A model generated the notes under the pieces. That model was not told the origin of the DNA. It did not search any database and worked only from the letters and a program-made list of their open reading frames with translations. Of a stretch of DNA of 64,000 nucleotides, positions 1-64,000 are shown piece by piece. Made by a program: the position numbers and the translations under genes. Source of the stretch: Acidimicrobiia bacterium. GTDB lineage: Bacteria > Actinomycetota > Acidimicrobiia > Spongiisociales > ZC4RG35. Positions within the stretch are counted from its first letter, which is position 1; each line of letters begins with the position of its first letter. The stretch is taken from the NCBI GenBank assembly GCA_965215185.1, contig OZ244034.1, positions 1,824,001-1,888,000 on the forward strand, read 5' to 3'.

Positions 1-2122
1 CTGCCGATTCGGTTAAACGCGGTAATATGGCGTTGTTCATCGCACGGTTGATGAACAAGATGACACCGTTGACCGATGGTGACCCGAGCTTGGACGACAC
101 CGTGTTCTATGGTTACACGCCTGATCGGATGTGCGAACGAGAAGGTGACGGTCAAGAACGAGGACGATGAAGAGGAAGGCCAAGCATCGGTTCGCCGTTC
201 ACCGACTTGGGTTCGGTGAGCAAGAACCAGTATGACGCTATTACCCAGTTGTACGAGTTGGGTGTTGCTTCGGGTATCTCCGACACCGCTTATGCTCCGT
301 CGGCTTTGATCACCCGTGCGGCGATGGCCGAGTTCATGGCTGCGGTGTTGGATCACTCCAACGCTCGCCCCGCTGGTGTGAGCATCCAGGCTGACAAGAC
401 CTTCGGGCTTCGGCGAATATGTGTCCACTGTGATGGTCTCTGTCCGGGATGACGATTTCGGCCCTATGTCCGATCAGTTGGTGGACATCTTCCAGAACAA
501 CTGCGAGGACCTGCGACGAGCCGCTGCATTTCATGACTTCCGGTGACGACGCCGGAAGTGCAACGGCAAGCAGTCGAGGGTGACTGTACGTGGAACACCG
601 ATGATGCATCAGACCGACGGCAACGGCAACATCTTCTTCGGTGCTGACATCGGTCCCACCGACACTGATGACCCTCGGGTCTTACCCACACCCTGTTTAT
701 GCGTGGATCGGTGACGAGGAAACCGGTGACGAGTTCAACGTGGACGAGACGACTACAACGTCGGTCTGGATCTTGAGTTACACACCCGCCGAGGAAAACG
801 TTGAAGTCAGCACTTCGATCAACGAGGAAGCCACTATCCAACCCTCTCCGTGACACGAAGAGGGTGGACTCCTGGCCAACTGGCTGGCCAGCACGGTGAA
901 CTTGGCCTCCACGAAGTTCCGTGTCACCGTCAACTCCGGCCAACTGTGAAGACACAGACGGTGACGGTGGACAACTGCGCTGATGTGGAGCGTCGGCGTC
1001 GAAGTGACGGCTGGACCCGGGAGGTCACTTTGACCGCGACGGACCGACGACCGATGATGGTCAACCCACCGTGTCAACCCGGCCGCCGTCCGACGAAGGG
1101 CATTGTTCGACCCGAGAACACAGCGATGAGGCTGACCAGGACCACCAACGACGACGGTACGGTCACGTTTGTTGTTGATGCTCCCAGGAACATCAAGAGC
1201 GACGAGTACCAGGATGTGGTCGACTGGTCACGTTCACGGTCCGAGCCGACGGCGAAGACGGCGACGGTGAGACACCATGGGCCCTTCACGATCAACTGGG
1301 TTGAGGACACACCAGTGCTCACCAGACACGACCATCGTTTCGGCTACCGACTATGTGATAGTCGACGGGACGGTGATAACCACGATGTCAACATCAGCGT
1401 CTCTCTCCGCCTCTACGACCAGTACGGCAACGGTATCCGCCAGAACCGAGAACGGCAACGCCTACCATCGTCACGATGAGATTGACCAGACGGTCACGGC
1501 ACCGACTACGTGACAGACATCGAAGGTGATGGCGACGAATGTCAGAGTCGGTGGCAATCTCGACAAGACCCGAGCGTCAGTTCCAGCAGCAGCCGCCGCG
1601 GCCGCGGCATGGCCAGAGCACTGGTCGCTGGACAACATCGTCAACAACGGGCACAACTGACGTGACCTTACGCGGTCGCTGAGCAGCCCGGTAAGGACGC
1701 TGAACGGCGACTCGACTAGACGAGGATGACACCAGGGCCGTGATGCCAACGGTGTTCAGATCACCTACGTCGACGGTGACGACACTGCCGGTGCACAGAC
1801 CGAGGCAGAACATCACCGTTTACTGTGGCTGCCGAGAAAGGACGGCGACGACACCCAAGTCGACAGTCGCTGCGACTCGGCTGACGATGACTCGCCGGCG
1901 ACAGCACTTCGGACCGCTATGGCGTGACGATGACGTTCTTCATGGTGAGTTGTACGCCATGGACGACAACGACACGTACATCGAACGACGACTGTTGCCC
2001 CAGATTGCGAGGTGTTCCGACCCGAACTCTCCGTCGACGACGGATTTAGAGTCGTCATCTACTACGCCAAGACGAGTCCACAATCTGTCCAGCATCTTCG
2101 ACACGACTGCCCGGAGGCCTAG
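1..2122 (+). pseudogene. SLH-domain surface (S-layer-like) protein, 5'-truncated by the window edge and broken into many frames
   Basis: SLH-like motif 'AITQLYELGVASG...YAPSALITRAAMAEFMAAVL' (207-452). Acidic, Thr/Asp-rich beta-strand-like fragments continue in shifting frames (641-853, 850-1479 'LRLYDQYGN'). A terminator follows. The dense frameshifts may be sequence error. Confidence 0.6.
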
Positions 2123-2164
2123 GCCCACCGACAAAAACGAAAAGCAACCGCTCTACAACCCCGA

Positions 2165-2192
2165 AAGGAGGCTCCCCCCGGGGAGCCTCCTT
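2165..2192 (+). terminator. Intrinsic terminator-like hairpin
   Basis: AAGGAGGCTCCC / GGGAGCCTCCTT perfect 12-bp stem right after the SLH gene. Confidence 0.7.
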
Positions 2193-3027
2193 CTCTATGC
2201 CAAATAGGGGTGTTCGGTAACTTTCGGTTCAGAAACGCCGGTAATAGTCAGCACCGCCCCGGTCGTCCGATGGGAACGGGTCGTCCCAGCCTGAGGCTTC
2301 TCCCCGGACGGCAGCAGCCCGTCCGTCCTCCGCATCACCGACAGAAGCGCCGCCGTCAGACCCAAACGCCTCGTCCCCGAGGGGGTGTGCGGGTCCGGCC
2401 TGAGGCTACCCACCACGGTGGGGCAACTTCCCCAGGCCATCTAAAGCCCCCATTTCCCCACTCGTCCGAGGGAAAATTTTGCGCGATAAATGCCGTTAAC
2501 GCGCAAAACCGCATACGCATGATCCGCTAGGTTGGTGCGTATGGATTCCAGCCTCGCCCGACCCGATTCCGGCACCTCCCTCCAACGACCGAAGCCCTAG
2601 GCCCGGCCGCCGGTCTCGGGCAGCCGCCCGGCAGAGAGCCTATAGGAACCGCTTAGCCGTCGTGCACCCTCCCGATGGGCGGCCGACACTGCAGCGCGGC
2701 CCATCCGCCTGATAGGCACGGCGGGTCTCCATCGAGCGGGAACTGGCCAGGTTGTACCGACCCCGGGTTCCGGGAGCTGAAGTTGCATGACTCCGAGCCG
2801 TTTACCCGACGCCTGGGACACCGGGGCACCGCAATTCCAAAGAAAAGGGGGGTTATATCGGATGGTGCCCAACCCTAGAGAAGGGGGTTAGCGGCCCATG
2901 AGCGTGGCGGCTAGTTCCTCGGGGGTCGCCTCGACGGCGATGGGTTCGTTGAGTTCGTCTTCGGTGGGTTGGTGGTGGGGGTCGTCCCAGCCGTCCCACC
3001 GGTCCGGTTTGCGGCGCTTCGGTGCGG

Positions 3028-3213
3028 TCATCTAATCGCCATGAGCGAGATGTAGAGGCGCCCGCCGCCCGTGTCGTCAATCAAGATGCGCGCTTCGGGA
3101 TGATTCCGAACGAACTCTCTAACCTTCTCCTCCACGCTCGCCCAGGCAGCGTCGAAGTCATCGAACTCGTCCTGCAGTTCGATCCGAGTCTGTGTCACCA
3201 CCTGCATGCTCAT
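3028..3213 (-). CDS. Small hypothetical protein (61 aa)
   Basis: ATG overlaps the stop of the upstream ORF, with GGAGG upstream; protein-like composition. Confidence 0.55.
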   Translation of the reverse strand: MSMQVVTQTRIELQDEFDDFDAAWASVEEKVREFVRNHPEARILIDDTGGGRLYISLMAIR

Positions 3214-3431
3214 TGTGCCTCCTGCATTTGAACCATGTCCATTAGCACGTCATGGAACGCACCGATCCACTTGCGAAGTTCATCGACTTGTGCTTCGACT
3301 TCTTCCAGCCGTGCACTGGTCGCGTCGCCCGTTGTCGCCATGTCACGCTTGTCGCCGATTGCCTTCATGGTGGGGCCGTCGGGAGCGGTAGCCATGGTCG
3401 GGTTTGCCTTTCGGTGCTGTGAGGTTGTCAA
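3210..3431 (-). CDS. Small coiled-coil hypothetical protein
   Basis: Heptad-like 'RLEEVEAQVDELRKWI'; coupled to the 61-aa ORF; start uncertain. Confidence 0.45.
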   Translation of the reverse strand: MTTSQHRKANPTMATAPDGPTMKAIGDKRDMATTGDATSARLEEVEAQVDELRKWIGAFHDVLMDMVQMQEAQ

Positions 3432-3625
3432 CCACGGTAGAGCCTAGGCGGCGGGTCTGCCACCACGGTGGCAAGCGGGGTTTAGAAGCCGTAGTCGGTG
3501 ACGCGGATGATGTTGCAGTCGAGGCCCATGTCGGCCCATGAGGATCGTGCCCGTGCGAGTCGAGAACCGCGACCGGCAGCCCCGACACCGGAACCGCTGC
3601 GACGGATGCCGCGCCCCGTCCTGCA

Positions 3626-4061
3626 CGTTAACGAGCCTTTTCAGGAGTGGCGTTAGTAGCGGGCCACCGCTCCCCGATCGGCCGCCTGGGAACGAGTGTT
3701 ACGGATGATCATCGCCGGGGCCCGCCATCGTCCGGCCACACAAAATTCGGGCAGGCCGGTGCCCGAAGCGGCCAGATCCTGGGCCATGCCTACTAGTAGG
3801 GAGTGGCCGGAAGCCTCCAATCCCACCGCCTCTGCTCGGAGGGTGATCACCCGTCCTACCGAATCCCGAACATAATAGGGAGTTAGTCCCAAGGCACCGT
3901 CTGGGATTAGGGACTCTTTTGATCTTGTCCCCGAGGTCGGTCGGCGTCAAACGTCAACTCGAGTTTTGTGATGAGCATTCATCGCTCAGTCACTCTTTGC
4001 AGCCACATTGCCCACCGACACCGTGGCCTCTTCATCAGGGGTGTTTTCCCGTCGTCCCCAC
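3626..4061 (-). pseudogene. Degenerate 3' fragment of a Cre-like tyrosine recombinase (copy A)
   Basis: Translates 'GHSLLVGMAQDLAASG...AGRW...TRSQAADRGAVARY', homologous to the C-terminus of 13227-13676; its reverse complement aligns with 11759-12214. Confidence 0.75.
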
Positions 4062-4093
4062 CAAGACAATCCCTACCCGCCGCCCTGTTTCGT

Positions 4094-4864
4094 TCAAGCA
4101 CCCGGCAGTGGGTGTATGTCAGCCGCGTTGAAGGTGTAGTTGAAACGTCGGCACCAGATGGCCACTGTTTGGTAGTCCTCCAGGTTCACGTCGGCGGGTA
4201 CCTCGTAGTTCTGGTTGCCTTTGTTGCCCTTCAGGTCACCCAAAGAGAGGTACTCCACCGCCGAATACGCGTTTTGGTCGTTCACCAGGGACGAGGCGGA
4301 GAGGATTACCAGAAGATCAGGTCCGTTAGACACAGCCAAGTCCTCAAACCGAATGACATGCGAGCCGTCAGGTTGACGGTACACCAGCACCGTGCCCGTG
4401 CCGGGATGTCCCAGGCTGATCCACTCCGAGGAGGACAGCAACACCGGCCCCTCGGGCACCGCTTCGGTGGTGGTTGTGATCTCAGGCGCCACGGTCGTGG
4501 TAGGAACTGCCGTAGTAGTAGTGGGGATGTCCTCAGCAGCAGCCATGGTGGTGGTTGGTGATTCATCTTGGTCGTCTTGAACCTCGGGCTCTATGGCCAT
4601 GGTGGTAGTGGTCACAGAATCGGTAGGAGCAGCGGTTGTCGGAGGCAAAGTGATGGCGGGTACCTCGGTAACCACCGTTGCGGCGGTGGTGGTTGTTGTG
4701 GCAACCGCCACCGGCGCTGGGAAGTCTTCGTTCACTTCCTCATCGATAAACAGTTTGTGAGGTTCGAAGTAGGCGATGGCGAAGATCCCCGTCGCTACCA
4801 CCAACAGGGCCAGCGTGATCTTTGCCCGAGTGCTGAGTCCCAACAGAAAACGAAAGAAACGCAT
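4094..4864 (-). CDS. DM13-domain exported protein with Thr-rich linker
   Basis: N-terminal TM, 'LFIDEEVNE', and DM13 motifs 'NGPDLLVILS', 'LGDLKGNKGNQNY', 'IWCRRF'. Confidence 0.85.
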   Translation of the reverse strand: MRFFRFLLGLSTRAKITLALLVVATGIFAIAYFEPHKLFIDEEVNEDFPAPVAVATTTTTAATVVTEVPAITLPPTTAAPTDSVTTTTMAIEPEVQDDQDESPTTTMAAAEDIPTTTTAVPTTTVAPEITTTTEAVPEGPVLLSSSEWISLGHPGTGTVLVYRQPDGSHVIRFEDLAVSNGPDLLVILSASSLVNDQNAYSAVEYLSLGDLKGNKGNQNYEVPADVNLEDYQTVAIWCRRFNYTFNAADIHPLPGA

Positions 4865-4886
4865 CAAAGGTCAACCTCGCTTCAGT

Positions 4887-6395
4887 TCAACGGGACAGGT
4901 CGGGGTCATCTTGGATCATCCGGGTGCGGATGGTGAAAACCGAATCTCCCGAGAGGACTGCTCCCCGCCCGAAGAGCCGGCCCTGCTCCCAGTTGGAGAG
5001 TCCCAGTTCGGGACGGCCCAGGGCGAACTGGCCGTCCACCCAGCGGGTGAAGCCGTTGCCTACGAAGGGAGAGTCCACGGTTCCGTAGAAACGCTCCTGA
5101 GCAGCGGGATCGTCATCAATCAGGCTGGCCACCAGCTTGGGACTGTGGGTGTTGAAAAGCTCCACCGCCTGTTCCACGCTGTCCACCACCGTCAAGGTCA
5201 CCTCGGGGCTCTCCTCCCACTCCCATTCGATGCCCAGGCGATCGTGAGGAAGAGTGTCAGTTATCGGCTCGGTCACCTCACCTTCGGCTCTCGTGACCGC
5301 ACCCGAGCGGAACCAGTGATCCGGAAGCAATTCTTCGTCCCCTTCTGTGACCCACAGCTTGGGATTGACCCCTCGCCGCTTCGCGGCGCTCGTCAAAGCG
5401 TCGAGGAACACCGGCGCCAACTCTTCCGACCGCGAACGCACAATGGCGCACACGTTAAGGGTGTTGCAAACTTTGCGGTCCAACGAGTTGCGAACCGCCG
5501 CCGCGAACCGCGACGGATCGGCGTTGGTACCCGCCACCATCCAAGAGCCACCGGTGCCGTGCAGGCTCACCGCGATGCCACTTTGGCGAGCCACCGCACC
5601 CAGTTGGCCAACCGCTTTGCCTGACCCGCGGGCTACAGCCAGAGAGAGCTTGGGTTGAGAAAAAAGCGCCCATCCCGCCGCATGTGACGGACTGTCCACC
5701 AAGCTGACCGCCCCCTCGGGAAGGCCCGCTTCTGCCAAGGCCGGATCCAAGGCATGTTCAACGATCGCCCGGGCGGTGCCCAACGCTGCGGAGCCGATCC
5801 GAAACACCACTGTGTTGCCGGAACGAAGCACTCCGGTGGCGTCGGCGAACACGTTGGGACGGCCCTCGAACACGAACCCCACAACTCCCAGACCCGATCG
5901 CACCAACTGCGCTTCCCAGCCGGGATGGGGAACTCTTTCAATGATCTCCCCCCGGCCCGACGTAGCGTCTCGCCAGGTAAGAAGCCCATCCAACATGTTG
6001 GAACGCATCTTCTCCGACAAGACCAGCCGGGTAGTGGTCCTCCCTTGAGCCTGAGCCTTCTCCAAATCGGCGCGGTTGGCCTCGGCGATGGGAGCAAATG
6101 CGGCGTCGTCTGCCAATAGCCGGGCAAATGCCTCGTAAAAAGCAGTTATTTGCTGATCGGTGACCTCCCCCATCACAGAAAACGCCCGATGAGCCCGACT
6201 AACCGCCCGAGCCGCGATACCCCAATCGGAAGAAGGAATGCGCAGAATATCCCCCGTGGACTGCACCACCACCAACCGGTCCCCAGGCGCAAAAACCGAA
6301 GCCAACTCCTCACTGACCACCGTCACCCGGTCTCCCCCAAAGGGAATGGCCATTCCGGGCATCAAACTCGTCAACTGATCTTTCATCTGGCTCAA
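4887..6395 (-). CDS. proA: Gamma-glutamyl phosphate reductase-like protein (ALDH superfamily)
   Basis: 'GVVGFVFEGRPNVFADA', 'KVCNTLN', 'NGFTRWVDGQFALGRPELGLS' match ProA motifs. Confidence 0.75.
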   Translation of the reverse strand: MSQMKDQLTSLMPGMAIPFGGDRVTVVSEELASVFAPGDRLVVVQSTGDILRIPSSDWGIAARAVSRAHRAFSVMGEVTDQQITAFYEAFARLLADDAAFAPIAEANRADLEKAQAQGRTTTRLVLSEKMRSNMLDGLLTWRDATSGRGEIIERVPHPGWEAQLVRSGLGVVGFVFEGRPNVFADATGVLRSGNTVVFRIGSAALGTARAIVEHALDPALAEAGLPEGAVSLVDSPSHAAGWALFSQPKLSLAVARGSGKAVGQLGAVARQSGIAVSLHGTGGSWMVAGTNADPSRFAAAVRNSLDRKVCNTLNVCAIVRSRSEELAPVFLDALTSAAKRRGVNPKLWVTEGDEELLPDHWFRSGAVTRAEGEVTEPITDTLPHDRLGIEWEWEESPEVTLTVVDSVEQAVELFNTHSPKLVASLIDDDPAAQERFYGTVDSPFVGNGFTRWVDGQFALGRPELGLSNWEQGRLFGRGAVLSGDSVFTIRTRMIQDDPDLSR

Positions 6396-6434
6396 AAGGA
6401 TACCGGAGCGAAAAGAAAACCCGGGACGCTGTTT

Positions 6435-6650
6435 CTAAAGAGACCGCAACAAGATCCACCGCACTTTCAATGGCCCGAACACCATCCAAAGCGTTCGCCT
6501 GGTGCTTCGGTACATCTCGTCGACTTCAGTGCGGAGGCCGGGCCAGTCCTGATCGATGTTCGTGTCCAATCGGTCCAACTTCCCTTCTGACCCGGCTCTT
6601 GATGTCTCCTCCCCTGCTACCTCTTGGTCAGCATCGAATACCTCCACTGT
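6435..6650 (-). pseudogene. Degenerate small coiled-coil protein with C-terminal hydrophobic tail
   Basis: 'EGKLDRLDTNIDQ...LWMVFG...ILLRSL' resembles the adjacent 6665-6903 product. Confidence 0.35.
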
Positions 6651-6664
6651 CAGCCACTCTCCTT

Positions 6665-6903
6665 CTAGAAGAACCTCAACAGAATCCCCACCGCCCCCAT
6701 CGCGCCCGCCGCAATCCAGATCATCCGTATCACCCCTACTGCACACCCTTCATCTGCACTTGCAAGTCGGCTTTGACCTGGTCGATCTTGCCGTCCAGCC
6801 GGTCGATCTTTCTCTCTAGGTCGTATTTGGCCGACATCAAGTCGCCTCGGGTAGCGGACGCCGACCAATCACTCTCTGCGATTGGGACACTTGCAGACTT
6901 CAT
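6665..6903 (-). pseudogene. Small coiled-coil, C-terminally anchored protein (DUF1640/CCDC90-like), frameshifted
   Basis: RBS + ATG 6903: MKSASVPIAESDWSASATRGDLMSAKYDLERKIDRLDGKIDQVKADL...; the TM tail 'VIRMIWIAAGAMGAVGILLRFF' is in another frame. Confidence 0.5.
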
Positions 6904-7022
6904 TTCCCCTCTTTCACCATCGTCTTATCCCCTAGGATATTTCACCCTAACACTTGGCCCTCGCCGTCTTCAGAGGTCAAGCAGAATCCGCCTCTAACGG
7001 GTGGGTATACTTTTCAACGGGT

Positions 7023-7424
7023 ATGGAACTGGTCGACTATTTACCGGTGGCGGTGATGCTGGTGCTGGCCACCGTGTTCGTGGGAGTGTCTATGGTTGTC
7101 TCACGGCTGATGTCGCCCCATCGCCCCACTCCCGAAAAACTTGCTCCCTACGAGTGCGGAATCATCGCCGAGGGAGAGCCCAGCACCCGCTTTCCCATCA
7201 AGTTTTACCTGGTGGCCATGCTGTTTGTGGTTTTCGATGTGGAGATCATCTTCCTCTTTGCCTGGGCCTCTCGCTTCAACAGCCTGGGATGGTTCGGGAT
7301 CGGAGCAATGGCCATTTTCACCTTCTTTGTGATAGAGACACTGATTTATGTTTGGAAGCGCGGCGCCCTGGACTGGAACACCCCCGGACGCAGGCGCTAC
7401 CTTCCCACCGGGGGGATGAACTAG
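7023..7424 (+). CDS. nuoA: NADH-quinone oxidoreductase subunit A
   Basis: 'KLAPYECG', '[18 protein letters not shown]', 'WKRGALDW'. Confidence 0.95.
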
Positions 7425-7426
7425 CC

Positions 7427-7900
7427 ATGGCCCGCAGGTCGTCTCCGGGAAATATCGTCACCACCACCATCGACTGGGCGGCCCGTTGGGCGCAGACCCA
7501 GTCGATGTGGCCGGCCACTTTCGGGCTGGCCTGTTGCGCCATCGAGATGATGGCCACCGGAACCGCCCATCACGACCTGGCTCGTTTCGGGATGGAAGTG
7601 TTCCGCGCTTCGCCCCGCCAGGCCGACCTGATGATCGTGGCGGGAAGGGTGAGCCAGAAGATGGCGCCGGTGCTCCGCCAGGTGTACGACCAGATGCCCG
7701 AACCCAAGTGGGTGATCTCGATGGGCGCCTGCGCATCCACGGGGGGAATGTTCAACAATTACGCGCTGGTGCAGGGAGTCGATCAGGTGGTGCCGGTTGA
7801 CATGTACGTCCCGGGATGCCCCCCGGGTCCCCAAAGCCTCATGCACGGGATTCTCACCCTGCAACGGCAGATCATGGCTGGCTCAAAGGCCCTGGCTTAA
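7427..7900 (+). CDS. nuoB: NADH-quinone oxidoreductase subunit B
   Basis: '[11 protein letters not shown]', 'RASPRQAD', 'YVPGCPP'. Confidence 0.97.
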
Positions 7901-8379
7901 TGTCTGAGAACTCGGTTCTCGACCCGGTGATGGCGCGGTTCTCCGAAGCCCGCTGGGAGATATCAGAGAGCCAGTGGCTGGTGGATGTGGACCGGCCCCA
8001 ACTCGCCGACTTGGCCGCGGCCTGCAAGGAAGCCGGGTTCGAGGTGTGCGTTGACATCACCGCGGTGGACTGGTACCGACTGCGTCGCACCCGTTTCCAA
8101 GTGGTGGTGAACCTGCTATCTCATCAACACCGGCGGAGGTTGCGGATCACCACCGGTGTGCCCCGCAATGACCCGACGGTCCCCTCGCTGTGTTCGGTGT
8201 ACCCCGGGGCGGGCTTTCCCGAACGGGAGGTCTACGACCTGTTCGGGATCATCTTCGAAGGCCATCCCGACCTGACCCGGATTATGATGCCCGACGACTG
8301 GGAGGGCCATCCCCTCCGCAAGGACTACTCGGTGGGCTCGGTCCCGGTTCGTTTCAAGGCCTCTCACCAGGTGATCTGA
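7900..8379 (+). CDS. nuoC: NADH-quinone oxidoreductase subunit C
   Basis: 'EREVYDLFGIIFEGHPDLTRIMMPDDWEGHPLRKDY'. Confidence 0.95.
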   Translation: MSENSVLDPVMARFSEARWEISESQWLVDVDRPQLADLAAACKEAGFEVCVDITAVDWYRLRRTRFQVVVNLLSHQHRRRLRITTGVPRNDPTVPSLCSVYPGAGFPEREVYDLFGIIFEGHPDLTRIMMPDDWEGHPLRKDYSVGSVPVRFKASHQVI

Positions 8380-8380
8380 G

Positions 8381-9724
8381 ATGGTCGACCAGGACACGAC
8401 CTATGTGGAGACCTGGGTGTCGGGCACCGAACAGCCCGACGCGGCGGCCACCGGCGAGGGCGCCCAGGAGATGGCCGTCAACGAAAGCGAATACCGGTTC
8501 CGCGAACAACTGGGAGCGGTGGTAACCAACGACTACCTGTACGAAGAACACGTCGCCGAAGACGAGCGGATGATCATCAACATGGGGCCCCAGCATCCCT
8601 CCACCCACGGGGTGTTGCGTCTGCAACTGGAGTTGGAGGGGGAGATGATCAAGCGGTGCCGTCCGGTGATCGGATACCTGCACACCGGCATGGAGAAGAC
8701 TGCGGAGACTCTCACCTTCATGCAGGGTCCCACCAACGTGACCCGCATGGACTACCTGGCACCCCTTCACAATGAACTGGTCTTTTCGCTGGCGACAGAA
8801 CAACTTCTGGAGGTGGAGGTCCCGCCCCGGGCGGCTGCCATCCGGGTGCTGATGACCGAACTCAACCGGGTGTCTTCGCACCTGGTGGCGCTGGCCACCA
8901 ACGGGATGGATATCGGGGCGATCTCCATGATGATGTACGGGTTCCGGGAGCGGGAGTCGATCCTGGCTTTCTTCGAGAAGACCACCGGGCTTCGGATGAA
9001 CCACAACTACATCCGCCCCGGCGGGGTCGCCGCCGATCTGGCGCCGGGATGGCGCAAGGATGTGGCCGCGATCCTCAAAGACATTCCCAAGCGACTGGTC
9101 CAGTACGACGATCTTCTGCGACACAACCCCATCTGGTTGGCTCGCACCAAGGGTGTGGGGGTGATCAACGCCGAAGAATGTCGGGCCTACGGAATCACCG
9201 GACCCATCCTGAGAGCCACCGGAGTGGATTGGGATCTGCGCAAGGTGTTTCCCTATTCGGGCATCGAGCAATACGACTTCGATGTGCCGGTAAGGACTGC
9301 GGGAGATGTCTACGACCGCTACCGGGTAAGGGTGGAAGAGATCACCCAGTCGCTTCGCATCGTGGAGCAGGTTGCCGAGATGATGCCGCTGGGCGATTAC
9401 CGGGTCAACGACCGGAAGGTGACGCCTCCGCCTCGGGCGCGGATCGACGAGTCCATGGAGGCGCTCATCCACCACTTCAAGATCTTCACCGAGGGCTTCC
9501 GGGCGCCGGCGGGCGAAACCTATGCCGCAGTGGAGTCGCCCCGCGGAGAGCTGGGATGTTATCTGGTCTCCGACGGGGGCGGAAAGCCCTGGCGGTGTCA
9601 CATCCGGGCGCCGTCCTTCTATAACCTGCAGGCGTTGCCGGTGATGCTGGCCGACTCGATGGTGGCCGACACCATCGCCACCATCGCCTCGCTGGATCCG
9701 GTGATGGGAGACGTGGACCGCTAG
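8381..9724 (+). CDS. nuoD: NADH-quinone oxidoreductase subunit D
   Basis: 'NMGPQHPSTHGVLRL', 'IGYLHTGMEK', C-terminal 'DPVMGDVDR'. Confidence 0.97.
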   Translation: MVDQDTTYVETWVSGTEQPDAAATGEGAQEMAVNESEYRFREQLGAVVTNDYLYEEHVAEDERMIINMGPQHPSTHGVLRLQLELEGEMIKRCRPVIGYLHTGMEKTAETLTFMQGPTNVTRMDYLAPLHNELVFSLATEQLLEVEVPPRAAAIRVLMTELNRVSSHLVALATNGMDIGAISMMMYGFRERESILAFFEKTTGLRMNHNYIRPGGVAADLAPGWRKDVAAILKDIPKRLVQYDDLLRHNPIWLARTKGVGVINAEECRAYGITGPILRATGVDWDLRKVFPYSGIEQYDFDVPVRTAGDVYDRYRVRVEEITQSLRIVEQVAEMMPLGDYRVNDRKVTPPPRARIDESMEALIHHFKIFTEGFRAPAGETYAAVESPRGELGCYLVSDGGGKPWRCHIRAPSFYNLQALPVMLADSMVADTIATIASLDPVMGDVDR

Positions 9725-9726
9725 GC

Positions 9727-10566
9727 ATGGAACGGCGGCGGATCTGGCTGGAGGGGTCGGCCGTTTCGGTTTCCGTGGAGGGCTCTGAGTTGCTTGCCGA
9801 TGACGGGCGTCGGGTACCCGAGTCGGAAGCCGTCTACCTTCCGCCGGTGACACCGCAGAAGATCGTCTGCATTCACCTCAACTACCGAAGCCGGGTGGCT
9901 GAATACCAGTTGCCGACACCCTCAACGCCCACCTACTTCCACAAGCCGGTCAGTTCACTCAACAGCCACCGGGGAAAGGTCATCCGTCCCAAAGGATGTC
10001 GCTTCCTCAACTACGAGGGAGAGATCGCCATCGTGATGGGACACAAGTGCCGGGGCGCGAGCCGGGAGCAGGCTTTCGATTACATCGGCGGCTACACCAT
10101 CGCCAACGACTTCGGCATCCACGACTTCCGGGATACCGACGCGGGGTCAATGCTGCGGGTCAAAGGTTCGGACAGCCTATGCCCCGTGGGCCCGGGGGTG
10201 GTAACCGACTGGGATCCGGTCGGCAAGTCGATTCGTACATACGTGAACAACGAGTTGCGCCAGGAGGGCAACACCGCAGAGATGATCTGGGACTTCTCCT
10301 ACCTGGTCGCTGACTTGGCCCGGACCATCACGCTAATGCCCGGCGACCTGATCCTTTCGGGCACACCCGCCTACTCCCGACCGGTAGAGCCCGGCGATGT
10401 GGTAACAGTGGAGGTGGAAGGCCTGGGAGCCCTCATCAACACCGTGGCTGAAGGCGGAGGAATCGACCCGACTGTGGGCGCCCAGCCCACCCGCTCTGAA
10501 GAAGTGGTTTCCACCGCCTTGGGAGGCGATTGGGAATTCCGGGGTATTCGTCGCCCTCGTCGCTGA
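9727..10566 (+). CDS. Fumarylacetoacetate hydrolase family protein
   Basis: 'NYEGEIAIV', 'YTIAND', 'TLMPGDLILSGTP'. Confidence 0.9.
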   Translation: MERRRIWLEGSAVSVSVEGSELLADDGRRVPESEAVYLPPVTPQKIVCIHLNYRSRVAEYQLPTPSTPTYFHKPVSSLNSHRGKVIRPKGCRFLNYEGEIAIVMGHKCRGASREQAFDYIGGYTIANDFGIHDFRDTDAGSMLRVKGSDSLCPVGPGVVTDWDPVGKSIRTYVNNELRQEGNTAEMIWDFSYLVADLARTITLMPGDLILSGTPAYSRPVEPGDVVTVEVEGLGALINTVAEGGGIDPTVGAQPTRSEEVVSTALGGDWEFRGIRRPRR

Positions 10567-10704
10567 AGGTTTGCTGAGTTGTTCCATGTATCGCTAAGAA
10601 TATTCAAGGTGTGTTATCGTTGACGACAGGGTGAAGTTACGGCTATGCTAGACCTTGCAGGGTCCTCAAGAGGACAAGGCGATAAGACCCGAAGGAGGGA
10701 TGTG

Positions 10705-10946
10705 ATGTCAGTGGGGACGGTGATTGCCGAGAACGATTGGGCGGGGAGACCGGCTACCAAGCAGACTTGATGCTGGTTCAAGGTGATCTGAAAGGGATGA
10801 TCAAGGATGTGGAGGGGATCGCCAAGGACCTTCGGGTTGAACTCAGCAGTGAGATCGCCAAGCTGCACGTCTCCATGGCGTGGATGACCTTAGGCGTAGC
10901 CACTGGCTTGGCGAGTTTGATGACCCTATTCCAATTCCTTTCATAA
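10705..10946 (+). pseudogene. Small coiled-coil, C-terminally anchored protein (DUF1640/CCDC90-like), 1-nt frameshift
   Basis: AGGAGG RBS, then MSVGTVIAENDWAGRPATK|ADLMLVQGDL...MAWMTLGVATGLASLMTLFQFLS; paralog of 6665-6903. Confidence 0.55.
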
Positions 10947-11145
10947 ACAAAGTGCGAAGCCAGACACCCCCTGGCTGATCTGGAATCGACCCCTGCGGAC
11001 AGGCAGCAGGCACAAACGTCGGCAACACGAAAACGGTGTCCAAACATTTGGGTAGAGTGCATGGAGAGCCTTGGTAGCAAATAGTCGACACGATCTTTCT
11101 TGTTCCTTCGAGCAGCCTTGGACAAGTCTGGCATGTGGAGGTTTG

Positions 11146-11784
11146 ATGTTTACGCCCGGAAGGAAGTACTCACGGTCCGATGTGAGTAATCTGCTAGGTC
11201 TCGGACGGAAAGCCAAGGGTGGGATCTGGGTTTCGGGGATTCGAGAGCACAAAAACGAGTTTTTCATCTTCACAAATGTGGGAACGTCAGGCACCATCGG
11301 TGAAGACTTTGGTAACCGGTGGGAGGGTAGGGTCCTGCGGTGGTACCACAAGAAAGTCTCCCATCTCGGCTGGCCTAGTGTCCAGAGGCTCCTTGATACC
11401 GGACGGGCGCATGTGTTTTGGCGTTCGTCCACCCGGAACCTGTTCGAATACGCAGGTTACGGTAGGAAAGTACAGGTTGTTGGGACTTCTCCGGTTGAGA
11501 TTCTTTGGTCGTTCGAAGACTCGACTCCTGAGCCCGCGCTCCATGAGGGACAGGGAGCAGTTGACCAAGAAACGCAAAACACTGGCCTTCCATCCGCGTT
11601 CACAGTAGGCAGTCGGGCCCGTCATCCAAGGTTGGGAGTGGGTCGGGTTCTTGAAATCTCGGGTATTGGTTTGGGGGCCTCAGCCCTTTTGTTTGTGGCC
11701 GGTTTGGGGGAGAAGCATGAAGTGCCGCTGTCTGAGTTGGAAAGGGTGGCAGGATTCTGTGGGGACGACAGGAAGACACCCTGA
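11146..11784 (+). CDS. Hypothetical protein: DUF3427/restriction-associated-like N-terminal domain plus PcrA/UvrD-type C-terminal Tudor-like domain
   Basis: GGAGG RBS; 'FTPGRKYSRSDV...GGIWVSG...FFIF.NVG...F.NRW...LRW' and 'FTVGSRARHPRLGVGRVLEISG'; lower GC. Confidence 0.55.
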   Translation: MFTPGRKYSRSDVSNLLGLGRKAKGGIWVSGIREHKNEFFIFTNVGTSGTIGEDFGNRWEGRVLRWYHKKVSHLGWPSVQRLLDTGRAHVFWRSSTRNLFEYAGYGRKVQVVGTSPVEILWSFEDSTPEPALHEGQGAVDQETQNTGLPSAFTVGSRARHPRLGVGRVLEISGIGLGASALLFVAGLGEKHEVPLSELERVAGFCGDDRKTP

Positions 11785-12214
11785 TGGAGAGACGGCCGTG
11801 TCGGTGGGCACTGTGCTGCAATAGATCGACTTACAGAGGAATGCTCGTTACAAACTCGAGTTGACTTTTGACGCCAACCGACCTTGGGGGACAAGATCAA
11901 AAGAGTCTCTCATCCAAAAACGTGCCGTGGGGCTAACTCCCTTCTAGGTTTGGGGTGACTCCCCGTTCGGTGGAGCGCGTGATCTCCCAACGAGCAGAGG
12001 CGGCGGGTTTGAAGTTCCGGCCACTCACTACGAACGAGTAGGCATGGCCCAGGAACTGGCCGCTTCGGGCGCAGACTTTCCGGAATTATGTCAGGCTGGC
12101 CGGTGGCAATTCCCAACAATGGCCATCCGCTACACACGCTCCCAGGCGGCCGACCGGGGAGCAGTGGCCCGCTACTACCGCCACTCCTGAAAACCCTGAA
12201 AAGGCTCGTTAACG
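11759..12214 (+). pseudogene. Degenerate 3' fragment of a Cre-like tyrosine recombinase (copy B)
   Basis: 'VGMAQELAASG...AGRW...RYTRSQAADRGAVARYY'; inverted diverged copy of 3626-4061. Confidence 0.75.
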
Positions 12215-12220
12215 GCATTT

Positions 12221-12577
12221 ATGATAAAATATAAGCACTATATTTCCCGATCGTCTGTCTGCATGCACAAGACCTCAGCAGACATTCTTCTTCCAGTTCA
12301 TGGCTGGAAACGGTTACTGGAAGCCCTTCCGAAGAAGCCGCGTTCTCAGCACCACCTAGACATATCGAACCAACCTTTCCGCCCGGGCCACGCACACGCC
12401 AATGAGAGTGGCGCGGCAGTCCGGCCCGCACATCGCAAGACCGACCTGGAAGACCCCGCTACCACCGAATTTGTGCGCCGGGGTGCTGTCAAAGTCTGGG
12501 CCGAGAATCCACCAGGAAGGGAACCCTCCCAAAAGGTGTCATACCCCCCGTCATCAGATTCTTATGAAGGTGGTTGA
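12221..12577 (+). pseudogene. Degenerate 5' fragment of the same tyrosine recombinase
   Basis: 'DILLPVHGWKRLLEA...AVRPAH...LEDPATTEFVRR' versus 'DIHIPIKGWERVLDA...AVRPAH...LEDPTTSELVRR' in the next gene. Confidence 0.7.
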
Positions 12578-12586
12578 AAGGAACAC

Positions 12587-13676
12587 ATGACCGCCACCCC
12601 TCCTGATCACCTCCCTGCGAACAGGAAACCGTTGGACATCCACATACCCATCAAGGGCTGGGAACGGGTGTTAGATGCAGCTCAGAAGAGCCGCGCTCAC
12701 AGCACTACGAAGACATATCGCACCTACCTTTCCGCTTGGGCCGAACATGCCAAAAAGCGAGGGGTGGCGGTCCGCCCCGCTCATCCCGCCGCGGTGGCCG
12801 AGTGGCTCACCACCATGGCCGACGAAGGCAAAGCGATGAGCACCCTGCAGGTGGCGAGAGCCGCGTTGGCGGCCGCCCATCGAGAGGCAGGCCTGGAAGA
12901 TCCCACCACCAGCGAACTGGTCCGGCGGGTGCTGTCGGGCCTGGCCAGAGAAGCCGCCCGAATGGGAAAGCGCCCCACTCAAGTGAAAGGGCTGACCGCC
13001 GACGACTTACGGCGCGTCCTCGCCCATTTCAATGCTCCGGGAACTCCCCTACCCACGCGGGCTGTTGTGAGAGACATCGCTTTGATCCAGGTGATGAGAG
13101 ACGCCTTGTTGAGACGCGGCGAAGCCGCCGAACTGGTTTGGGGCGACGTCTCCCGCGCCTCTGACGGGTCGGGGCGGCTGGTGATCCGTCACAGCAAGAC
13201 CGACCAGGAGGGAAAAGGGAGCCGTCATGTACCTGGGACATGACACGATGGCGGCTTTGGACCGGATCCGTCCCGCCGACGATTCGCCGCAGGCGTCGGT
13301 GTTCCAGATCACCGGACCATACATGTCCATTCGAATCGCGGCACTGGCCAAAAAGGCAGGTCTGGGTCCGGGATACAGCGGCCACAGCTGCCGGATCGGA
13401 ATGGCTCAGGACCTGGCCGCGGAGGGTTACAGCCTGGCGCAGTTGATGACCGCCGGGCGGTGGACCAATCCCGCCATGCCCGCTCGCTACACCCGCAACC
13501 AGACCGCCGCTCGAAACGCCGTCGCCCAGTACTACCGGCAACTCGGCCTGTTCAACAAAGATGCCCCGGTGAACGAAGGTGGGACCAAGCAGCAATGGTT
13601 CACGGACCACCCGAATCCTGTTCAGCCAACTGCCGGTTCTGCGAAACCCGCCTCTGAACAAAGATATGCTGGTTGA
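12587..13676 (+). CDS. Cre-like tyrosine recombinase/integrase, split by a +1 frameshift near 13215
   Basis: Catalytic residues R (LLRRGE), K (SKTDQ), HxxR (HSCR), W (GRW) and Y (ARY) are spread over ORFs 12587-13243 and 13227-13676; extra base in the GGAAAAGGG run. Confidence 0.85.
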
Positions 13677-13762
13677 CCTCTAAATTGCTATCTGGTCGGC
13701 TAGGGTAAAGATCACGCTAAATCACTTGACAAAAGACCCTTAGTGAGGAGGTAGAGACAAGT

Positions 13763-14629
13763 ATGTATCCACCGGTATTTGAGTACCAGGCGCCCGACAC
13801 CTTGGAAGGTGCCCTGGCGGCATTGGCCGAGTTGGGAGACGACGGAAGAGTGCTGGCCGGAGGGCAGAGTCTCATCCCCATGATGAAGCTTCGCCTGGCC
13901 GCGCCCGCCCATCTGGTTGATATCAACCGGATCGGGAGCCTCTCCTATGTGAACCGTGACAACGGGACCCTTCGCATTGGCGCTCTGGCCCGCCACAACG
14001 ACATGGTCCGATCCGCTGACGCCGGATCGGTGGGGGTGGTGGCGTCGGCCGCTCCCTGGATCTCCGATCCGCTGGTGCGCAACCGCGGCACGGTGTGCGG
14101 CTCGGTGGCCCACTGCGATCCGGAAGGAGACTGGAATTCGGTGATGCTGGCCGCCCGCGCGCAAGTCGTCGCCCAGAGTTCCTCGGGAAGCCGCACCATT
14201 CCCATCGACGAATTCATCGTGACCTACTTCACCAACGCTCTTCAGCCCGGTGAGATGGTCACCGAAGTGCGGGTACCGGTGCCCTCTGGCGCCTCGGGTG
14301 GGGCGTATCTGAAACTGGAGCGCAAGGTCGGCGACTACGCCACCGTGGGAGTCGCCGTGCAGTTGGAGTTGGGAAGCGATGGGCGCATCGCCCAGGCCGG
14401 GATCGGCCTCACCGCCGTCAACTACCAGAACACCCGAGCCTCGGCCGCCGAGGACATGCTGCGAGACCAGATGCCGTCCGACGAGTTGTTCGCCGAGGCC
14501 GCTGAGGCCACTGCCGCCGCATCGGATCCCGACACCGACGTTCGGGGAGCCGCCGATTGGAAGCGCAACGTGGTGGCGGTCTACACCCGCCGGGGATTGG
14601 CCCAGGCCCTTGCGTCGGCCGGAAGTTGA
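13763..14629 (+). CDS. coxM: Aerobic CO dehydrogenase medium (FAD) subunit
   Basis: 'LAGGQSLIPMMKLR', 'VRNRGTVCGS'; first gene of an M-S-L cluster. Confidence 0.92.
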   Translation: MYPPVFEYQAPDTLEGALAALAELGDDGRVLAGGQSLIPMMKLRLAAPAHLVDINRIGSLSYVNRDNGTLRIGALARHNDMVRSADAGSVGVVASAAPWISDPLVRNRGTVCGSVAHCDPEGDWNSVMLAARAQVVAQSSSGSRTIPIDEFIVTYFTNALQPGEMVTEVRVPVPSGASGGAYLKLERKVGDYATVGVAVQLELGSDGRIAQAGIGLTAVNYQNTRASAAEDMLRDQMPSDELFAEAAEATAAASDPDTDVRGAADWKRNVVAVYTRRGLAQALASAGS

Positions 14630-14642
14630 GGAGTAAATAACC

Positions 14643-15122
14643 ATGCAAATCACCATCAACGTCAACGGAACCGACCACACCGTGGATGTGGAACCCCGAC
14701 GGCTCCTGGTCGACGCCATCCGCTCGGATCTGGGCCTGACCGGAACCCACATCGGCTGCGACACCACCAGTTGCGGCGCCTGCACGGTGCTGGTGGACGG
14801 GGTGCCCGTCAAGTCTTGCACCATGTTCGCGGTGCAGGCCGACGGTTCGTCTGTCACCACCGTGGAAGGGCTCAAGCAGGGCGCCGAATTGAGCAACGTC
14901 CAGAAGGGTTTCCACACCGAGCACGGTCTGCAGTGCGGATTCTGCACGCCCGGGATGATGCTGGTCTCCACCGCTTTGCTGGAGGACAATCCCAGCCCCA
15001 CCGAGGATGAGATACGCTGGGCGCTTTCGGGCAACCTCTGCCGATGCACCGGATATGTAAACATCGTCAAAGCCGTGCAATGGGCGGCGGCCGCCGGCCA
15101 AAACGGCGGGGAGGAAGGCTAG
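14643..15122 (+). CDS. coxS: Aerobic CO dehydrogenase small (2Fe-2S) subunit
   Basis: '[12 protein letters not shown]', 'QCGFCTPG', 'NLCRCTGY'. Confidence 0.95.
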
Positions 15123-15124
15123 AC

Positions 15125-17488
15125 ATGCAGACCACAACCCATCATCAACCCGCCACTTCAGCTGCGATCGGGGGAGTTGGACACTCCGTCCCTCGGATGG
15201 AGGACGCCCGCTTCCTGCAGGGGCGGGGCAACTATCTGGACGACATCAACCTGCCCGGGATGCTCCACATGGCCATCCTGCGCAGCCCCGTGGCCCACGC
15301 CAACCTGGTCAGCATCGACTCGTCGGCGGCCATGGAGGTGCCCGGGGTGCTGGCGGTGGTGACCGGCGAACTGATGGCCGCCCACAACCTGGCGTGGATG
15401 CCCACCCTGTCGGGCGACACCCAGGCGGTGCTCGCCACCGACAAGGTGCGCTATCAGGGCCAGGAGGTGGCGGCGGTGATCGCCACCGACCGCTACATCG
15501 CCGAGGACGCGCTGCGTCTGATCGACGTGGACTATGAGGAACTGGAGCCGATTACCAGCCCACAGCGGGCCATGGAGGCCGACGCTCCGATAATCCGCAC
15601 CGACAAGGAAGGCAAGACCGACAACGAGTCGTTCACCTGGGAGACAGGCGACCAGGCCGCCACCGAAGCGGCGTTCGCCCGAGCGGCGAAGGTGGTCTCC
15701 TTGGAGACGCATTATCCGCGTTCGCACCCCTCTCCTTTGGAGACGTGCGGGATCGTGGCGGATGTCAACCCGGCCACCGGCAAAGTCATCATCTACATGA
15801 CGTCGCAGGCGCCCCATGCTCACCGGACGCTGTTCGCTTTGGTGGCGGGCTTGCCTGAGCAGAACATTCGGATCATCTCCCCCGACATCGGGGGTGGCTT
15901 CGGCAACAAGGTGCCCATCTATCCCGGATATGTGGTTGCCACCGCCGCCTCGCTTCTGATCGGACTGCCGGTCAAGTGGGTGGAGAGCCGCACCGAGAAC
16001 CTGATCTCGACCGGGTTCGGCCGCGACTACTACATGAAGGGGTCATTGGCTCTGGACGAGAACGGCAGGATCCTGGGTCTGAAGACCGATCTTCTGGCCG
16101 ACCAGGGAGCGTTCTACTCCGACGCGCAGCCCACCAAATTCCGGGCGGGCCTGTTCCATATCGTCACCGGATCCTACGACTTTGGCGCCGCACACGTGAC
16201 GGCCAAGGGAGCGTACACCAACAAGGCGCCGGGAGGAGTGGCCTATCGCTGCTCGTTCCGGGTGACCGAGGCCTCCTATCTGATCGAACGGCTGGTGCAG
16301 AACGCCGCCTATGAGATCGGGATGGACCCGGCCGAGTTCCGGCGGATGAACTTCATCCAGCCCGAGCAGTTTCCCTACACCTCCCCCACCGGGTTCGTCT
16401 ACGACTCCGGTGACTACGAGACGGCCATGCAGATGGCCATGGACATGATCGGTTACGACGAGCTTCGCGCCGAGCAGGCCGCGGCGCGCGCCGAAGGGCG
16501 GCTGGTCGGGATCGGGATGGCCAGCTTCACCGAGGTGGTGGGGGCCGGTCCGGCTCACACCTACGACATTGCGGGGCTGAAGATGTTCGACTCGGCCGAG
16601 TTGCGGGTGCATCCCACCGGCAAGGCCATTCTGAAACTGGGCGTGAAGACCCAGGGGCAGGGACACGAGACCAGCTTCGCCCAGATCGTCGCCGAGGAGT
16701 TGGGGATTCCCGCCACCGACATCGCCGTCATGCACGGCGACACCGACAACACGCCCTATGGGTTGGGCACCTACGCCTCCCGTTCCATACCGGTGGGGGG
16801 CGCGGCCACCGCCATGGTCTCCCGAAAGCTGCGGGACAAGGCGCGCAAGATCGCCGCTCATCTCCTGGAAGCCTCACCCGAGGACCTGGAATGGGAACCG
16901 GGGAAATTCTCGGTGAAGGGATCGCCCGATTCGAGCGTCACCATCCAGGACATCGCGTTCGCGGCCTACACCAACCATCCCGAGGACGAGGAAGCCGGTC
17001 TGGAAGGCGTTCACTACTACAACCCGCCCAACATGACCTATCCGTTCGGGACCTACATCGTGGTGGTGGACCTGGATCCCGAAACGGGAGTGTGGAAAGT
17101 GCGGCGGATGGTGGCGGTGGACGACTGCGGCGTGCGGATCAATCCCATGATCGTGGACGGCCAGATCCACGGCGGGCTCACCGAGGGCTTCGCCAAGGCC
17201 AACATGCAGTGGATCACTTTCGACGACGACGGCAACTGCATCGGGTCCAACTTCATGGACTACCTGGTACCCACCTCCTGGGAGACTCCGCGCTTCGAGC
17301 TGGGTGAGACGGTGACCCCTTCTCCCCATCACCCGATCGGCGCCAAGGGCGTGGGAGAGTCGGCCACGGTCGGCTCGCCGGCCGCCTTCGTCAACGCGGT
17401 GATCGACGCGGTGGCGCATCTGGGAATCAGCAACATCGACATGCCGGTGCTTCCCGACCGTGTCTGGAAGGCCATCAAAAACGCCTGA
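15125..17488 (+). CDS. coxL: Aerobic CO dehydrogenase large subunit, form I
   Basis: Active-site loop 'AYRCSFR' (AYxCSFR, form I signature); coxMSL gene order. Confidence 0.96.
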   Translation: MQTTTHHQPATSAAIGGVGHSVPRMEDARFLQGRGNYLDDINLPGMLHMAILRSPVAHANLVSIDSSAAMEVPGVLAVVTGELMAAHNLAWMPTLSGDTQAVLATDKVRYQGQEVAAVIATDRYIAEDALRLIDVDYEELEPITSPQRAMEADAPIIRTDKEGKTDNESFTWETGDQAATEAAFARAAKVVSLETHYPRSHPSPLETCGIVADVNPATGKVIIYMTSQAPHAHRTLFALVAGLPEQNIRIISPDIGGGFGNKVPIYPGYVVATAASLLIGLPVKWVESRTENLISTGFGRDYYMKGSLALDENGRILGLKTDLLADQGAFYSDAQPTKFRAGLFHIVTGSYDFGAAHVTAKGAYTNKAPGGVAYRCSFRVTEASYLIERLVQNAAYEIGMDPAEFRRMNFIQPEQFPYTSPTGFVYDSGDYETAMQMAMDMIGYDELRAEQAAARAEGRLVGIGMASFTEVVGAGPAHTYDIAGLKMFDSAELRVHPTGKAILKLGVKTQGQGHETSFAQIVAEELGIPATDIAVMHGDTDNTPYGLGTYASRSIPVGGAATAMVSRKLRDKARKIAAHLLEASPEDLEWEPGKFSVKGSPDSSVTIQDIAFAAYTNHPEDEEAGLEGVHYYNPPNMTYPFGTYIVVVDLDPETGVWKVRRMVAVDDCGVRINPMIVDGQIHGGLTEGFAKANMQWITFDDDGNCIGSNFMDYLVPTSWETPRFELGETVTPSPHHPIGAKGVGESATVGSPAAFVNAVIDAVAHLGISNIDMPVLPDRVWKAIKNA

Positions 17489-17522
17489 GTGCATTGGTCC
17501 AGCATCTCGTCCATATCCTGCC

Positions 17523-18569
17523 ATGATGGACGAGATGCTGGACCAAGCCGTGGGGTTGCGCTCCCGGGGGGAACCGTTCGTGCTGGCCACCGTGGTGTGG
17601 AGCTCAGGGCTGTCATCGGGCAAACAGGGGTCTCGGGCGATCATCGCCGCGGACGGACGGATGCGAGGATGGCTGGGCGGCGCCTGCGCGGCGCCCACCT
17701 TGACCCGGGTGGCCCGAGACGTGCTGTCCGAAGGTCGGGCGCGTCTGGTGGTGCTGGGCCCCGACCACGGACTGGCCGGAGGCCAACGGGAGGGAGTGGA
17801 GACAGTGCCCATGGCCTGTGACAGCGAGGGGACCATGGAGGTGTACCTGGAGCCGGTGTTCCCCGCTCCACATCTGGTGGTGATGGGCAACTCTCCGGCG
17901 GTGCGGACGCTGACCGCCATGGCCCGCTCACTGGGGTGGCGCACCTGCGTGGTGGACGACGGAGGTGCAAAGGACGACCATGAACCTTCCGATCGGGTGG
18001 TTCTTTCCCTGGATTTGGAGGAGGTGGGGGTCGATCGCCAGACCATGGTGGTGGTGGCCACTCAGGGTCACTACGACGAGGAGGCCCTGGCCACGGCTCT
18101 GGCCACTCCGGCTCGCTATGTGGGTTTGGTGGCGTCTCGGAAACGTTGCGCGGCGGTGGTGTCCTATCTGCGTGATAGAGGGGTGGGCGAGGCGGACCTG
18201 GCCCGGGTGAGGGCGCCGGCCGGATTGGATTTGGGCAGCATCGGACATCGGGAGATGGCGGTGAGCATCCTGGCCGAACTGGTGGCCTTGCGGGCGTCTG
18301 CGCCGCGGGTCACCCAAGCGCCGGCCTCGGGGAGCGCCGGCGAGTCGACTTCGACTGCAAAGGGCTCTCATGCCTCCTGCTCGGGCGGCTCGCAGATGGA
18401 GGGAGCAGCGGAAAAGGAAGTGACCGATCCGGTGTGCGCGATGATGGTGATCCCCTCGCGGGCTCGCTTTTCGGCCGACCATGGCGGCCAGCGCTATTGG
18501 TTCTGCGCGGCGGGTTGTGAAACGGCCTTCCGCAAAGACCCCGACCGTTATCTGAGCTCTGGGACGTGA
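17523..18569 (+). CDS. XdhC/CoxF-family molybdoenzyme accessory protein with C-terminal YHS domain
   Basis: 'GWLGGACA', 'RAPAGLDLG', 'DPVCAMMV...YWFCAAGC...F...PDRY'. Confidence 0.88.
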   Translation: MMDEMLDQAVGLRSRGEPFVLATVVWSSGLSSGKQGSRAIIAADGRMRGWLGGACAAPTLTRVARDVLSEGRARLVVLGPDHGLAGGQREGVETVPMACDSEGTMEVYLEPVFPAPHLVVMGNSPAVRTLTAMARSLGWRTCVVDDGGAKDDHEPSDRVVLSLDLEEVGVDRQTMVVVATQGHYDEEALATALATPARYVGLVASRKRCAAVVSYLRDRGVGEADLARVRAPAGLDLGSIGHREMAVSILAELVALRASAPRVTQAPASGSAGESTSTAKGSHASCSGGSQMEGAAEKEVTDPVCAMMVIPSRARFSADHGGQRYWFCAAGCETAFRKDPDRYLSSGT

Positions 18570-19354
18570 ATGAGCCGTCTTCTCTGATTTCCCGAGCGGC
18601 CGATGCGTTGGCCGACTCCTCTCAGATCATGGTGTTCACGGGAGCGGGGGTCTCCACCGAGTCGGGGATTCCCGATTTTCGGGGTCCGGACGGGCTGTGG
18701 ACCAAGTTGGATCCCGAGGACTTCCACATCGATCGTTACATGTCGAGCGCCCGGGTGCGGGTGATGCGCTGGCGGCTGCACCAACAGGGCGAGCTGTTGG
18801 GCTCGGGCACCCAGGTGAAACCCAACTCCGCCCATCTGGCCATTGTGGATTTGTGGAAGGCGGGCCGGATTTCGGGGTGCGTGACCCAGAACATCGACGG
18901 GCTTCATCAGGAGGCCGGCCTCCCCGACGACCTGGTCTCCGAGCTGCATGGCAATGTCCGCAAGACCCGTTGCATGAGTTGTCCGGCCCACTGGCCGACC
19001 GCCGAGGTGATCGGGTGGGTGGACGCCGGGCAAGAGGAACCCCGGTGTACCCAATGCGGGGGCATAGTGAAAACCGCCACCGTCTCGTTCGGGCAGATGC
19101 TGCCGGAAAAAGAAATACAAAAGGCCCGGTTCTTTTCGGCGCTGGCCGACGGGGTGCTGGTGATCGGCTCGACTCTGTCGGTCTATCCGGCGGCGGAGTT
19201 CCCCGCTTCGGCGGCCCGCAGCGGCATACCGATGGTGATCGTCAACCTGGGCCCCACCGACCACGACCGCCTGGCGGCTGTGAAGATCTCACTGCCCGCC
19301 GGCGAGGCGGTACCCGCTCTGGTGGCCGCTTTGAGCGCCGGGGCCGTTGGATAG
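18566..19354 (+). CDS. cobB: NAD-dependent protein deacylase (sirtuin)
   Basis: 'TGAGVSTESGIPDFRG', 'TQNIDGLH', 'ELHG', Zn-binding CxxC pairs. Confidence 0.92.
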   Translation: MNEPSSLISRAADALADSSQIMVFTGAGVSTESGIPDFRGPDGLWTKLDPEDFHIDRYMSSARVRVMRWRLHQQGELLGSGTQVKPNSAHLAIVDLWKAGRISGCVTQNIDGLHQEAGLPDDLVSELHGNVRKTRCMSCPAHWPTAEVIGWVDAGQEEPRCTQCGGIVKTATVSFGQMLPEKEIQKARFFSALADGVLVIGSTLSVYPAAEFPASAARSGIPMVIVNLGPTDHDRLAAVKISLPAGEAVPALVAALSAGAVG

Positions 19355-19476
19355 AGGCTCGATCCAGCCTGCGTTGGCACAGCCCCGACACTGGGCGAGC
19401 GGACCCGGGGATGTACATACACTTCTAGATCAACGGACTTCCGGCAGGCAACCGCAGAAAATAGGAGGTAACCCCA

Positions 19477-19986
19477 ATGGATACCGATATGTGGATCACC
19501 GTGGCCGGCATGGGGATCGGGATGGTCGTTTTACTCATCGTGGCGATTATCGCCTTTATGGCTTACCGGAATATGCGGCGGCAGCGAGACCAGGTGCTAA
19601 GGAAACTGGGCGAGGCGCATACCGAGACGAACCAAGCGCGTCGAGAAAGAGACGAGGCCCGCAAGCATTTGGATGAAGCGCGAGCCGAGTTGGCGGAGGC
19701 TCGCAGGGAGTTGGAGGATTCACACCGAGACTGGCATGGAGCCACCCGGCAACTCACCGCCCGACTGAAAGAACACGGAACGAAGATGTCAGAACTCCTC
19801 AAAGTGATGAAGATCAGGAACGAAGACCGCCAGACCCATCAAGAGATGGTGGCGGGATACCGGAAAATGGCTGATCAGGGGTTCGGCGTGCTAAAACGTC
19901 TGGTTGAACGCCAGCGGAATCGAATCACTGGGGACGCCGAGGAGCAGGAAGAGGAAGAGGAAGAGGAAACCCTTCCAGCCGAGTAA
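19477..19986 (+). CDS. Single-TM coiled-coil protein (paralog of 25905-26462)
   Basis: AGGAGG RBS; N-terminal TM followed by a heptad-rich helix. Confidence 0.8.
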   Translation: MDTDMWITVAGMGIGMVVLLIVAIIAFMAYRNMRRQRDQVLRKLGEAHTETNQARRERDEARKHLDEARAELAEARRELEDSHRDWHGATRQLTARLKEHGTKMSELLKVMKIRNEDRQTHQEMVAGYRKMADQGFGVLKRLVERQRNRITGDAEEQEEEEEEETLPAE

Positions 19987-19989
19987 CCG

Positions 19990-20226
19990 CTACCGGCGCC
20001 GGTCCAGAGCGCCGGTCGACAGCGCCGAGCAGTGACGTATGGAGTCTCTCTTGTAGCGGTCCCAGATCCAAGAAGGCATGTTCAAATCCGCCCGGCCGCC
20101 CAGAATCCGCCCGATGTCGTACTCGAGTTCGACCATGTCCCGCACTTGGCGCCTGCGATGCAGATTCGGATTCATCTCGACCAGGAAATCAGTCTTGCTG
20201 CGCAGACCTTGGGCTCCGGGTTCCAT
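19990..20226 (-). pseudogene. Minimal nucleotidyltransferase (MNT antitoxin-like) remnant
   Basis: 'TDFLVEM...ELEYDIGRILGGRADL' resembles the MNT C-terminal half; N-terminal GS motif not seen. Confidence 0.4.
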
Positions 20227-20372
20227 GGCCTCGATGGCGACCTCTACTGCAAGCCGGCGCAGATTGTCGCCGGTACCGGAGTCCGCCGTGCCCGGTCGGA
20301 CCCATCATGTGTCCCGCTGGCTCCGAGTCCCCTTGGATTGTTTAGGGACTTATATACCTGGGTAGACAAAGG

Positions 20373-20394
20373 TGTCACACCCGTTCGGTATTCT
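20373..20394 (+). promoter_or_regulatory. Putative tnpB promoter TGTCAC-N10-TATTCT (RecA-NDp/PafBC-like spacing), leaderless
   Basis: Same architecture in E2 and in the diverged E3; GTG start 7 nt after the -10 hexamer. Confidence 0.5.
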
Positions 20395-20401
20395 GGTTTG
20401 T

Positions 20402-21772
20402 GTGTATTTGGTGCAGACTTTTAGGTTTCCCGCTAAGTGTTCCCCGTCCGCTCATCGTCGGTTGACCGAGGTGTTTTCCATGTCCGCGGAGTTGTATAAC
20501 GCGGCGTTGGAGTCTTGGAGGGGAACATACGCGTGGTGGAGGGAACGCCATCCCGGAGAGGACGACAAGTTCCCCTCGGAGTTGCGGCGTTCGAAGTACG
20601 ACTTGATGAAAGAGTTCACGGGGGTTCGTTCGGATATTCCCGAGTGGGAGCGGCTGGCCGTCCAGGTGGGAAGGGGCGTTGTGTGTCGTTTCGACCGGAC
20701 GGTGAGTTCCTTCTACAAACGCTGCAAAGAAGGGGGCAAGCCGGGGTTTCCCCGCTTCAAGGCGTCCCGCCGGTGGAGGACCATAGAGATCCCGGACGCG
20801 TCGAGTTCCATGGTGGTTCCCCCCAGCACCTCCAAGAACGGTTCTGCTGTGTGGTGGAGACTCGCAGTGAAAGGCGTTCCGCGTCTTCGTTTCCGAGACA
20901 AAGGCCGTAGGTTGGCCGATGCCCTCGGTGGGGGCGCCCGGGTGGTGGAACTACGCGTGGTGAGAACGCCCCTCCGCACAGAGGTACACGTCGTGGTCCG
21001 CCACCCGGAGAGGAACATATCCAGGGTGGAGCCCGCCAATCCCGTGGGGATAGATGTCGGTTTGACGCACCGTTTGACCCTTTCGGGCGGGCAGGTCGTC
21101 CCCCCGCGGAAAGTGGACGCGTCCCGTGTCAAGAGGGCGCAGAGAAAACTGTCCCGTGCCAAGAAAGGCTCCCGCACCAGGGGCAAGAAAGCCCACGCGC
21201 TGGCCAGACTCCACCGCAGAGAAAAAGAGAAAGCCGTCCAGGCTGACTTCCGTCTCGCCCACCACCTCGTCCGCTCCTACGACGGGATAGCCACCGAGGA
21301 CCTCAACGTGACGGGGATGCTCAAATCGAAAAGGTTCTCCAAGAAAATGTCCGAACAACGATGGTCGTCCCTCGGGAACATCCTGGAATACAAAGCCGAG
21401 AAAGCTGGCATTCCATATGAAAGGGTGAATCCCCGCCACACCACCACAGACTGTTCGGCCTGCGGGCACCGACAGGCAATGCCTCTCCGGCAGAGGGTGT
21501 TTCACTGCGGGTCGTGTGGAATGTGCGTGGGTAGGGACGTCAACGCCGCAATCAACATACGCGCCCGGGCTTTTGGCCCGGCGTGGGTAGGGACGTCAAC
21601 GCCGCAATCAACATACGCGCCCGGGCTTTTGTGGTCGGGAGGGACCATCCCCGACGCGATGCGCGTAACAAACTTCGGCTGTAAGACAGGCACGCCCTCC
21701 GGGGAATGCTCTGCGGGTCGACATCGCAGAACAGTATCACCCACGGCGACATCCGTCTACCCAAGTATATAA
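20402..21772 (+). CDS. tnpB: TnpB-like RNA-guided endonuclease, intact
   Basis: N-terminal 'LYNAALE', 'GFPRFK', RuvC-I 'VGIDVG', RuvC-II 'IATEDL', Zn ribbon CSAC...CGSC, RuvC-III 'RDVNAAINI'; the stop codon lies inside the right TIR. Confidence 0.93.
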   Translation: MYLVQTFRFPAKCSPSAHRRLTEVFSMSAELYNAALESWRGTYAWWRERHPGEDDKFPSELRRSKYDLMKEFTGVRSDIPEWERLAVQVGRGVVCRFDRTVSSFYKRCKEGGKPGFPRFKASRRWRTIEIPDASSSMVVPPSTSKNGSAVWWRLAVKGVPRLRFRDKGRRLADALGGGARVVELRVVRTPLRTEVHVVVRHPERNISRVEPANPVGIDVGLTHRLTLSGGQVVPPRKVDASRVKRAQRKLSRAKKGSRTRGKKAHALARLHRREKEKAVQADFRLAHHLVRSYDGIATEDLNVTGMLKSKRFSKKMSEQRWSSLGNILEYKAEKAGIPYERVNPRHTTTDCSACGHRQAMPLRQRVFHCGSCGMCVGRDVNAAINIRARAFGPAWVGTSTPQSTYAPGLLWSGGTIPDAMRVTNFGCKTGTPSGECSAGRHRRTVSPTATSVYPSI

Positions 21773-21777
21773 GTCCC
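21650..21777 (+). ncRNA. Putative omega-RNA scaffold of E1
   Basis: Conserved blocks GCTGTAAGAC, ACAGT and ARGTATATAAGTCCC shared with E2-E4 and two solo loci; located at the tnpB 3' end. Confidence 0.65.
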
Positions 21778-21827
21778 ATTGTTTAGTCAAACTCTGCCGG
21801 TTGGTTCCATCCCCGTCATCCCAGCGG

Positions 21828-23492
21828 TTAGCGTCGCTCCCTGGTGAACGCGATACGGCTGCTATCCGGCAACCACACCGGCCACCGGGCGATGTACGGG
21901 CTGTCAGTAAGCTGCAACAGGTTTCCGCCATCGGCATCCATGACAAATATCGCCCAGTTGCGATTGGTGTCGTTGCTATTGAAAGCGATTCGCGCACCAT
22001 CTGGAGACCACACCGGCCAGGCGTTGTTCAACCATTCTTCTCGACCGCCGCTCCTGTGGGTAAGACGTCGAACATTGTCACCGTCGGCGTCCATTACAAA
22101 GATCTCCCGTCTGCCATCCCGGCTGTCAGCTGCGTAGACAATCCGGGTTCCATCCGGTGACCACTCCGGTTCCCAGTCTTGGGCGTGGACATTGTCGGTG
22201 AGCTGCCGAACAAGGCCGCTGTCGGCCTCCACCACAAAAACCTCGGCATCTCTACCATCTTTTCCGGGGCTTGTGAAGGCAATATGGTCGCCATGGGGCG
22301 ACCAAGCCAGATCCCTCATGAAGGGGTAGCTTCTGTGGGTGGTCAATTGCTTCTGAGCACTGCCATCCTCATCCACGACATAGAGATACCACTCGTTTCC
22401 CATTCCGCCAGCGAAGGCGATCCGCTCGCCATCAGGTGACCAGACAGGATCTGCGCCCTGGTAGGGGTTATAGGTGATCCGTCGTGCTTTCCCGGTATCC
22501 ACATCCACTACAGAAACCTGGCCCAGATGCGCTGCACTGCTCTTGTCGATGTAGGCAAGGCGACTGCTATCAGGCGACCACACGGGGCCGAAGTCCTCCC
22601 AAACCGGATTTGAGGCAAGAAGCCCACCGATCACCCGGATGTTTTCACCACTGGCGTCCATAACGAACAGCTCATCATGGCGGCTGACAAAAGCGACACG
22701 GGCGCCATCGGGCGACCAGGCCGGGTCCCTTCCTTTCACGAGAATCTGTCGCCCACTTCCGTCGGCGTTCACCACAACAATCTCGGATGAATACTCCAAA
22801 TCGTGAGAAGTGATCCGTCCCGGGGCATCGACGGCCGGGGGTAGCCGGACCAGACCCAATGCGCGGGCGAGGAAAGTTGCCATCTGGCCCCGCGTCACCA
22901 AAGCCTCAGGACAGAACCGAGCGGGATTGACAGCACACCCCTGAGTGATCTTTGCCGCCGCCAAGGCATTGATGTGTGACTGGAAGCGACTGTCCTGCAA
23001 GTCGACAAATCCTACTTCTGCCGCAGGCTCAAGTGAGAAGGCGCGGCTGAGGAAGGCCGCCATGTGTTCCCTGGTCACCGGCTCATCAGGACAAAACCTT
23101 TTCGGCTCCACTGCACACCCTTTGGTCACTTTCAGTTCCGCCAATCGCTCCACGTAAGGCGCCCACCACTCCTCAGCATCCACATCCTCGAACCGAGGGA
23201 GACCCTCGGCAGCCGGCTCCCCGCCTTCCAGCGCCCGGACCAGCCACACTGCCACTACCCATCGCTTGATCTCTTCTTCAGGGCAAATCAGATCCTCTCC
23301 ACACTCCGTGCCGTCCAGAATCCCCTCTGCAGCCAATGCATCAAACGCCGATTCGTAATTCCGCCAATTGTCATCTTCAAACCCTTGTGCCTCCACCGGA
23401 CCTGACATCCCCAGCACCAGCACTAAGACGAGCAAGACCGCTCTTCCTCCCGGACCGAGCAACCACACCCCGATCCCCCCAAATCCCCTCAT
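21828..23492 (-). CDS. SLH-domain protein with TolB-like (PD40) beta-propeller repeats
   Basis: Signal peptide, three SLH-like repeats ('VTRGQMATFLARAL'), repeated 'PxWSPDGxRIAF'. Confidence 0.9.
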   Translation of the reverse strand: MRGFGGIGVWLLGPGGRAVLLVLVLVLGMSGPVEAQGFEDDNWRNYESAFDALAAEGILDGTECGEDLICPEEEIKRWVVAVWLVRALEGGEPAAEGLPRFEDVDAEEWWAPYVERLAELKVTKGCAVEPKRFCPDEPVTREHMAAFLSRAFSLEPAAEVGFVDLQDSRFQSHINALAAAKITQGCAVNPARFCPEALVTRGQMATFLARALGLVRLPPAVDAPGRITSHDLEYSSEIVVVNADGSGRQILVKGRDPAWSPDGARVAFVSRHDELFVMDASGENIRVIGGLLASNPVWEDFGPVWSPDSSRLAYIDKSSAAHLGQVSVVDVDTGKARRITYNPYQGADPVWSPDGERIAFAGGMGNEWYLYVVDEDGSAQKQLTTHRSYPFMRDLAWSPHGDHIAFTSPGKDGRDAEVFVVEADSGLVRQLTDNVHAQDWEPEWSPDGTRIVYAADSRDGRREIFVMDADGDNVRRLTHRSGGREEWLNNAWPVWSPDGARIAFNSNDTNRNWAIFVMDADGGNLLQLTDSPYIARWPVWLPDSSRIAFTRERR

Positions 23493-25288
23493 GATTCGCC
23501 GCCACGAATCATCGGCAACCATCTCGGACTCCAGTCTTCATGTTGGTTGTCGGTGATTTGCGCCACATTTCCATCATCCACCTTCACTACTGCTATCTCC
23601 CAACTCTCCTGACTCCCTGCGCTGTCTTCGCCAGCCGGGATATGCCCGAAAGCGATGTAACCGCTGTCGGGTGACCAAACCGGGTCTGTTACCGCTCGAT
23701 GCTTGTTGTGAGTCAGTCGCCGGACGTCGGCTTCGTCCACAACCACCATGAAGATTTCCCATCCACCCTCCGTTACTGATCTGAAAGCAATCTTGGAGCC
23801 ATCTGGAGACCATGTAAGGCCGTATACGCCAACGCTGGCGTTCGTGAGTCGTCGAAGGTTTCTTCCGATGGCATCGCTTACGAATAGGTCACCCAGGCCG
23901 CCGGGCTCATACTGGGTGAAGGCGATTTGAGAACCGTCAGGAGACCAAACAGGGTATAGACCCCCACGGGCGTTCGTGAGTCGCTGCAGATCACCGCCGA
24001 ACTTATCCACCACGAACGCCCCATCCCGCAAGACGCTCGAACCGTTTCTGAGCTCCTCGCTTGTGCCATTAAAGGCGATCCGAGAACCGTCGGGAGACCA
24101 CATGAAATGCGGTTGGTCGCTGGCATTTTGAGTTGCTTGCCAGAACTGGGCGCTGCTTACATCTACAACGAATACCTGCCACCCGTGGTCCGCATAGTCG
24201 TTGAAGGCAATGTGGGAACCATCAGGAGACCACAGCAAAGTGTGCGGGTCGTGGTAGGGGGTTGCAAGAAGTTGCCGCAGATTGCTCCCATCCTTGTCCA
24301 CCACATACAAGAACCCACTGCCGTGGTGGGCGCTAGCAAAAGCGATTTGAGAACCGTCAGAAGACCACTCTGGATCCTGGATCCAGAGATTCTCCACAAT
24401 TTGTCTCCGGTTCTTGCCATCCGAATCTATTACGAAGAGCCCATAGCCATCGTTTCCGACGTAGGCGATCTGAGAACCGTCAGAAGACCAATCAGGATCC
24501 CTGCTGGACGTGATGGAGGTGAGCTGGCGCAGATTCCGACCATCGGCATCCACTAAAAGAACCTTGAACCCACCGTAGTAGCTGCCGCTGTAACTGCTGA
24601 AGGCCAGCCGCGGGACGGACCTGCTGACTCTCTGTGGCAGGGAGACGAGATTGAGAGCACGGGCGACAAATGCAGACATCTGCCCTCGGGTCATCAAAGC
24701 CTCAGGGCAGAATCGAGGCGGGTCAACATCGCACCCCAAGGTAATTCCCACAGCCGCAAGGGCATCAATGCTCTCTTCGTGGGTACTGCCCGCGGTGTCA
24801 ACGAACCCTGCCGTACCCGCTCTCCCGAGGAAAAACGCTCGGGTCAGAAACGTCGCCATCTGGGCGCGGGTCACTGACTGTTCAGGACAGAACCTGGCAG
24901 GTTCCACCGCACACCCTTTCGTCACCCCCAACTCGGCCAGCCGCTCCACAAAAGGCATCCACCACACTCCCGCATCGATATCCACGAACCGGGTGGAAAA
25001 CACCCCCTCAGGATCGGAGCCGTCCAACACCCGGACCAGCCATACCGCCATCACCCACCGCTCCATTACTTCATCGGGACACATCAAACCCTCCCCACAC
25101 TCCGTTCCGTCCAGAATGCCTCTCTCGGCCAAAGCATCCAGAGCCGACTCGTAAAACCCTCCATCATCATCGGTGAAAGAATCAGCGCTGACCGGACCCA
25201 ACACTCCCAATACCAACCCCAACGCGACAAGCATCGTCCAAAAACCGCTTCCCCGGAACCACTTCCCCCTTCTCACATTGCCATCCAT
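23489..25288 (-). CDS. SLH-domain protein with TolB-like (PD40) repeats, tandem paralog
   Basis: AGGAG RBS; SLH repeats 'VTRAQMATFLTRAF'; repeated 'WSPDGSQIAF'. Confidence 0.9.
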   Translation of the reverse strand: MDGNVRRGKWFRGSGFWTMLVALGLVLGVLGPVSADSFTDDDGGFYESALDALAERGILDGTECGEGLMCPDEVMERWVMAVWLVRVLDGSDPEGVFSTRFVDIDAGVWWMPFVERLAELGVTKGCAVEPARFCPEQSVTRAQMATFLTRAFFLGRAGTAGFVDTAGSTHEESIDALAAVGITLGCDVDPPRFCPEALMTRGQMSAFVARALNLVSLPQRVSRSVPRLAFSSYSGSYYGGFKVLLVDADGRNLRQLTSITSSRDPDWSSDGSQIAYVGNDGYGLFVIDSDGKNRRQIVENLWIQDPEWSSDGSQIAFASAHHGSGFLYVVDKDGSNLRQLLATPYHDPHTLLWSPDGSHIAFNDYADHGWQVFVVDVSSAQFWQATQNASDQPHFMWSPDGSRIAFNGTSEELRNGSSVLRDGAFVVDKFGGDLQRLTNARGGLYPVWSPDGSQIAFTQYEPGGLGDLFVSDAIGRNLRRLTNASVGVYGLTWSPDGSKIAFRSVTEGGWEIFMVVVDEADVRRLTHNKHRAVTDPVWSPDSGYIAFGHIPAGEDSAGSQESWEIAVVKVDDGNVAQITDNQHEDWSPRWLPMIRGGES

Positions 25289-25904
25289 CACGACTCCTAC
25301 AACACGGCCGATCAGCCGGTACCTATACAGACTATGCCGGAGACGTCCCGAAGACCGCGCCGAGTCTGTCTGGGCCGGTTCGGCGTCATCCAGGATGCGG
25401 ACCAGACAGCCATTGCCCACCGCGGCATGGTTTGCACCGTAATCGCTACTGCGCCCACTACTTGACGGAGTCTCGCCTAGGTTCGGTCAGGCGCCTACGG
25501 TTAAGTCAGGGGATGCGGTCGAGGAGCGTCAAGCCGGCTCCGATGACTCCTGCCGGCGGGCCGCAGGTTCCCACCAGGATCGGAGTTTCCCGCGCCCGGT
25601 CGGACCACACCGACCGGCAGGGTACCTCTCCTATTCGCTCCAACGTCTGGATAAGGCCCTCCGGTCGAAAGCGCCGGAGTCCGCGGCCGGAGCCGAGACG
25701 GACCGGTCGGGCGGTGGTAACGCATCCGGGCAGCAGCCAATGCCCACCCTGGTCGAGGCTTCCCGCGCCGGTGCGAGTGGATAGCGTCTCGGGTCGGTTT
25801 CGCGGGGGCCGGAACTCGGAGCATTCGAGCAGGAAGGGGGCATACACTTCCCGTCACAGAGACGAGTCCGTCCTACACCGCCTACAAGGGGAGGTAGCTC
25901 CAAA

Positions 25905-26462
25905 ATGAGATTCGATTGGGACCTCGAGCCCGAATGGTGGCTCGCCGCGGCCTTCGCGGCGTTGCTGGTAGTCGTTCTACTGGTGCTGGCCATTGTCGCC
26001 TACGCGGCCTACAGGGGGATGCGGCAGCAGCGAGACGAGACGAACAAGAGATTGGAGCTGGCGCGTCAAGAACTCGCTGACAACCGAAGAGCACTGGAGG
26101 AGGCGCGGCGGGATCAGGAAAGGGTCCTCAAAGAACTGGACGAGGCGCGCAGGGATTGGCATGATGCCATCCGACGGCTCACCCCGAGACTCAGAGAGCA
26201 AGCAGGAAAGATCTCGGAAGTGCTCGAAGGGTTGGCGCGGTGGCAGGAGGACCGCAAGAAACTGGGCCTCGGCGGCGGGTGGGAGTTGCGGGCGGTAGCC
26301 GTGATGAAGGCCTCCCAGGAGGACCACGAGAAAGCGCAAGAAGCGATGGCAAACTTCCGCAAAATGGCCAACAACAGCTTCAGTGCGCTGAAACGCCTGA
26401 TCGAACGCCCGGGGATTAAAAGCGGCGACGATGCCAAAGAGGAAAACCCCCAGGCCGAATAG
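25905..26462 (+). CDS. Single-TM coiled-coil protein (paralog of 19477-19986)
   Basis: GGAGG RBS; 'AYRGMRQQRDE...RDWHDAIRRLT.RL.E' versus 'AYRNMRRQRDQ...RDWHGATRQLT.RL.E'. Confidence 0.8.
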   Translation: MRFDWDLEPEWWLAAAFAALLVVVLLVLAIVAYAAYRGMRQQRDETNKRLELARQELADNRRALEEARRDQERVLKELDEARRDWHDAIRRLTPRLREQAGKISEVLEGLARWQEDRKKLGLGGGWELRAVAVMKASQEDHEKAQEAMANFRKMANNSFSALKRLIERPGIKSGDDAKEENPQAE

Positions 26463-26813
26463 CCGCTGCCGGCTTCGGGAGGTGGACGTACCCCCAAACC
26501 AACAAAATCCGCGACATCCATCACTATTCCGCGAAATTCTGCCCCCGCCCTTTTCACCCGAGGGCCCATCCCCCGCCACCGCCACCATCTGCGAAATCGC
26601 GAGAACCCGCGACCCGGTAAGGCCGACACTCTATGACCTCTGGGATCTACAGCCCGGGAGAGCTCTGGTCCGGGCTGGAGGCTATTGTGCAGCCCTGACA
26701 GTATGAGGTGGTGGTGGGACAGAGTCGACCTTTTGTTGACGGAATTCTTGCCAACTTGGGGCTAGACAGCATCGATCCTCTCTGAGCAGACCGGGCGAGA
26801 TACGCTTTAGCGC

Positions 26814-27806
26814 ATGCAACCTCTTGCGGACGCTCGCTCCCCTCTGGCCGAGGCGGTGCTGGCCGCTGTCGAGTTCCAACCCGACGATGTGTTCTGTGCG
26901 ACGGTGGCGCGCTTTGCCGAATTGGCCGAGGCTTATGAGGACCTGGTGGAGAGAATGGGCGGAGCTCTGCCGGGTCGAGGAGTCAGCCCACTGCCCGTGT
27001 CCGAGCTGCCTTGGGAACCCGATCTCGGGGAGGCCGCTCGGCTGGCAAAGGCGGTGCGCTCCTCCCTGGGCTGGGGCGAGGGGCCGATCGCCGATCACCT
27101 GCTGGCGCTCACCGCCCACCACACGCTGGTGTTCCGGCTTCCCCTCGCAGATCCCCATTCCGGGTTCTTCTACAACCACCCCTCCATCGGGTTCAGTGTG
27201 GTGGTCAACTCCCGGATGAACCTGGGACGCCATCTGTTCGCACTGGCCACCCAGCTCTGCCACGCCTTCTGCCACTCCCACCTCCGGGACGCGTGGTTCT
27301 CCCTGCCGGAGGGAGAACACCAGCGTCTGGCCGACCGCTTCGCCGCGCAACTATTGGTGCCCGATAGCGCCTTGGTGCGAGAGGTGGGATCCCTGGGCAG
27401 AGGTGTCGATCCTTCCGATCCGGTGGTGGCGCTCCACATCCAACGCCTGTTCGGCGTGAGCTATGCCCTGGTGGCGGTGCGGCTTCGCCAGGCCGGCCTC
27501 ATCACAGAAGAACGGTATCACCGCATGGGAGAGGTCTCGCCCACCGGAATGGCGCCCGACCTTGGCTATGCGGTTCATCCGGTCGACCTCGGCCGCGGCT
27601 CGGACCCTCCCCCGCTGGCGACCGCTCCCCGGCCAATGCTGCAACTGGTCTGCGCCGCTCTGGCCAAGGGAGTGCTGAGCGAAGAACGGGCCGGCAAGGT
27701 GCTGGGGGTGTCTCCCCATGCCGTCTCGCAGCTTCGCTCCCGCCCTCCCACAGAGAAGCGGGAATCCGCGGTCTGGGCCGAAATGGACCGATTGGGGGGC
27801 TGGTAG
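26814..27806 (+). CDS. ImmA/IrrE (peptidase M78)-like protein with degenerate Zn motif
   Basis: 'HSGF...VVVNS...RHLFALATQLCH', 'ADRFAAQLLVP', 'FGVSY'. Confidence 0.75.
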   Translation: MQPLADARSPLAEAVLAAVEFQPDDVFCATVARFAELAEAYEDLVERMGGALPGRGVSPLPVSELPWEPDLGEAARLAKAVRSSLGWGEGPIADHLLALTAHHTLVFRLPLADPHSGFFYNHPSIGFSVVVNSRMNLGRHLFALATQLCHAFCHSHLRDAWFSLPEGEHQRLADRFAAQLLVPDSALVREVGSLGRGVDPSDPVVALHIQRLFGVSYALVAVRLRQAGLITEERYHRMGEVSPTGMAPDLGYAVHPVDLGRGSDPPPLATAPRPMLQLVCAALAKGVLSEERAGKVLGVSPHAVSQLRSRPPTEKRESAVWAEMDRLGGW

Positions 27807-27860
27807 GGCATCGGGGGCGATGTTGGGCCTCCGCATCCCTTAAGTGAAGAGGTCGTCCAG

Positions 27861-28196
27861 CTATAGGGAAAAAGCCAAGGCCATCAGAAACGGTATCGCC
27901 ACGACCACAACCCCCGTGATCACAAGACCGGCCAACGCCAGCTTGTAATTCTGCCGATCGATCCGGCTACGTTTGCTCACTGTGACCATGGACAGGACGC
28001 CCCCTACGAAAACAGCGATGAATCCCATCCCAAACAGGAATACGGGCGCATCTAAATCAGATGCTTCAAGTATCACAAGTGTGACCACCAACAGCAAGGA
28101 GAGGACGGAACACCCCAATCCGACCCGGGCGATACGGTTGGCGGCAACCGAGGTTTCTGCTGGGGTGAGGTCGGGTGGGGGGACAGCGCTGGACAT
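27861..28196 (-). CDS. Small three-TM membrane protein
   Basis: Three hydrophobic segments. Confidence 0.65.
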   Translation of the reverse strand: MSSAVPPPDLTPAETSVAANRIARVGLGCSVLSLLLVVTLVILEASDLDAPVFLFGMGFIAVFVGGVLSMVTVSKRSRIDRQNYKLALAGLVITGVVVVAIPFLMALAFSL

Positions 28197-28400
28197 CGGT
28201 ACCTAACTGGGGGGTTTGCCGGGGGCGGATCATAGCTCTTCCCGCTCCCCCGCCGATGGCAGTGTCTACCCCCCGCAGTTACAATTCCAATGGTGATATA
28301 TGAAGGCTGCTCTCGGCCAGCGCGCACCATCCGATGAGCAACAAGCTCCTCCCGCTGGCAACTTCCTGCTTGTTCCCGGCCCTATCTCCCACCATATAGG

Positions 28401-29513
28401 ATGACCATGCAGATCGCTCCGCCGGGGTTAAAGGGATTGGCGGTAGCGGATACCGAACTCGGCTCGGTGCGAGGTGGGGAGGGATTTTTTCATTATCGGC
28501 AGTACGACGCGGTGGAACTGGCCCGCACCCACACGCTCGAAGAGGTGTGGACCCTGCAGGTCGACGGTGCACTGCCGCCCACCGTGCCCGCCATAGATCC
28601 CGGCCCAATGCGGGCAATACCCGAGGAAGCGGCCCGGGTGGTGGATGCGGCCAGCTTCCACATGGACGATCCCATGGCGGTGCTTCGGGTGGGTCTTCTC
28701 GCCGTGGCGTCGGTGGAAGGCCGGGGGCCGTTGCTCGACCGCTCGCCTGTTCAGCGCCGCGACGACGCGGTGCGACTGGCAGCCGTCGTGCCCACCGTCC
28801 TGGCTCGTCATCAACGCCGCCGAGCAGGACTTGATGCTCTGGATCCTGATCCTCAACTCTCCCATGCCGCCGACTATCTGCGGATGAGCACCGGCTCGTC
28901 GCCCAATCTCAAAGCGGCGCGGGCTGTGGAGCAATACCTGGTGACCACTCTCGATCACGGTTTCAACGTCTCCACCTTCGCCAGCCGGGTGGTGGCCAGC
29001 ACCGGCGCCGATATGGCCGGATCTCTGGTGGCCGGACTGGGCGCTTTGAGCGGACCGCTGCACGGCGGCGCGCCGAGCCGGGTGATGGAGATGATCGAGG
29101 AGATCGGCACGCCCGAAAGCGCTGCCTCCTGGGTGCGGGACCGGCTGGCGGCCAGGCAGAAGATCATGGGATTCGGACACGCCGTTTACCGGGTCAGCGA
29201 TCCCCGCGGCACGGTGCTGCGCGCCGCGGCGGAGACACTCGGTGGAGATCTCGTGGAGCGGGCCGCCGCCATCGAACAGGAGATCCTCGGCGTTCTGAGC
29301 GATTGGAGACCCAATCAGCGTATCCTCACCAACGTCGAATACTGGGCTTCGGTGGTGCTCGAACTGGCCGGTCTTCCCCGGTTGATGTTCACCCCCACCT
29401 TCGCAGTGAGCCGAGCGATCGGCTGGTCCTCCCATGTGCTCGAACAGGCCGAGCACGGCAAGATCCTCCGCCCCAGCGCCCGCTACATCGGCCCCGAGCC
29501 GACGCGCTCCTGA
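28401..29513 (+). CDS. Citrate/2-methylcitrate synthase family protein
   Basis: 'DHGFNVSTF', 'GPLHGGA', 'MGFGHAVYRVSDPR'. Confidence 0.93.
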   Translation: MTMQIAPPGLKGLAVADTELGSVRGGEGFFHYRQYDAVELARTHTLEEVWTLQVDGALPPTVPAIDPGPMRAIPEEAARVVDAASFHMDDPMAVLRVGLLAVASVEGRGPLLDRSPVQRRDDAVRLAAVVPTVLARHQRRRAGLDALDPDPQLSHAADYLRMSTGSSPNLKAARAVEQYLVTTLDHGFNVSTFASRVVASTGADMAGSLVAGLGALSGPLHGGAPSRVMEMIEEIGTPESAASWVRDRLAARQKIMGFGHAVYRVSDPRGTVLRAAAETLGGDLVERAAAIEQEILGVLSDWRPNQRILTNVEYWASVVLELAGLPRLMFTPTFAVSRAIGWSSHVLEQAEHGKILRPSARYIGPEPTRS

Positions 29514-29597
29514 CTCCCGGTTCGGCCGTCCCTTCTGGCACGGCACTGTTTGCCTTGGAATCAATCAGGGGATCAGCCACGATGGGCCCTTGGGTCC

Positions 29598-30110
29598 CTA
29601 GCGGCTCCAATCAAAACGAGCGTCGAGTTCTTTCAACATTTCGAAGGTATCCATAGAAGTTACATCGAACCTCCGGCAGAGGTTAGGCAGCGGCACCCGT
29701 TTCTTGCTGTTGGGGTCGTACACTTCTTGGGTCACTACGACAGCATGGTTTGCCTTGGCAAATGCGGCGAGCCACCCGTCAGCTACCCTGCCAAACTCAT
29801 CTCCGGCAGCCTCGGTGAATTGGCGATTCCCCTTTACCCACCCCATCATCTGGCTGTAGTAACCGACGACAGACCTTGCTGCAGTAGTAGCTAACACACC
29901 ATCGGTGGCTCGGTGGACCCACCGCTTTAGTTCTAGTGGGTATTTGATCTCATCCCGCACCCTGTCTATAACCATCAGCCGTCCATTGCCAAGGTGATGT
30001 TCTAAACAATCCCAGAAGCCAGGGCAAACGTCAGGCGCGTAGTAAGTGCGATAGGCCGTTATCAGAACATTGGCATCTAAGGCGTATCGAACTTGAACAC
30101 GACTCGTCAC
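29598..30110 (-). CDS. DUF4411-family (PIN-like) protein
   Basis: 'LDANVLITAYRTYY...PGFW', 'ADGWLAAFA...VVTQE', 'LPNLC'; coupled to the upstream HTH-peptidase. Confidence 0.8.
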   Translation of the reverse strand: MTSRVQVRYALDANVLITAYRTYYAPDVCPGFWDCLEHHLGNGRLMVIDRVRDEIKYPLELKRWVHRATDGVLATTAARSVVGYYSQMMGWVKGNRQFTEAAGDEFGRVADGWLAAFAKANHAVVVTQEVYDPNSKKRVPLPNLCRRFDVTSMDTFEMLKELDARFDWSR

Positions 30111-31276
30111 ATTCGCACGTTCATCTTCACCGCCAGGTTCTCAAAGCTGGCGCCCGTCAACCCAGTCAGGGCATACGCCTCGCGATATGGCAAACGCCCC
30201 TTTTTAACAGCACGCACCACCGCCGCGCCAAACCGCCGACCTATGCGAGTGTTCTGGTTGTTCCAGAAGTTACCGCCGTCGTTTCCGGTCTCTTTCTTGT
30301 GGTGCTCCTCCGACAAATACGCCTGGTAGAAGGCAAAGAAGGAGGGTCGGCCGATCAGCCTCAGGTCCAATGCTCGGCGCGCCGCAACTATTGCGCTGAC
30401 TTTGAACCGCCGGGCCACCTCTTGAAAGGGATCGATGGTTTCAGCGATCTTCGGCCAATAGTCCCGGAGCACCTCACTTGGGATCAGAAACTCCGCAGCA
30501 ACTTTGTTACAGAAGATCTCGATTCCATGAGGTACGGGCTGCATCTGGTTGAAAGTTGAAACACCGTCTTCTCCGATCAAAACATGTGCCAGTTCATGAA
30601 CCAGGGTGAACATCTGCGCCGACTTGAAGTCCGCGTTGTTAACAAAGATCAACGGGGAGTATTCATCCACTAGGGCAAACCCGCGAAATTCGTCTCGGTC
30701 CAGAGGCCGGGAAGTGTTATTGCCCACGACTCCGTTTATAACTACCAGCACCCCCGCCTCTTCCAGGCGCTCTCGGAGGGAACGAAGCGCATTGGTCCAG
30801 TTCGCCTCACCCGCCGCCCAGTCGCCCTCCAATCCCAAGGCGTCTCGCAGCGCCTCAGCGACTGTCTCTGGGGAATCAGTAGTTGTGAACGTCCCAACGA
30901 AAGGGAGGGGTGGCACTTCATCTTCGATGAGTTCCCCGCGCATCCAAGCTTGGCGACGTTGCATTTGATACACCGTTTCCAGCAGATTGGGGCTTGGCCG
31001 GCGGAGAGGCTGGTCGCCTACCGTGCGGAAATCGGCTATCGGCAAAACATCTTTGGGTGGTTCGGTTAAGAACAAGAATCCCAAGGGGGTATGAGTAACG
31101 CGCGCCAGCTGGTCCGCCTGAGCAATGCTGATGGTGCCGGAGACTTCCCAGTCTTGTGCCCGCTCCGGTCTGACCTTGGTCTTCTTGGCCAGATCACCAA
31201 CGCTCAGCCCAGCCCGCTCCCGAGCCCACCGCAACACTTCCGGTTGCAAAGTTATCTTTAATCGCCGGGCGCTCAT
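30107..31276 (-). CDS. XRE-HTH + ImmA/IrrE metallopeptidase
   Basis: N-terminal HTH 'LRWARERAGLS'; 'FTLVHELAH' (HExxH); 'EIFCNKVAAEFLIP'. Confidence 0.9.
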   Translation of the reverse strand: MSARRLKITLQPEVLRWARERAGLSVGDLAKKTKVRPERAQDWEVSGTISIAQADQLARVTHTPLGFLFLTEPPKDVLPIADFRTVGDQPLRRPSPNLLETVYQMQRRQAWMRGELIEDEVPPLPFVGTFTTTDSPETVAEALRDALGLEGDWAAGEANWTNALRSLRERLEEAGVLVVINGVVGNNTSRPLDRDEFRGFALVDEYSPLIFVNNADFKSAQMFTLVHELAHVLIGEDGVSTFNQMQPVPHGIEIFCNKVAAEFLIPSEVLRDYWPKIAETIDPFQEVARRFKVSAIVAARRALDLRLIGRPSFFAFYQAYLSEEHHKKETGNDGGNFWNNQNTRIGRRFGAAVVRAVKKGRLPYREAYALTGLTGASFENLAVKMNVRM

Positions 31277-31348
31277 CGTTCGTATCTCCTCCCGCGATAT
31301 TTGTCGAACTTGTTTGATCCTATCAAAGTACCGCTAGCCGTCCATGAG

Positions 31349-31753
31349 TCAGCGTTCCACTCGATAGGGCACAGTGGCCTCGGCGAAGCCTTTGGGGGTG
31401 CGTTGGGGTTTTCCGGCCAGGTTGGTGAAGGCCGCCTTGATTTCCACCGTCGCCACCGGCTCGGATCCCACCCGAGCGATCTGAGACCAGCGGGTGGAGG
31501 CGCGGCGCACCTCCCTTACCTCGGTGGTGACTTGGATTGAGTCGCCCAAGCGTGCCGGCGTGAAGTATTTGATAATGGCCTCCACCAGAACGATCTGCAG
31601 ACCCATCTGGTGTAACTGATCCATGCTGAAGCCCATCTCGTCCAGCAGATCCACCCGGGCTGTCTCGAAAAAGCTCAGATACCGGGCGTGATTGACGTGG
31701 TTGTAGGGGTCGAGGTCGGCAAAGCGCACCCGTAGAGTGGTCTGATGAGCCAT
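31349..31753 (-). CDS. Acyl-CoA thioesterase (4HBT/YbgC family)
   Basis: 'VRFADLDPYNHVNHARYLSFFETAR'. Confidence 0.9.
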   Translation of the reverse strand: MAHQTTLRVRFADLDPYNHVNHARYLSFFETARVDLLDEMGFSMDQLHQMGLQIVLVEAIIKYFTPARLGDSIQVTTEVREVRRASTRWSQIARVGSEPVATVEIKAAFTNLAGKPQRTPKGFAEATVPYRVER

Positions 31754-31827
31754 GTCAGAAGGCTAGTGAAACCTAAAAGCACTAATACTTTTTGAATAGG
31801 TTCCCGACTTCCGTAGCCTTTGGCTTT

Positions 31828-32229
31828 GTGGCAAAAGTAGCCCGATTCCCCTTGGTCCGCCTGATCTACTTCATCCTGGGTTTGGTCTGTTTGGGCTTTG
31901 TCTTCATAAGTTGGCTGCCGGGCATTCCCACCGCCGACTTTGTGATCCTGGCCCTGTTCTTCTTCGTCCGCTCTTCCCGGCGGTTTGAGATGTGGCTGCG
32001 CAACCATCCGGTGTTCGGCAAGATCATCCGAAGCTACCAGGGGGGTCTCACCGTCCGAGCCAAGACGATCGCTCTGATTGGGATCACCATCTCGATCAGC
32101 GTTTCCGCGGTCCTTCTCACCAGCAATACGGCGCTCAGGGTGGTTCTGGTGGCAGTAGCTGCCATCGCCTGGGGGTATGTGCTAACCCGACCCACCAAGG
32201 CCCTGGCCGCAGCTTCGGATCGGGTCTAA
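31828..32229 (+). CDS. YbaN/DUF454 membrane protein
   Basis: 'LPGIPTADFVILA...RSS.RF..WL.NHP.FG'. Confidence 0.85.
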   Translation: MAKVARFPLVRLIYFILGLVCLGFVFISWLPGIPTADFVILALFFFVRSSRRFEMWLRNHPVFGKIIRSYQGGLTVRAKTIALIGITISISVSAVLLTSNTALRVVLVAVAAIAWGYVLTRPTKALAAASDRV

Positions 32230-32262
32230 CCGCGCGCCGACCGCCGCCGCGGACCTGCCGGG

Positions 32263-33129
32263 TCAACGGGTCGGTTCGATAACCTCCGACACAATCTTTT
32301 CGACCGTCTTGTATTGCTCGGGTTGGGGTTGTTGGAAGATGAATTCGTTGACCCCCGCCCCGACGTATCTTCCCACTACTTCGGTGAACGCGTCCACGCT
32401 CGACCAGACATCGGGCAAACCCTGGGAAGCCAGATGGTGGGGCCCTCCGAGGTAGGAGCGGATGATCTCGGTTGGATCCCGGCCGATTCTCTGACATGCC
32501 TGGTTCAGCAGGCGGTTCCGCTCCACCATCTCCTCTACCGTCCCGGTGGAGTTCCACCGGTCCGCATAGCGGGCACAGATCCCCAGCATCCGAGGGCGGT
32601 GGGCCCCCAGGGTAAAGGGTGGACGGGGCGACTGCACCGGCTGCGGATGGAGCCGGGCATCGGTCAGCTGATAATGGCAACCCTCATAGGAGACGGTCTC
32701 CCCGCGCAGCAAGGGGTCGATTATCTCCAACGCCTCCTCGAATCTGTCCACCCGCACACCCGGAGGGTGAAGGGTGATCCCGAACTGCTCATGCTCATCC
32801 ACATACCATCCCGCGCCGATCCCCAACTCCAACCGTCCCTCCGAAATGTGGTCGATGGTGATGGCTTGCTGTGCTAAGAGAGCCGGATGGCGGAAGGTAT
32901 TGCTGCTCACCAGCACCCCCACCCGGACGCGGCGGGTGTGGGTGGCCAGAGCGGCTAGGAGCGTCCACGCCTCAAAGAACGTACCGGCAGGGCCAAACGG
33001 CTGCAGGAAGTGGTCAAAGTCCCAGATGCTGTCGAACCCCAACTCCTCGAAGTACCGCCACTGGTCCACCAGCTCACGGTAGGGCACCGTCTGGGCGGCG
33101 CCGATCCCAAACAGGATGTTGCCCTCCAC
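32263..33129 (-). CDS. LLM-class flavin-dependent oxidoreductase
   Basis: 'GFDSIWDFDH', 'FRHPALLA', 'GRLELGIGAGW'. Confidence 0.9.
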   Translation of the reverse strand: MEGNILFGIGAAQTVPYRELVDQWRYFEELGFDSIWDFDHFLQPFGPAGTFFEAWTLLAALATHTRRVRVGVLVSSNTFRHPALLAQQAITIDHISEGRLELGIGAGWYVDEHEQFGITLHPPGVRVDRFEEALEIIDPLLRGETVSYEGCHYQLTDARLHPQPVQSPRPPFTLGAHRPRMLGICARYADRWNSTGTVEEMVERNRLLNQACQRIGRDPTEIIRSYLGGPHHLASQGLPDVWSSVDAFTEVVGRYVGAGVNEFIFQQPQPEQYKTVEKIVSEVIEPTR

Positions 33130-33239
33130 TAGCGCATCACCTCGATTGCCATCCCAGGAAGGGTATCGGGACGCGCATCCTGTCCCAATCTCCCTCAAAC
33201 AGTTAGCTTGGCGCGTGTTTTCTTCCCCTCGAGAATCGC

Positions 33240-34106
33240 TCAGAGACCGGGCTCGATGACCTGCGACACGATCCTCTCGGCCGTTTGGTACTGGTCGGGT
33301 CGAGGCTGGTCGAAGATGAACTCGTTGACACCTACCTCGGCGTACCTTCCCACTACTTCGGTGAAGGCATCGACGCTCTCCCATGCATCGGGCAACCCTT
33401 GCGCGGCCATATTGGAGGCCCATCCATAGAAGGAACGGATGATCTCGGTGGGGTCCCGGCCGATCTTCTCGCACGCCTCGTCCAGCAGGCGATTGCGTTC
33501 GGCGATCTCCTCCACCGTCCCAAACGAGTTCCAGCGGTCGGCGTATTGGGCGCAGATGGCCAACATGCGGGGACGATGCGCTCCCAGGGTGAGAGGCGGG
33601 CGGGGCGACTGCACCGGCCGGGGGCGGAGTCTTGCTTCTTTCAGTTGATAGTGGCGACCCTGGTGGGAGGTCGTCTCGCCACGAAGCAGGGCGTCGATGA
33701 TCTCCACCGCCTCTTCAAACCTTTCGACCAGCACGGGTGGATCGCCAAACGGTATCCCGAACCGGTCGTGCTCTTCAACGAACCACCCGGCGCCGAAACC
33801 CAGTTCCAGGCGTCCTTGCGAGATGTGGTCGATGGTGATGGCCTGCTGCGCCAAGAGCGCCGGATGGCGGAAGGTGTTGCTCCCCACCAAAACGCCCACC
33901 CGGATGCGGGAGGTCTGGGTGGCGAGAGCGGCCAGCAGGGTCCACCCCTCGAAGTAGGGGTCGCAGGGATTGCTGGGCCGAAGCAAATGGTCACAATCCC
34001 AAATGCTGTCGAATCCCAACTCCTCGAAGTACTGCCACCGCTGCACCAGCACCGGGTAGGGCTCGGCCTGGTCGGTGCAGATTCCAAACCGTATGTTCTG
34101 TTCCAA
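33240..34106 (-). CDS. LLM-class flavin-dependent oxidoreductase, tandem paralog
   Basis: Same motifs; highly similar to 32263-33129. Confidence 0.9.
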   Translation of the reverse strand: MEQNIRFGICTDQAEPYPVLVQRWQYFEELGFDSIWDCDHLLRPSNPCDPYFEGWTLLAALATQTSRIRVGVLVGSNTFRHPALLAQQAITIDHISQGRLELGFGAGWFVEEHDRFGIPFGDPPVLVERFEEAVEIIDALLRGETTSHQGRHYQLKEARLRPRPVQSPRPPLTLGAHRPRMLAICAQYADRWNSFGTVEEIAERNRLLDEACEKIGRDPTEIIRSFYGWASNMAAQGLPDAWESVDAFTEVVGRYAEVGVNEFIFDQPRPDQYQTAERIVSQVIEPGL

Positions 34107-34268
34107 TTTAAGAGACCGCCTCTAGCTTCATCACCCACAGGTTATGCGGTGAAACAACAAACCTGCGGCTGTAAAGGCGATCTGCTTTCGGTTGAACCCC
34201 GGCTGCGGCGCTGCTCTTTTTGGGAATGCGCTACCTTATTGCCAGGCCCTCGACCATCATTGGAACAG

Positions 34269-36122
34269 ATGCCCAAACCGTCCTCCACCGACATCGCCTT
34301 TCCGGTGCCCATCCACTTCGGCGTGTCGGGTCCGCCACCCGCCGAAGGCCGAGACGACCACGCCTTTTTGGACGATCTGCTGGCACAGGGCATCTCCTCC
34401 TATGAACTTTCTTTCGTCAAGGGCTTTCCCTGGAAAGAGGATCGGTGCGCACAGTTCGGAACCCGGGCCGCCGATCGGGGTATTCGCGTCTCCGCCCATG
34501 CTCCCTACTTCGCGGTGCTGACCGTGGAAGAACCCCGAAAGGCCCACATGTGCCTTTCGGCCCTGGAGCACACCATGAAACTGGGAAAAGAACTGGGTTC
34601 GCCGCTGATAGTCGCCCATGCCGGCCATTTGAAGGGACGTGCGCCCCAACAGGTCATGGACCTGATCCGCCGGCGTCTGGAGATGCTGGGGCCCAAGGTC
34701 GAAAACCTGGGGGTGGGACTGGGGTTGGAGACCGCCGGGAATCTGCGTTCTTTCGGGACGCTCGGCGACATCGCGGTGCTGGCTTCTGAGTTCCGGTTCG
34801 TGCGGCCGGTGATCGACTGGGCGCACCTGCATGCTCTCTCGGGCGGGGGGCTGATCGGAAGAGACCGTTTCAAAACAGTGCTGGACTTCCTAAAAGACTC
34901 CTTTCCCGCCTGGATGCTCTCTCCGCTTCACACCCAGTTCACCGACAACCGGTTCGGGCCTTCGGGGGAGATCAGCCACGTTCGGTACGGGGAAGGGACC
35001 CTTCGGATCGGACCCCTGGTGGAGGCCGCCCACGAAGCAGGAATCCCCATGGTGGTGATCTCCGAAGCCCGGGAGTGGGAGAGCCACCTGGCCATCGGAG
35101 CGGAACTGGCCTCAGTCCTTGGGCGGTTGGATGAGGCTGCGCCCCCCGGTCTTCAGGCGGCTTCGGGACTGGTGGCCTTCCCCGACCCGACTCCGGTGCA
35201 ACAGGACGAGAACCGCTTCCGGCCCACCGGGGCCAAGCGGGCCGTGCGCCTGTCCAACCTGTCGAAGCGGTTCTTCCCCGAGGGCTACACCAAGGGAGAT
35301 TTGATCAGTTATTACGCCTCGATCGCCCCCACCCTGTTGCCTCATCTGCGCGACCGGCCCCTCTCCATGTCCCGCTACCCCGACGGGATCGGCGGGCCCT
35401 CCTTCTACGAGAAGCGAGCGCCGGGGCACCAGCCCGACTGGATGCGCACCCTTCCGGTGGGTTCCCGATCGGCGGGCGGGCAGATCGACTTTCTGTGCGC
35501 CGACCATCCCGAGTCGTTGATGTGGTTCGCCAACATGGGTTGTGTGGAGGTACATCCCTTCCACTCCCGCCATCCCAACCTACCCCACCCCGACTGGGCG
35601 GTGTTCGACTTCGACCCCGCCCCCGGGGCCGCCTGGACCCAGGTGGTGGCGGGCGTCCGGCTGCTGGGGGTGGCCCTGCAGCAGCTGGGATTGCGGTCGG
35701 TTCCCAAACTGTCGGGAAGCCGCGGCATGCATGTGTACCTGCCCCTGCGACCCATCCACACCCACCAGCGGGTCCGCCGGTTCGTGAAAGCGGTGGCCGA
35801 CCTGTTGGTGGCGGCCAATCCCGACGACCTGACCTTGGCCTGGGACAAATCCCAGCGGGTGGGGAAGGTGTTCATCGACCACAACCGCAACGCGTTCGGC
35901 CAGACTATCTCGTCGGTGTATTCGGTGCGGCCTCTGCCGGGAGCGCCGGTCTCCGCTCCCCTGCTCTGGGAAGAAGTGGGGCAGTTCGCCAATGGCGACA
36001 TCGACATCACCAACATCTGGGAGCGTCTCTCCCGGTACGGGGACCTGTTCTTGTCGGCGCTTGCGTCAAACCAGACCCTCGAATCCGCCGAACAGGCGCT
36101 CCATCTTGAGCCCTTGAGTTGA
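34269..36122 (+). CDS. Endonuclease IV-like TIM barrel fused to a LigD-type primase/polymerase domain
   Basis: N-half 'SAHAPYF', 'LETAG...FGTL', 'IDWAHLHA', 'GEISH', 'ISE'; C-half 'YTKGDLISYY', 'RYPDGI...FYEK', 'FDFDP', 'KLSGSRGMH', 'FIDHNRN', 'YSVRP..GAPVSAPL.WEE'. Confidence 0.85.
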   Translation: MPKPSSTDIAFPVPIHFGVSGPPPAEGRDDHAFLDDLLAQGISSYELSFVKGFPWKEDRCAQFGTRAADRGIRVSAHAPYFAVLTVEEPRKAHMCLSALEHTMKLGKELGSPLIVAHAGHLKGRAPQQVMDLIRRRLEMLGPKVENLGVGLGLETAGNLRSFGTLGDIAVLASEFRFVRPVIDWAHLHALSGGGLIGRDRFKTVLDFLKDSFPAWMLSPLHTQFTDNRFGPSGEISHVRYGEGTLRIGPLVEAAHEAGIPMVVISEAREWESHLAIGAELASVLGRLDEAAPPGLQAASGLVAFPDPTPVQQDENRFRPTGAKRAVRLSNLSKRFFPEGYTKGDLISYYASIAPTLLPHLRDRPLSMSRYPDGIGGPSFYEKRAPGHQPDWMRTLPVGSRSAGGQIDFLCADHPESLMWFANMGCVEVHPFHSRHPNLPHPDWAVFDFDPAPGAAWTQVVAGVRLLGVALQQLGLRSVPKLSGSRGMHVYLPLRPIHTHQRVRRFVKAVADLLVAANPDDLTLAWDKSQRVGKVFIDHNRNAFGQTISSVYSVRPLPGAPVSAPLLWEEVGQFANGDIDITNIWERLSRYGDLFLSALASNQTLESAEQALHLEPLS

Positions 36123-36179
36123 AATATGCCCCGGTCCAGCACGGGAGGCCGGACCGATAGGCGGGTATCCTCTACGCCT

Positions 36180-37304
36180 ATGGACATCTACGGGCGGATA
36201 AACATTCTGGGCGGCAGATCTGTCCGTCTTCCCGCCATGGATGTCACCGAAGCCATCATCTTGGACAACGACCCCCTGAACCGCGCCAAGAGTTGGGTCA
36301 ATCAGGGCGCCGACTATCTGCACGTGGTGGATCTGAATGCCGCGGCGCTGGCCGACTATCAAAACCGTCCCCTCATCGACGCCATCCTCACCGAACTCGA
36401 CACTCCCGTCCAGGTGGCGGGAGGGGTCCGATCGCACCTTGAGGCGGCCCGGCTAATCCAAAACGGCGCTTGGAGGGTGGTGATGGGAACCGCCGCCATC
36501 GAGGACCAGATCATGATCTGGGATCTGTGTCGAGAGTACCCGGGCAAGATCGCGGTGGCCATCGATGTGCGACCCGACCATGAGATCGTCACCCAGGGAT
36601 GGAACGAACGAAGCGGCCGTTATCTGGAAGAGGTGCTCTTGGAGATGTCGTCGGCGGGGGTGGCAGCGTTCCTGATCGCCGAAGCCGGGCGTGACCCCCT
36701 GGCGCAGCCGCTCGACCTCGACATCTACGCGGAAGCGCTGGAATTGGTGCCCGAACCGGTGATCGTGGCCGGCGGAGTGGGCACCGTGGAGGATCTGCGC
36801 ACCCTGACCCGGCTGTCGGTGGGAGGCCACAAGCTGAACGGGGTGATCGTGGGCAGGGAGGTGACCGTCGGCCGGTTCAGCCTGGCAGAAGCCAAGAAAA
36901 CCGTGAAGGCCGGCGAGAAAGCACCATCCCTCAGCCCTCGGGGAGGCATGAGCGCCGTCGTCTGGTCGGACGATCTGGAAAAGATGTCCAACTTCTATTC
37001 ACGGGCCCTTGGCCTGCAGGAGATCACCGCCCCCCACATGGCTACCCGCGGACAGGTGTGGATGTCGATCGGAGGCTCCTATCTGATCCTGCGCAAGCGC
37101 CAACCAGACTCGCCGTCCTCGGGAGGAGCAGAAATCGTGCTGATGGCCGACGACATAGCCGACTGGGGAACCCATCTGGCCGGCCAGGGCCTGGCGGTGA
37201 TCAACATGCCCTCTGCTCGAAGCGGCCTCCCCCTCGACATGCTGGGGGTGTTCGACCCCGAAGGGAATACCGTCTGGGTGAGCAACCACCCCCAGATGTT
37301 TTAG
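36180..37304 (+). CDS. HisA/PriA-like TIM-barrel protein with C-terminal VOC/glyoxalase domain
   Basis: 'LHVVDL', 'PVQVAGGVRS', 'VVMGTAA', 'VIVAGGV'; C-terminal 'DLEKMSNFYSRALGL...FDPEGN'. Confidence 0.8.
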   Translation: MDIYGRINILGGRSVRLPAMDVTEAIILDNDPLNRAKSWVNQGADYLHVVDLNAAALADYQNRPLIDAILTELDTPVQVAGGVRSHLEAARLIQNGAWRVVMGTAAIEDQIMIWDLCREYPGKIAVAIDVRPDHEIVTQGWNERSGRYLEEVLLEMSSAGVAAFLIAEAGRDPLAQPLDLDIYAEALELVPEPVIVAGGVGTVEDLRTLTRLSVGGHKLNGVIVGREVTVGRFSLAEAKKTVKAGEKAPSLSPRGGMSAVVWSDDLEKMSNFYSRALGLQEITAPHMATRGQVWMSIGGSYLILRKRQPDSPSSGGAEIVLMADDIADWGTHLAGQGLAVINMPSARSGLPLDMLGVFDPEGNTVWVSNHPQMF

Positions 37305-37562
37305 CCCCGCCGGGCCCGGCGCCGCTCCCCGGGGCAGGGCAACTGCCAATCTCATCTTGACCCGCACCTCCCGTTCAGACCACCTGTGCCTGAACGTGGC
37401 GGGCGATGGCCACGACAGATCAATAGTCCTCTCCCCCGAGCAGCGAACCTGGCGGTGGAGAGAACTATTGATGAGGATGGAGGTTTTCGGACCGACTACT
37501 GATGATTCGGGTTGATTTCGGCGGGCGGTTCTGCCAAAATGGGGCCGGTAGCGTCACCAGAC

Positions 37563-37653
37563 GCTCATCCAGAGCGGTGGAGGGATCAGGCCCCGCGAAA
37601 CCGCGGCAACCAGTCGGCACAGCCGACACGGTGCCAACGCCTGACCGATGGGT
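37563..37653 (+). ncRNA. SAM riboswitch (SAM-I clan, P4 apparently absent)
   Basis: CTCATCCAGAGCGGTGGAGGGA...GGCCC...GAAACC..GGCAACC...GGTGCCAA..CCTG..GATGGG; P1 CTCATC/GATGGG; upstream of metX. Confidence 0.9.
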
Positions 37654-37660
37654 AAAGGAG

Positions 37661-38912
37661 GGGACTTATATACCTGGGTAGACAAAGGTGTCACACCCGT
37701 TCGGTATTCTGGTTTGTGTGTATTTGGTGCAGACTTTTAGGTTTCCCGCTAAGTGTTCCCCGTCCGCTCATCGTCGGTTGACCGAGGTGTTTTCCATGTC
37801 CGCGGAGTTGTATAACGCGGCGTTGGAGTCTTGGAGGGGAACATACGCGTGGTGGAAGGAACGCCACCCCGGAGAGGACGACAAGTTCCCCTCGGAGTTG
37901 CGGCGTTCGAAGTACGACTTGATGAAAGAGTTCACGGGGGTTCGTTCGGATATTCCCGAGTGGGAGCGGCTGGCCGTCCAGGTGGGAAGGGGCGTTGTGT
38001 GTCGTTTCGACCGGACGGTGAGTTCCTTCTACAAACGCTGCAAAGAAGGGGGCAAGCCGGGGTTTCCCCGCTTCGTTTCCGAGACAAAGGCCGTAGGTTG
38101 GCCGATGCCCTCGGTGGGGGCGCCCGGGTGGTGGAACTACGCGTGGTGAGAACGCCCCTCCGCACAGAGGTACACGTCGTGGTCCGCCACCCGGAGAGGA
38201 ACATATCCAGGGTGGAGCCCGCCAATCCCGTGGGGATAGATGTCGGTTTGACGCACCGTTTGACCCTTTCGGGCGGGCAGGTCGTCCCCCCGCGGAAAGT
38301 GGACGCGTCCCGTGTCAAGAGGGCGCAGAGAAAACTGTCCCGTGCCAAGAAAGGCTCCCGCACCAGGGGCAAGAAAGCCCACGCGCTGGCCAGACTCCAC
38401 CGCAGAGAAAAAGAGAAAGCCGTCCAGGCTGACTTCCGTCTCGCCCACCACCTCGTCCGCTCCTACGACGGGATAGCCACCGAGGACCTCAACGTGACGG
38501 GGATGCTCAAATCGAAAAGGTTCTCCAAGAAAATGTCCGAACAACGATGGTCGTCCCTCGGGAACATCCTGGAATACAAAGCCGAGAAAGCTGGCATTCC
38601 ATATGAAAGGGTGAATCCCCGCCACACCACCACAGACTGTTCGGCCTGCGGGCACCGACAGGCAATGCCTCTCCGGCAGAGGGTGTTTCACTGCGGGTCG
38701 TGTGGAATGTGCGTGGGTAGGGACGTCAACGCCGCAATCAACATACGCGCCCGGGCTTTTGGCCCGGGGTCGGGAGGGACCATCCCCGACGCGATGCGCG
38801 TAACAAACTTCGGCTGTAAGACAGGCACGCCCTCCGGGGAATGCTCTGCGGGTCGACATCGCAGAACAGTATCACCCACGGCGACATCCGTCTACCCAAG
38901 TATATAAATCCC
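37661..38912 (+). mobile_element. E2: near-identical copy of E1 with an internal deletion (1252 bp)
   Basis: Same TIRs (right TIR ...TATATAAATCCC); 8-bp TSD TAAAGGAG at 37653-37660 and 38913-38920. Confidence 0.95.
37718..38907 (+). pseudogene. tnpB: tnpB with a 130-bp frameshifting deletion
   Basis: Lacks E1 positions 20759-20888; joined at a CTTC microhomology. Confidence 0.88.
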
Positions 38913-38925
38913 TAAAGGAGAGTCG

Positions 38926-40101
38926 GTGACAATCAGCGCCCCCAACCCGCCTAACGGCCCTGAGTCTCGAACTTTGACGCCCACCCAAACCCAGTTCGTC
39001 CGCCTTGACGGTCCATTCACCACCCTGAGCGGCAGGACCATCCCGGAGGTGACTCTCGCCTATGAGATGTACGGGGAATTCAACAAGGCCCGAGACAATG
39101 TCATACTGGTGTTCCACGCCCTGACCGGAAGCCAGCACGCGGCAGGATTCAACCCGTCGGTGCCCGGGGTGGGAGATCTGTGGACCGAAGAGATGCAAGT
39201 CGGCTGGTGGGAGGATTTCATCGGACCCGGACGGGCGCTAGACACCAACAAGCACGCCGTGTTGTGCGTCAACTACCTGGGCGGATGCTATGGGTCAACC
39301 GGCCCGTCCTCCCTCAACCCCGCCACCGCCCGCCCCTACGGTTCGGCTTTTCCCTCCCTGACCATCACCGACATCGTGGACTCTCAGGTGCAGCTATTGG
39401 ACAAGCTGGGCATTGAACGGCTCCACGCCTGCACGGGAGGTTCGGTGGGTGGCCTGTTGGCGGTGGTGCTGGGGACCCGCTATCCCGACCGGGTGAACGT
39501 GGTGATACCCATCGCGGCGGGTCTGGAAGTCACCATCTTGCAGGTAATCCACAATTTCGAGCAGATGTTCGCCATCATCGCCGACCCCCATTTTCAGGGC
39601 GGCGACTTCTACGACGGTCCCCGACCCGACCTGGGGTTGGCCCTGGCCAGGATGATCAGTCACAAGACCTTTGTCTCCCTGACCGCCTTTCGGGAGCGAA
39701 TCCGCCACCAGATCATGGAGCAGGAGTACCTGGCCGGATACCGAGTGCAGCACCCGATGGAGTCGTACATGCTGCACCAAGGGGAAAAGTTCGTGGAGAG
39801 ATTCGACGCCAACACCTATCTGCGGGTGGTGCGGATCTGGCAGAAGTTCGATCTTCTCAAAGAGGTGGGTGGCCAGACTTTCGGGGACCTGTTGAGCCGG
39901 TGCCGAAACCAGCAGTGGATGGTCTTCACCATCGATTCGGATGTCTGCTTCTATCCCGGCGAGCAGGAGAACATGGTCAAGGAACTCAACGCGGCGGGGG
40001 TGCCGGCTCTATGGCACACCGTGCATTCCAACAAGGGCCACGACGCCTTCCTGTTGGAGCCTGACAAGTTCAAACCGGGTCTGCGGGCAGTTTTGGGTTA
40101 G
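38926..40101 (+). CDS. metX: Homoserine O-acetyltransferase
   Basis: 'HALTG', 'GGCYGSTGP', 'GGSVGG', 'RFDANTY', 'GHDAFL'; SAM riboswitch upstream. Confidence 0.92.
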   Translation: MTISAPNPPNGPESRTLTPTQTQFVRLDGPFTTLSGRTIPEVTLAYEMYGEFNKARDNVILVFHALTGSQHAAGFNPSVPGVGDLWTEEMQVGWWEDFIGPGRALDTNKHAVLCVNYLGGCYGSTGPSSLNPATARPYGSAFPSLTITDIVDSQVQLLDKLGIERLHACTGGSVGGLLAVVLGTRYPDRVNVVIPIAAGLEVTILQVIHNFEQMFAIIADPHFQGGDFYDGPRPDLGLALARMISHKTFVSLTAFRERIRHQIMEQEYLAGYRVQHPMESYMLHQGEKFVERFDANTYLRVVRIWQKFDLLKEVGGQTFGDLLSRCRNQQWMVFTIDSDVCFYPGEQENMVKELNAAGVPALWHTVHSNKGHDAFLLEPDKFKPGLRAVLG

Positions 40102-40114
40102 TCGCCTCCGCCGA

Positions 40115-41146
40115 TTAGCAAAGTTGCACCGAAGGCTTGCCTTCGATCACTTCTCCGATCGTCGCGGAGTGGACACCTTCGGCCGCCAGGCGGGCAGTGA
40201 GAGTCTCCACCCGGGAGACGGGTACCGAGATCAGCAGTCCCCCGCTGGTCTGGGCGTCGCACACCAGGCGGCGGGAAATTTCGTCACCTCCCAAGAGTCT
40301 GTGATCAACCGCGGCCAGGTTGCGAAGGCTTCCCCCCGGATAGTGTCCGGCGGCCAGCAGTCGTTCCGCGCCCGGCAGCAGCGGCAATCGGGAAATCTGG
40401 ATCCGAGCGGCCGCCCCGGAGGCGTCCAGCATGGAGAGCAAGTGCCCCGCCAAACCGTAGCCGGTCACGTCGGTGGCCGCCGAAACCCCCACCGAGGTCA
40501 TCGCCCGGCAAGCCGCATCGTTGAGGGCGCTCATCTCCTCCACCGCCGCCTCCAAAGACTCCGAAGGACAATCACCCACCTTGTGGGCAGTGGTGATGAT
40601 CCCGGTTCCGAGCGGTTTGGTCAACACCAGGCGGTCGGTAGGCCGCGCTCCGCAATTGGTGATCACCTCCTCCTCCGCCGCGATCCCCGTCACCGCGAAC
40701 CCGTACTTGGGCTCGGGATCGTCAATGGTGTGTCCGCCCACCACCGTGCACCCCGCCCGGGCCATGATCTCCGCCCCGCCCAGGGCCACCTCCCCGAGAA
40801 TATCAAGCGAAAGGTCCTGGGAGGGCCAGCACATCAACTGAAGCGCCGTGAGGGGCCTGCCCCCCATGGCGTATACATCGGAGAGAGCGTTGGCGGCGGC
40901 GATCCGCCCCCACGTCCGGGGGTCGTCCACCACCGGAGTGAAGAAGTCCACCGTCTGGATGAGGACGCGCCCCTCCGACAGGCGGTATACGCCTGCGTCG
41001 TCGCGGGTCTTCACCCCCACCACCAATTGAGGTGAGGAGAAGGCGGGATGATTCTGCAAATGGCGCAGCACCTGCGCCAGCTCGGCCGATCCGAGCTTGC
41101 AGCCTCAGCCAGCGCCGTGACTGAACTGGGTGAGCCTGATGTCCAT
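40115..41146 (-). CDS. selD: Selenide, water dikinase with in-frame UGA (selenocysteine) at codon 14
   Basis: MDIRLTQFSHGAG-TGA-GCKL is in frame with the 318-aa ORF ('DDAGVY', 'QTVDFFTPVVDDP', 'TDVTGYGL', 'DAQTSGGLL'). Confidence 0.93.
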
Positions 41147-41159
41147 CGCCACAAAGTTA

Positions 41160-41290
41160 GGGACTTATATACCTGCGCGCCCAATTTGGGCGCCGCGGGC
41201 GCCACTGTTTCACCGGGTCCGCCAAATGCTTTTGGCCGGAGTCGACTGGCGTCTTACAGCAGATATTCGTGGACTGACCACCGTCTATTT
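41160..41290 (-). ncRNA. S1: stand-alone omega-RNA-like scaffold plus TIR, no tnpB
   Basis: Minus strand: TCTGCTGTAAGAC (41251-41263), ACAGT (41204-41208), hairpin GCGCCCA/TGGGCGC, AGGTATATAAGTCCC end at 41160. Confidence 0.7.
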
Positions 41291-41391
41291 CGAAGTCACC
41301 ATGTTGTTTCAACAGCCGGCGGCGAGGTGGGGCCCGCCAGCCTTATGCATCGTCGGCTCGACCCTCCGATCGCGACGATATCCTTTGGCGG

Positions 41392-41874
41392 GTGATAACC
41401 GAAGAAACAAGCACCTTCCTCACTCCCGAAGCACACCAACGGCTTCACGCTGAACTGGCGGAGCTCAAAGGACCCAAGAGGATCGAGATTTCCGATCGCA
41501 TCGCCGAGGCCCGCTCGCACGGCGACATCCGAGAAAACGCCGACTACCACGCCGCCAAGGACGAGCAAGGTCTGATGGAGGCGCGGATCGTCCACTTGGA
41601 GAGGGTTCTGCGCGACGCGCAGGTGAGAGAGGTCCACGACACCGGCAAGGTGGAGATCGGCTCGATGGTGACCGTGGTGGACAGCGATGGCGACAAACTG
41701 GAATTCCTACTGGCGCCGGCCGAGAACCGCGGATCGGCCCGGTTGGTGGTCTCGCCCACCAGTCCGTTGGGCAGCGCCGTGCTGTCCAAGTCACCCGGCG
41801 ACCTGGTGGCCTATGTGGCTCCCGGTGGAAAGTTCCAAGTAAGAGTCACCTCGGTTCGCCCCTTCTCGGGCTGA
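41392..41874 (+). CDS. greA: Transcription elongation factor GreA
   Basis: 'ARSHGDIRENADYHAAKDEQ', 'SPTSPLG'. Confidence 0.95.
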   Translation: MITEETSTFLTPEAHQRLHAELAELKGPKRIEISDRIAEARSHGDIRENADYHAAKDEQGLMEARIVHLERVLRDAQVREVHDTGKVEIGSMVTVVDSDGDKLEFLLAPAENRGSARLVVSPTSPLGSAVLSKSPGDLVAYVAPGGKFQVRVTSVRPFSG

Positions 41875-41960
41875 CCGGGCGCCTGTCCCGGGCTCCCTTC
41901 TACAGGGCCGGGGCAATGGTGGGAGGTTGACGGGGACAAGCCCGTAACCTCTTTGAGACA

Positions 41961-43364
41961 ATGAAGTTGCGACTGGATCGCCCCCGGGAACTGGCCCAGC
42001 GCCTCCGCAGGGCCGCTCATCTTCGGCCCACCGAAGTCGAAGAGTACCTGGGCGCCAACATCCAGATGTGGAAGGCTCTGGCGGAGGCTTCTCCCCATGA
42101 TGCGGCAGACATCCTGGAGTCGGTCTCCCCCGAAATAGCCGGGGAGTTGCTTGGCCCCCTCGATCGCCAACAGAGCGCCCCAGTACTGGAGGAGCTGCGC
42201 GATACCCTGGCAGCCACTCTGCTGGAGGCACTGCCCATTTCGGAAGCGTCGGCGGTGTTGGAGGAGATGCCATCCACCGAGGCGGTGGACATTCTGGAGA
42301 ACATGCCCGCCGAAACGGTAACCGCCTTGATCGACCTGATGGCGGAACCGGCCAGTTCGGAAGTCAACCGGCTATTTCACTACCCATCCGACACCGCCGG
42401 GGGCCTGATGACCACCGAGGTGGCGGTGCTGCCCATCGGACTGACCGCCGGGGAGGCGATCGAGCGGATCCGCAATATCCGGGAAATGGTGGATGACCTC
42501 ACCTATGTTTATATCGTCGACGACTTCGGAGCCCTGCGGGGGGTGCTCTCTTTTCGGGACCTGGTATTTGCGAGACCATCGGTAGGTCTGGACGAGGCGA
42601 TGGAAGCCAACCCGATAGTGGTGCACGCCACCGCCGACCGGGAAGAAGTCTCCGAGCTGATGCAGCGCTACCGGCTGCTGGGGTTGCCGGTGATAGACGA
42701 TCTGGGTCACCTGCAGGGGATGGTGACCTATGACGAGGTGATTGACGCCGTGCAAGCCGAGGCCTCCGAAGACTTCGCCACCTCGGTGGGAGCGGGCGCC
42801 GAGGAAACCATCCACACCAGCGTGTTCTCCTCGGTAAGAATGCGCCTGCCCTGGCTGACCCTCAACCTGTTCCTGGCCTTGATCGTGGCGTTCGTGATCG
42901 AGCGGCAGACCGGGATCATCTCGGCCGAGCCGGTGCTGGCGGCGCTGATGCCGGTGGTGGCGCTTCTGGGCGGCAACGGCGGAGTCCAGAGCCTGGCGGT
43001 GGTGATACGTTCCATGGCGATAGGGGATCTGCCCCGGGCCCGGATCTGGACGGTGCTGAGACGCCAGCTGGGGATCGGGCTCTTCAACGGCGCCTTCTTG
43101 GCGGTGGCCGCCATGCTCCTGACCCTGGCGCTTCTATCAGGGGATCTATTCCACTCCAACTACGGCGCCACCAAGGTGGCGCCCGTGGTGGGACTGGCGG
43201 CGCTGGCCAACCTGACCATCGCCACCCTGGCAGGCTCCGGCATTCCCATCGCGCTGCGCAGATTGGGTTTCGACCCGGCCCTTGCCTCCAGCATCTTCCT
43301 GACCCTCATCACCGATGTAGTGGGATTCGGAGGATTCCTGATGGTGGCCGCAATCCTGCTGTAA
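41961..43364 (+). CDS. mgtE: Magnesium transporter MgtE
   Basis: CBS pair, 'RLPWL', 'GGNGGVQS', 'DPALAS...TDVVG'. Confidence 0.93.
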   Translation: MKLRLDRPRELAQRLRRAAHLRPTEVEEYLGANIQMWKALAEASPHDAADILESVSPEIAGELLGPLDRQQSAPVLEELRDTLAATLLEALPISEASAVLEEMPSTEAVDILENMPAETVTALIDLMAEPASSEVNRLFHYPSDTAGGLMTTEVAVLPIGLTAGEAIERIRNIREMVDDLTYVYIVDDFGALRGVLSFRDLVFARPSVGLDEAMEANPIVVHATADREEVSELMQRYRLLGLPVIDDLGHLQGMVTYDEVIDAVQAEASEDFATSVGAGAEETIHTSVFSSVRMRLPWLTLNLFLALIVAFVIERQTGIISAEPVLAALMPVVALLGGNGGVQSLAVVIRSMAIGDLPRARIWTVLRRQLGIGLFNGAFLAVAAMLLTLALLSGDLFHSNYGATKVAPVVGLAALANLTIATLAGSGIPIALRRLGFDPALASSIFLTLITDVVGFGGFLMVAAILL

Positions 43365-43405
43365 GCCGCCTCGCGAAAAACCGCCCAGAATTACAGCCTC
43401 AAACC

Positions 43406-43435
43406 TTGACGTTTGTCACACACAGATCCCATATT
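43406..43435 (+). promoter_or_regulatory. Sigma-A-like promoter TTGACG-N18-CATATT
   Basis: Directly upstream of a structured intergenic RNA candidate. Confidence 0.45.
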
Positions 43436-43441
43436 GACGAC

Positions 43442-43612
43442 AGCAGCCCCGTGTGGTTAGGTGGCTAATCCGCGATCGGCCTGATCTCCATCCAACATGG
43501 ATCGGCGCCCTCACCACTGAAGATGTCACCGACGACAAGTTCGGTGGATCCGGTTGGGAGTGGCGGCTGCCGGGCTACTCGGGTGGCCACCCAGACTTGC
43601 GGGCACACGGAA
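43442..43612 (+). ncRNA. Structured ncRNA candidate (6S RNA-like)
   Basis: Nested pairings CCGTGTG/CACACGG, GGTGGCTA/TGGCCACC, CGCC/GGCG, CACCGA/TCGGTG form a ~165-nt rod with internal loops; intergenic between convergent genes. Confidence 0.5.
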
Positions 43613-43623
43613 TATCCGGCGGC

Positions 43624-44199
43624 TCAGGAGCCGATTATGAACCCCTCCAGATTGGCGAAGGGACCCTGGAAACGGAGGATGGAACCTTCCAGCAGGCTCA
43701 CCAGATAGTGACGGTCCAGCAATTCGGATTCGTCCGCAGTCCGCTCTTCCTCCGCCTTGACCAACACCTCCACCGCATCTCGGTTGTCGAACACGTGGAC
43801 CTCGTAGAGGTCATCGCGCTCCTCGTACACCGACAGCACCAGATTCTCAAGTTCGCGATCGGTGTAGCTGCCCGAGGGGATCTCCAGGAACAACCGGTTG
43901 CCGTCGCGGGTCGGCTCCTGGCGGACCACCCGATAGAAGATCTCGCTGGCCTCCACGGCGTCGGTTTCGGTGTCCGAAGCGTCCTCTGCGGTCTCGGCCG
44001 GTTCCTCAACCATGGTGGGGGTATCAGGAACAGTGGTGGTTTCAAGCTCCGGAGCCGTGGTGGTGGAGGCGGCGGTGGTCACCACCCGGGAGGTGGTTGT
44101 GACCAAAGCCGGAACGTCGTCGCTTCCACAAGCCGCTGCCGCAACCGATAACAATGCGGCCACAACACAGAGCTTGAGGAGCCCTTTGTACCTGCTCAT
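43624..44199 (-). CDS. Hypothetical lipoprotein
   Basis: Lipobox 'AAAAC', Thr-rich linker. Confidence 0.75.
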   Translation of the reverse strand: MSRYKGLLKLCVVAALLSVAAAACGSDDVPALVTTTSRVVTTAASTTTAPELETTTVPDTPTMVEEPAETAEDASDTETDAVEASEIFYRVVRQEPTRDGNRLFLEIPSGSYTDRELENLVLSVYEERDDLYEVHVFDNRDAVEVLVKAEEERTADESELLDRHYLVSLLEGSILRFQGPFANLEGFIIGS

Positions 44200-44248
44200 G
44201 TCAATAGTCTCCGATTCGATGTTGCCCACTCGGGTGGAAGGGGCTCCT

Positions 44249-45079
44249 TCAGGATCCATCAATTGCCTGCTGGATTCGTCTCTTGAATCCGGCGATCAGT
44301 CGGGCGGTCACCGGGCCCGCTGTATACCGGTGGTCATCCAACTCCACGATCGGGGTGATTTCCCGGGTGGTTCCGATCACCATCGCCTCATCGGCTCCCA
44401 ACATGCGATCCAGACCGAAACGACCCTCCCGGCAAGGTATGCCGAGTTCGGATACCATGTCCAGCACCACCCGGCGGGTGATGGAGTCGAGGATCCACAA
44501 ATCCAAGGATGGGGTCTCGAACACCCCGTCACACACCCAGGCCACCGAGAACACCGGTCCCTCCAAGACAGTCCCGTCCTCGGAAACGAGCAACGCCTCG
44601 TCGTATCCCTCCTTCACCGCCCGGCGGGTGGAAGCCATGTTCGGCGCGTAGGAAAGGGTCTTGCCGCCGGCCAGATCCCATTTGTGCCCGGACGAATGCC
44701 AGGGGGCGGTCATCACCTTGAGACGAATCCGGTCCGCCCGGGAGGAAACGTCCTGCCACATCACCACGCACACTTTTTCACCCGGCTGCTGGCCCCGGCC
44801 CAGCACCACCCGGATCAATCCCTCCTCGCCACAAGCCAACACCTGCTCCACCCAGGAATCGAGATCGGACCGGTCGGGCGTTTCCAGATCCAGCATCTCG
44901 GCGGATCGTTCCAGCCGGTCGAGATGAGGGCCGGCCTCAAAGGCGTGGCCCCCGTAGACCCGCATCACCTCGAAGCACCCGTCGCCTCTCAGGATGGTGG
45001 GGCTGTTGATCGAGAAGATCATCTCTCCCGAGGGCTGCCCGTTGACCAGGATCGTGGGTGCGCTCACAGCCGGTTCCAT
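44249..45079 (-). CDS. Aminotransferase class IV (IlvE/PabC-like)
   Basis: 'RGDGCFE', 'HLDRLERSA', 'KTLSYA.N', 'ILDSITR'. Confidence 0.88.
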   Translation of the reverse strand: MEPAVSAPTILVNGQPSGEMIFSINSPTILRGDGCFEVMRVYGGHAFEAGPHLDRLERSAEMLDLETPDRSDLDSWVEQVLACGEEGLIRVVLGRGQQPGEKVCVVMWQDVSSRADRIRLKVMTAPWHSSGHKWDLAGGKTLSYAPNMASTRRAVKEGYDEALLVSEDGTVLEGPVFSVAWVCDGVFETPSLDLWILDSITRRVVLDMVSELGIPCREGRFGLDRMLGADEAMVIGTTREITPIVELDDHRYTAGPVTARLIAGFKRRIQQAIDGS

Positions 45080-46728
45080 CCACTGGTGAGGGGGCGGCGA
45101 CGATCCCGTCCCAGATTCTTGGTGGTGACTTTGGGACCGGGCGCGGATTGGTGTCTCTTGTATTCGGCTCGCTCCACCAATCCCACCACCCTTCGCACCA
45201 TCACCGGATCGTAACCCGACGCCGTGATCTCGTCCACCGAAAGCTCCGAATCTATGTACATGCCCAACACGGAATCCAAATCATCATAGGGAGGCAAGGA
45301 GTCGCTATCAAGCTGGTTGGGACGTAATTCCGCAGAGGGAGGCTTGGTGATAATCCCTTGCGGAATCACCGGATGGCGGCGGTTCCTCCACTGTGCCAGA
45401 CGGTACACCCAGGTCTTGTAAACGTCTTTGAGAGGAGCAAACCCTCCCACCATATCGCCATACAGGGTGGAGTAACCGACCGCCAGTTCCGACTTGTTGC
45501 CCGTGGCCAGCACCAAACCGCCGTGCTGGTTGGAGACGGCCATCAAAAAGGCACCCCGGGCGCGGGCTTGCAGGTTTTCTCCGACGATTCCCCAACCGGC
45601 GGCGCCCATCACCGGCGACAGGCTGTCCATGAAAGCACTGTGCACACGTTCGATGGGGACCATGTCGAAACGGATACCCAGATTGGAAGCCAACCGCTTG
45701 GCGTCGGTCTTGGAGTGCTCGGAGCTGTACACCGACGGCATGGAAATCCCCCAAACCCGATCCGCTCCCAAGGCGTCGGCGGCCAGACAGGCGGTTACCG
45801 CCGAATCGATCCCTCCCGAGAGGCCCACCACCGCCGAGTTGAACCCGTTCTTGCGCACGTAGTCGCCGGTGGCCAGAGTCAACGCCTCCCACACCTCCTC
45901 TTCGGATCCCATCCAGTCTCTTTCCGGGGGCGGTGGCGAGGTGGACGCCCCGGGGAGGGGAATGTCCACAATGAAACGGTCCTCGCCGAACTGGGGCGAT
46001 CGATGCAGGATCGAGCCGTCGGAGGAGGCGACCAGCGAAGCGCCGTCGAACACCAACTCGTCCTGGCCTCCCACCAGGTTCAGATAAACCAGAGCGGTTC
46101 CCGCACTCCGGGCGCGCTGGGACACCAAGGCTTCACGCTCCGAAGCCTTCCCCCGGTGATAGGGAGAGGCGTTGAGATTTACGATCACCCCGGCTCCCGC
46201 CGCGGCTAACTGTTGCCAGGGGCCGTCTTCGGTCCACAGGTCCTCACATATGGAGACTCCCACCTCGACCTGCCCGACCGGCCAGGTGCGAAGAGGGTCA
46301 CGTCCGGGATAGAACCACCGACGCTCGTCGAAAACACCGTAGTTGGGCAGAACCCGCTTGCGATAGACACCCTGAATGCGGCCTGCTCGCAAGATCGCCG
46401 CGGCGTTGGCCACCCGCCCGGAGAAGGCGTCGCCTGCACCGGGCAGGTCTTTTTGGGGAGAGGAGTCCAGGAAGCCCACCACCGTCACCGTTCGACGGGA
46501 CCGCTCGGCCAGCCTCTCCACTACGGCTCGATTGGCCTCCAGGAAGTCGCCGCGCAACGCCAAGTCCTCGGGCGGGTATCCGCAGACCGCCAACTCGGGA
46601 AACACCAGAAGATCGACATTTTGATCCTCCGCCCAGTCCATCGCGTCCAGGATTCGGCGGCAGTTGCCCTCCAAGTCCCCCACCACCATGTTGAGTTGGG
46701 CGCCGGCGATCCGAATCGTCATCCCCAT
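45064..46728 (-). CDS. nadE: Glutamine-dependent NAD+ synthetase
   Basis: CN-hydrolase domain ('FPEL', 'ICED') plus 'GLSGGIDS', 'TGNKSE', 'PSAEL'. Confidence 0.95.
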   Translation of the reverse strand: MGMTIRIAGAQLNMVVGDLEGNCRRILDAMDWAEDQNVDLLVFPELAVCGYPPEDLALRGDFLEANRAVVERLAERSRRTVTVVGFLDSSPQKDLPGAGDAFSGRVANAAAILRAGRIQGVYRKRVLPNYGVFDERRWFYPGRDPLRTWPVGQVEVGVSICEDLWTEDGPWQQLAAAGAGVIVNLNASPYHRGKASEREALVSQRARSAGTALVYLNLVGGQDELVFDGASLVASSDGSILHRSPQFGEDRFIVDIPLPGASTSPPPPERDWMGSEEEVWEALTLATGDYVRKNGFNSAVVGLSGGIDSAVTACLAADALGADRVWGISMPSVYSSEHSKTDAKRLASNLGIRFDMVPIERVHSAFMDSLSPVMGAAGWGIVGENLQARARGAFLMAVSNQHGGLVLATGNKSELAVGYSTLYGDMVGGFAPLKDVYKTWVYRLAQWRNRRHPVIPQGIITKPPSAELRPNQLDSDSLPPYDDLDSVLGMYIDSELSVDEITASGYDPVMVRRVVGLVERAEYKRHQSAPGPKVTTKNLGRDRRRPLTSGWNRL

Positions 46729-46744
46729 AAGAATACGGAATAAT

Positions 46745-46858
46745 CACCGCGTTCGGACAGAAGATCTTCTGCTGTGAAACCCGACCCTCCCAGGGAGGGC
46801 AACGCTGGCGGAAACAGTATCCCTTTAGCCCCGTTGGGCACTCAGGTTTATAAGTCCC
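46745..46858 (+). ncRNA. S2: stand-alone omega-RNA-like scaffold plus TIR, no tnpB
   Basis: TCTGCTGTGAAAC (46768-46780), AACAGTATC (46813-46821), hairpin GCCC/GGGC, CTCAGGTTTATAAGTCCC end at 46858. Confidence 0.68.
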
Positions 46859-46916
46859 TATCTTTGCGGTTGATGACGCTTGATGCCACAGGCGGCCGGG
46901 ACCGCTCCGACCGCCG

Positions 46917-47312
46917 GTGAAGGCCAGACAATCTCCGGTTAGCAGCGGCTTTACGGCGCTGGCGGTTTTCTGTGGCGGGTCGTTGGGAGCTGTGGGTCGT
47001 TTCGGCCTCGGCCAGTGGCTGGAGCCGGTGGGCGAGATCGTGATCGCCACTGTGGTGGCCAACCTGGTGGGATCGGCGATACTCGGAATCCTGGCCGGGT
47101 TGGCCGAGCGACGGGCGCACCGGGGTGTGTTGTGGGCGCTGTTGGGGGTAGGCTTCGCCGGCGCATTGACCACCTTCTCCACCTTTGCGTTGGAAGCCTT
47201 GGCCCTGCTGGAAGGACCGGGCCTGCTCATAGCGGCGCTCTACGCCGGCGGCAGTGTGGTGGCCGGTTTATGGATGGCGGCGACTGCCCGGCAGCGGAGT
47301 TTGGCGTGGTGA
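46917..47312 (+). CDS. crcB: Fluoride channel FluC/CrcB
   Basis: 'GGSLGAVGR', 'ANLVG', 'GFAGALTTFSTF'. Confidence 0.9.
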   Translation: MKARQSPVSSGFTALAVFCGGSLGAVGRFGLGQWLEPVGEIVIATVVANLVGSAILGILAGLAERRAHRGVLWALLGVGFAGALTTFSTFALEALALLEGPGLLIAALYAGGSVVAGLWMAATARQRSLAW

Positions 47313-47668
47313 TCCTGGGCGTGGCGCTGGCCGGGGGCGTGGGGGCCCTCATCCGATGGCTGGTGGGGATTTGGTTTTCCGAGCGCGGCCCCCGTGGCGT
47401 CGGCACTGGGGTGGTCAATCTGGTGGGCGCCTTCGGGTTGGGACTGGTGATCGCCCTGGTGGACAGCGGACGGTTCCACCCGGATGCTGGACTGGTGCTG
47501 GGGGTAGGGCTGCTGGGCGGTATGACCACCTTCTCCACTTGGATGGTCGAGACCGTCCAGGAACCAGCCGGGCGACCCTCCAGCGCGTGGCTGCGGCTGG
47601 CGCCGCTGACCGTGGCCGGAATGGCTTTAGTTTGGATCGGGATGCAGTTCGGCGGTGTCGGCAACTGA
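47309..47668 (+). CDS. crcB: Fluoride channel FluC/CrcB, second subunit
   Basis: 'GGVGALIR', 'VNLVG', 'GGMTTFST'. Confidence 0.9.
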   Translation: MILGVALAGGVGALIRWLVGIWFSERGPRGVGTGVVNLVGAFGLGLVIALVDSGRFHPDAGLVLGVGLLGGMTTFSTWMVETVQEPAGRPSSAWLRLAPLTVAGMALVWIGMQFGGVGN

Positions 47669-47753
47669 TTCGCCCAAGACCCGACCAGAGATCAAAGGGT
47701 CCTCTTTTCTGTTCACTTCGTCTCTCCGCGTCTTCCCGATAGCCTTCAACCAG

Positions 47754-48935
47754 ATGGTGGCCTGGAACTTTGTCGAAAAAGCGGTGAGGGAAGTCCTTGA
47801 TGAGGTGACCACGTTGCGCAGGACCCTTCATCGTTATCCCGAGTTGTCCCATTCGGAGTATCGAACCACCGCTCTGTTGGCCGATGCGCTCGCCGACCAC
47901 GGTATCGACGTTCGGGTTCGTCAGCCTTCTCGGACCGGTTTGGTCGCTGAGATCGGATCGGGTGGTCCTGTGGCAGCTTGGCGCTGCGATCTCGACGGAC
48001 TGCCCATCCAGGAGCCGACCGGCAACCTGCACTCCTCCAAGAATCCGGGGGTAATGCACGCCTGCGGGCATGACGCTCATGCCGCCATCGGCTTTGGGGT
48101 GGCAGCCGCTCTCAACAGGATTCCGGATCTGGGGGGCAGAGTCCGGATCGTTTTTCAGCACTCTGAGGAGTCCGGTCCCAGCGGAGCGGCGGAGATGTTG
48201 GAGGAGGGGGTGATGGAAGATGTGGTGGCCATAGCCGCGCTGCATGTCGATACGTCTCTGCAAGTGGGGAAAGTGGGGTTGAAGAAGGGTCCTATCACCA
48301 GTTCTGCCGATCTGATTCGGATAGTGTTGACCGGACCGGGGGGTCACACCGCCCGGCCTCACCTGACCACCGATCTTCTGTACGCGGCGGGAAGGGTGCT
48401 CACCGACCTTCCCGGTCTGCTGGGTCGCCTGGTCGACCCGCGATTGCCTCTTTCTTTGACCTTCGGTGCTATTCAGGGAGGAACTGCGGAGAACGTGATC
48501 CCCACTGAGGTGGTGATCCGAGGCACCTGCCGGACCTCCGACCCTGATCTGCGCCGCCGTCTTCCGCAACTGGTGCCCAGTCTTATCGAGCAGATAACGA
48601 TGCCCACCGGCGCAATCGCCCGCACCGATTGGCGGCCTATGCTGGGGCCGGTCTCCAACCACCCCTCCACAGTCGATGTCCTGCGACGATCTCTTTCGAA
48701 GATGCTGGACGCCGAAGCGGTGGCGGACACGTTCACCTCGCTTGGAGCCGAGGACTTCTCCCACTACCTCGACCATGCGCCGGGGGCGTTGATTCGCTTG
48801 GGCGCCCGGGGAGAGGGGCCGTCGAGGGATCTTCACTCGGCATGGTTCGAGATAGACGAAGAGTGCCTGCCGGTGGGAGTCAAGGTGGGCGTGGCCTCGA
48901 TGCTGGGCCTGTTGTCGCAACCGATCGACGACTAG
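47754..48935 (+). CDS. M20-family amidohydrolase
   Basis: 'LHRYPELS', 'MHACGHDAH', 'GGHTARPH', 'AEDFS'. Confidence 0.92.
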   Translation: MVAWNFVEKAVREVLDEVTTLRRTLHRYPELSHSEYRTTALLADALADHGIDVRVRQPSRTGLVAEIGSGGPVAAWRCDLDGLPIQEPTGNLHSSKNPGVMHACGHDAHAAIGFGVAAALNRIPDLGGRVRIVFQHSEESGPSGAAEMLEEGVMEDVVAIAALHVDTSLQVGKVGLKKGPITSSADLIRIVLTGPGGHTARPHLTTDLLYAAGRVLTDLPGLLGRLVDPRLPLSLTFGAIQGGTAENVIPTEVVIRGTCRTSDPDLRRRLPQLVPSLIEQITMPTGAIARTDWRPMLGPVSNHPSTVDVLRRSLSKMLDAEAVADTFTSLGAEDFSHYLDHAPGALIRLGARGEGPSRDLHSAWFEIDEECLPVGVKVGVASMLGLLSQPIDD

Positions 48936-49087
48936 GCCGGGCTCCTGTTTCTGGGATCTACCGGCGGGTGGTTGACCGCAGCCACCCGGGAATGTCGTTG
49001 CAGATCGATCGATGGGCTAGATAAGTCAACGCTATGTAGCTGTTGCTAGTGTTAGTTGTATCACACCCCGGTAGTACAGTGGTAGGT

Positions 49088-49336
49088 GTGAAAGAAACCA
49101 CGGTGAATGCGTTTTCCCGAAACCGGGCTCGGTTTGTGCCACCTTCGATACCGGTGGGGGATGCCAGTTTGGAGGGATTGCAGGAGCGGATGCGTTCCGC
49201 CAGTCAGGTGGAGGCGGAGCCCGCGGCGGCCGCGGCGGACACACCGGCCTCGCCGCCCACGCCGCAAACCGACCACCAAACTCCTACTGTGAAACATCCC
49301 TCGCGCTGGCGCATCTCAGGAACAGCGTCAGACTGA
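49088..49336 (+). CDS. Small hypothetical protein
   Basis: GTG 7 nt after TACAGT (-10), preceded by TATCAC-N10; leaderless-type arrangement. Confidence 0.4.
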   Translation: MKETTVNAFSRNRARFVPPSIPVGDASLEGLQERMRSASQVEAEPAAAAADTPASPPTPQTDHQTPTVKHPSRWRISGTASD

Positions 49337-49349
49337 GACCGATAGGGGG

Positions 49350-50378
49350 TCAGTCATCCAGGAGACGGAACCCCTGAGCGATCAGATCCCGGCGCAGACT
49401 GTGCGCCTCATCCGGTCGAACCGAGAGGGTGAGCACTCCCCCACCTCCGTGAGTAGCGTGTCGCAGTTGCAGGTCCCGCAAATCCACCCCGCTGGCGGCC
49501 AATGCCTGCCCCACCCGGGCGATCTCTCCCGGTTGGTCCTCCAGGAGCACCCCGAGCCCTTTTTCTGGCGGGGCGAGTGCGGCGCGGGTGCGGCGCGCCG
49601 AATCCAATAGGCCGGAGACCCATGGCAACTCCACCTCCTCCAGATGGTTAGCCCAGTCTTCCAACCCGGCCGATAGGTCTCGTATCACCGAGACCAGCGG
49701 ACGCCGGTTGGCCATCAGCAAATCCCCCCACCAGTCCGAACTGGACAAAGCGACCCTGGTGAGGTCACGGAATCCTCCCGCCACCATCGCATCGGCGGAT
49801 CGGCCGGCAGTGGCCAGTTGGTCGATCAGGGTGGCGGCCAGAACCATGGGAAGGTGGCTGACCAAGGCCACTATGTGGTCGTGGCGCGCAGCTGTCATCT
49901 CCACCGGCTGGGCTCCCAGCGTTCGAACCACCTCCGCCACCGCCTGACGATCTGTCGAAGCGGTGTTATCGGTGGTCAACACCCAGGTGGCGCCGCGGAA
50001 CAGGTCCCCACTGGCACCGAGAGGTCCCGCAACTTCTCGGCCCGCCATGGGATGGCCTCCCACGAACCGGGCAAGACCCGAAGCAGCCGCCACCACCGGC
50101 TGTTTGATGCCCGCCACATCGGTGACCAAGGCCTCGGTCGCCAAGTCCGAAAGCAGATTGGTGGTGACCTTGGGCGGAGCCGCCAAAATCACCAGGTCCA
50201 CACCATCCACCGCGTCGGAGAGGCTAGGCGCCTGTGTGGAGATGGCCCCGATTCTGGCCGCTTGCGCCAGATGGTCGGAGTTGGTGTCCCACCCGCGCAC
50301 CTCCCACCCCTTTACAGAGAGTCCGATACCGATCGAAGCGCCGATCAGGCCAGTGCCGACAACCGCGACCGACCGCAT
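49350..50378 (-). CDS. tyrA: Prephenate/arogenate dehydrogenase with ACT domain
   Basis: 'GTGLIGAS', 'GGHPMAG', 'HD..VA.VSHLP', 'GFRDLTR', 'DQPGEIA'. Confidence 0.92.
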   Translation of the reverse strand: MRSVAVVGTGLIGASIGIGLSVKGWEVRGWDTNSDHLAQAARIGAISTQAPSLSDAVDGVDLVILAAPPKVTTNLLSDLATEALVTDVAGIKQPVVAAASGLARFVGGHPMAGREVAGPLGASGDLFRGATWVLTTDNTASTDRQAVAEVVRTLGAQPVEMTAARHDHIVALVSHLPMVLAATLIDQLATAGRSADAMVAGGFRDLTRVALSSSDWWGDLLMANRRPLVSVIRDLSAGLEDWANHLEEVELPWVSGLLDSARRTRAALAPPEKGLGVLLEDQPGEIARVGQALAASGVDLRDLQLRHATHGGGGVLTLSVRPDEAHSLRRDLIAQGFRLLDD

Positions 50379-51392
50379 CTAGAGAGGAATGCGCATGGCT
50401 TCGGCTATCACCTCGATACTGCTCATCAGTTCAGCGAACTCGTGAGGGAGGATCGCTTGGGCGCCGTCAACCAGAGCTGTTTCGGGAGTGGGATGGACAT
50501 CGATCATTATCCCGTCCGCTCCCACCGCCAAAGCCGCTCTGGAAAGGGGCGCCACCAATTGTCTTTTGCCCGACGCGTGGGAGGGATCGACGATCACCGG
50601 AAGATGGGATAGTTCTTTGAGGAGCGGAACTGCCGTGATGTCGAGAGTGTTGCGAGAGGCGGTCTCGAAAGTGCGGATACCCCGCTCAGCCATCAGAATC
50701 TCCTGATTTCCCTCTTTAAAGATGTATTCGGCGGCGTTCAGCCATTCCTCCAAAGTGGCGGTGAAGCCCCGCTTGAGCATCACCGGGGTCTTGGTGCGGC
50801 CCACTTCGGTAAGGAGGGCAAAGTTGGACATATTCCGGGTTCCGATCCGGACCATGTCGGCGTATCCGGCCACCAGTTCCACGTCTCGGGGATCCAGCAC
50901 CTCGGCCACGAACGGCATGTCAAATTCCTCGCGGGCCTCGGCCAAGAGCATCAGCCCCTTTTCCTTCAAACCCTGAAAGGAGAACGGAGAAGTGCGCGGC
51001 TTGAAGGCGTCTCCCCGCAACACCGTGGCGCCCGCCTCTCTCACGGCCTCGGCGGTTTGGAACAATACGTCCCGAGATTCCACGGCACACGGTCCCGCGA
51101 TAGCAGTAAACGACCCGTCGCCGATCCTCACCCCCCGGATCTCGATCACTGTGTTCGCCTCCTGGAACTCCCGGCTCACCAGCTTGAAAGGCCTCATCAC
51201 CGGTACGGCCTTCTCCACACCACCCAGCGCCTCCAGGGGCAATTGCAGAATCTGCTGACGATCACCCACTGCTCCTATGACAGTCCGGAAACGTCCCACC
51301 GACACATGAGCCTCACAATCTATAGACTGAAGCCGGTTCACAACGACCTGAACCTGTTCGTCGGTAGCGTCTTGTCTCATCACGATGATCAT
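50379..51392 (-). CDS. aroF: DAHP synthase (class I-beta)
   Basis: 'IAGPCAVES', 'FKPRTSP', 'ERGIRTFE', 'DPSH'. Confidence 0.94.
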
Positions 51393-51549
51393 CGGCGATC
51401 CCTTTTCGTCAATCTGTCTCCAATATTACGGCTCCACAAACTACCGAGAGTCGTTGAATCACCTCGCCGGAGCGCAGGACGGTGATCGCGAAGTATTCCG
51501 AAGGCCTGACCGAACCCTGCGTCCGGTGGTCCGGTAACCTCTTTCCGAT

Positions 51550-52104
51550 ATGTCCATTGATATCGCCGGATTCATTCACAACGTCAAAGAACACGCGATC
51601 AAACACGCCTTTCATATTCACGACGAGCGACACTTTGTGGAGACCTATTCGCTTCGCCAATCCTGGGAGGTGGACCTACATCCCGCCGAGTCCTGCAACC
51701 TGCCCATCGACCTGCACCTGTCGTTGGATGTTGAACCCCGGGCGCTGTTGGCCCTGCTCGACCGCCTGGAAGAGATGGACGACGACTTCGAGGAACCAGA
51801 AGACATATATCAGATGCACATGTACTTCAACTGGTCGGTTCCTCCGCTCACCAATCCGCCGGATTTGTTAGTGCTGGCCACCGATCTGGCCGGAGTGGGC
51901 GACATCCCGCTCCCCATCGAAGTGCAGGCCATCGACTCCTACGCTCCCCTGGGCCCTCCCACTCAACGGCGTCTGATGATCACCGGCACCGTTCACATCT
52001 CCATGGTCGACGTGGTGATGGGACGCGAACAGCTGTGCGAAACCTTGGACCTGGCCAAAGAGGTAAGCGTCTATTTGGCCGACCATATCGAAGCCTGGGT
52101 TTAA
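51550..52104 (+). CDS. Hypothetical protein
   Basis: 184-aa ORF with strong GC3 bias. Confidence 0.75.
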   Translation: MSIDIAGFIHNVKEHAIKHAFHIHDERHFVETYSLRQSWEVDLHPAESCNLPIDLHLSLDVEPRALLALLDRLEEMDDDFEEPEDIYQMHMYFNWSVPPLTNPPDLLVLATDLAGVGDIPLPIEVQAIDSYAPLGPPTQRRLMITGTVHISMVDVVMGREQLCETLDLAKEVSVYLADHIEAWV

Positions 52105-52116
52105 GGGAGGGAGGGA

Positions 52117-53529
52117 GGGACTTATATACCTGAGTACCCGAGGGTGCTCTGATACTGTATCTGTGTCGTCTGCCTGCCGTTTCGCCCCGAAGAGCTCGCC
52201 GGTCTTACAGCAGAGGTTTGTATAGCGCGACACATCGGCTGACAGTCCCGGCCGATCCCGAGGTTCCCGGTGGGGAAAGCCTCGGGCGCATATGTTTCTT
52301 GCGGCGGTGTGGTCTCTGCACATGATGAGACCGCACCCTCCGCACTCGTACACTCGCACAGACAGAGGCATGCTCTGTCTGTGACCGCAGCACGAGCAGT
52401 CCGTGGAGGTGTGTGACGGGTTTACTCTCACATACGGGACACCAGTTTTCCAGGCTTTGTGTGCCAGTATCTGACAGAGAGTCTCCCATCTTTGTTCGGA
52501 CATCTTCTTGGAGAACCTCTTGGATCTGAGCATTCCCCCCACGTTCAAGCCCTCCACCGCCATGCCGTCGTGGGCGCTCACCAACTGGTGGGCTAGGCGG
52601 AAGTCGGCCTGTCGGGCTCGTTCCTTTTCTCTGCGCCACACCTTGGCGTGAGCCGCCACCTTCTTGCGGCGTGAGAGGGAACCTTTCTTCGATCTGCTGA
52701 TCTGGCGCTGGGTTCTCCTTATAGCGGAGCGATCCACCACTGGAGCGGGGATGCTCCGCCCGTTCGAGGTGGGAAGGCGGATGTGCAGTCCCAGGTCTAT
52801 ACCCACCGGATGTTGCGGCTCCTTCTCGGCCATGGGGCGGTGCGGGTGTCTCAGCACCACCTGCACCTCGGTTCTCAGAGGAGTGCGCACCACTCGCAGT
52901 TCCACCACCATGGCGCCGAGACCGAGCGCGGTAGCGAGTCGGTTGCTCCGGTCGGAGAACCGCAACCGAGGTACACCCTTCACCTGCAATCTCCACCATC
53001 GTTCCGATTGGTTGTTGCCGGTACCGGGCGCACAGACCATGGATGGGGTCGGATCGGGTATCTCTATGGAACGCCAACGGTGCGAAGGCTTGAAGCGCGG
53101 ATACCCCCGGGCCTTCCTCCTTCTTTGCACCTGCGATAGAAGGCGGCTCTGGCCCTGTCAAAACGGCGGATGACCCCTCTGCCTACCTTGACGGACAGCC
53201 GGTTCCACTCCGCAAGATCCTCGCGGACCCCGGTGAACTGCTTTATCAAGTCCTACTTGGATTGGTTCAGTTCGGAAGGGAACGTCTCCGTTTCCAGATT
53301 ATGGTGTTCCTTCCACCATGAGTATGCGCCTTTCCACGACTCCAGGCAGGCGTTGTACATCTCGGCGCACATTCCGAAAATCTCCGTGAGCCTGCGGTGC
53401 TGGGAGGGTGAACACTTGGCGGGCAGGTGCATGGCCTGAAACCAAACATCCATAGGGTGTCAGCGTACCCAGAGGGTGTGACACTCTTTGCGCGTTAGGA
53501 GCCCGTGGGCAATCAGGTATACAAGTCCC
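52117..53529 (-). mobile_element. E3: diverged TIR-bounded tnpB element (1413 bp), no TSD
   Basis: TIRs GGGACTTATATACCTGAGTACCC (52117) and GGGCAATCAGGTATACAAGTCCC (ending 53529). Confidence 0.9.
52122..53453 (-). pseudogene. tnpB: tnpB with a nonsense codon (53253) and a frameshift (~53110)
   Basis: 'MYNACLESWKG', 'GYPRFK', 'VGIDLG', 'MAVEGL', 'CRDHTAARNI' spread over three ORFs. Confidence 0.88.
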
Positions 53530-53639
53530 CTTCAAAGCCATCCGCACCCTGCGGTGCTGTCCAGTTGCGCTTTGACCGACGGATCGGTGGTGGCGGGGGT
53601 GGGCCCTACGGGGGAGGAAACTAGGTGGTTTTTCGCGGG

Positions 53640-54608
53640 TTAGGGATAGCCGAACTGGGGTTGCAGTCCTACAACCTTGGGTCCGTCCTCTTCCATCTCC
53701 AAGAACACCAGCCAGGTGGACCAATCGAGTCCGCCCAGGGTCTCGTCATCTCCGGGGTCGTGTATGGCTACCCATGGGAAGTTGGCGAACGCCGAAGAAA
53801 TCGCCGATCCGGGCAGCACCGCATTGGAGCCCAACGGGAGGGCGCCCACCTCGATCGTCATGTCCTCGTCCAGGTAATCAGAGAGGAAGGCATCGGAGAT
53901 CACTTCCTTCCAGGATCCCACCGTGGCGGCCCCCTCGCTGGCCGAAGCTCCGGTGTTCGACCACTTCAAATCGGTGTCGTCGGAGGCCAATGTGCCTAGC
54001 TCCTCCGGTGTCCAGCGCCGCAAGTTGTCGTCAAAATAGATAGCGAACAGACCCCTCCAGGACACGCTGTCGGCCAAGCCTTCTCCCAGCACCAAAGCGT
54101 TGGCGAATCGGTCGAGAGCCGAACTCCATTCCCACTCCTGTTCGACCTCCGACGGCGTCCAAATCTCGGTCAGGTAATAGCCGTAGGCCCATCCCTGGAA
54201 ATCCGCAGTTCTCACTTCGTGCCAAATCCGGCCCTCGTCCACTTCGACAGCGCCGGTGGCGACCAGCTCCGCCTGAGCCGGCGCAAGCTCGCCGACGACG
54301 GGATTCTGGGTTCCCGGATCTCCCCGGACGTTCAATTTGTTGTTTGACTCACCGGGCGCAAGCACCACCACCCCCAGGCTTCGGCGAGGGATGGTGGTGG
54401 TGGTAGTGGGCGCGGCGGTGGAAGCAACCGTGGCTTGATCCGTTGTGTCGGGTGCCGCATTTGCGTCTGCTGCACCTTCCGAAGTGGTGGTGGCTTCACC
54501 ATTGGAGCCTTCTGCATCGTCGCCTCCGCATGCCGCCAGCACCAGAGTCATCAGCACCATCACCCACAGAAGTCGGCGAGGCACGGTCTGCGATGCAGTA
54601 TGGGACAT
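53640..54608 (-). CDS. Lipoprotein with bacterial SH3-like domain
   Basis: Lipobox 'LAAC'; 'LNVRGDPG...WHEV...GWAYGYYL'. Confidence 0.8.
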   Translation of the reverse strand: MSHTASQTVPRRLLWVMVLMTLVLAACGGDDAEGSNGEATTTSEGAADANAAPDTTDQATVASTAAPTTTTTIPRRSLGVVVLAPGESNNKLNVRGDPGTQNPVVGELAPAQAELVATGAVEVDEGRIWHEVRTADFQGWAYGYYLTEIWTPSEVEQEWEWSSALDRFANALVLGEGLADSVSWRGLFAIYFDDNLRRWTPEELGTLASDDTDLKWSNTGASASEGAATVGSWKEVISDAFLSDYLDEDMTIEVGALPLGSNAVLPGSAISSAFANFPWVAIHDPGDDETLGGLDWSTWLVFLEMEEDGPKVVGLQPQFGYP

Positions 54609-54722
54609 ACCAATTCAGATTAGCACCCAGCCGGAACGTATTTCCTGTCAAAAACATGCTTTTATGAAGTCAGCGCCCTCCGTTGCATTACCAGGGTCGC
54701 CCTCCGGTCGCGTAGACACTCG

Positions 54723-55571
54723 CTAGGGCTGCTCGCCCCTCTCCAGCCGCCGGTTGATGTCACTCACCACCTCCACCAATTCCAACGGCTCGTCGATCAC
54801 ATAATGAGCGCCAGCCTCCCGCAGCAATCGACGGGTGTTTGCCAAACGCCGGGCCACCTGCGCCGACGACCACGACTCCGCCTGCTCCAAGGTGTCGGCG
54901 TTCATGTAATTGCTGTATCGGGCGATCCCCACCGTCCAGCATCCCGCCGACAAGCCCTCCTCCACTCCCGAGACCGTGTCGTCCACCTTGACCACCGACT
55001 GAATGGGGTGCACATCGAGCAGCTCCAGATTGCGATACAGCATGAAGGGGCGGGGACGGCTGCCATGAGCCACCTCGTCACCCGTCACGGTGCAATCGGG
55101 GTAAAAGCCCTGTTGGCGGGCGTGCTCCAAGAGGACATTCACCATGGATCGCAAGAACCCGGTGGTCATGCCGATCTTTACGCCGAGGTCACCCTGCAAC
55201 TTCTCCGCCATTTCCACCACGCCCGGCAGGAGTTGGGCGTACTCGGGAAGACATTCGATCTGACGCGGCTCGAACTCTTCGAACAGCGACTGAGCGTCAC
55301 TGTCACCGGGTTCTGTGCCGTGGGTGGCCATCCATCGTTCTCTGATGACAGGATCTTCCAGCAGCCTTCTGATATGCAGATCCTTGGACAAACCCATCGG
55401 ACCCCGCGCCCGTCCCATACTTATCTCCACACCCCTGGTTTTGAACACCTCCACAAAAGTCCGGGCCGGGGCCATCACATAGGCGTCACAAACGGTTCCG
55501 CTCCAATCAAGGATTGCCCCACGAACCGGGCCACGGAACTCTCGGGCCAAAGGTGATTCGAACTTCCACAT
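54723..55571 (-). CDS. phnX: Phosphonoacetaldehyde hydrolase (HAD family)
   Basis: 'LDWSGT', 'RGPMGLSK..HI', 'VKVDDTVSGVEEG..AGCWTVG', 'GAHYVID'. Confidence 0.88.
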   Translation of the reverse strand: MWKFESPLAREFRGPVRGAILDWSGTVCDAYVMAPARTFVEVFKTRGVEISMGRARGPMGLSKDLHIRRLLEDPVIRERWMATHGTEPGDSDAQSLFEEFEPRQIECLPEYAQLLPGVVEMAEKLQGDLGVKIGMTTGFLRSMVNVLLEHARQQGFYPDCTVTGDEVAHGSRPRPFMLYRNLELLDVHPIQSVVKVDDTVSGVEEGLSAGCWTVGIARYSNYMNADTLEQAESWSSAQVARRLANTRRLLREAGAHYVIDEPLELVEVVSDINRRLERGEQP

Positions 55572-55586
55572 TGCCTTTACCAGGGA

Positions 55587-55704
55587 GCCGATCGGAGCGA
55601 ACAATTCGTAATCAACATTTCCTCTATAAGTCTGCCAATCGGAGCGAACAATTCGTAATCAACATTTCCTCTATAAGTCTGCCAATCGGAGCGAACGATT
55701 CGTA
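55587..55704. repeat. 47-bp tandem repeat, ~2.5 copies
   Basis: ATCGGAGCGAACAATTCGTAATCAACATTTCCTCTATAAGTCTGCCA units starting at 55591, 55638 and 55685. Confidence 0.95.
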
Positions 55705-55719
55705 GTATTGTCCCGTCCC

Positions 55720-56496
55720 ATGTCGGAGACTGTTCAACTATTCGTCACTTGCGTTATCGACGCCATCTTTCCGCAAGTCGGCCGCGACGTTGTTGAGGAG
55801 TTGGAAAGAAATGGTGTAACCGTTGAATTTCCCGAGGACCAGACCTGCTGCGGCCAGCCGGCCTACAACGCCGGGCATCTTCGGGAGGCATCCGAGGTGC
55901 TGGTCCACAATCTGGAGGTTCTGGACCGCACCGAAGGGCCCATAGTGATTCCCTCCGGATCCTGCACCGACTTCATCATGCATCACGGCCCGCGGGTGGC
56001 CGCCGATATTCCGGGCAGGGCCGACATTGCCAAGCGGGTGGCGGCTCGCATCCGCGAGTTCACGTCTTATCTTGTCGAAAAGCGGCGAGAAATCGCCAGC
56101 GAGGGGACCGCAGACGAAAGCGGGGACAACGGAGAGCGGCGGCGGGCCTACTACCACCCTTCCTGCCACGCTCTGCGCGGCCTGGGTCTGCGCCGAGAGG
56201 GGGAAATGCTGTTGGAATCGGTGAAGGGGGTGGAACGGGTTGAACTCGAGGGTGCCGAGGAATGCTGTGGATTCGGTGGCCTGTTCGCATTGGAGATGCC
56301 CGAAATCTCCGCCAAGATCATGAACACCAAGCTGGATCGACTGGAGAACGGGGAAGTGCAGATGCTGGTGGGCGCCGACGTGGCCTGCCTCATGCACATG
56401 GAAGGGGGCCTTCGTCGCCGCAAGAACCCCATGCAGGTGCTGCACATCGCCTCGGCGCTGGCCGGTGGCCGGGCCGTTGATGGAGAATACCAATGA
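55720..56496 (+). CDS. lutA: Lactate utilization protein A (CCG domains)
   Basis: 'QTCCGQPAYNAG', 'SGSC', 'ECCGFGG'. Confidence 0.9.
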   Translation: MSETVQLFVTCVIDAIFPQVGRDVVEELERNGVTVEFPEDQTCCGQPAYNAGHLREASEVLVHNLEVLDRTEGPIVIPSGSCTDFIMHHGPRVAADIPGRADIAKRVAARIREFTSYLVEKRREIASEGTADESGDNGERRRAYYHPSCHALRGLGLRREGEMLLESVKGVERVELEGAEECCGFGGLFALEMPEISAKIMNTKLDRLENGEVQMLVGADVACLMHMEGGLRRRKNPMQVLHIASALAGGRAVDGEYQ

Positions 56497-57896
56497 GCCA
56501 GCCGGTTACCTTCCGCCGTCGCGCCATTGAAGAGATGGCCACTTCCAAACCCGCGGCGGTGGACCGGGCAGCGCGCCGGTTTACCGACAAACGCCAATGG
56601 GCGGTGAACGATTTCGCAGCCATGGAGGAAACCCGCGACCGGGGCCGGGAGATCCGCCTTCACACCCTGGCCAACCTGCACCGCTACCTCGACCAATTCG
56701 CCGACTCGGTGGAACGCGCCGGAGGGCAGGTGCTGTGGGCCGCCGACGCGGCTGAGGCCAACCAGCAGATCGCCGAGTTGATAGCCAGGAAAAAGGGTTC
56801 GCTGGTGATCAAATCCAAATCGATGGTCACCGAAGAACTCGGACTCCTCCACCATCTGGAAAACGAGGGCCACACCGTGGTGGAGACCGATCTGGGAGAG
56901 TTCATCGTCCAGATCGCCAAGGACCATCCGTCCCACATCATCGCGCCGGTCATGCACCTCACCCGCCAGGACATCGGCGCCCTTTTCCAACAGGAACTGG
57001 GATTTCCCTATTCGGAGGACCCGGCTGATCTAACCCAGATGGCCCGCCGGCACCTACGACGATTTTTCCTCTCCGCCGATGTGGGGATCTCGGGAGTGAA
57101 CATGGGAGTGGCCGAGACCGGATCGATAATCACCATCACCAACGAGGGCAACGGCTGGCTGACCACCGCCGCGCCCCGGTTGCACATCGCGGTGATGGGC
57201 ATGGAGCGCCTGGTTCCCACTATGAATGACGCGGCCACCATCGTGGAGATACTGGCTCGGTCGGCCACGGGTCAACGGCTGAGCGTCTACACCAATGTGG
57301 TGACCGGCCCGAGAAGACCGGGCGACCCGGACGGGCCGGACGAGATGGCGGTGGTGATCGTGGACAACGGGCGCAGCCTCGTGTTGGAAAGCGACGCCTC
57401 CGAGATCCTGGCCTGCATCCGGTGCGGCGCCTGCCTGAACGTCTGCCCTGTGTTCCGGGAGGTGGGGGGTCACGCCTACGGACAGGTGTATCCCGGTCCG
57501 GTGGGGGCGGTGCTGGCGCCCGGGCTGGCCGACTTCAAGGATCATTTGGACCTGCCCTATGCCTCCAGCCTGTGCGGAGCGTGCCGGGAGGTATGCCCGG
57601 TGCGTATCGACATCCCCAAGCTCCTGGTCAACCAACGCGTTCGAGCCACCAAGGAAAACGATCCGTTCCGGTGGATGGGCCCGGGACTGGCCGTTTACCG
57701 CCAAGCCGGCAAGCGCCCGCTGCTGTGGAAATCGTTGCTGGCCGCCGGGCGAATGGCCGGGCGGGTAAAGAAAGAAGGCGAGTGGTTCCACCGCCTGCCC
57801 TTCCAAAGCAAAGGGTGGACCGACAGCCGCGACTTTCCCCCACCGGCGAAACAGTCCTTCCGGCAATGGTGGAAAGAAAGCCGCGATGGAACGTAG
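56493..57896 (+). CDS. lutB: Lactate utilization protein B (Fe-S)
   Basis: 'KSKSMVTEE', 'ETDLGE', 'NEGN', 'CIRCGACLNVCP'. Confidence 0.93.
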   Translation: MSQPVTFRRRAIEEMATSKPAAVDRAARRFTDKRQWAVNDFAAMEETRDRGREIRLHTLANLHRYLDQFADSVERAGGQVLWAADAAEANQQIAELIARKKGSLVIKSKSMVTEELGLLHHLENEGHTVVETDLGEFIVQIAKDHPSHIIAPVMHLTRQDIGALFQQELGFPYSEDPADLTQMARRHLRRFFLSADVGISGVNMGVAETGSIITITNEGNGWLTTAAPRLHIAVMGMERLVPTMNDAATIVEILARSATGQRLSVYTNVVTGPRRPGDPDGPDEMAVVIVDNGRSLVLESDASEILACIRCGACLNVCPVFREVGGHAYGQVYPGPVGAVLAPGLADFKDHLDLPYASSLCGACREVCPVRIDIPKLLVNQRVRATKENDPFRWMGPGLAVYRQAGKRPLLWKSLLAAGRMAGRVKKEGEWFHRLPFQSKGWTDSRDFPPPAKQSFRQWWKESRDGT

Positions 57897-58539
57897 CCAG
57901 TTCCTGAAGCGGATCGAACAGGCCCTCGGCTCCGATTCCCTGCCCGGGCTTCCCGCCCGCCATCCCGACCACCACCTCCCCCACCTGGAAGAGGTGGACC
58001 TGACCACTCATTTCATAGCCGCCTTCGAGCTGCTGGACGGGATAGTCCATCACGGATCGCCTCTGGACGTGATCACCCGGATCATGGAAGACCGCGGAAC
58101 CCGGGAGTACCTGGCCTGGGACCAGGAGCACCTTCCCAGCGAGGGCCTGTTAGACGCTCTGGGACAGAAGGGATACCGGCGGAAGGGAACCGTCCTGCCA
58201 TCCGACCCCGATGGTCGTATCCCCCACCAGATGGGCTACATGGACGCCGAGGTTGGGATCTCCGCGGCGATGGCCGCCCTGGCCGAGTCCGGCTCGGTGG
58301 TGGTGACTTCGGGACCCGGGCGTTCTCGTTTGGCCTCGGTGATCCCCGCCGTTCACATAGTGCTGGTGCCCACCAGGCTGATCTTTCGCTCGCTATCCCA
58401 TTGGGCGGCGCAGGTTGAATCACCCGATCAGTTGGCGAACATCATGGTCATAACCGGACCCAGCCGCACCGGCGACATCGAACTCACCCTCACCAAAGCA
58501 GTGCACGGACCCGGCGACATCCACGCCGTTCTGCTGTAG
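57886..58539 (+). CDS. lutC: Lactate utilization protein C (LUD domain)
   Basis: 'ALAESGS', 'ITGPSRTGDIE...VHGP'. Confidence 0.9.
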   Translation: MERSQFLKRIEQALGSDSLPGLPARHPDHHLPHLEEVDLTTHFIAAFELLDGIVHHGSPLDVITRIMEDRGTREYLAWDQEHLPSEGLLDALGQKGYRRKGTVLPSDPDGRIPHQMGYMDAEVGISAAMAALAESGSVVVTSGPGRSRLASVIPAVHIVLVPTRLIFRSLSHWAAQVESPDQLANIMVITGPSRTGDIELTLTKAVHGPGDIHAVLL

Positions 58540-58577
58540 GCGCCACCCCGTCCTCCTCAAGCTCCCGGGGTGTTTCA

Positions 58578-58824
58578 TCATGACAGTTGAATAGCTATCG
58601 GCTTTAGGTCTTCACTTGGAATCAAGGAGAGACCCATGAGGTTGATAATGTCTTCCCCGATCCCTTGGACGATCATCTCCCCAGGTTCTATATCTGTAGG
58701 GCCGAATGCGACTTCGCCGCCAAAGTTGACATACGCCCTGCGATAGAGATCGAAGCATTCATAGAGCACCTGATAGAGCTCTTTCGAAAAGCCTTCCTGC
58801 CCCCTGTAGTCGGCGCGACGTAGA
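58578..58824 (-). pseudogene. 5'-truncated hypothetical gene abutting E4
   Basis: Lower-GC frame is open right up to the E4 TIR, with no matching 5' part beyond the element. Confidence 0.45.
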
Positions 58825-60228
58825 GGGACTTATATACCTAGGTTGACAGAGCGTCTAGGTGATACTGTTCTGCGGTGTCTGCCAGCATCTTCCGGCCTGA
58901 GCCGAAAGATGTCTTACAACAGAGATTTGTAGAGCGCACCGCGTCGGGAAACACGAGGTCATGTCCCACCCGACCCCAAGGATCCCAGGTGGGATAGTCT
59001 CGGGCGCATATGTTGATTGCAGCATTGTGGTCTCTGCACATGGTCAGTCCACACTGTTCGCACCGGAAGGTTCTCACGTTGAGGGGCATCTTTTGGTGAT
59101 GCCCGCATCGGGAACAGTCGGTGGAGGTGTGGCGAGGGTTTACCCCCGCATAGTGGACACCAGCTTTCGCGGCTTTGTGTTCCAGTATGAGATCGAAGGA
59201 TCCCCAGCGTTGCTGTGACATCTGTTTGGAGAACAGCTTGGTTTTCAGCAGTCCGGCGATATTGAGCTTTTCGACAGCTATGCCGTCGTAGGCCTTGACC
59301 AGGCGGTCGGCCAGGCGGAAGTCCGACTGGATGGCCTGTTCCTGTAGGCGGCGGTGCTGTTTGGCGAGAGTGTTTGCGCTTCTTGATGCGAGACCGTGAT
59401 CCCTTGACGGACCTGCTGAACCGGCGCTGAGCGCGCAACGCCTGTCGCAGATCCACGGTTGTGGGTGGTAGGTGTTCGCCGTCGGAAGTGACCAGGCGTG
59501 ACTTGAGGCCCTTGTCCAAACCGACGGGATTGACAGGATCTGCCACCGGTGGGCGGTCAGGGTGCTTGATGACCGCGTGTATCTCGACTCGCAGAGGAGT
59601 GCGGGCCACTCGCAGTTCCACCAGCCGGCCGCTCTCCAACGCGGTAGTGAGGCGGTCGTGTTTGTCCTCGAACCGTATCTGCGGCACGCCCTTCACCTGT
59701 AGTCTCCACCACTTCTCGCTGTGGTTCTTTCTCTCTCCCGGAGCTTTGAGCATCGCGCGGTCAGCGTTCACAATCTCTATCGACTTCCACCGGTGACGCG
59801 GCTTGAAACGGGGAAACCCGGCCTTCTTGGAAGGGTCCTTACATCTCTTATAAAAGGCCTGAATAGACCGGTCGAAGCGGCGCAACGTTCCGCGCCCCAC
59901 TCGAAGGCTCAAACGCTGCCACTCAGGATGGTCCTTGCGTACATCGGTGAACATCCGCAGACGGTCATAGTGAGACTGGTTCAGTTCTAGGGGAAGGGGT
60001 TCGTCGGGATGGTGTTCTTTCCACCACCGGTATGTGCCCTTCCATGATTCCAGGCATGCGTTATACAACTCGCAACACTGCGCGAAGATGTCATCCAAAC
60101 GACGGTGCGCCGAGCGGGAACAATGCCCTTTCAGCCGGATCGTCTGCACCCAAGGAACCATCATCTAAAAATATCCCACCCCTGCGAAAAAAGGGGTGGC
60201 TGGTTGTCAACCTAGGTATATAAGTCCC
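58825..60228 (-). mobile_element. E4: diverged TIR-bounded tnpB element (1404 bp), no TSD
   Basis: Perfect 24-bp TIR GGGACTTATATACCTAGGTTGACA at 58825-58848 and 60205-60228. Confidence 0.93.
58838..60164 (-). pseudogene. tnpB: tnpB with a single frameshift (~59375)
   Basis: 'LYNACLESWKG', 'GFPRFK', 'VGLDKG' in one frame; 'IAVEKL', CxxC pairs and 'CRDHNAAINI' in the next. Confidence 0.88.
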
Positions 60229-60308
60229 CACGATAACCCCTAGCCCGCGCCGTCGAAGAGGGACGATGGCGTCCCGCCCCCGGGCATCTTGTCTAATCTG
60301 GTTTGATC

Positions 60309-61463
60309 ATGACCGTCGCAGCGCGGCTTCGTCCGTTCGGGAACACCATCTTCACCGAGATATCCCACCGCGCCCGGCAACACAAGGCAGTCGATCTGGG
60401 GCAGGGTTTTCCCGATTTCGAGGGCCCGAACTTCGTAAAACACGCCGCCAAGACAGGAATCGATGTTGAATCCAACCAGTATCCGCCCTCGATGGGCCTT
60501 CCCGTCCTTCGAGAGGCAGTCGCGGCCCGTTTCGAAGACCAGACCGGGAGAAAAGCCGACCCCGACCGGAATGTGACGATCACCTCGGGATGCACCGAGG
60601 CGCTGGCCGCTACCTTCCTGGGCCTGGTCGAGCCCGGCGATCGGGTGATCCTTCTGCAGCCCTGGTACGACGCCTATCCGGTGGGATGTTCTCTGGCCGG
60701 CGCCGTTCCCCGGTTCGTAACCTTGCGGCCCCCCGAATTCCGACTGCCCGAAGCACAGTTGCGACAAGCTTTCGAGGCCGGCGCCCGGGCGATCGTGTTC
60801 AACACCCCTCACAATCCCACCGGGCGGGTGTTCACCCAACAGGAACTGGATCTGGTGGCACAACTATGCATCTCCCATGACGTGATCGCCGTCACCGACG
60901 AAGTGTACGAGCACATCCGTTTCGACGACCACCCCCATCTGTCATTGGCCTCCTGGCCGGGGATGTGGGAAAGGACCGTAACCTTGTCGTCGGTGGGAAA
61001 GAGCTTCTCTCTCACCGGTTGGAAGACCGGATGGGCGGTCGCCCCGGAGAATCTCACCGCCGGGGTGCGAGCCGCCCACCAGTTTCTCACTTTCACCACC
61101 CCCAACCCCATGCAGTACGGCTCGGCCGCGGCTTTGTCGGCGCCCGGGGAGTATTTCGTGGAGTTACGGGCCCTCTACACCTCCCGGCGGGACCTGTTGG
61201 CGGAGGGACTGGACCGACTGGGGTTCGAGGTGTACACGCCGCAGGGCACCTACTTTCTCCTGGCCGACCACCGGCCGTTCGGATTCCCCGATGACGTGGC
61301 CTTCGTCAACCATCTGATCAAGGAAGTGGGGGTGGCGGCCATTCCCCCGTCGGTGTTCTATAACGATCCATCCGACGGTGCCGAGATGGTCCGCTTCGCC
61401 TTCTGCAAGAGCGAGGAGACACTGCGCGCCGCATTGGAGCGCATGAAGGCACTCCGCAAATAG
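60309..61463 (+). CDS. PLP-dependent aminotransferase class I/II (YbdL/DapC-like)
   Basis: 'DLGQGFPD', 'NTPHNPTG', 'DEVYEH', 'SVGKSFSLTGWKTGW', 'RFAFCK'. Confidence 0.92.
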   Translation: MTVAARLRPFGNTIFTEISHRARQHKAVDLGQGFPDFEGPNFVKHAAKTGIDVESNQYPPSMGLPVLREAVAARFEDQTGRKADPDRNVTITSGCTEALAATFLGLVEPGDRVILLQPWYDAYPVGCSLAGAVPRFVTLRPPEFRLPEAQLRQAFEAGARAIVFNTPHNPTGRVFTQQELDLVAQLCISHDVIAVTDEVYEHIRFDDHPHLSLASWPGMWERTVTLSSVGKSFSLTGWKTGWAVAPENLTAGVRAAHQFLTFTTPNPMQYGSAAALSAPGEYFVELRALYTSRRDLLAEGLDRLGFEVYTPQGTYFLLADHRPFGFPDDVAFVNHLIKEVGVAAIPPSVFYNDPSDGAEMVRFAFCKSEETLRAALERMKALRK

Positions 61464-61472
61464 CGCGGAAAG

Positions 61473-62441
61473 TTAGGGGGTGAGGATCACCTTCCCGGTG
61501 GTGGCTCTGCCTTCCAGCATCCGGTGGGCCTGGGCCGCATCCCGCGTGGGAAGACTGTGGCTGATCCGAAGGCTCAGCTCGCCGCTCACCACCATCTGGA
61601 ACACCGCGGCGGCTCTGGCCAGAAGCTCGGCGCGGGTCAACACATAGTCAGACCCCGTGGGGCGGGTCAAGAACAGCGACCCCTCCTGGGTGAGACGCAG
61701 CGGCGCCACGGGAGGCACTGGCCCGCTGGCGTTTCCGAAGGTGACCATCATCCCTCGGGGCCGAAGCACGGACAGCCCCCGATCAAAAGTGACCGCGCCC
61801 ACCCCGTCATAGACCACATCGAGAGGCCTGGGACCTGCGATCTGCTCCACGGCGTCTCCGAAGTCGACCTCCCGGTAATAGATAACATGGTCGGCCCCCG
61901 CGCTCTTGGCAATCCGACCTTTCTCTTTGGACCCCACGGTGGTGAACACTTCCGCTCCCCGCTGTTTGGCCATCTGGATCAGCAGCAGCCCCACTCCCCC
62001 CGCTCCGGCATGCACCAGCGCCCGATCACCCTGTCCGAGGGGGAAGGTGTCGTGCGCTAGGAAGTGGGCGGTCAGCCCCTGCACCAGCAGCCCCGCCGCC
62101 GACTCGATCTCGAGATTCGGGGGTACGGGAACCATCTTCTCCGCCGGCCCCACTATCTGCTCGGCGTAGGACCCCTGGCATTGGCTCCAGGCCACCCGGT
62201 CGCCCACTTCGATTCCTTCCACCCCCTCCCCCAACTCCCGCACTATCCCCGCCCCCTCCAGCCCGAGAGTGAAAGGGAGTTCCACCGGATAGAGGCCGGT
62301 CCGCTGATAGGTGTCGATGAAATTCACACCCGCGGCCAGCACCGTGACCAGCGCTTGGCCCCGACCCGGACGCGGATCAGGCACCTCCCTCCACTTCAAC
62401 TGCTCGGCGGCGCCGTGGCTCTCGACCCTTATTGCGTGCAT
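61473..62441 (-). CDS. qor: NADPH:quinone oxidoreductase (MDR family)
   Basis: 'GVNFIDTYQRTGLY', 'HAGAGGVG', 'FGNASG', 'TTGKVIL'. Confidence 0.9.
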   Translation of the reverse strand: MHAIRVESHGAAEQLKWREVPDPRPGRGQALVTVLAAGVNFIDTYQRTGLYPVELPFTLGLEGAGIVRELGEGVEGIEVGDRVAWSQCQGSYAEQIVGPAEKMVPVPPNLEIESAAGLLVQGLTAHFLAHDTFPLGQGDRALVHAGAGGVGLLLIQMAKQRGAEVFTTVGSKEKGRIAKSAGADHVIYYREVDFGDAVEQIAGPRPLDVVYDGVGAVTFDRGLSVLRPRGMMVTFGNASGPVPPVAPLRLTQEGSLFLTRPTGSDYVLTRAELLARAAAVFQMVVSGELSLRISHSLPTRDAAQAHRMLEGRATTGKVILTP

Positions 62442-62567
62442 CTCACCTCCAGGATGGGAGTCTCGATTCGCCCAGTGTATATCCTGATCGGGGTGGCTGG
62501 CAATACCCGTCCGGGGCAACGGACAAGACACAAACGGGGAGGGACAATCCGTCTAAGCTGGTGAGCA

Positions 62568-63560
62568 ATGGCAAGAGTACGACTGTTCGCCAGCCTCAGA
62601 GAAGCGGCCCGCGCCTCGGAAGTGACCATCGAGGGCGCCACGGTGGGAGAAATTCTGGAGACCGCCTGCTCCCGTTTCGGGACGCAGTTCGCCGCCGTAT
62701 TGGCCACCGCCAAGGTTTGGCGCAACGGAGAGGAAGTTGACGCTTCCCAGCCGGTCAACCCCGACGATGAAATAGCGCTGCTGCCACCCGTCTCCGGTGG
62801 CGCCTTGGACTGGGGAAGAGAGTTCGGGTCGACCGGTGTCGGCACGCTGATAGTGGTGGCGGCACTAGTGCTGGGCAACCTGTCGGGCGACCTGGACTTG
62901 TGGTCGCCCATCCTGGCCGCCATGGTGGGACTGTGGACTGTGGACATCACCTCCGCGGCCGCAGATCGGGGATATCGGATCGCGGTTGGAGCGTTGCTGG
63001 CAGCGGAAGTAGCCGCCATGGCGATCATCCATCTCATTGGCCCCTCGGCCCTGTTGCCCGCCCTGGCCATGGGAGCAATTTTCTCTCTGGGCGCGGCCGT
63101 CTTCGTGCCGTTCCGACGTCACATAACTTCCATAGCCATATCAGCCGGCATAGGCACGCTGGCTTGTGGCGCGGTGGCTTCATTGATGCTGACCAGGTCG
63201 GTATTCGAGCCAGGGGCTCGGGCGATCGGATTCTTCTTGGCGGTGACCGTGGGCACCATAATCCTGGCGGAGGTGGCCCGGCGGGTCAGGACCAATCGGC
63301 TCTTCAACCGCCAGAACACAGTCGTGATCGGGGTGGTGGTGCTCTCGGCGCTGGGAGCGCTGCTGTGGGGATTCTCCGTCACCGCATTCCTGTTGATCGG
63401 GTTTGGCATGGCGGCAGCCTATCTGGCCGGTGAGGGCTTCGGCACTCTGCTTCGCTCCGGGCGATTATGGTCCAATCCGCTGCCCGGAATTCTGGCGAAT
63501 CTGGACGGCCCACTTTGTGCGGGGATGGTCTTTTTCTCCCTGCTGACTCTCATTGTCTAA
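62568..63560 (+). CDS. MoaD/ThiS ubiquitin-like domain fused to a multi-pass membrane domain
   Basis: 'RVRLFASLREAA...DEIALLPPVSGG' followed by ~8 TM segments. Confidence 0.8.
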   Translation: MARVRLFASLREAARASEVTIEGATVGEILETACSRFGTQFAAVLATAKVWRNGEEVDASQPVNPDDEIALLPPVSGGALDWGREFGSTGVGTLIVVAALVLGNLSGDLDLWSPILAAMVGLWTVDITSAAADRGYRIAVGALLAAEVAAMAIIHLIGPSALLPALAMGAIFSLGAAVFVPFRRHITSIAISAGIGTLACGAVASLMLTRSVFEPGARAIGFFLAVTVGTIILAEVARRVRTNRLFNRQNTVVIGVVVLSALGALLWGFSVTAFLLIGFGMAAAYLAGEGFGTLLRSGRLWSNPLPGILANLDGPLCAGMVFFSLLTLIV

Positions 63561-63606
63561 CACCGACGGCTCATTAGTCGGCCGATTCTCTTAACCTCTT
63601 TTACAT

Positions 63607-64000
63607 ATGGGCACATCGGTGCGTATTCCGGCCGGTCTGGTCCTCGTAGCGACCCTCATGGGGGTGATCCTGACCGCAGGGGGAGCGGTGCTTTCCATGG
63701 CGCAAGAGGAGCAGAACCAGCAAGAGGTATCTCAAATACAGAAGGAGGAGGTCGACCAGGCCTGCGCGGTCTCCCGGGTTCAACTGGCCGTCTACGAAGA
63801 CGCCCTGGGTTCTTTCCACGAGGCCACCGCCGAGTGGGATATCGTTTTGGAAGACATCGAGATAGTACAAGAGCGACACGACGTGACGCTTTCTCTGGCA
63901 GCCAGTAAAGCCGCAGAGATGGAAGCCCTACGCGCCGGATTGGAGCAAACAGCCATCGAAATCTACATGCAGCAGGGCGTTTTGAGTCTCACGCCCTTTC
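63607..64000 (+). CDS. Exported coiled-coil protein (partial, runs off the window)
   Basis: Signal-peptide-like N-terminus; frame open to the end of the window. Confidence 0.65.
   Translation, partial: MGTSVRIPAGLVLVATLMGVILTAGGAVLSMAQEEQNQQEVSQIQKEEVDQACAVSRVQLAVYEDALGSFHEATAEWDIVLEDIEIVQERHDVTLSLAASKAAEMEALRAGLEQTAIEIYMQQGVLSLTPF

What the first reader, a model, noticed from the sequence alone, without database searches (positions are those of the whole stretch)
20337..60228. TnpB carried by TIR/TSD-bounded (DDE-type, IS1595-like) non-autonomous elements: candidate new OMEGA transposon family
Seen: four elements (20345-21777, 37661-38912, 52117-53529, 58825-60228) contain only a tnpB-like gene and end in 23-24 bp inverted repeats starting GGGACTT(A/G)TATAC. 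E1 and E2 have exact 8-bp direct repeats (ATTGTTTA; TAAAGGAG). The inner part of the TIR differs between subfamilies but matches between the two ends of each element (E1 ...GGGTAGAC, E3 ...GA.T.CCC, E4 ...AGGTTGACA), so they are maintained as true TIR pairs while the proteins have diverged. Established: TnpB normally sits in IS200/IS605 (HUH Y1 transposase, subterminal hairpins) or IS607 (serine recombinase) elements, which have neither TIRs nor TSDs; TIR plus TSD is the DDE signature, and eukaryotic Fanzors associate with TIR transposons. Inference: tnpB was captured as the sole passenger of a DDE element mobilised in trans. The 8-bp TSD, ~24-bp TIR and GGnnnTTAT start fit the IS1595 family best (IS256 is an alternative). 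No transposase is in this window. This would be a bacterial parallel to Fanzor-TIR associations.
Basis: partly seen in the sequence, partly recalled or inferred. Interest (0 to 1): 0.93.

Follow-up and report, generated by a model that had tools for sequence, protein, structure and literature searches.

The report
TnpB riding IS1595-type inverted-repeat transposons
Four small mobile elements in this window carry only an RNA-guided nuclease gene (tnpB) but have the ends and 8-bp target duplications of IS1595-family DDE transposons, so they are probably moved by a transposase encoded elsewhere; this kind of partnership is already known for other DDE families.

Summary
The motif GGGACTTRTATAC occurs 10 times in the window against 0.05 expected. 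E1-E4 are 1.25-1.43 kb elements with 23-bp TIRs and only tnpB. E1 and E2 have exact 8-bp TSDs.

All five congeneric genomes show a precise empty E2 site with a single TAAAGGAG. Across 18 two-ended tnpB elements from several genomes, 8 have 8/8 TSDs and 3 have 7/8. None of 1040 offset controls reached 7/8.

The IS1595 guess is supported. Full-length IS1595 transposases sit inside homologous TIRs with 8-bp TSDs in L027 and L064, and next to such ends in G454. G104 (L064) and G454 also hold tnpB elements. The window's own genome has only one truncated IS1595 fragment, no Y1 transposase, and one distant resolvase.

TnpB is ISDra2-like with its catalytic motifs present. A covarying ωRNA scaffold overlaps its 3' end. 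The right TIR appears to be built into that RNA through a terminal hairpin and a pseudoknot, with compensatory changes in two TnpB lineages. The guide is therefore probably the TSD plus flank, as in Fanzor. This step is inferred.

The concept is not new. Altae-Tran 2023 described six DDE-associated TnpB branches and solo TnpBs mobilised in trans. No text I could search names IS1595. Verdict: new member of a known kind.

The parts
20345..21777 (+). E1: non-autonomous IS1595-type element carrying tnpB and ωRNA
   Evidence: TIR pair and exact TSD. tnpB Pfam hits. A contig of run X2 joins 20336 to 21778, skipping 1441 nt, which equals the element plus one TSD copy. That joint is weak: 1 contig, side 23.
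20337..20344 (.). E1 left TSD copy, ATTGTTTA
   Evidence: 8/8 with 21778-21785
21778..21785 (.). E1 right TSD copy, ATTGTTTA
20345..20367 (+). E1 left TIR, GGGACTTATATACCTGGGTAGAC
21755..21777 (-). E1 right TIR (22/23 match to the left TIR)
20372..21772 (+). E1 tnpB open frame. The probable true start is the ATG at 20480. The ISDra2-like core ends near 21590. RuvC D lies in GIDVG (from 21047), E in ATEDLN (from 21290) and D in RDVNAAINI (from 21533); CxxC motifs start at 21452 and 21506.
21620..21727 (+). Nested ωRNA scaffold helices, overlapping the 3' end of the tnpB frame
   Evidence: 93.2% of cells paired, 19 of 36 pairs with compensatory change, 0 of 500 shuffles reach the observed value. 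Coordinates.
21641..21645 (+). GGGAC, proposed 5' strand of a pseudoknot with the TIR terminus
21728..21741 (+). Conserved single-stranded tail, AGAACAGTATCACC
21742..21772 (+). Subterminal hairpin: a lineage-specific stretch that is an inverted copy of the inner right TIR, plus the TIR itself
21773..21777 (+). GTCCC, the last 5 nt of the element; proposed 3' strand of the pseudoknot
37661..38912 (+). E2: a copy of E1 (99.3-99.5% identical) with a 118-bp internal deletion. TSD TAAAGGAG at 37653-37660 and 38913-38920.
   Evidence: Empty site in 5 of 5 congeners.
52117..53529 (-). E3: tnpB element of another subfamily. Frame broken, no TSD, lies in a variable region.
58825..60228 (-). E4: tnpB element of a third subfamily (98.0% identical to the genome copy at 1556143-1557546). 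Frameshifted, no TSD. The sequence to its right differs from congener G068.
41160..41300 (-). Solo right-end remnant (TIR plus ωRNA-like sequence) of a tnpB element; the inner limit is approximate
46700..46858 (+). Solo right-end remnant (TIR plus ωRNA-like sequence, ...GGGATACTGT...); the inner limit is approximate

Best explanation
E1-E4 are non-autonomous members of an IS1595-family (ISNwi1-like) transposon lineage. The transposase gene is absent, and the only cargo is an OMEGA module: tnpB plus its ωRNA.

Shown: the mobile unit runs from TIR to TIR, insertion duplicates 8 bp of an AT-rich target, and autonomous elements with homologous TIRs and the same TSD length encode DDE_Tnp_IS1595 transposases.

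Inferred: those transposases move the tnpB elements in trans. The window's genome now holds only a transposase fragment, so its copies are probably stranded.

TnpB looks catalytically competent (D/E/D and zinc-finger motifs), and a covarying ωRNA scaffold overlaps its 3' end.

Inferred, about 60% likely: the right TIR has been absorbed into the ωRNA. The conserved tail and a lineage-specific stretch pair with the TIR as a terminal hairpin. The last 5-6 nt of the TIR form the guide-proximal pseudoknot with GGGAC about 135 nt upstream. The scaffold would then end at the last base of the transposon, and the guide would be read-through into the TSD and flank, as reported for Fanzor1 and Fanzor2*. 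TnpB could then cut unoccupied copies of its own insertion site and drive copying of the element by recombination.
For: TIRs and enrichment.

TSDs: 8/8 in 8 of 18 two-ended tnpB elements and 7/8 in 3 more; 0 of 1040 offset controls reach 7/8.

Empty sites: E2 in 5 of 5 congeners with a single TAAAGGAG. One contig of run X2 bridges E1 by exactly the element plus 8 nt (weak).

IS1595 link:
- L027 928-3395 holds a 328-aa transposase (PF12762 131.9 bits, plus zinc ribbon). Its TIR GGGGCTTATATCCCTAACTTGAC matches the tnpB TIR at 19 of 23 positions by my count. It abuts an element that ends in the exact tnpB-type TIR.
- L064 7123-10046 has perfect 30-bp TIRs, TSD TTACGTTT, and a transposase plus a methylase. 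It lies in the same MAG (G104) as tnpB elements L023, L025 and L030.
- G454 holds 311-aa and 327-aa IS1595 ORFs next to such ends, along with tnpB elements L066 and L079.
- The window's own genome has one truncated IS1595 DDE immediately inside a GGGACCTATATAC end.

No Y1 transposase is found in the genome.

TnpB: Pfam; ISDra2 TnpB at E 3e-23 with catalytic motifs aligned.

ωRNA.

TIR-in-scaffold:
- Pseudoknot paired in 15 of 15 E1-type sequences, with A-U changed to G-C in L066/L079.
- In a second TnpB lineage, GGGACT pairs with AGTCCC (L105) and GGGAAT with ATTCCC (L107).
- The tail-TIR helix appears in 8 of 10 minimum-energy folds. In L066 both strands changed together, z -5.4.

Precedent: Fanzor reRNAs include the TIR and TSD (PMC10711439, passages).
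Against: - No full-length IS1595 transposase was found in the window's genome, nor in G102, which holds many copies. G101, G103 and G105 have only fragments or weak hits. In-trans mobilisation is therefore not demonstrated where the elements are most numerous. Yet E1 and E2 are 99.3-99.5% identical at different sites.
- 7 of 18 tnpB elements lack a TSD.
- RNAalifold alone did not draw the TIR into the scaffold.
- 3 of the 5 pseudoknot pairs never vary. Each compensatory change is a single lineage event, and the L066/L079 one needs a bulged T.
- L104 is a 5/6 exception.
- 8 of 10 terminal folds are no better than shuffles, with z from -0.05 to -1.86.
- An inverted copy of the inner TIR also occurs at the left end and near the transposase start in L064. 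The hairpin may therefore be a DNA-level feature of the transposon end rather than an RNA feature.
- No data show where the RNA ends.
Confidence: 0.8

Rival explanations
1. The transposon is the same, but the ωRNA scaffold ends at the conserved tail ...CAGAACAGTATCACC. The guide is then the fixed internal sequence that follows (the lineage-specific stretch plus the inner TIR), so every copy of a subfamily carries the same guide. On this reading TnpB would target TIR-containing DNA, for example related elements, rather than the flank.
For: The nested covarying scaffold ends just before this tail, and RNAalifold leaves the rest unpaired. The distance from the tail to the element end varies from 28 to 39 nt, which is unusual for a scaffold segment next to the guide. 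In L066 and L079 the stretch is so short that a 16-20 nt guide would be almost pure TIR.
Against: The supposed guide is self-complementary with the TIR in all lineages and covaries with it. That fits a structure better than a guide. I saw no second site for it; the left ends do not contain the lineage-specific stretch (by eye; no genome-wide search of the stretch was run). The terminal 5-6 nt of the TIR have a complementary partner at -106 to -137 in three TnpB lineages, with two compensatory changes.
Confidence: 0.15
2. The tnpB units are ordinary IS200/IS605-type (IS1341-like) or IS607-type elements, moved by a Y1 or serine transposase. They merely happen to sit inside inverted repeats.
For: TnpB is ISDra2-like. 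The ends contain hairpin-forming sequences. One resolvase gene exists in the genome.
Against: The empty site of E2 shows that the whole TIR-to-TIR unit inserted with an 8-bp duplication. TSD sequences differ between copies and there is no conserved 4-5 nt target at the left end. No Y1_Tnp match in the genome. The resolvase at 2415447 is about 35 kb from the nearest element. The same TIRs also bound non-tnpB cargo and IS1595 transposases.
Confidence: 0.02
3. The elements are mobilised by a DDE transposase of another family that also makes 8-9 bp TSDs, for example IS256. Fragments of IS256 are present in this genome.
For: 10 IS256-type (PF00872) matches in the genome, against a single IS1595 fragment. 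IS256 makes 8-9 bp TSDs (recalled).
Against: None of the IS256 matches was examined next to these TIRs. Three independent IS1595 transposase genes, plus one fragment, sit directly inside homologous TIRs with 8-bp TSDs.
Confidence: 0.03

Closest known systems
DDE-transposase-associated TnpB branches (DDE-1 to DDE-6; IS630, ISL2, IS1031) of Altae-Tran et al. 2023, PNAS (PMC10691335; passages read; summarised in PMC13565253)
   Same: Prokaryotic TnpB sits inside transposons with inverted terminal repeats. The tnpB 3' end lies within 250 bp of the transposon end. Solo TnpBs are bounded by the same ends as transposase-bearing copies and are inferred to move in trans.
   Different: The partner here is an IS1595-family (ISXO2-like DDE plus zinc ribbon) transposase. 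No text I could search names it together with TnpB (0 occurrences of IS1595 in the PNAS main text; supplements closed). I found no element carrying both the transposase and tnpB. Whether these TnpBs fall in one of the published DDE branches was not tested.
Fanzor1 / Fanzor2* in eukaryotic and viral TIR/TSD transposons (PMC10711439, passages; Bao & Jurka 2013, PMC3627910, search listing only)
   Same: A non-autonomous TIR/TSD element encodes only the TnpB-family nuclease. The TIR is predicted to be part of the guide-RNA scaffold.
   Different: These elements are bacterial, with a compact ISDra2-like TnpB. The TSD is 8 bp of variable sequence rather than TA or TTAA. For Fanzor the RNA end was mapped; here it is only inferred.
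IS1341-group (tnpB-only) elements of the IS200/IS605 family
   Same: About 1.3-1.5 kb elements whose only gene is tnpB with a 3' ωRNA, present in several copies.
   Different: IS200/IS605 elements have no TIRs, make no TSDs, and insert next to a fixed 4-5 nt motif (review passage). These have 23-bp TIRs and 8-bp TSDs.
IS1595 family, ISNwi1/ISNwi1+ subgroup (ends 'ggnnatTAT', 8-bp DR, passenger genes). Recalled from ISfinder and the 'Everyman's guide to IS'; not checked by any search (one search found no searchable paper).
   Same: TIRs begin GGGnnTTAT, the TSD is 8 bp, and the transposase has a zinc ribbon. Passenger genes are frequent: a methylase in L064, secreted-protein ORFs in L027, and a Wadjet-like cassette in the 8.3-kb element.
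   Different: The tnpB elements lack the transposase. I am not aware of a TnpB/ωRNA passenger having been described for this family.

Membership tests
IS1595 family (non-autonomous derivative) | Terminal inverted repeats of about 20-30 bp shared with transposase-bearing members | tested here: met
   23-bp TIRs. The outer 13-16 nt are near-identical to the TIRs of L064 (GGGAATTATATACCTA...) and homologous to those of L027.
IS1595 family (non-autonomous derivative) | 8-bp target site duplication | tested here: met
   8/8 in 8 of 18 tnpB elements and 7/8 in 3 more. Also 8/8 in L064, the L027 composite, L030, L107, L108 and the 3.5-kb and 8.3-kb elements. Empty sites in 5 of 5 congeners.
IS1595 family (non-autonomous derivative) | DDE_Tnp_IS1595 (ISXO2-like) transposase with N-terminal zinc ribbon encoded between such TIRs | tested here: met
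   Met for autonomous relatives: L027 (131.9 bits plus zinc ribbon), L064 and G454. E1-E4 themselves encode none, which is why I call them non-autonomous.
IS1595 family (non-autonomous derivative) | Mobilisation by that transposase | not testable with these tools
   Needs a transposition assay. The window's genome has only a truncated copy.
IS200/IS605 (IS1341 group) | No TIRs, no TSD, insertion 3' of a fixed tetra- or pentanucleotide | tested here: not met
IS200/IS605 (IS1341 group) | Y1 (HUH) TnpA available in the genome | tested here: not met
   0 matches to PF01797; the control rings in 6 of 14 reference genomes.
IS607 | Serine recombinase TnpA adjacent to tnpB; no TIR and no TSD | tested here: not met
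   A single resolvase match at 2415447, not next to any element. TIRs and TSDs are present.
OMEGA system (TnpB plus ωRNA) | TnpB with RuvC D-E-D and zinc finger | tested here: met
   Pfam. Alignment to ISDra2 TnpB 8H1J/8BF8, with the motifs GIDVG, ATEDLN, RDVNAAINI and two CxxC. Among the window copies only E1 is uninterrupted.
OMEGA system (TnpB plus ωRNA) | Structured RNA overlapping the 3' end of tnpB | tested here: met
   93.2% of cells paired, 19 of 36 pairs compensatory, 0 of 500 shuffles, slid controls 34-48%. No Rfam family matches.
OMEGA system (TnpB plus ωRNA) | Guide adjacent to the scaffold and derived from DNA beyond the transposon end | tested here: inconclusive
   Covariation of the pseudoknot and hairpin favours a scaffold that ends at the TIR terminus. 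No RNA-end data exist.
OMEGA system (TnpB plus ωRNA) | RNA-guided, TAM-dependent DNA cleavage | not testable with these tools
   Needs biochemistry or an interference assay.
Published DDE-associated TnpB branches (Altae-Tran 2023) | Phylogenetic placement in DDE-1 to DDE-6 | not tested
   Tree and sequence lists are in supplements that were closed. No phylogeny was built.

The most novel reading that the evidence does not exclude
One IS1595-type TIR family has recruited at least three very different TnpB lineages: E1-type, L031-type (26-31% identical to E1) and the 627-aa L030-type. In each, the ωRNA has adapted so that the last nucleotides of the DDE transposon's right TIR serve as the guide-proximal pseudoknot strand. 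The guide is then the 8-bp TSD plus flank. This would give a bacterial DDE transposon an RNA-guided homing or gene-drive function against empty alleles. It would be a convergent bacterial counterpart of Fanzor1, spread across at least five phyla of co-occurring bacteria.
Probability: 0.35. Interest if true: 0.75.

Novelty: new member of a known kind. Interest (0 to 1): 0.5.

Why it matters
A 2026 review of OMEGA systems (PMC13565253, passages) calls DDE-plus-OMEGA transposons rare in prokaryotes. It leaves open what a guide-RNA nuclease does for a cut-and-paste element and how the guide copes with a TSD.

This lineage is a clean natural case for testing that:
- The boundaries are proven by empty sites.
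- Several diverged subfamilies exist, with intact tnpB in some copies.
- A second and a third TnpB lineage sit in the same TIR family.
- Candidate autonomous transposases are in hand.
- There is a specific, testable RNA model in which the TIR terminus pairs as a pseudoknot.

It also shows an exact 23-bp TIR shared by MAGs titled Acidimicrobiia, Rhodobacteraceae, Gammaproteobacteria, Tepidiformaceae and Thermodesulfobacteriota, which points to recent inter-phylum spread.

It does not change the general picture, which was already published in 2023.

Tried and rejected
Expression evidence. One RNA-labelled run (X1) gave a single 631-nt contig, about 92% alike, that covers 21237-21777 and runs on 111 nt beyond the right TIR. 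The tool warns that contigs cannot show RNA ends and that DNA can be present in such a library, so I draw nothing from it. Runs X2-X4 are of unknown kind.

More right ends. The metagenome scan with GCAGAACAGTA...RGTATATAAG returned 17 loci. Only 3 were real (L087, L091, L101), all of the L023 lineage; the other 14 were chance matches. It added no new covariation.

TAM reading. G stands just 5' of the left TSD copy in 17 of 19 elements, which looked like a TAM. However, C at +10 in 13 of 19 and an AT-rich TSD start make it roughly two-sided. L064 and the L027 composite also show the G when read in transposase orientation (2 of 4 non-tnpB elements checked). I therefore read it as a transposase target preference.

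Empty sites for E1, E3 and E4 in congeners:
- E1: the flanks are not conserved.
- E3: it lies in a variable stretch next to a repeated roughly 80-nt motif.
- E4: G068's left flank ends exactly at the E4 boundary, but about 690 nt of unrelated sequence follow. This fits an adjacent deletion or replacement but proves nothing.

3.5-kb element ORFs (640, 170 and 253 aa): no significant Pfam hit.

Rfam: no match.

Family-level motif search: the exact 13-mer was found in 2 of 101 genomes, counting the window's own. Most of these are MAGs, where repeats assemble poorly.

Literature:
- 'TnpB'+'IS1595': 9 papers, none on point by title or abstract.
- 'TnpB'+'ISXO2': 0.
- 'ISNwi1'+'passenger': 0.
- 'TnpB'+'IS630'+'IS1031': only the review.

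No phylogeny, structure prediction or complex prediction was run.

Full report
**1. The observation**

The 13-mer GGGACTTRTATAC (up to 1 mismatch) occurs 10 times in the window. The expectation is 0.05, and 0 of 100 shuffles reach 10.

Reading the ends confirms 22-24 bp inverted repeats. The outer 13 nt are shared by all elements. The inner roughly 10 nt differ between subfamilies but match between the two ends of each element.

E1 (20345-21777) is flanked by ATTGTTTA on both sides and E2 (37661-38912) by TAAAGGAG. E3 and E4 have no duplication (0/8 and 4/8).

Each element holds one TnpB-like frame. For E1, Pfam gives OrfB_IS605 at 54 bits and Cas12f1-like_TNB at 78 bits. tblastn against the genome is. 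Only E1 is uninterrupted. E2 is a 99.3-99.5% identical copy of E1 with a 118-bp internal deletion. E3 and E4 align in two frames.

It encloses 5.7 kb of housekeeping-type ORFs, and both ends are right-end remnants.

**2. Are the TIRs the boundaries of a mobile unit that duplicates 8 bp?**

Yes. With E2 plus 1 kb of flank as query, all five congeneric genomes (G022, G049, G068, G086, G100) align to the left flank up to the base before the element and to the right flank from the base after it. The two alignments overlap by exactly 8 nt in the subject. The sequences show one TAAAGGAG where the window has TAAAGGAG-E2-TAAAGGAG.

For E1, one contig of run X2 joins 20336 to 21778, skipping 1441 nt, which equals the 1433-nt element plus 8. 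This is weak evidence: a single contig, 23 nt on the shorter side, laid at 90% likeness, and absent from X3 and X4.

Genome-wide and in other genomes I collected 18 tnpB elements with both ends. Eight have 8/8 identical flanks, three have 7/8, and seven have 5/8 or fewer. None of 1040 offset-control comparisons reaches 7/8.

E3 and E4 lie in regions that differ between congeners. At E4, G068's left flank stops exactly at the element boundary and is followed by about 690 nt that the window lacks. This fits an adjacent deletion but does not prove one.

**3. Which transposase family?**

The window's genome has no Y1 transposase. It has one resolvase, far from any element, and IS256 fragments elsewhere. 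There is a single IS1595-type DDE match. That match is a truncated frame beginning immediately inside a TIR-like end, GGGACCTATATACGATCC... at genome position 2083010.

A scan of one genome per species for the exact 23-bp TIR gave 23 loci. The MAGs are titled Acidimicrobiia (several), Rhodobacteraceae, Gammaproteobacteria, Candidatus Foliamicus, Tepidiformaceae, Thermodesulfobacteriota and 'bacterium OM1'. Three sets of loci link the TIR to IS1595:

- **L027.** This locus holds a 2468-bp element (928-3395) with a 328-aa transposase (PF12762 131.9 bits, plus the IS1595 zinc ribbon). Its TIRs are GGGGATTATAACCCTAACTTGAC and GGGGCTTATATCCCTAACTTGAC. It is separated by 8 bp from a 604-bp element that ends in the exact tnpB-type TIR. 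The composite is flanked by CTCCGTTT.
- **G104.** This MAG also carries tnpB elements L023, L025 and L030. Its locus L064 7123-10046 is a complete 2924-bp element with perfect 30-bp TIRs (GGGAATTATATACCTAAGTGGCG...) and TSD TTACGTTT. It encodes an IS1595 transposase (363 bits, 53% identical to L027) and a DNA methylase.
- **G454.** This genome is in the same order as the window's genome and holds tnpB elements L066 and L079. It has 311-aa and 327-aa IS1595 ORFs directly inside such ends.

So two genomes hold both partners. G000 and G101 hold clear transposase fragments, G103 and G105 only weak ones, and G102, which has many tnpB copies, holds none. That is the usual fate of non-autonomous elements. 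It also means in-trans mobilisation is inferred, not shown.

The TIR start GGGnnTTAT and the 8-bp TSD fit what I recall of the ISNwi1 subgroup in ISfinder. I could not check that.

**4. The cargo**

TnpB is a conventional ISDra2-like protein (E 3e-23 to 8H1J/8BF8). RuvC D (GIDVG), E (ATEDLN), D (RDVNAAINI) and two CxxC pairs are present.

The last roughly 160 nt of the elements fold into a conserved nested scaffold:

| Measure | Value |
|---|---|
| Sequences from distinct lineages | 15 |
| Cells forming a standard pair | 93.2% |
| Pairs with compensatory change | 19 of 36 |
| Shuffles reaching the observed value | 0 of 500 |
| Slid controls, cells paired | 34-48% |

No Rfam family matches.

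Close relatives of this TnpB are rare. 8 of 401 genomes of the class match at E ≤ 1e-20, counting the window's own. Every match above 55% identity that I examined carries the TIRs, and the next best is 36%.

The same TIR family also carries two other TnpB types:

- A lineage 26-31% identical to E1: L105; L104 (TSD 7/8); L107 (TSD AAGTATAA, 8/8).
- A 627-aa TnpB-like protein: L030 (TSD TTGCTTTA).

Whether these are separate captures or an old divergence was not resolved.

**5. Where is the guide?**

After the nested scaffold comes an almost invariant tail, AGAACAGTATCACC. Then comes a 4-16 nt lineage-specific stretch, then the TIR.

That stretch is an inverted copy of the inner TIR in every lineage. 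Examples are GGTTGAC-AAACCC-GTCAACC in L023 and GGTCGAC-TCC-GTCTACC in L021 and L036.

In 8 of 10 minimum-energy folds the tail also pairs with the ...AGGUAUAU of the TIR. In L066 both strands changed together (GUACGCC with GGCGUAU; z -5.4). L023 has z -4.5, but the other eight are not better than shuffles.

The last 5 nt of the element (GTCCC) are complementary to an invariant GGGAC about 135 nt upstream, which lies in a hairpin loop. The evidence for this pseudoknot is:

- All 15 E1-type sequences pair. The two whose TIR ends GCCCC have GGG(T)GC instead of GGGAC.
- In the second TnpB lineage, the homologous site reads GGGACT where the TIR ends AGTCCC (L105).
- It reads GGGAAT where the TIR ends ATTCCC (L107).
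- L104 is a 5/6 exception.
- L030 has GGGAC at -112.

This matches the geometry of the TnpB pseudoknot (-130/-3 in ISXfa1). It also matches the finding that Fanzor reRNAs incorporate the TIR and TSD (PMC10711439, passages).

I therefore favour, at about 60%, a scaffold that ends at the last base of the transposon, with a guide read from the TSD and flank. The rival is an internal fixed guide.

There are caveats. An inverted copy of the inner TIR also occurs at the left end (TGTCACACCC) and upstream of the transposase in L064, so part of this may be a DNA-level end feature. No RNA ends are known.

**6. Comparison with what is known**

IS200/IS605 and IS607 have neither TIRs nor TSDs (review passage). 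Membership of either fails here.

The general architecture is published. Altae-Tran et al. 2023 report six DDE-associated TnpB branches, all with inverted terminal repeats. [quoted passage not shown] The 2026 review names ISL2, IS630 and IS1031.

IS1595 does not occur in the PNAS main text or in any paper found with TnpB+IS1595 or TnpB+ISXO2. The supplements were closed.

Hence my classification: a new member (IS1595 partner) of a known kind, of moderate interest. Its value is as a well-delimited system for testing how OMEGA works with a DDE transposon.

**7. Verdict**

The novelty is reduced. The main explanation has confidence 0.8. The RNA model is inferred, at about 0.6.

Noticed in passing
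window 41160-41300 and 46700-46858: Two right-end remnants (TIR plus ωRNA-like sequence) face each other across 5.7 kb of housekeeping-type ORFs (greA-, mgtE- and nadE-like by eye). Their outward flanks are inverted copies of each other (CAAAGTTA|TIR ... TIR|TATCTTTG), not direct repeats. This suggests an old inverted duplication of one end plus its flank.
   Followed up: partly
window 21582-21632 (inside E1): Contigs of runs X2-X4 at the main depth skip these 51 nt. The window's E1 therefore carries an extra segment partly duplicating the RuvC-III / ωRNA 5' region. The frame stays open, but the first ωRNA stem is disturbed in this copy.
   Followed up: partly
genome G000:C1:952908-956420 (L001 1001-4513): A 3.5-kb element with the same TIRs and TSD ACAGAAAA. 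It keeps an E4-like ωRNA region at one end but has no tnpB. It carries three ORFs (640, 170 and 253 aa) with no significant Pfam hit.
   Followed up: partly
genome G000:C1:2074718-2083010 (L013): An 8.3-kb unit with related TIRs and TSD TTATTAAA. It holds the truncated IS1595 transposase and a DUF2397/DUF2398/SbcC-like/DUF2399+DUF3323 cassette. From memory this is the domain set of a Wadjet-type anti-plasmid system.
   Followed up: partly
flanks of 19 tnpB(-like) elements: Target-site preference. G stands immediately 5' of the TSD on the tnpB-upstream side in 17 of 19. The TSD starts W-W-A. C stands two bases after the TSD on the other side in 13 of 19.
   Followed up: yes
E1 20371-20381; L064 near the transposase start; L014, L015, G6, E3 left ends: The motif TGTCACACCC lies upstream of tnpB at a variable distance from the left TIR, and also upstream of the IS1595 transposase ATG in L064. 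It is an imperfect inverted copy of the inner TIR GGGTNGACA. It may be a shared regulatory or transposase-binding site, and it hints that tnpB replaced the transposase gene.
   Followed up: partly
L027 316-3395: Two elements of the family lie head to tail, separated by exactly 8 bp (CTCTCGTT). The pair is flanked by a TSD (CTCCGTTT), so it appears to have moved as a composite.
   Followed up: partly
genome G000:C1:1958646-1958667: A 22-bp near-palindrome, GGGACTTATATACCTAAGTCCC: two TIR heads abutting with nothing between them.
   Followed up: no
L109 501-780; L110 273-532 (Rhodobacteraceae MAG G467): 260-280 bp MITE-like pairs of the GGGAATTATATAC TIR. G467 has 18 TIR hits, and locus L110 (which also holds one of these MITEs) has a full-length IS1595 transposase.
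   Followed up: no
L014-L036: The exact 23-bp TIR is shared by MAGs titled as five or more different phyla or classes. This implies recent horizontal spread of the element family among co-occurring bacteria.
   Followed up: partly
L064 7312-8670; L026 1841-3076: DNA methyltransferase genes appear as passengers next to these TIRs in two unrelated MAGs (by motif DPPF/DPPY, read by eye).
   Followed up: no

Follow-up and report, generated by a model that had tools for sequence, protein, structure and literature searches.

The selD-greA spacer and the S1 insertion

The window analysed here, a stretch of DNA 64 kb long, belongs to a genome of 3.12 Mb and 60.7% G+C that is labelled G000; the other G-numbers used below denote the other genomes compared. 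Two divergent genes in the window, selD and greA, frame the feature of interest. selD (40115..41146, minus strand) encodes a selenophosphate synthetase of the selenocysteine type, a protein of 343 aa with AIRS and AIRS_C domains in which a single TGA, the Sec codon 14 (41107-41105), is read through; its start at 41146 is probably leaderless. greA (41392..41874, plus strand) also looks leaderless, with a TATCCT (41379-41384) placed 7 nt before its GTG. The two genes are divergent neighbours in all 15 of the same-genus loci that hold both. Between them in G000, on the minus strand at 41160-41300, lies S1, a feature of ~141 nt whose right end is at 41160. Direct reading of the minus strand 5' of selD gives ...CAGGTATATAAGTCCC, where S1 ends, followed by the hexamer TAACTT (41159-41154), TGTGGCG, and the selD ATG (41146-41144).

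Three parts can be distinguished within S1. The right-end inverted repeat (41160..41184, minus strand) finishes with 16 nt that are identical to the terminus of a family of TnpB elements, and this repeat has five occurrences in the window in one orientation and also recurs in the inverted orientation (repeat family D9, I13-I17). The body (41185..41280, minus strand) is, by nhmmer, covariance-model and identity comparisons, a diverged copy of the structured, omega-RNA-like 3' region of those elements. The remaining segment (41281..41300, minus strand), GGTGACTT..AAATA, may be an eroded left inverted repeat when read against the family left ends. The feature accordingly reaches to about 41300, slightly further than the interval of 41140..41290 proposed in the initial annotation. 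The octamer that flanks the right end, TAACTTTG (41152..41159, minus strand), is the presumed target octamer, and its first six bases are the selD -10 hexamer.

At the level of sequence comparison, the scaffold homology between S1 and the TnpB element family is real, though weak. A covariance model trained on 15 right ends linked to tnpB, with S1, a second remnant (S2) and the sister inserts of related genomes left out, matched 41160-41290(-) with 31.9 bits and an E-value of 1.5e-6 (72 kb searched). Because a bare left terminus alone reached 30.6 bits in the same search, the signal at S1 is mostly terminus. A terminus-less scaffold HMM, run with nhmmer over the whole 3.12-Mb genome, gave E 0.016 for a match at 41214-41270 and E 0.0071 for S2, placing the two right behind nine tnpB- or cargo-linked copies, and the next chance match stood at E 3.6. 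Since both matches lie beside a solo terminus in the correct orientation, the homology is taken to be real but faint. The initial annotation had seen scaffold motifs and a terminus on the minus strand without an accompanying tnpB, and both observations held: tblastn with two intact TnpBs found no TnpB similarity between genome positions 1862904 and 1876198. An omega-RNA is expected at the 3' end of a tnpB gene, running through the right end of the element, and S1 is not so placed. Rfam gave nothing on S1 at E up to 1.

Comparison with relatives shows that the flank of S1 is native. The 15 comparison loci come from same-genus relatives that either lack the S1 insert or carry an insert differently, and at all of them a TGG and then TAG(C/T)TT precede the selD ATG; the spacing is 7 nt at 14 loci and 8 nt at the remaining one. 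In G000, TAACTT stands at the same distance from the ATG as the TAG(C/T)TT of the relatives, and the end of S1 has taken the place of the TGG and of all sequence upstream of it. Thirteen relatives have a selD-greA spacer of 32-122 bp, compared with 178-179 bp in G011 and G002 and 245 bp in G000. Given that the native hexamer is kept in the relatives and that the G000 spacer is longer, S1 is an insertion and the octamer following it is the target. TAG(C/T)TT together with TGG looks like an extended -10 box set for a leaderless transcript, and the comparison supports the leaderless TAACTT-TGTGGCG-ATG architecture that had been proposed for selD. The same comparison, which the initial annotation had recommended, revealed an independent sister insert in G002 and G011.

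A consensus scan of 40950-41550 on both strands, with a spacer of 16-18 nt taken as canonical, returned no sigma-70-like promoter and no terminator. Two metatranscriptome runs (6-9% of sampled words), followed over 40100-47100, yielded short fragmentary contigs of 90-99% likeness in selD, greA and nadE and left S1 and S2 uncovered.

A family of TnpB-only elements with 8-bp target duplications

The elements of the parent family carry a single gene, and several of them lie in the window. E1 (20345..21777, plus strand) is a full element with inverted-repeat ends, a 466-aa TnpB and the 8-bp duplication ATTGTTTA. E1' (37661..38912, plus strand), located between a SAM riboswitch and a metX-like gene, is a copy of E1 (98-99%) that carries internal deletions and has TAAAGGAG as its duplication. 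Two elements on the minus strand have a frameshifted tnpB: one at 52117..53529, whose terminus variant looks nearest to the S1/S2 terminus among the in-window elements, and one at 58825..60228. Across G000 there are two uninterrupted tnpB genes of 466 and 468 aa, those of E1 and of an element at genome 1952610-1954085.

When the E1 TnpB is aligned to solved TnpB-like nucleases along the RuvC and zinc-finger region, acidic residues are found in GIDVG, ATEDLN and RDVNAA, which we take to be the catalytic (RuvC triad) positions. G000 would thus appear to encode a cognate TnpB with an intact RuvC triad. The protein also matches NCBIfam guided_TnpB (E 4e-56), Pfam OrfB_IS605 and Cas12f1-like_TNB, and the solved TnpB structures 8h1j and 8exa (E about 3e-23).

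The family termini are inverted repeats of 23-30 nt. In G000, 8-bp target duplications are perfect in four of eight paired elements of tnpB size or larger and match at 7 of 8 positions in one, and in G011 they are perfect in four of six near-identical copies of 1.33-1.38 kb. The duplications are variable and often without TA (G011 copies), and a copy in a genome labelled Caldilineaceae also has an 8-bp duplication. The family is biased towards A/T-rich octamers as targets: at least six A/T were present in 20 of 30 octamers after right ends (counted by hand), where base composition predicts ~4% (binomial).

The last ~130 nt of the elements share a nested fold of 20 pairs, 89.6% paired across 15 tnpB-linked copies. 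Nine of the pairs change on both sides, and the covariation of 0.388 compares with 0.175 in shuffles and was reached by none of 500; in a control in which partners were slid by 1-3 columns, 23-47% of cells pair. Such a structured 3' region is what the guide-RNA scaffold of a TnpB element would be expected to show. At the gathering score Rfam found nothing in the window except the SAM riboswitch, and the 3' end of E1 gives only a chance-level match.

The family was recently active, and it has left decayed copies of many forms. Beside the two uninterrupted genes, G000 holds five copies damaged by frameshifts or internal deletions, a 5' fragment (genome 2886115-2886452), a 3' fragment whose terminus is cut (genome 1469110-1469386) and a 268-bp MITE (genome 472016-472283), and protein-less copies of about 275 and 360 bp occur in G011. 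Upstream of the relatives' right ends, TnpB-coding similarity is present in 25 of 30 cases, several of them with large internal deletions, and absent in five. The initial annotation had offered a comparison of solo left and solo right ends as a test of RNA function, with comparable losses on both sides speaking for simple decay. That test does not come out in favour of function: truncated left and right ends both occur and so, by the annotation's own criterion, simple decay is favoured.

The same terminus occurs in genomes (MAGs) labelled uncultured Acidimicrobiia, and the 17-nt terminus also in genomes labelled Caldilineaceae, Tepidiformaceae, Ca. Foliamicus, Silicimonas, a gammaproteobacterium and others, several of which have repeated copies. 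Four terminus sites in three such genomes include tnpB at three (two copies in G032 and one in G033). A Wadjet-like four-gene set is bounded by a variant of the family terminus.

No transposase gene sharing the family termini was found in G000 or G011. No terminus pair in G011 is more than 1.41 kb apart, and there is therefore no room for a second gene in those copies. IS256-type and ISL3-type transposase genes are present in G000, G002, G003 and G011. ISL3 was rejected as the family transposase, the active ISL3 of G002 having different termini and the surroundings of the intact G000 copy yielding no inverted repeat of 11 nt. IS630 duplicates TA at CTAG, and an IS630 gene that lies beside a terminus in G031 was likewise rejected, as it is nested within the terminus, having inserted at CTAG. 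A 640-aa ORF, found in a 3.5-kb unit bounded by related termini (genome 952908-956420), has no relative in Pfam, NCBIfam or the Atlas. It has one 70% paralogue in G000 and was detected with this query in none of 16 same-genus relatives, a restricted distribution that rules it out as the family transposase and leaves it as cargo. The presence of the termini around cargo other than TnpB suggests that a system acting in trans mobilises these units.

S1, S2 and the sister insert

S1 has moved far from the rest of the family, as its initial description as a diverged sequence implied. Its identity is at most 60% to any of 35 other copies and 55-60% to the eight nearest, among which are the tnpB-linked copies of G000 itself. 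With the family fold threaded onto it, 14 of the 20 pairs form and six are broken: two in helix 1, which is left without an intact 5' strand, three of the five in helix 3, and one in helix 4. The folding energy of S1 is the same as that of shuffles (MFE z-score -0.04). On an earlier, smaller structure S1 forms 9 of 13 pairs, and two elements with intact tnpB also form 9 of 13 each, so that pair counts discriminate only weakly. In one DNA run, possibly from the window's own source sample, three variant places fall within S1 vs one in the 5.4 kb to its right, which may hint at relaxed constraint.

The two ends of S1 are very unequally preserved. Whereas the terminal 16 nt are perfect, the putative left end is almost gone: the candidate at 41300-41281 agrees with the family left terminus only in GG(T)GACTT and AAATA, and no copy of TAACTTTG, as an 8-bp duplication would require, stands before 41300. 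With the left candidate included, the length of 141 nt is close to that of the 143-nt sister element of G002 and G011. The original statement that no partner terminus lies nearby thus stands insofar as there is no clear left end, but it has to be qualified by this eroded candidate and by the solo right end of S2.

S1 resembles a MITE in being small, non-coding and bounded by ends homologous to those of a longer element, and intermediates with internal deletions exist in its family. It departs from one in that the left terminus is nearly erased and the target duplication is gone, though the parent family makes 8-bp duplications, and in that its parent encodes TnpB and no recognisable transposase. 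We infer a MITE origin with an eroded left end.

The pairing of a perfect right end with a nearly lost left end could mean that the right end is under selection, or that a left end was never part of S1.

The selD-greA spacer of G011 and G002 contains a homologous element of 143 nt, oriented like S1, whose left terminus can be recognised. Its right end lies 12 nt further upstream of the selD -10 box than that of S1, and on its left side it adjoins the greA -10 box. The inserts of G002 and G011 differ at 13 of 144 columns (91.0% identity), with five of the 13 differences in the last 30 nt, and in the adjacent selD of the same two genomes 193 of 213 fourfold sites (90.6%) are identical. By this measure the sister insert shows no sign of constraint and evolves at the neutral rate.

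This insertion occurred independently of S1. In a tree of SelD (a single gene, with midpoint rooting and three outgroup rows, one being the unpublished G021, to which no conclusion is tied), G002 and G011 fall within a clade of nine genomes (support 100/98) whose seven other members have no insert, and G000 lies outside that clade. A single ancient insertion common to G000 and G002/G011 is ruled out by this tree and by insertion points that are 12 nt apart; two independent insertions are far more economical, because one gain would need many precise losses.

S2 (46742..46858, plus strand), a protein-less right-end remnant without tnpB that was recognised by its terminus, the covariance model and the terminus-less HMM, lies 5.6 kb from S1 and is 86% complementary to it over 36 nt. 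Its right end abuts TATCTT (46859-46864), and its other boundary is 6 nt from a -10-like hexamer of nadE. In relatives TATCTT is the native hexamer and stands 5-8 nt upstream of the ATG at which a short ORF begins, one overlapping the start of crcB; this ORF is presumably leaderless, with TATCTT as its native -10. Read outward, the flanks of S1 and S2 agree at 9 of 11 positions, a likeness that may arise because each is a -10 box followed by similar bases, though this does not account for it fully. A reading of S1 and S2 as the two ends of one 5.7-kb mobile unit is rejected, as their flanks are inverted, not direct, copies; gene order also speaks against such a unit, with selD, greA and nadE keeping the same order and about the same spacing in G011 and G002.

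All three protein-less copies at these loci have one end abutting a -10 box. That the selD-greA spacer was hit independently, and in the same orientation, in another lineage, and that S2 likewise abuts a -10 box, could hint at selection beyond target bias.

Origin of S1 and alternative roles

We consider it likely that S1 is a non-autonomous remnant in decay that itself lacks an RNA function, this lack being read from its sequence. S1 would be a fossil, a MITE-like derivative of ~141 nt that descends from TnpB transposons whose ends are inverted repeats and whose insertion duplicates 8 bp of target. This family inserts at A/T-rich octamers, and in a genome of 61% G+C with leaderless genes such octamers are largely -10 boxes. 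This would explain why S1, on its right, ends directly at the selD -10 hexamer. The omega-RNA-like motifs would have been inherited from the structured 3' region of the parent and would now be decaying, and the apparent "guide" would consist of the flanking target octamer and the first selD codons. The initial annotation was correct in its geometry when it placed this guide over the selD -10 box, but the arrangement follows automatically from the landing site: the guide covers the box because an A/T-seeking element hit the only A/T-rich octamers nearby. A likely present-day effect would be confined to promoter context, in which the conserved TGG and the sequence upstream of it were replaced and TAACTT-N7-ATG was left intact. 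The annotation had raised two alternatives for S1, and it is the first of these, an eroded element with only the RNA-coding right part left, that the evidence of decay and the native flank uphold.

A different role for the right end is conceivable, namely that it was co-opted as the upstream promoter sequence of leaderless selD. The A/T-rich terminus, or the TTGGGC that lies 19 nt upstream of TAACTT, might substitute for the lost TGG of the extended -10 box, or an outward promoter in the terminus might give rise to a short-leader transcript. selD is indeed intact although a TGG conserved in 15 of 15 relatives was lost through the insertion, the 16 terminal nt have been kept perfectly, S2 repeats the geometry of TTGGGC, 19 nt and TATCTT, and the abutment of a -10 box by each of the three protein-less copies would also be in keeping with such a role. 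However, the consensus scan found no sigma-70-like promoter on either strand, the 19-nt spacer exceeds the 16-18 nt taken as canonical in that scan, and the displacement of the G002/G011 insert by 12 nt argues against a fixed geometry to the -10 box. The neutral evolution of that insert, with more than a third of its differences (5/13) in the last 30 nt, points the same way, and target bias alone accounts for the position of S1. Co-option is therefore judged unlikely.

A bolder proposal would make S1 and S2 protein-less guide modules of an undescribed bacterial TnpB transposon type and, in its strongest form, have the elements home on leaderless -10 boxes, with the right-end RNA transcribed in the direction of the gene and used in trans by the intact TnpBs. 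If this were true, the repeated insertions into the selD-greA spacer would reflect targeting or selection and not chance; we regard it as very unlikely.

If S1 were a trans-acting guide module, its RNA would be loaded by an intact TnpB, either that of E1 or that encoded at genome 1952610-1954085, and would protect the insertion by cleaving S1-free alleles of the selD promoter, a role also proposed for the PATEs of IS200/IS605. Protein-less IS200/IS605 derivatives with guide RNAs that need a TnpB in trans have been described (PMC10055086). The alignment of the E1 TnpB with solved TnpBs over the RuvC and zinc-finger regions, with its acidic residues in place, would be compatible with activity, as would the covarying 3' structure of the family and the 14 pairs retained in S1. 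Set against this, S1 is only 55-60% identical to its eight nearest copies, its first and third helices are damaged, and upstream of it there is neither a co-directional gene nor a consensus promoter, greA being divergent. The variability of the 8-bp duplications means that no fixed adjacent motif is seen by which a nuclease could tell empty from filled sites, as far as can be inferred. With up to two mismatches allowed, the genome has no other match to the 20-nt flank of S1, whether this is counted from the terminus or from behind the octamer, and the rate at which the sister insert evolves is neutral. The second alternative of the initial annotation, a guide dedicated to the E1 TnpB and acting in trans, is thus not borne out, and we hold this protective role to be highly improbable.

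Repression in the manner of TldR, with S1 RNA and a nuclease-dead TnpB relative binding the selD -10/start region, is scarcely credible: the flank does cover the -10 box and start codon, and domesticated TnpBs of this type exist (PMC10705468), but the RNA of any element would "target" its own flank, so that geometry is uninformative, and tblastn with the two intact TnpBs (a search that distant homologues may escape) finds only family elements and fragments in G000 and nothing at S1. TldRs, which that source describes as domesticated nuclease-dead TnpBs, resemble S1 in having a TnpB-type guide complementary to a promoter region. They differ in that a nuclease-dead TnpB homologue is encoded with the guide, whereas at S1 the same search found no dead TnpB, there is no adjacent protein gene, and what the guide complements is the flank of the element itself.

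Among the closest known counterparts of S1 are the PATEs, which are described as protein-less IS200/IS605 derivatives that encode omega-RNAs in Geobacillus stearothermophilus (PMC10055086) and Haloquadratum (PMC3119063). Like S1, they are short, non-coding derivatives of TnpB elements that keep the guide-RNA right end and would need a TnpB in trans. As characterised in PMC13565253 and PMC3119063, however, PATEs have subterminal palindromes without inverted-repeat termini or target duplications, whereas the parent of S1 has inverted termini of 23-30 nt and 8-bp duplications, and S1 itself is decayed. The same two sources define the IS200/IS605 family, with its tnpB-only IS1341 group, by subterminal hairpins, a fixed target motif, and the absence of terminal inverted repeats and target duplication, a definition that the inverted termini and variable 8-bp duplications of the S1 parents do not fit.

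Some TnpBs are linked to IS630-type DDE transposases in elements with symmetrical ends (the "DDE-6" branch; PMC10691335). These are alike in having TnpB inside inverted terminal repeats and solo TnpB copies that share the ends, but the family of S1 produces an 8-bp rather than a TA duplication, no end-sharing transposase was found in G000 or G011, and the IS630 of G031 is nested. The Fanzor/TnpB elements of eukaryotic cut-and-paste transposons, whose guide RNA runs past the duplication (PMC10711439), are similar in that a non-autonomous element with inverted repeats and target duplications has a TnpB-family gene as its only ORF. Those described there come from eukaryotes and their viruses, whereas the family of S1 is bacterial (MAGs labelled Acidimicrobiia, Caldilineaceae and others).

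The parent family is the less ordinary part of the story: it is TnpB-only, has inverted-repeat ends and 8-bp duplications, and is spread over several phyla, and its ends and duplications point to DDE-like, cut-and-paste insertion. A full-text literature search returned no account of a bacterial element that carries TnpB alone and makes 8-bp duplications, though the supplements of papers may list such elements. S1 itself would be a new case of the already known protein-less, guide-RNA-bearing derivatives of TnpB elements.

There is strong comparative support for the view that selD, greA, nadE and the crcB leader are leaderless genes on (extended) -10 boxes in this genus of Acidimicrobiia, and these -10 boxes draw A/T-seeking transposons. 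S1 also illustrates a trap, in that a right-end remnant of a TnpB element "targets" whatever adjoins it, and a guide that covers a promoter by itself says nothing about function.

S1 haplotypes and apparently leaderless starts

The protein-less right-end remnant S1, which abuts the -10 box of selD, seems not to be uniform in the one sample concerned. In the DNA sequencing run X3, which contains the window, alternative contigs of 49 nt were found inside S1 (window 41186-41287), and an A>G change was present at position 41287. The contig breaks within S1, taken together with this substitution, thus indicate that at least two S1 haplotypes were present in the sample.

Several gene starts in this part of the window carry a hexamer positioned close to the start codon: TATCCT-N7-GTG at greA (41379-41391), TATTCT-N7-ATG at nadE (46720-46735), with the ATG at codon 3 of its longest ORF, and TATCTT-N8-ATG ... 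CCGGTGA at a 15-codon ORF that overlaps the crcB start (46859-46920). All three motifs were found again in relatives, and the three reading frames look leaderless.

The full element E1 and its deleted copy

The tnpB gene of E1 includes a 56-bp tandem duplication within its 3' end (window 21525-21631). The duplicated stretch corresponds to the RuvC-III/zinc-finger-distal segment, and the duplication puts the final ~50 codons into a different reading frame; in the sister copy E1', the same 56 bp are present as a single unit. E1' itself (37661-38912) is directly preceded by a SAM riboswitch (37562-37654, 69.6 bits) and directly followed by a metX-like alpha/beta-hydrolase gene (38926-40101), presumably the target of the riboswitch, so that 1.25 kb of E1' sequence now separates the two.

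Beyond E1, two long minus-strand ORFs of 564 and 643 aa (21828-25420) consist of repeats with a period of ~135 nt, in which a 31-nt core occurs in 11 copies. Their products are probably beta-propeller-like repeat proteins.

Related termini around other genes

Elsewhere in the genome, a 3.5-kb unit lacking tnpB (C1:952908-956420) is bounded by TnpB-family termini, contains the right-end scaffold and shows a perfect duplication of 8 bp; its gene content is a 640-aa ORF. No relatives of this ORF were found in Pfam, NCBIfam or Atlas, nor did a search with this one query find it in 16 same-genus relatives; a single 70% paralogue (C1:1955727-1957637) adjoins another element.

An 8.3-kb unit (C1:2074717-2083010) is bounded by 23-nt inverted repeats, the initial 13 nt of which resemble the TnpB-element terminus, and is flanked by a 7-8-bp direct repeat, TTATTAA. 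Its four ORFs encode an SbcC-like protein of 1354 aa, DUF2397, DUF2398 and DUF3323/DUF2399, which we take to be a Wadjet/JetABCD-like gene set. The unit thus resembles a transposon that lacks a transposase and has a defence system as its cargo.

In a Caldilineaceae-labelled genome (G031:C1:1007700-1009900), an IS630-family element with a 363-aa transposase (E 1.5e-83; positions 838-2016 of the locus) is inserted at CTAG within the terminus of a TnpB-family-type element. Surveys of neighbouring genes could misread such a nested insertion as an association between TnpB and IS630.
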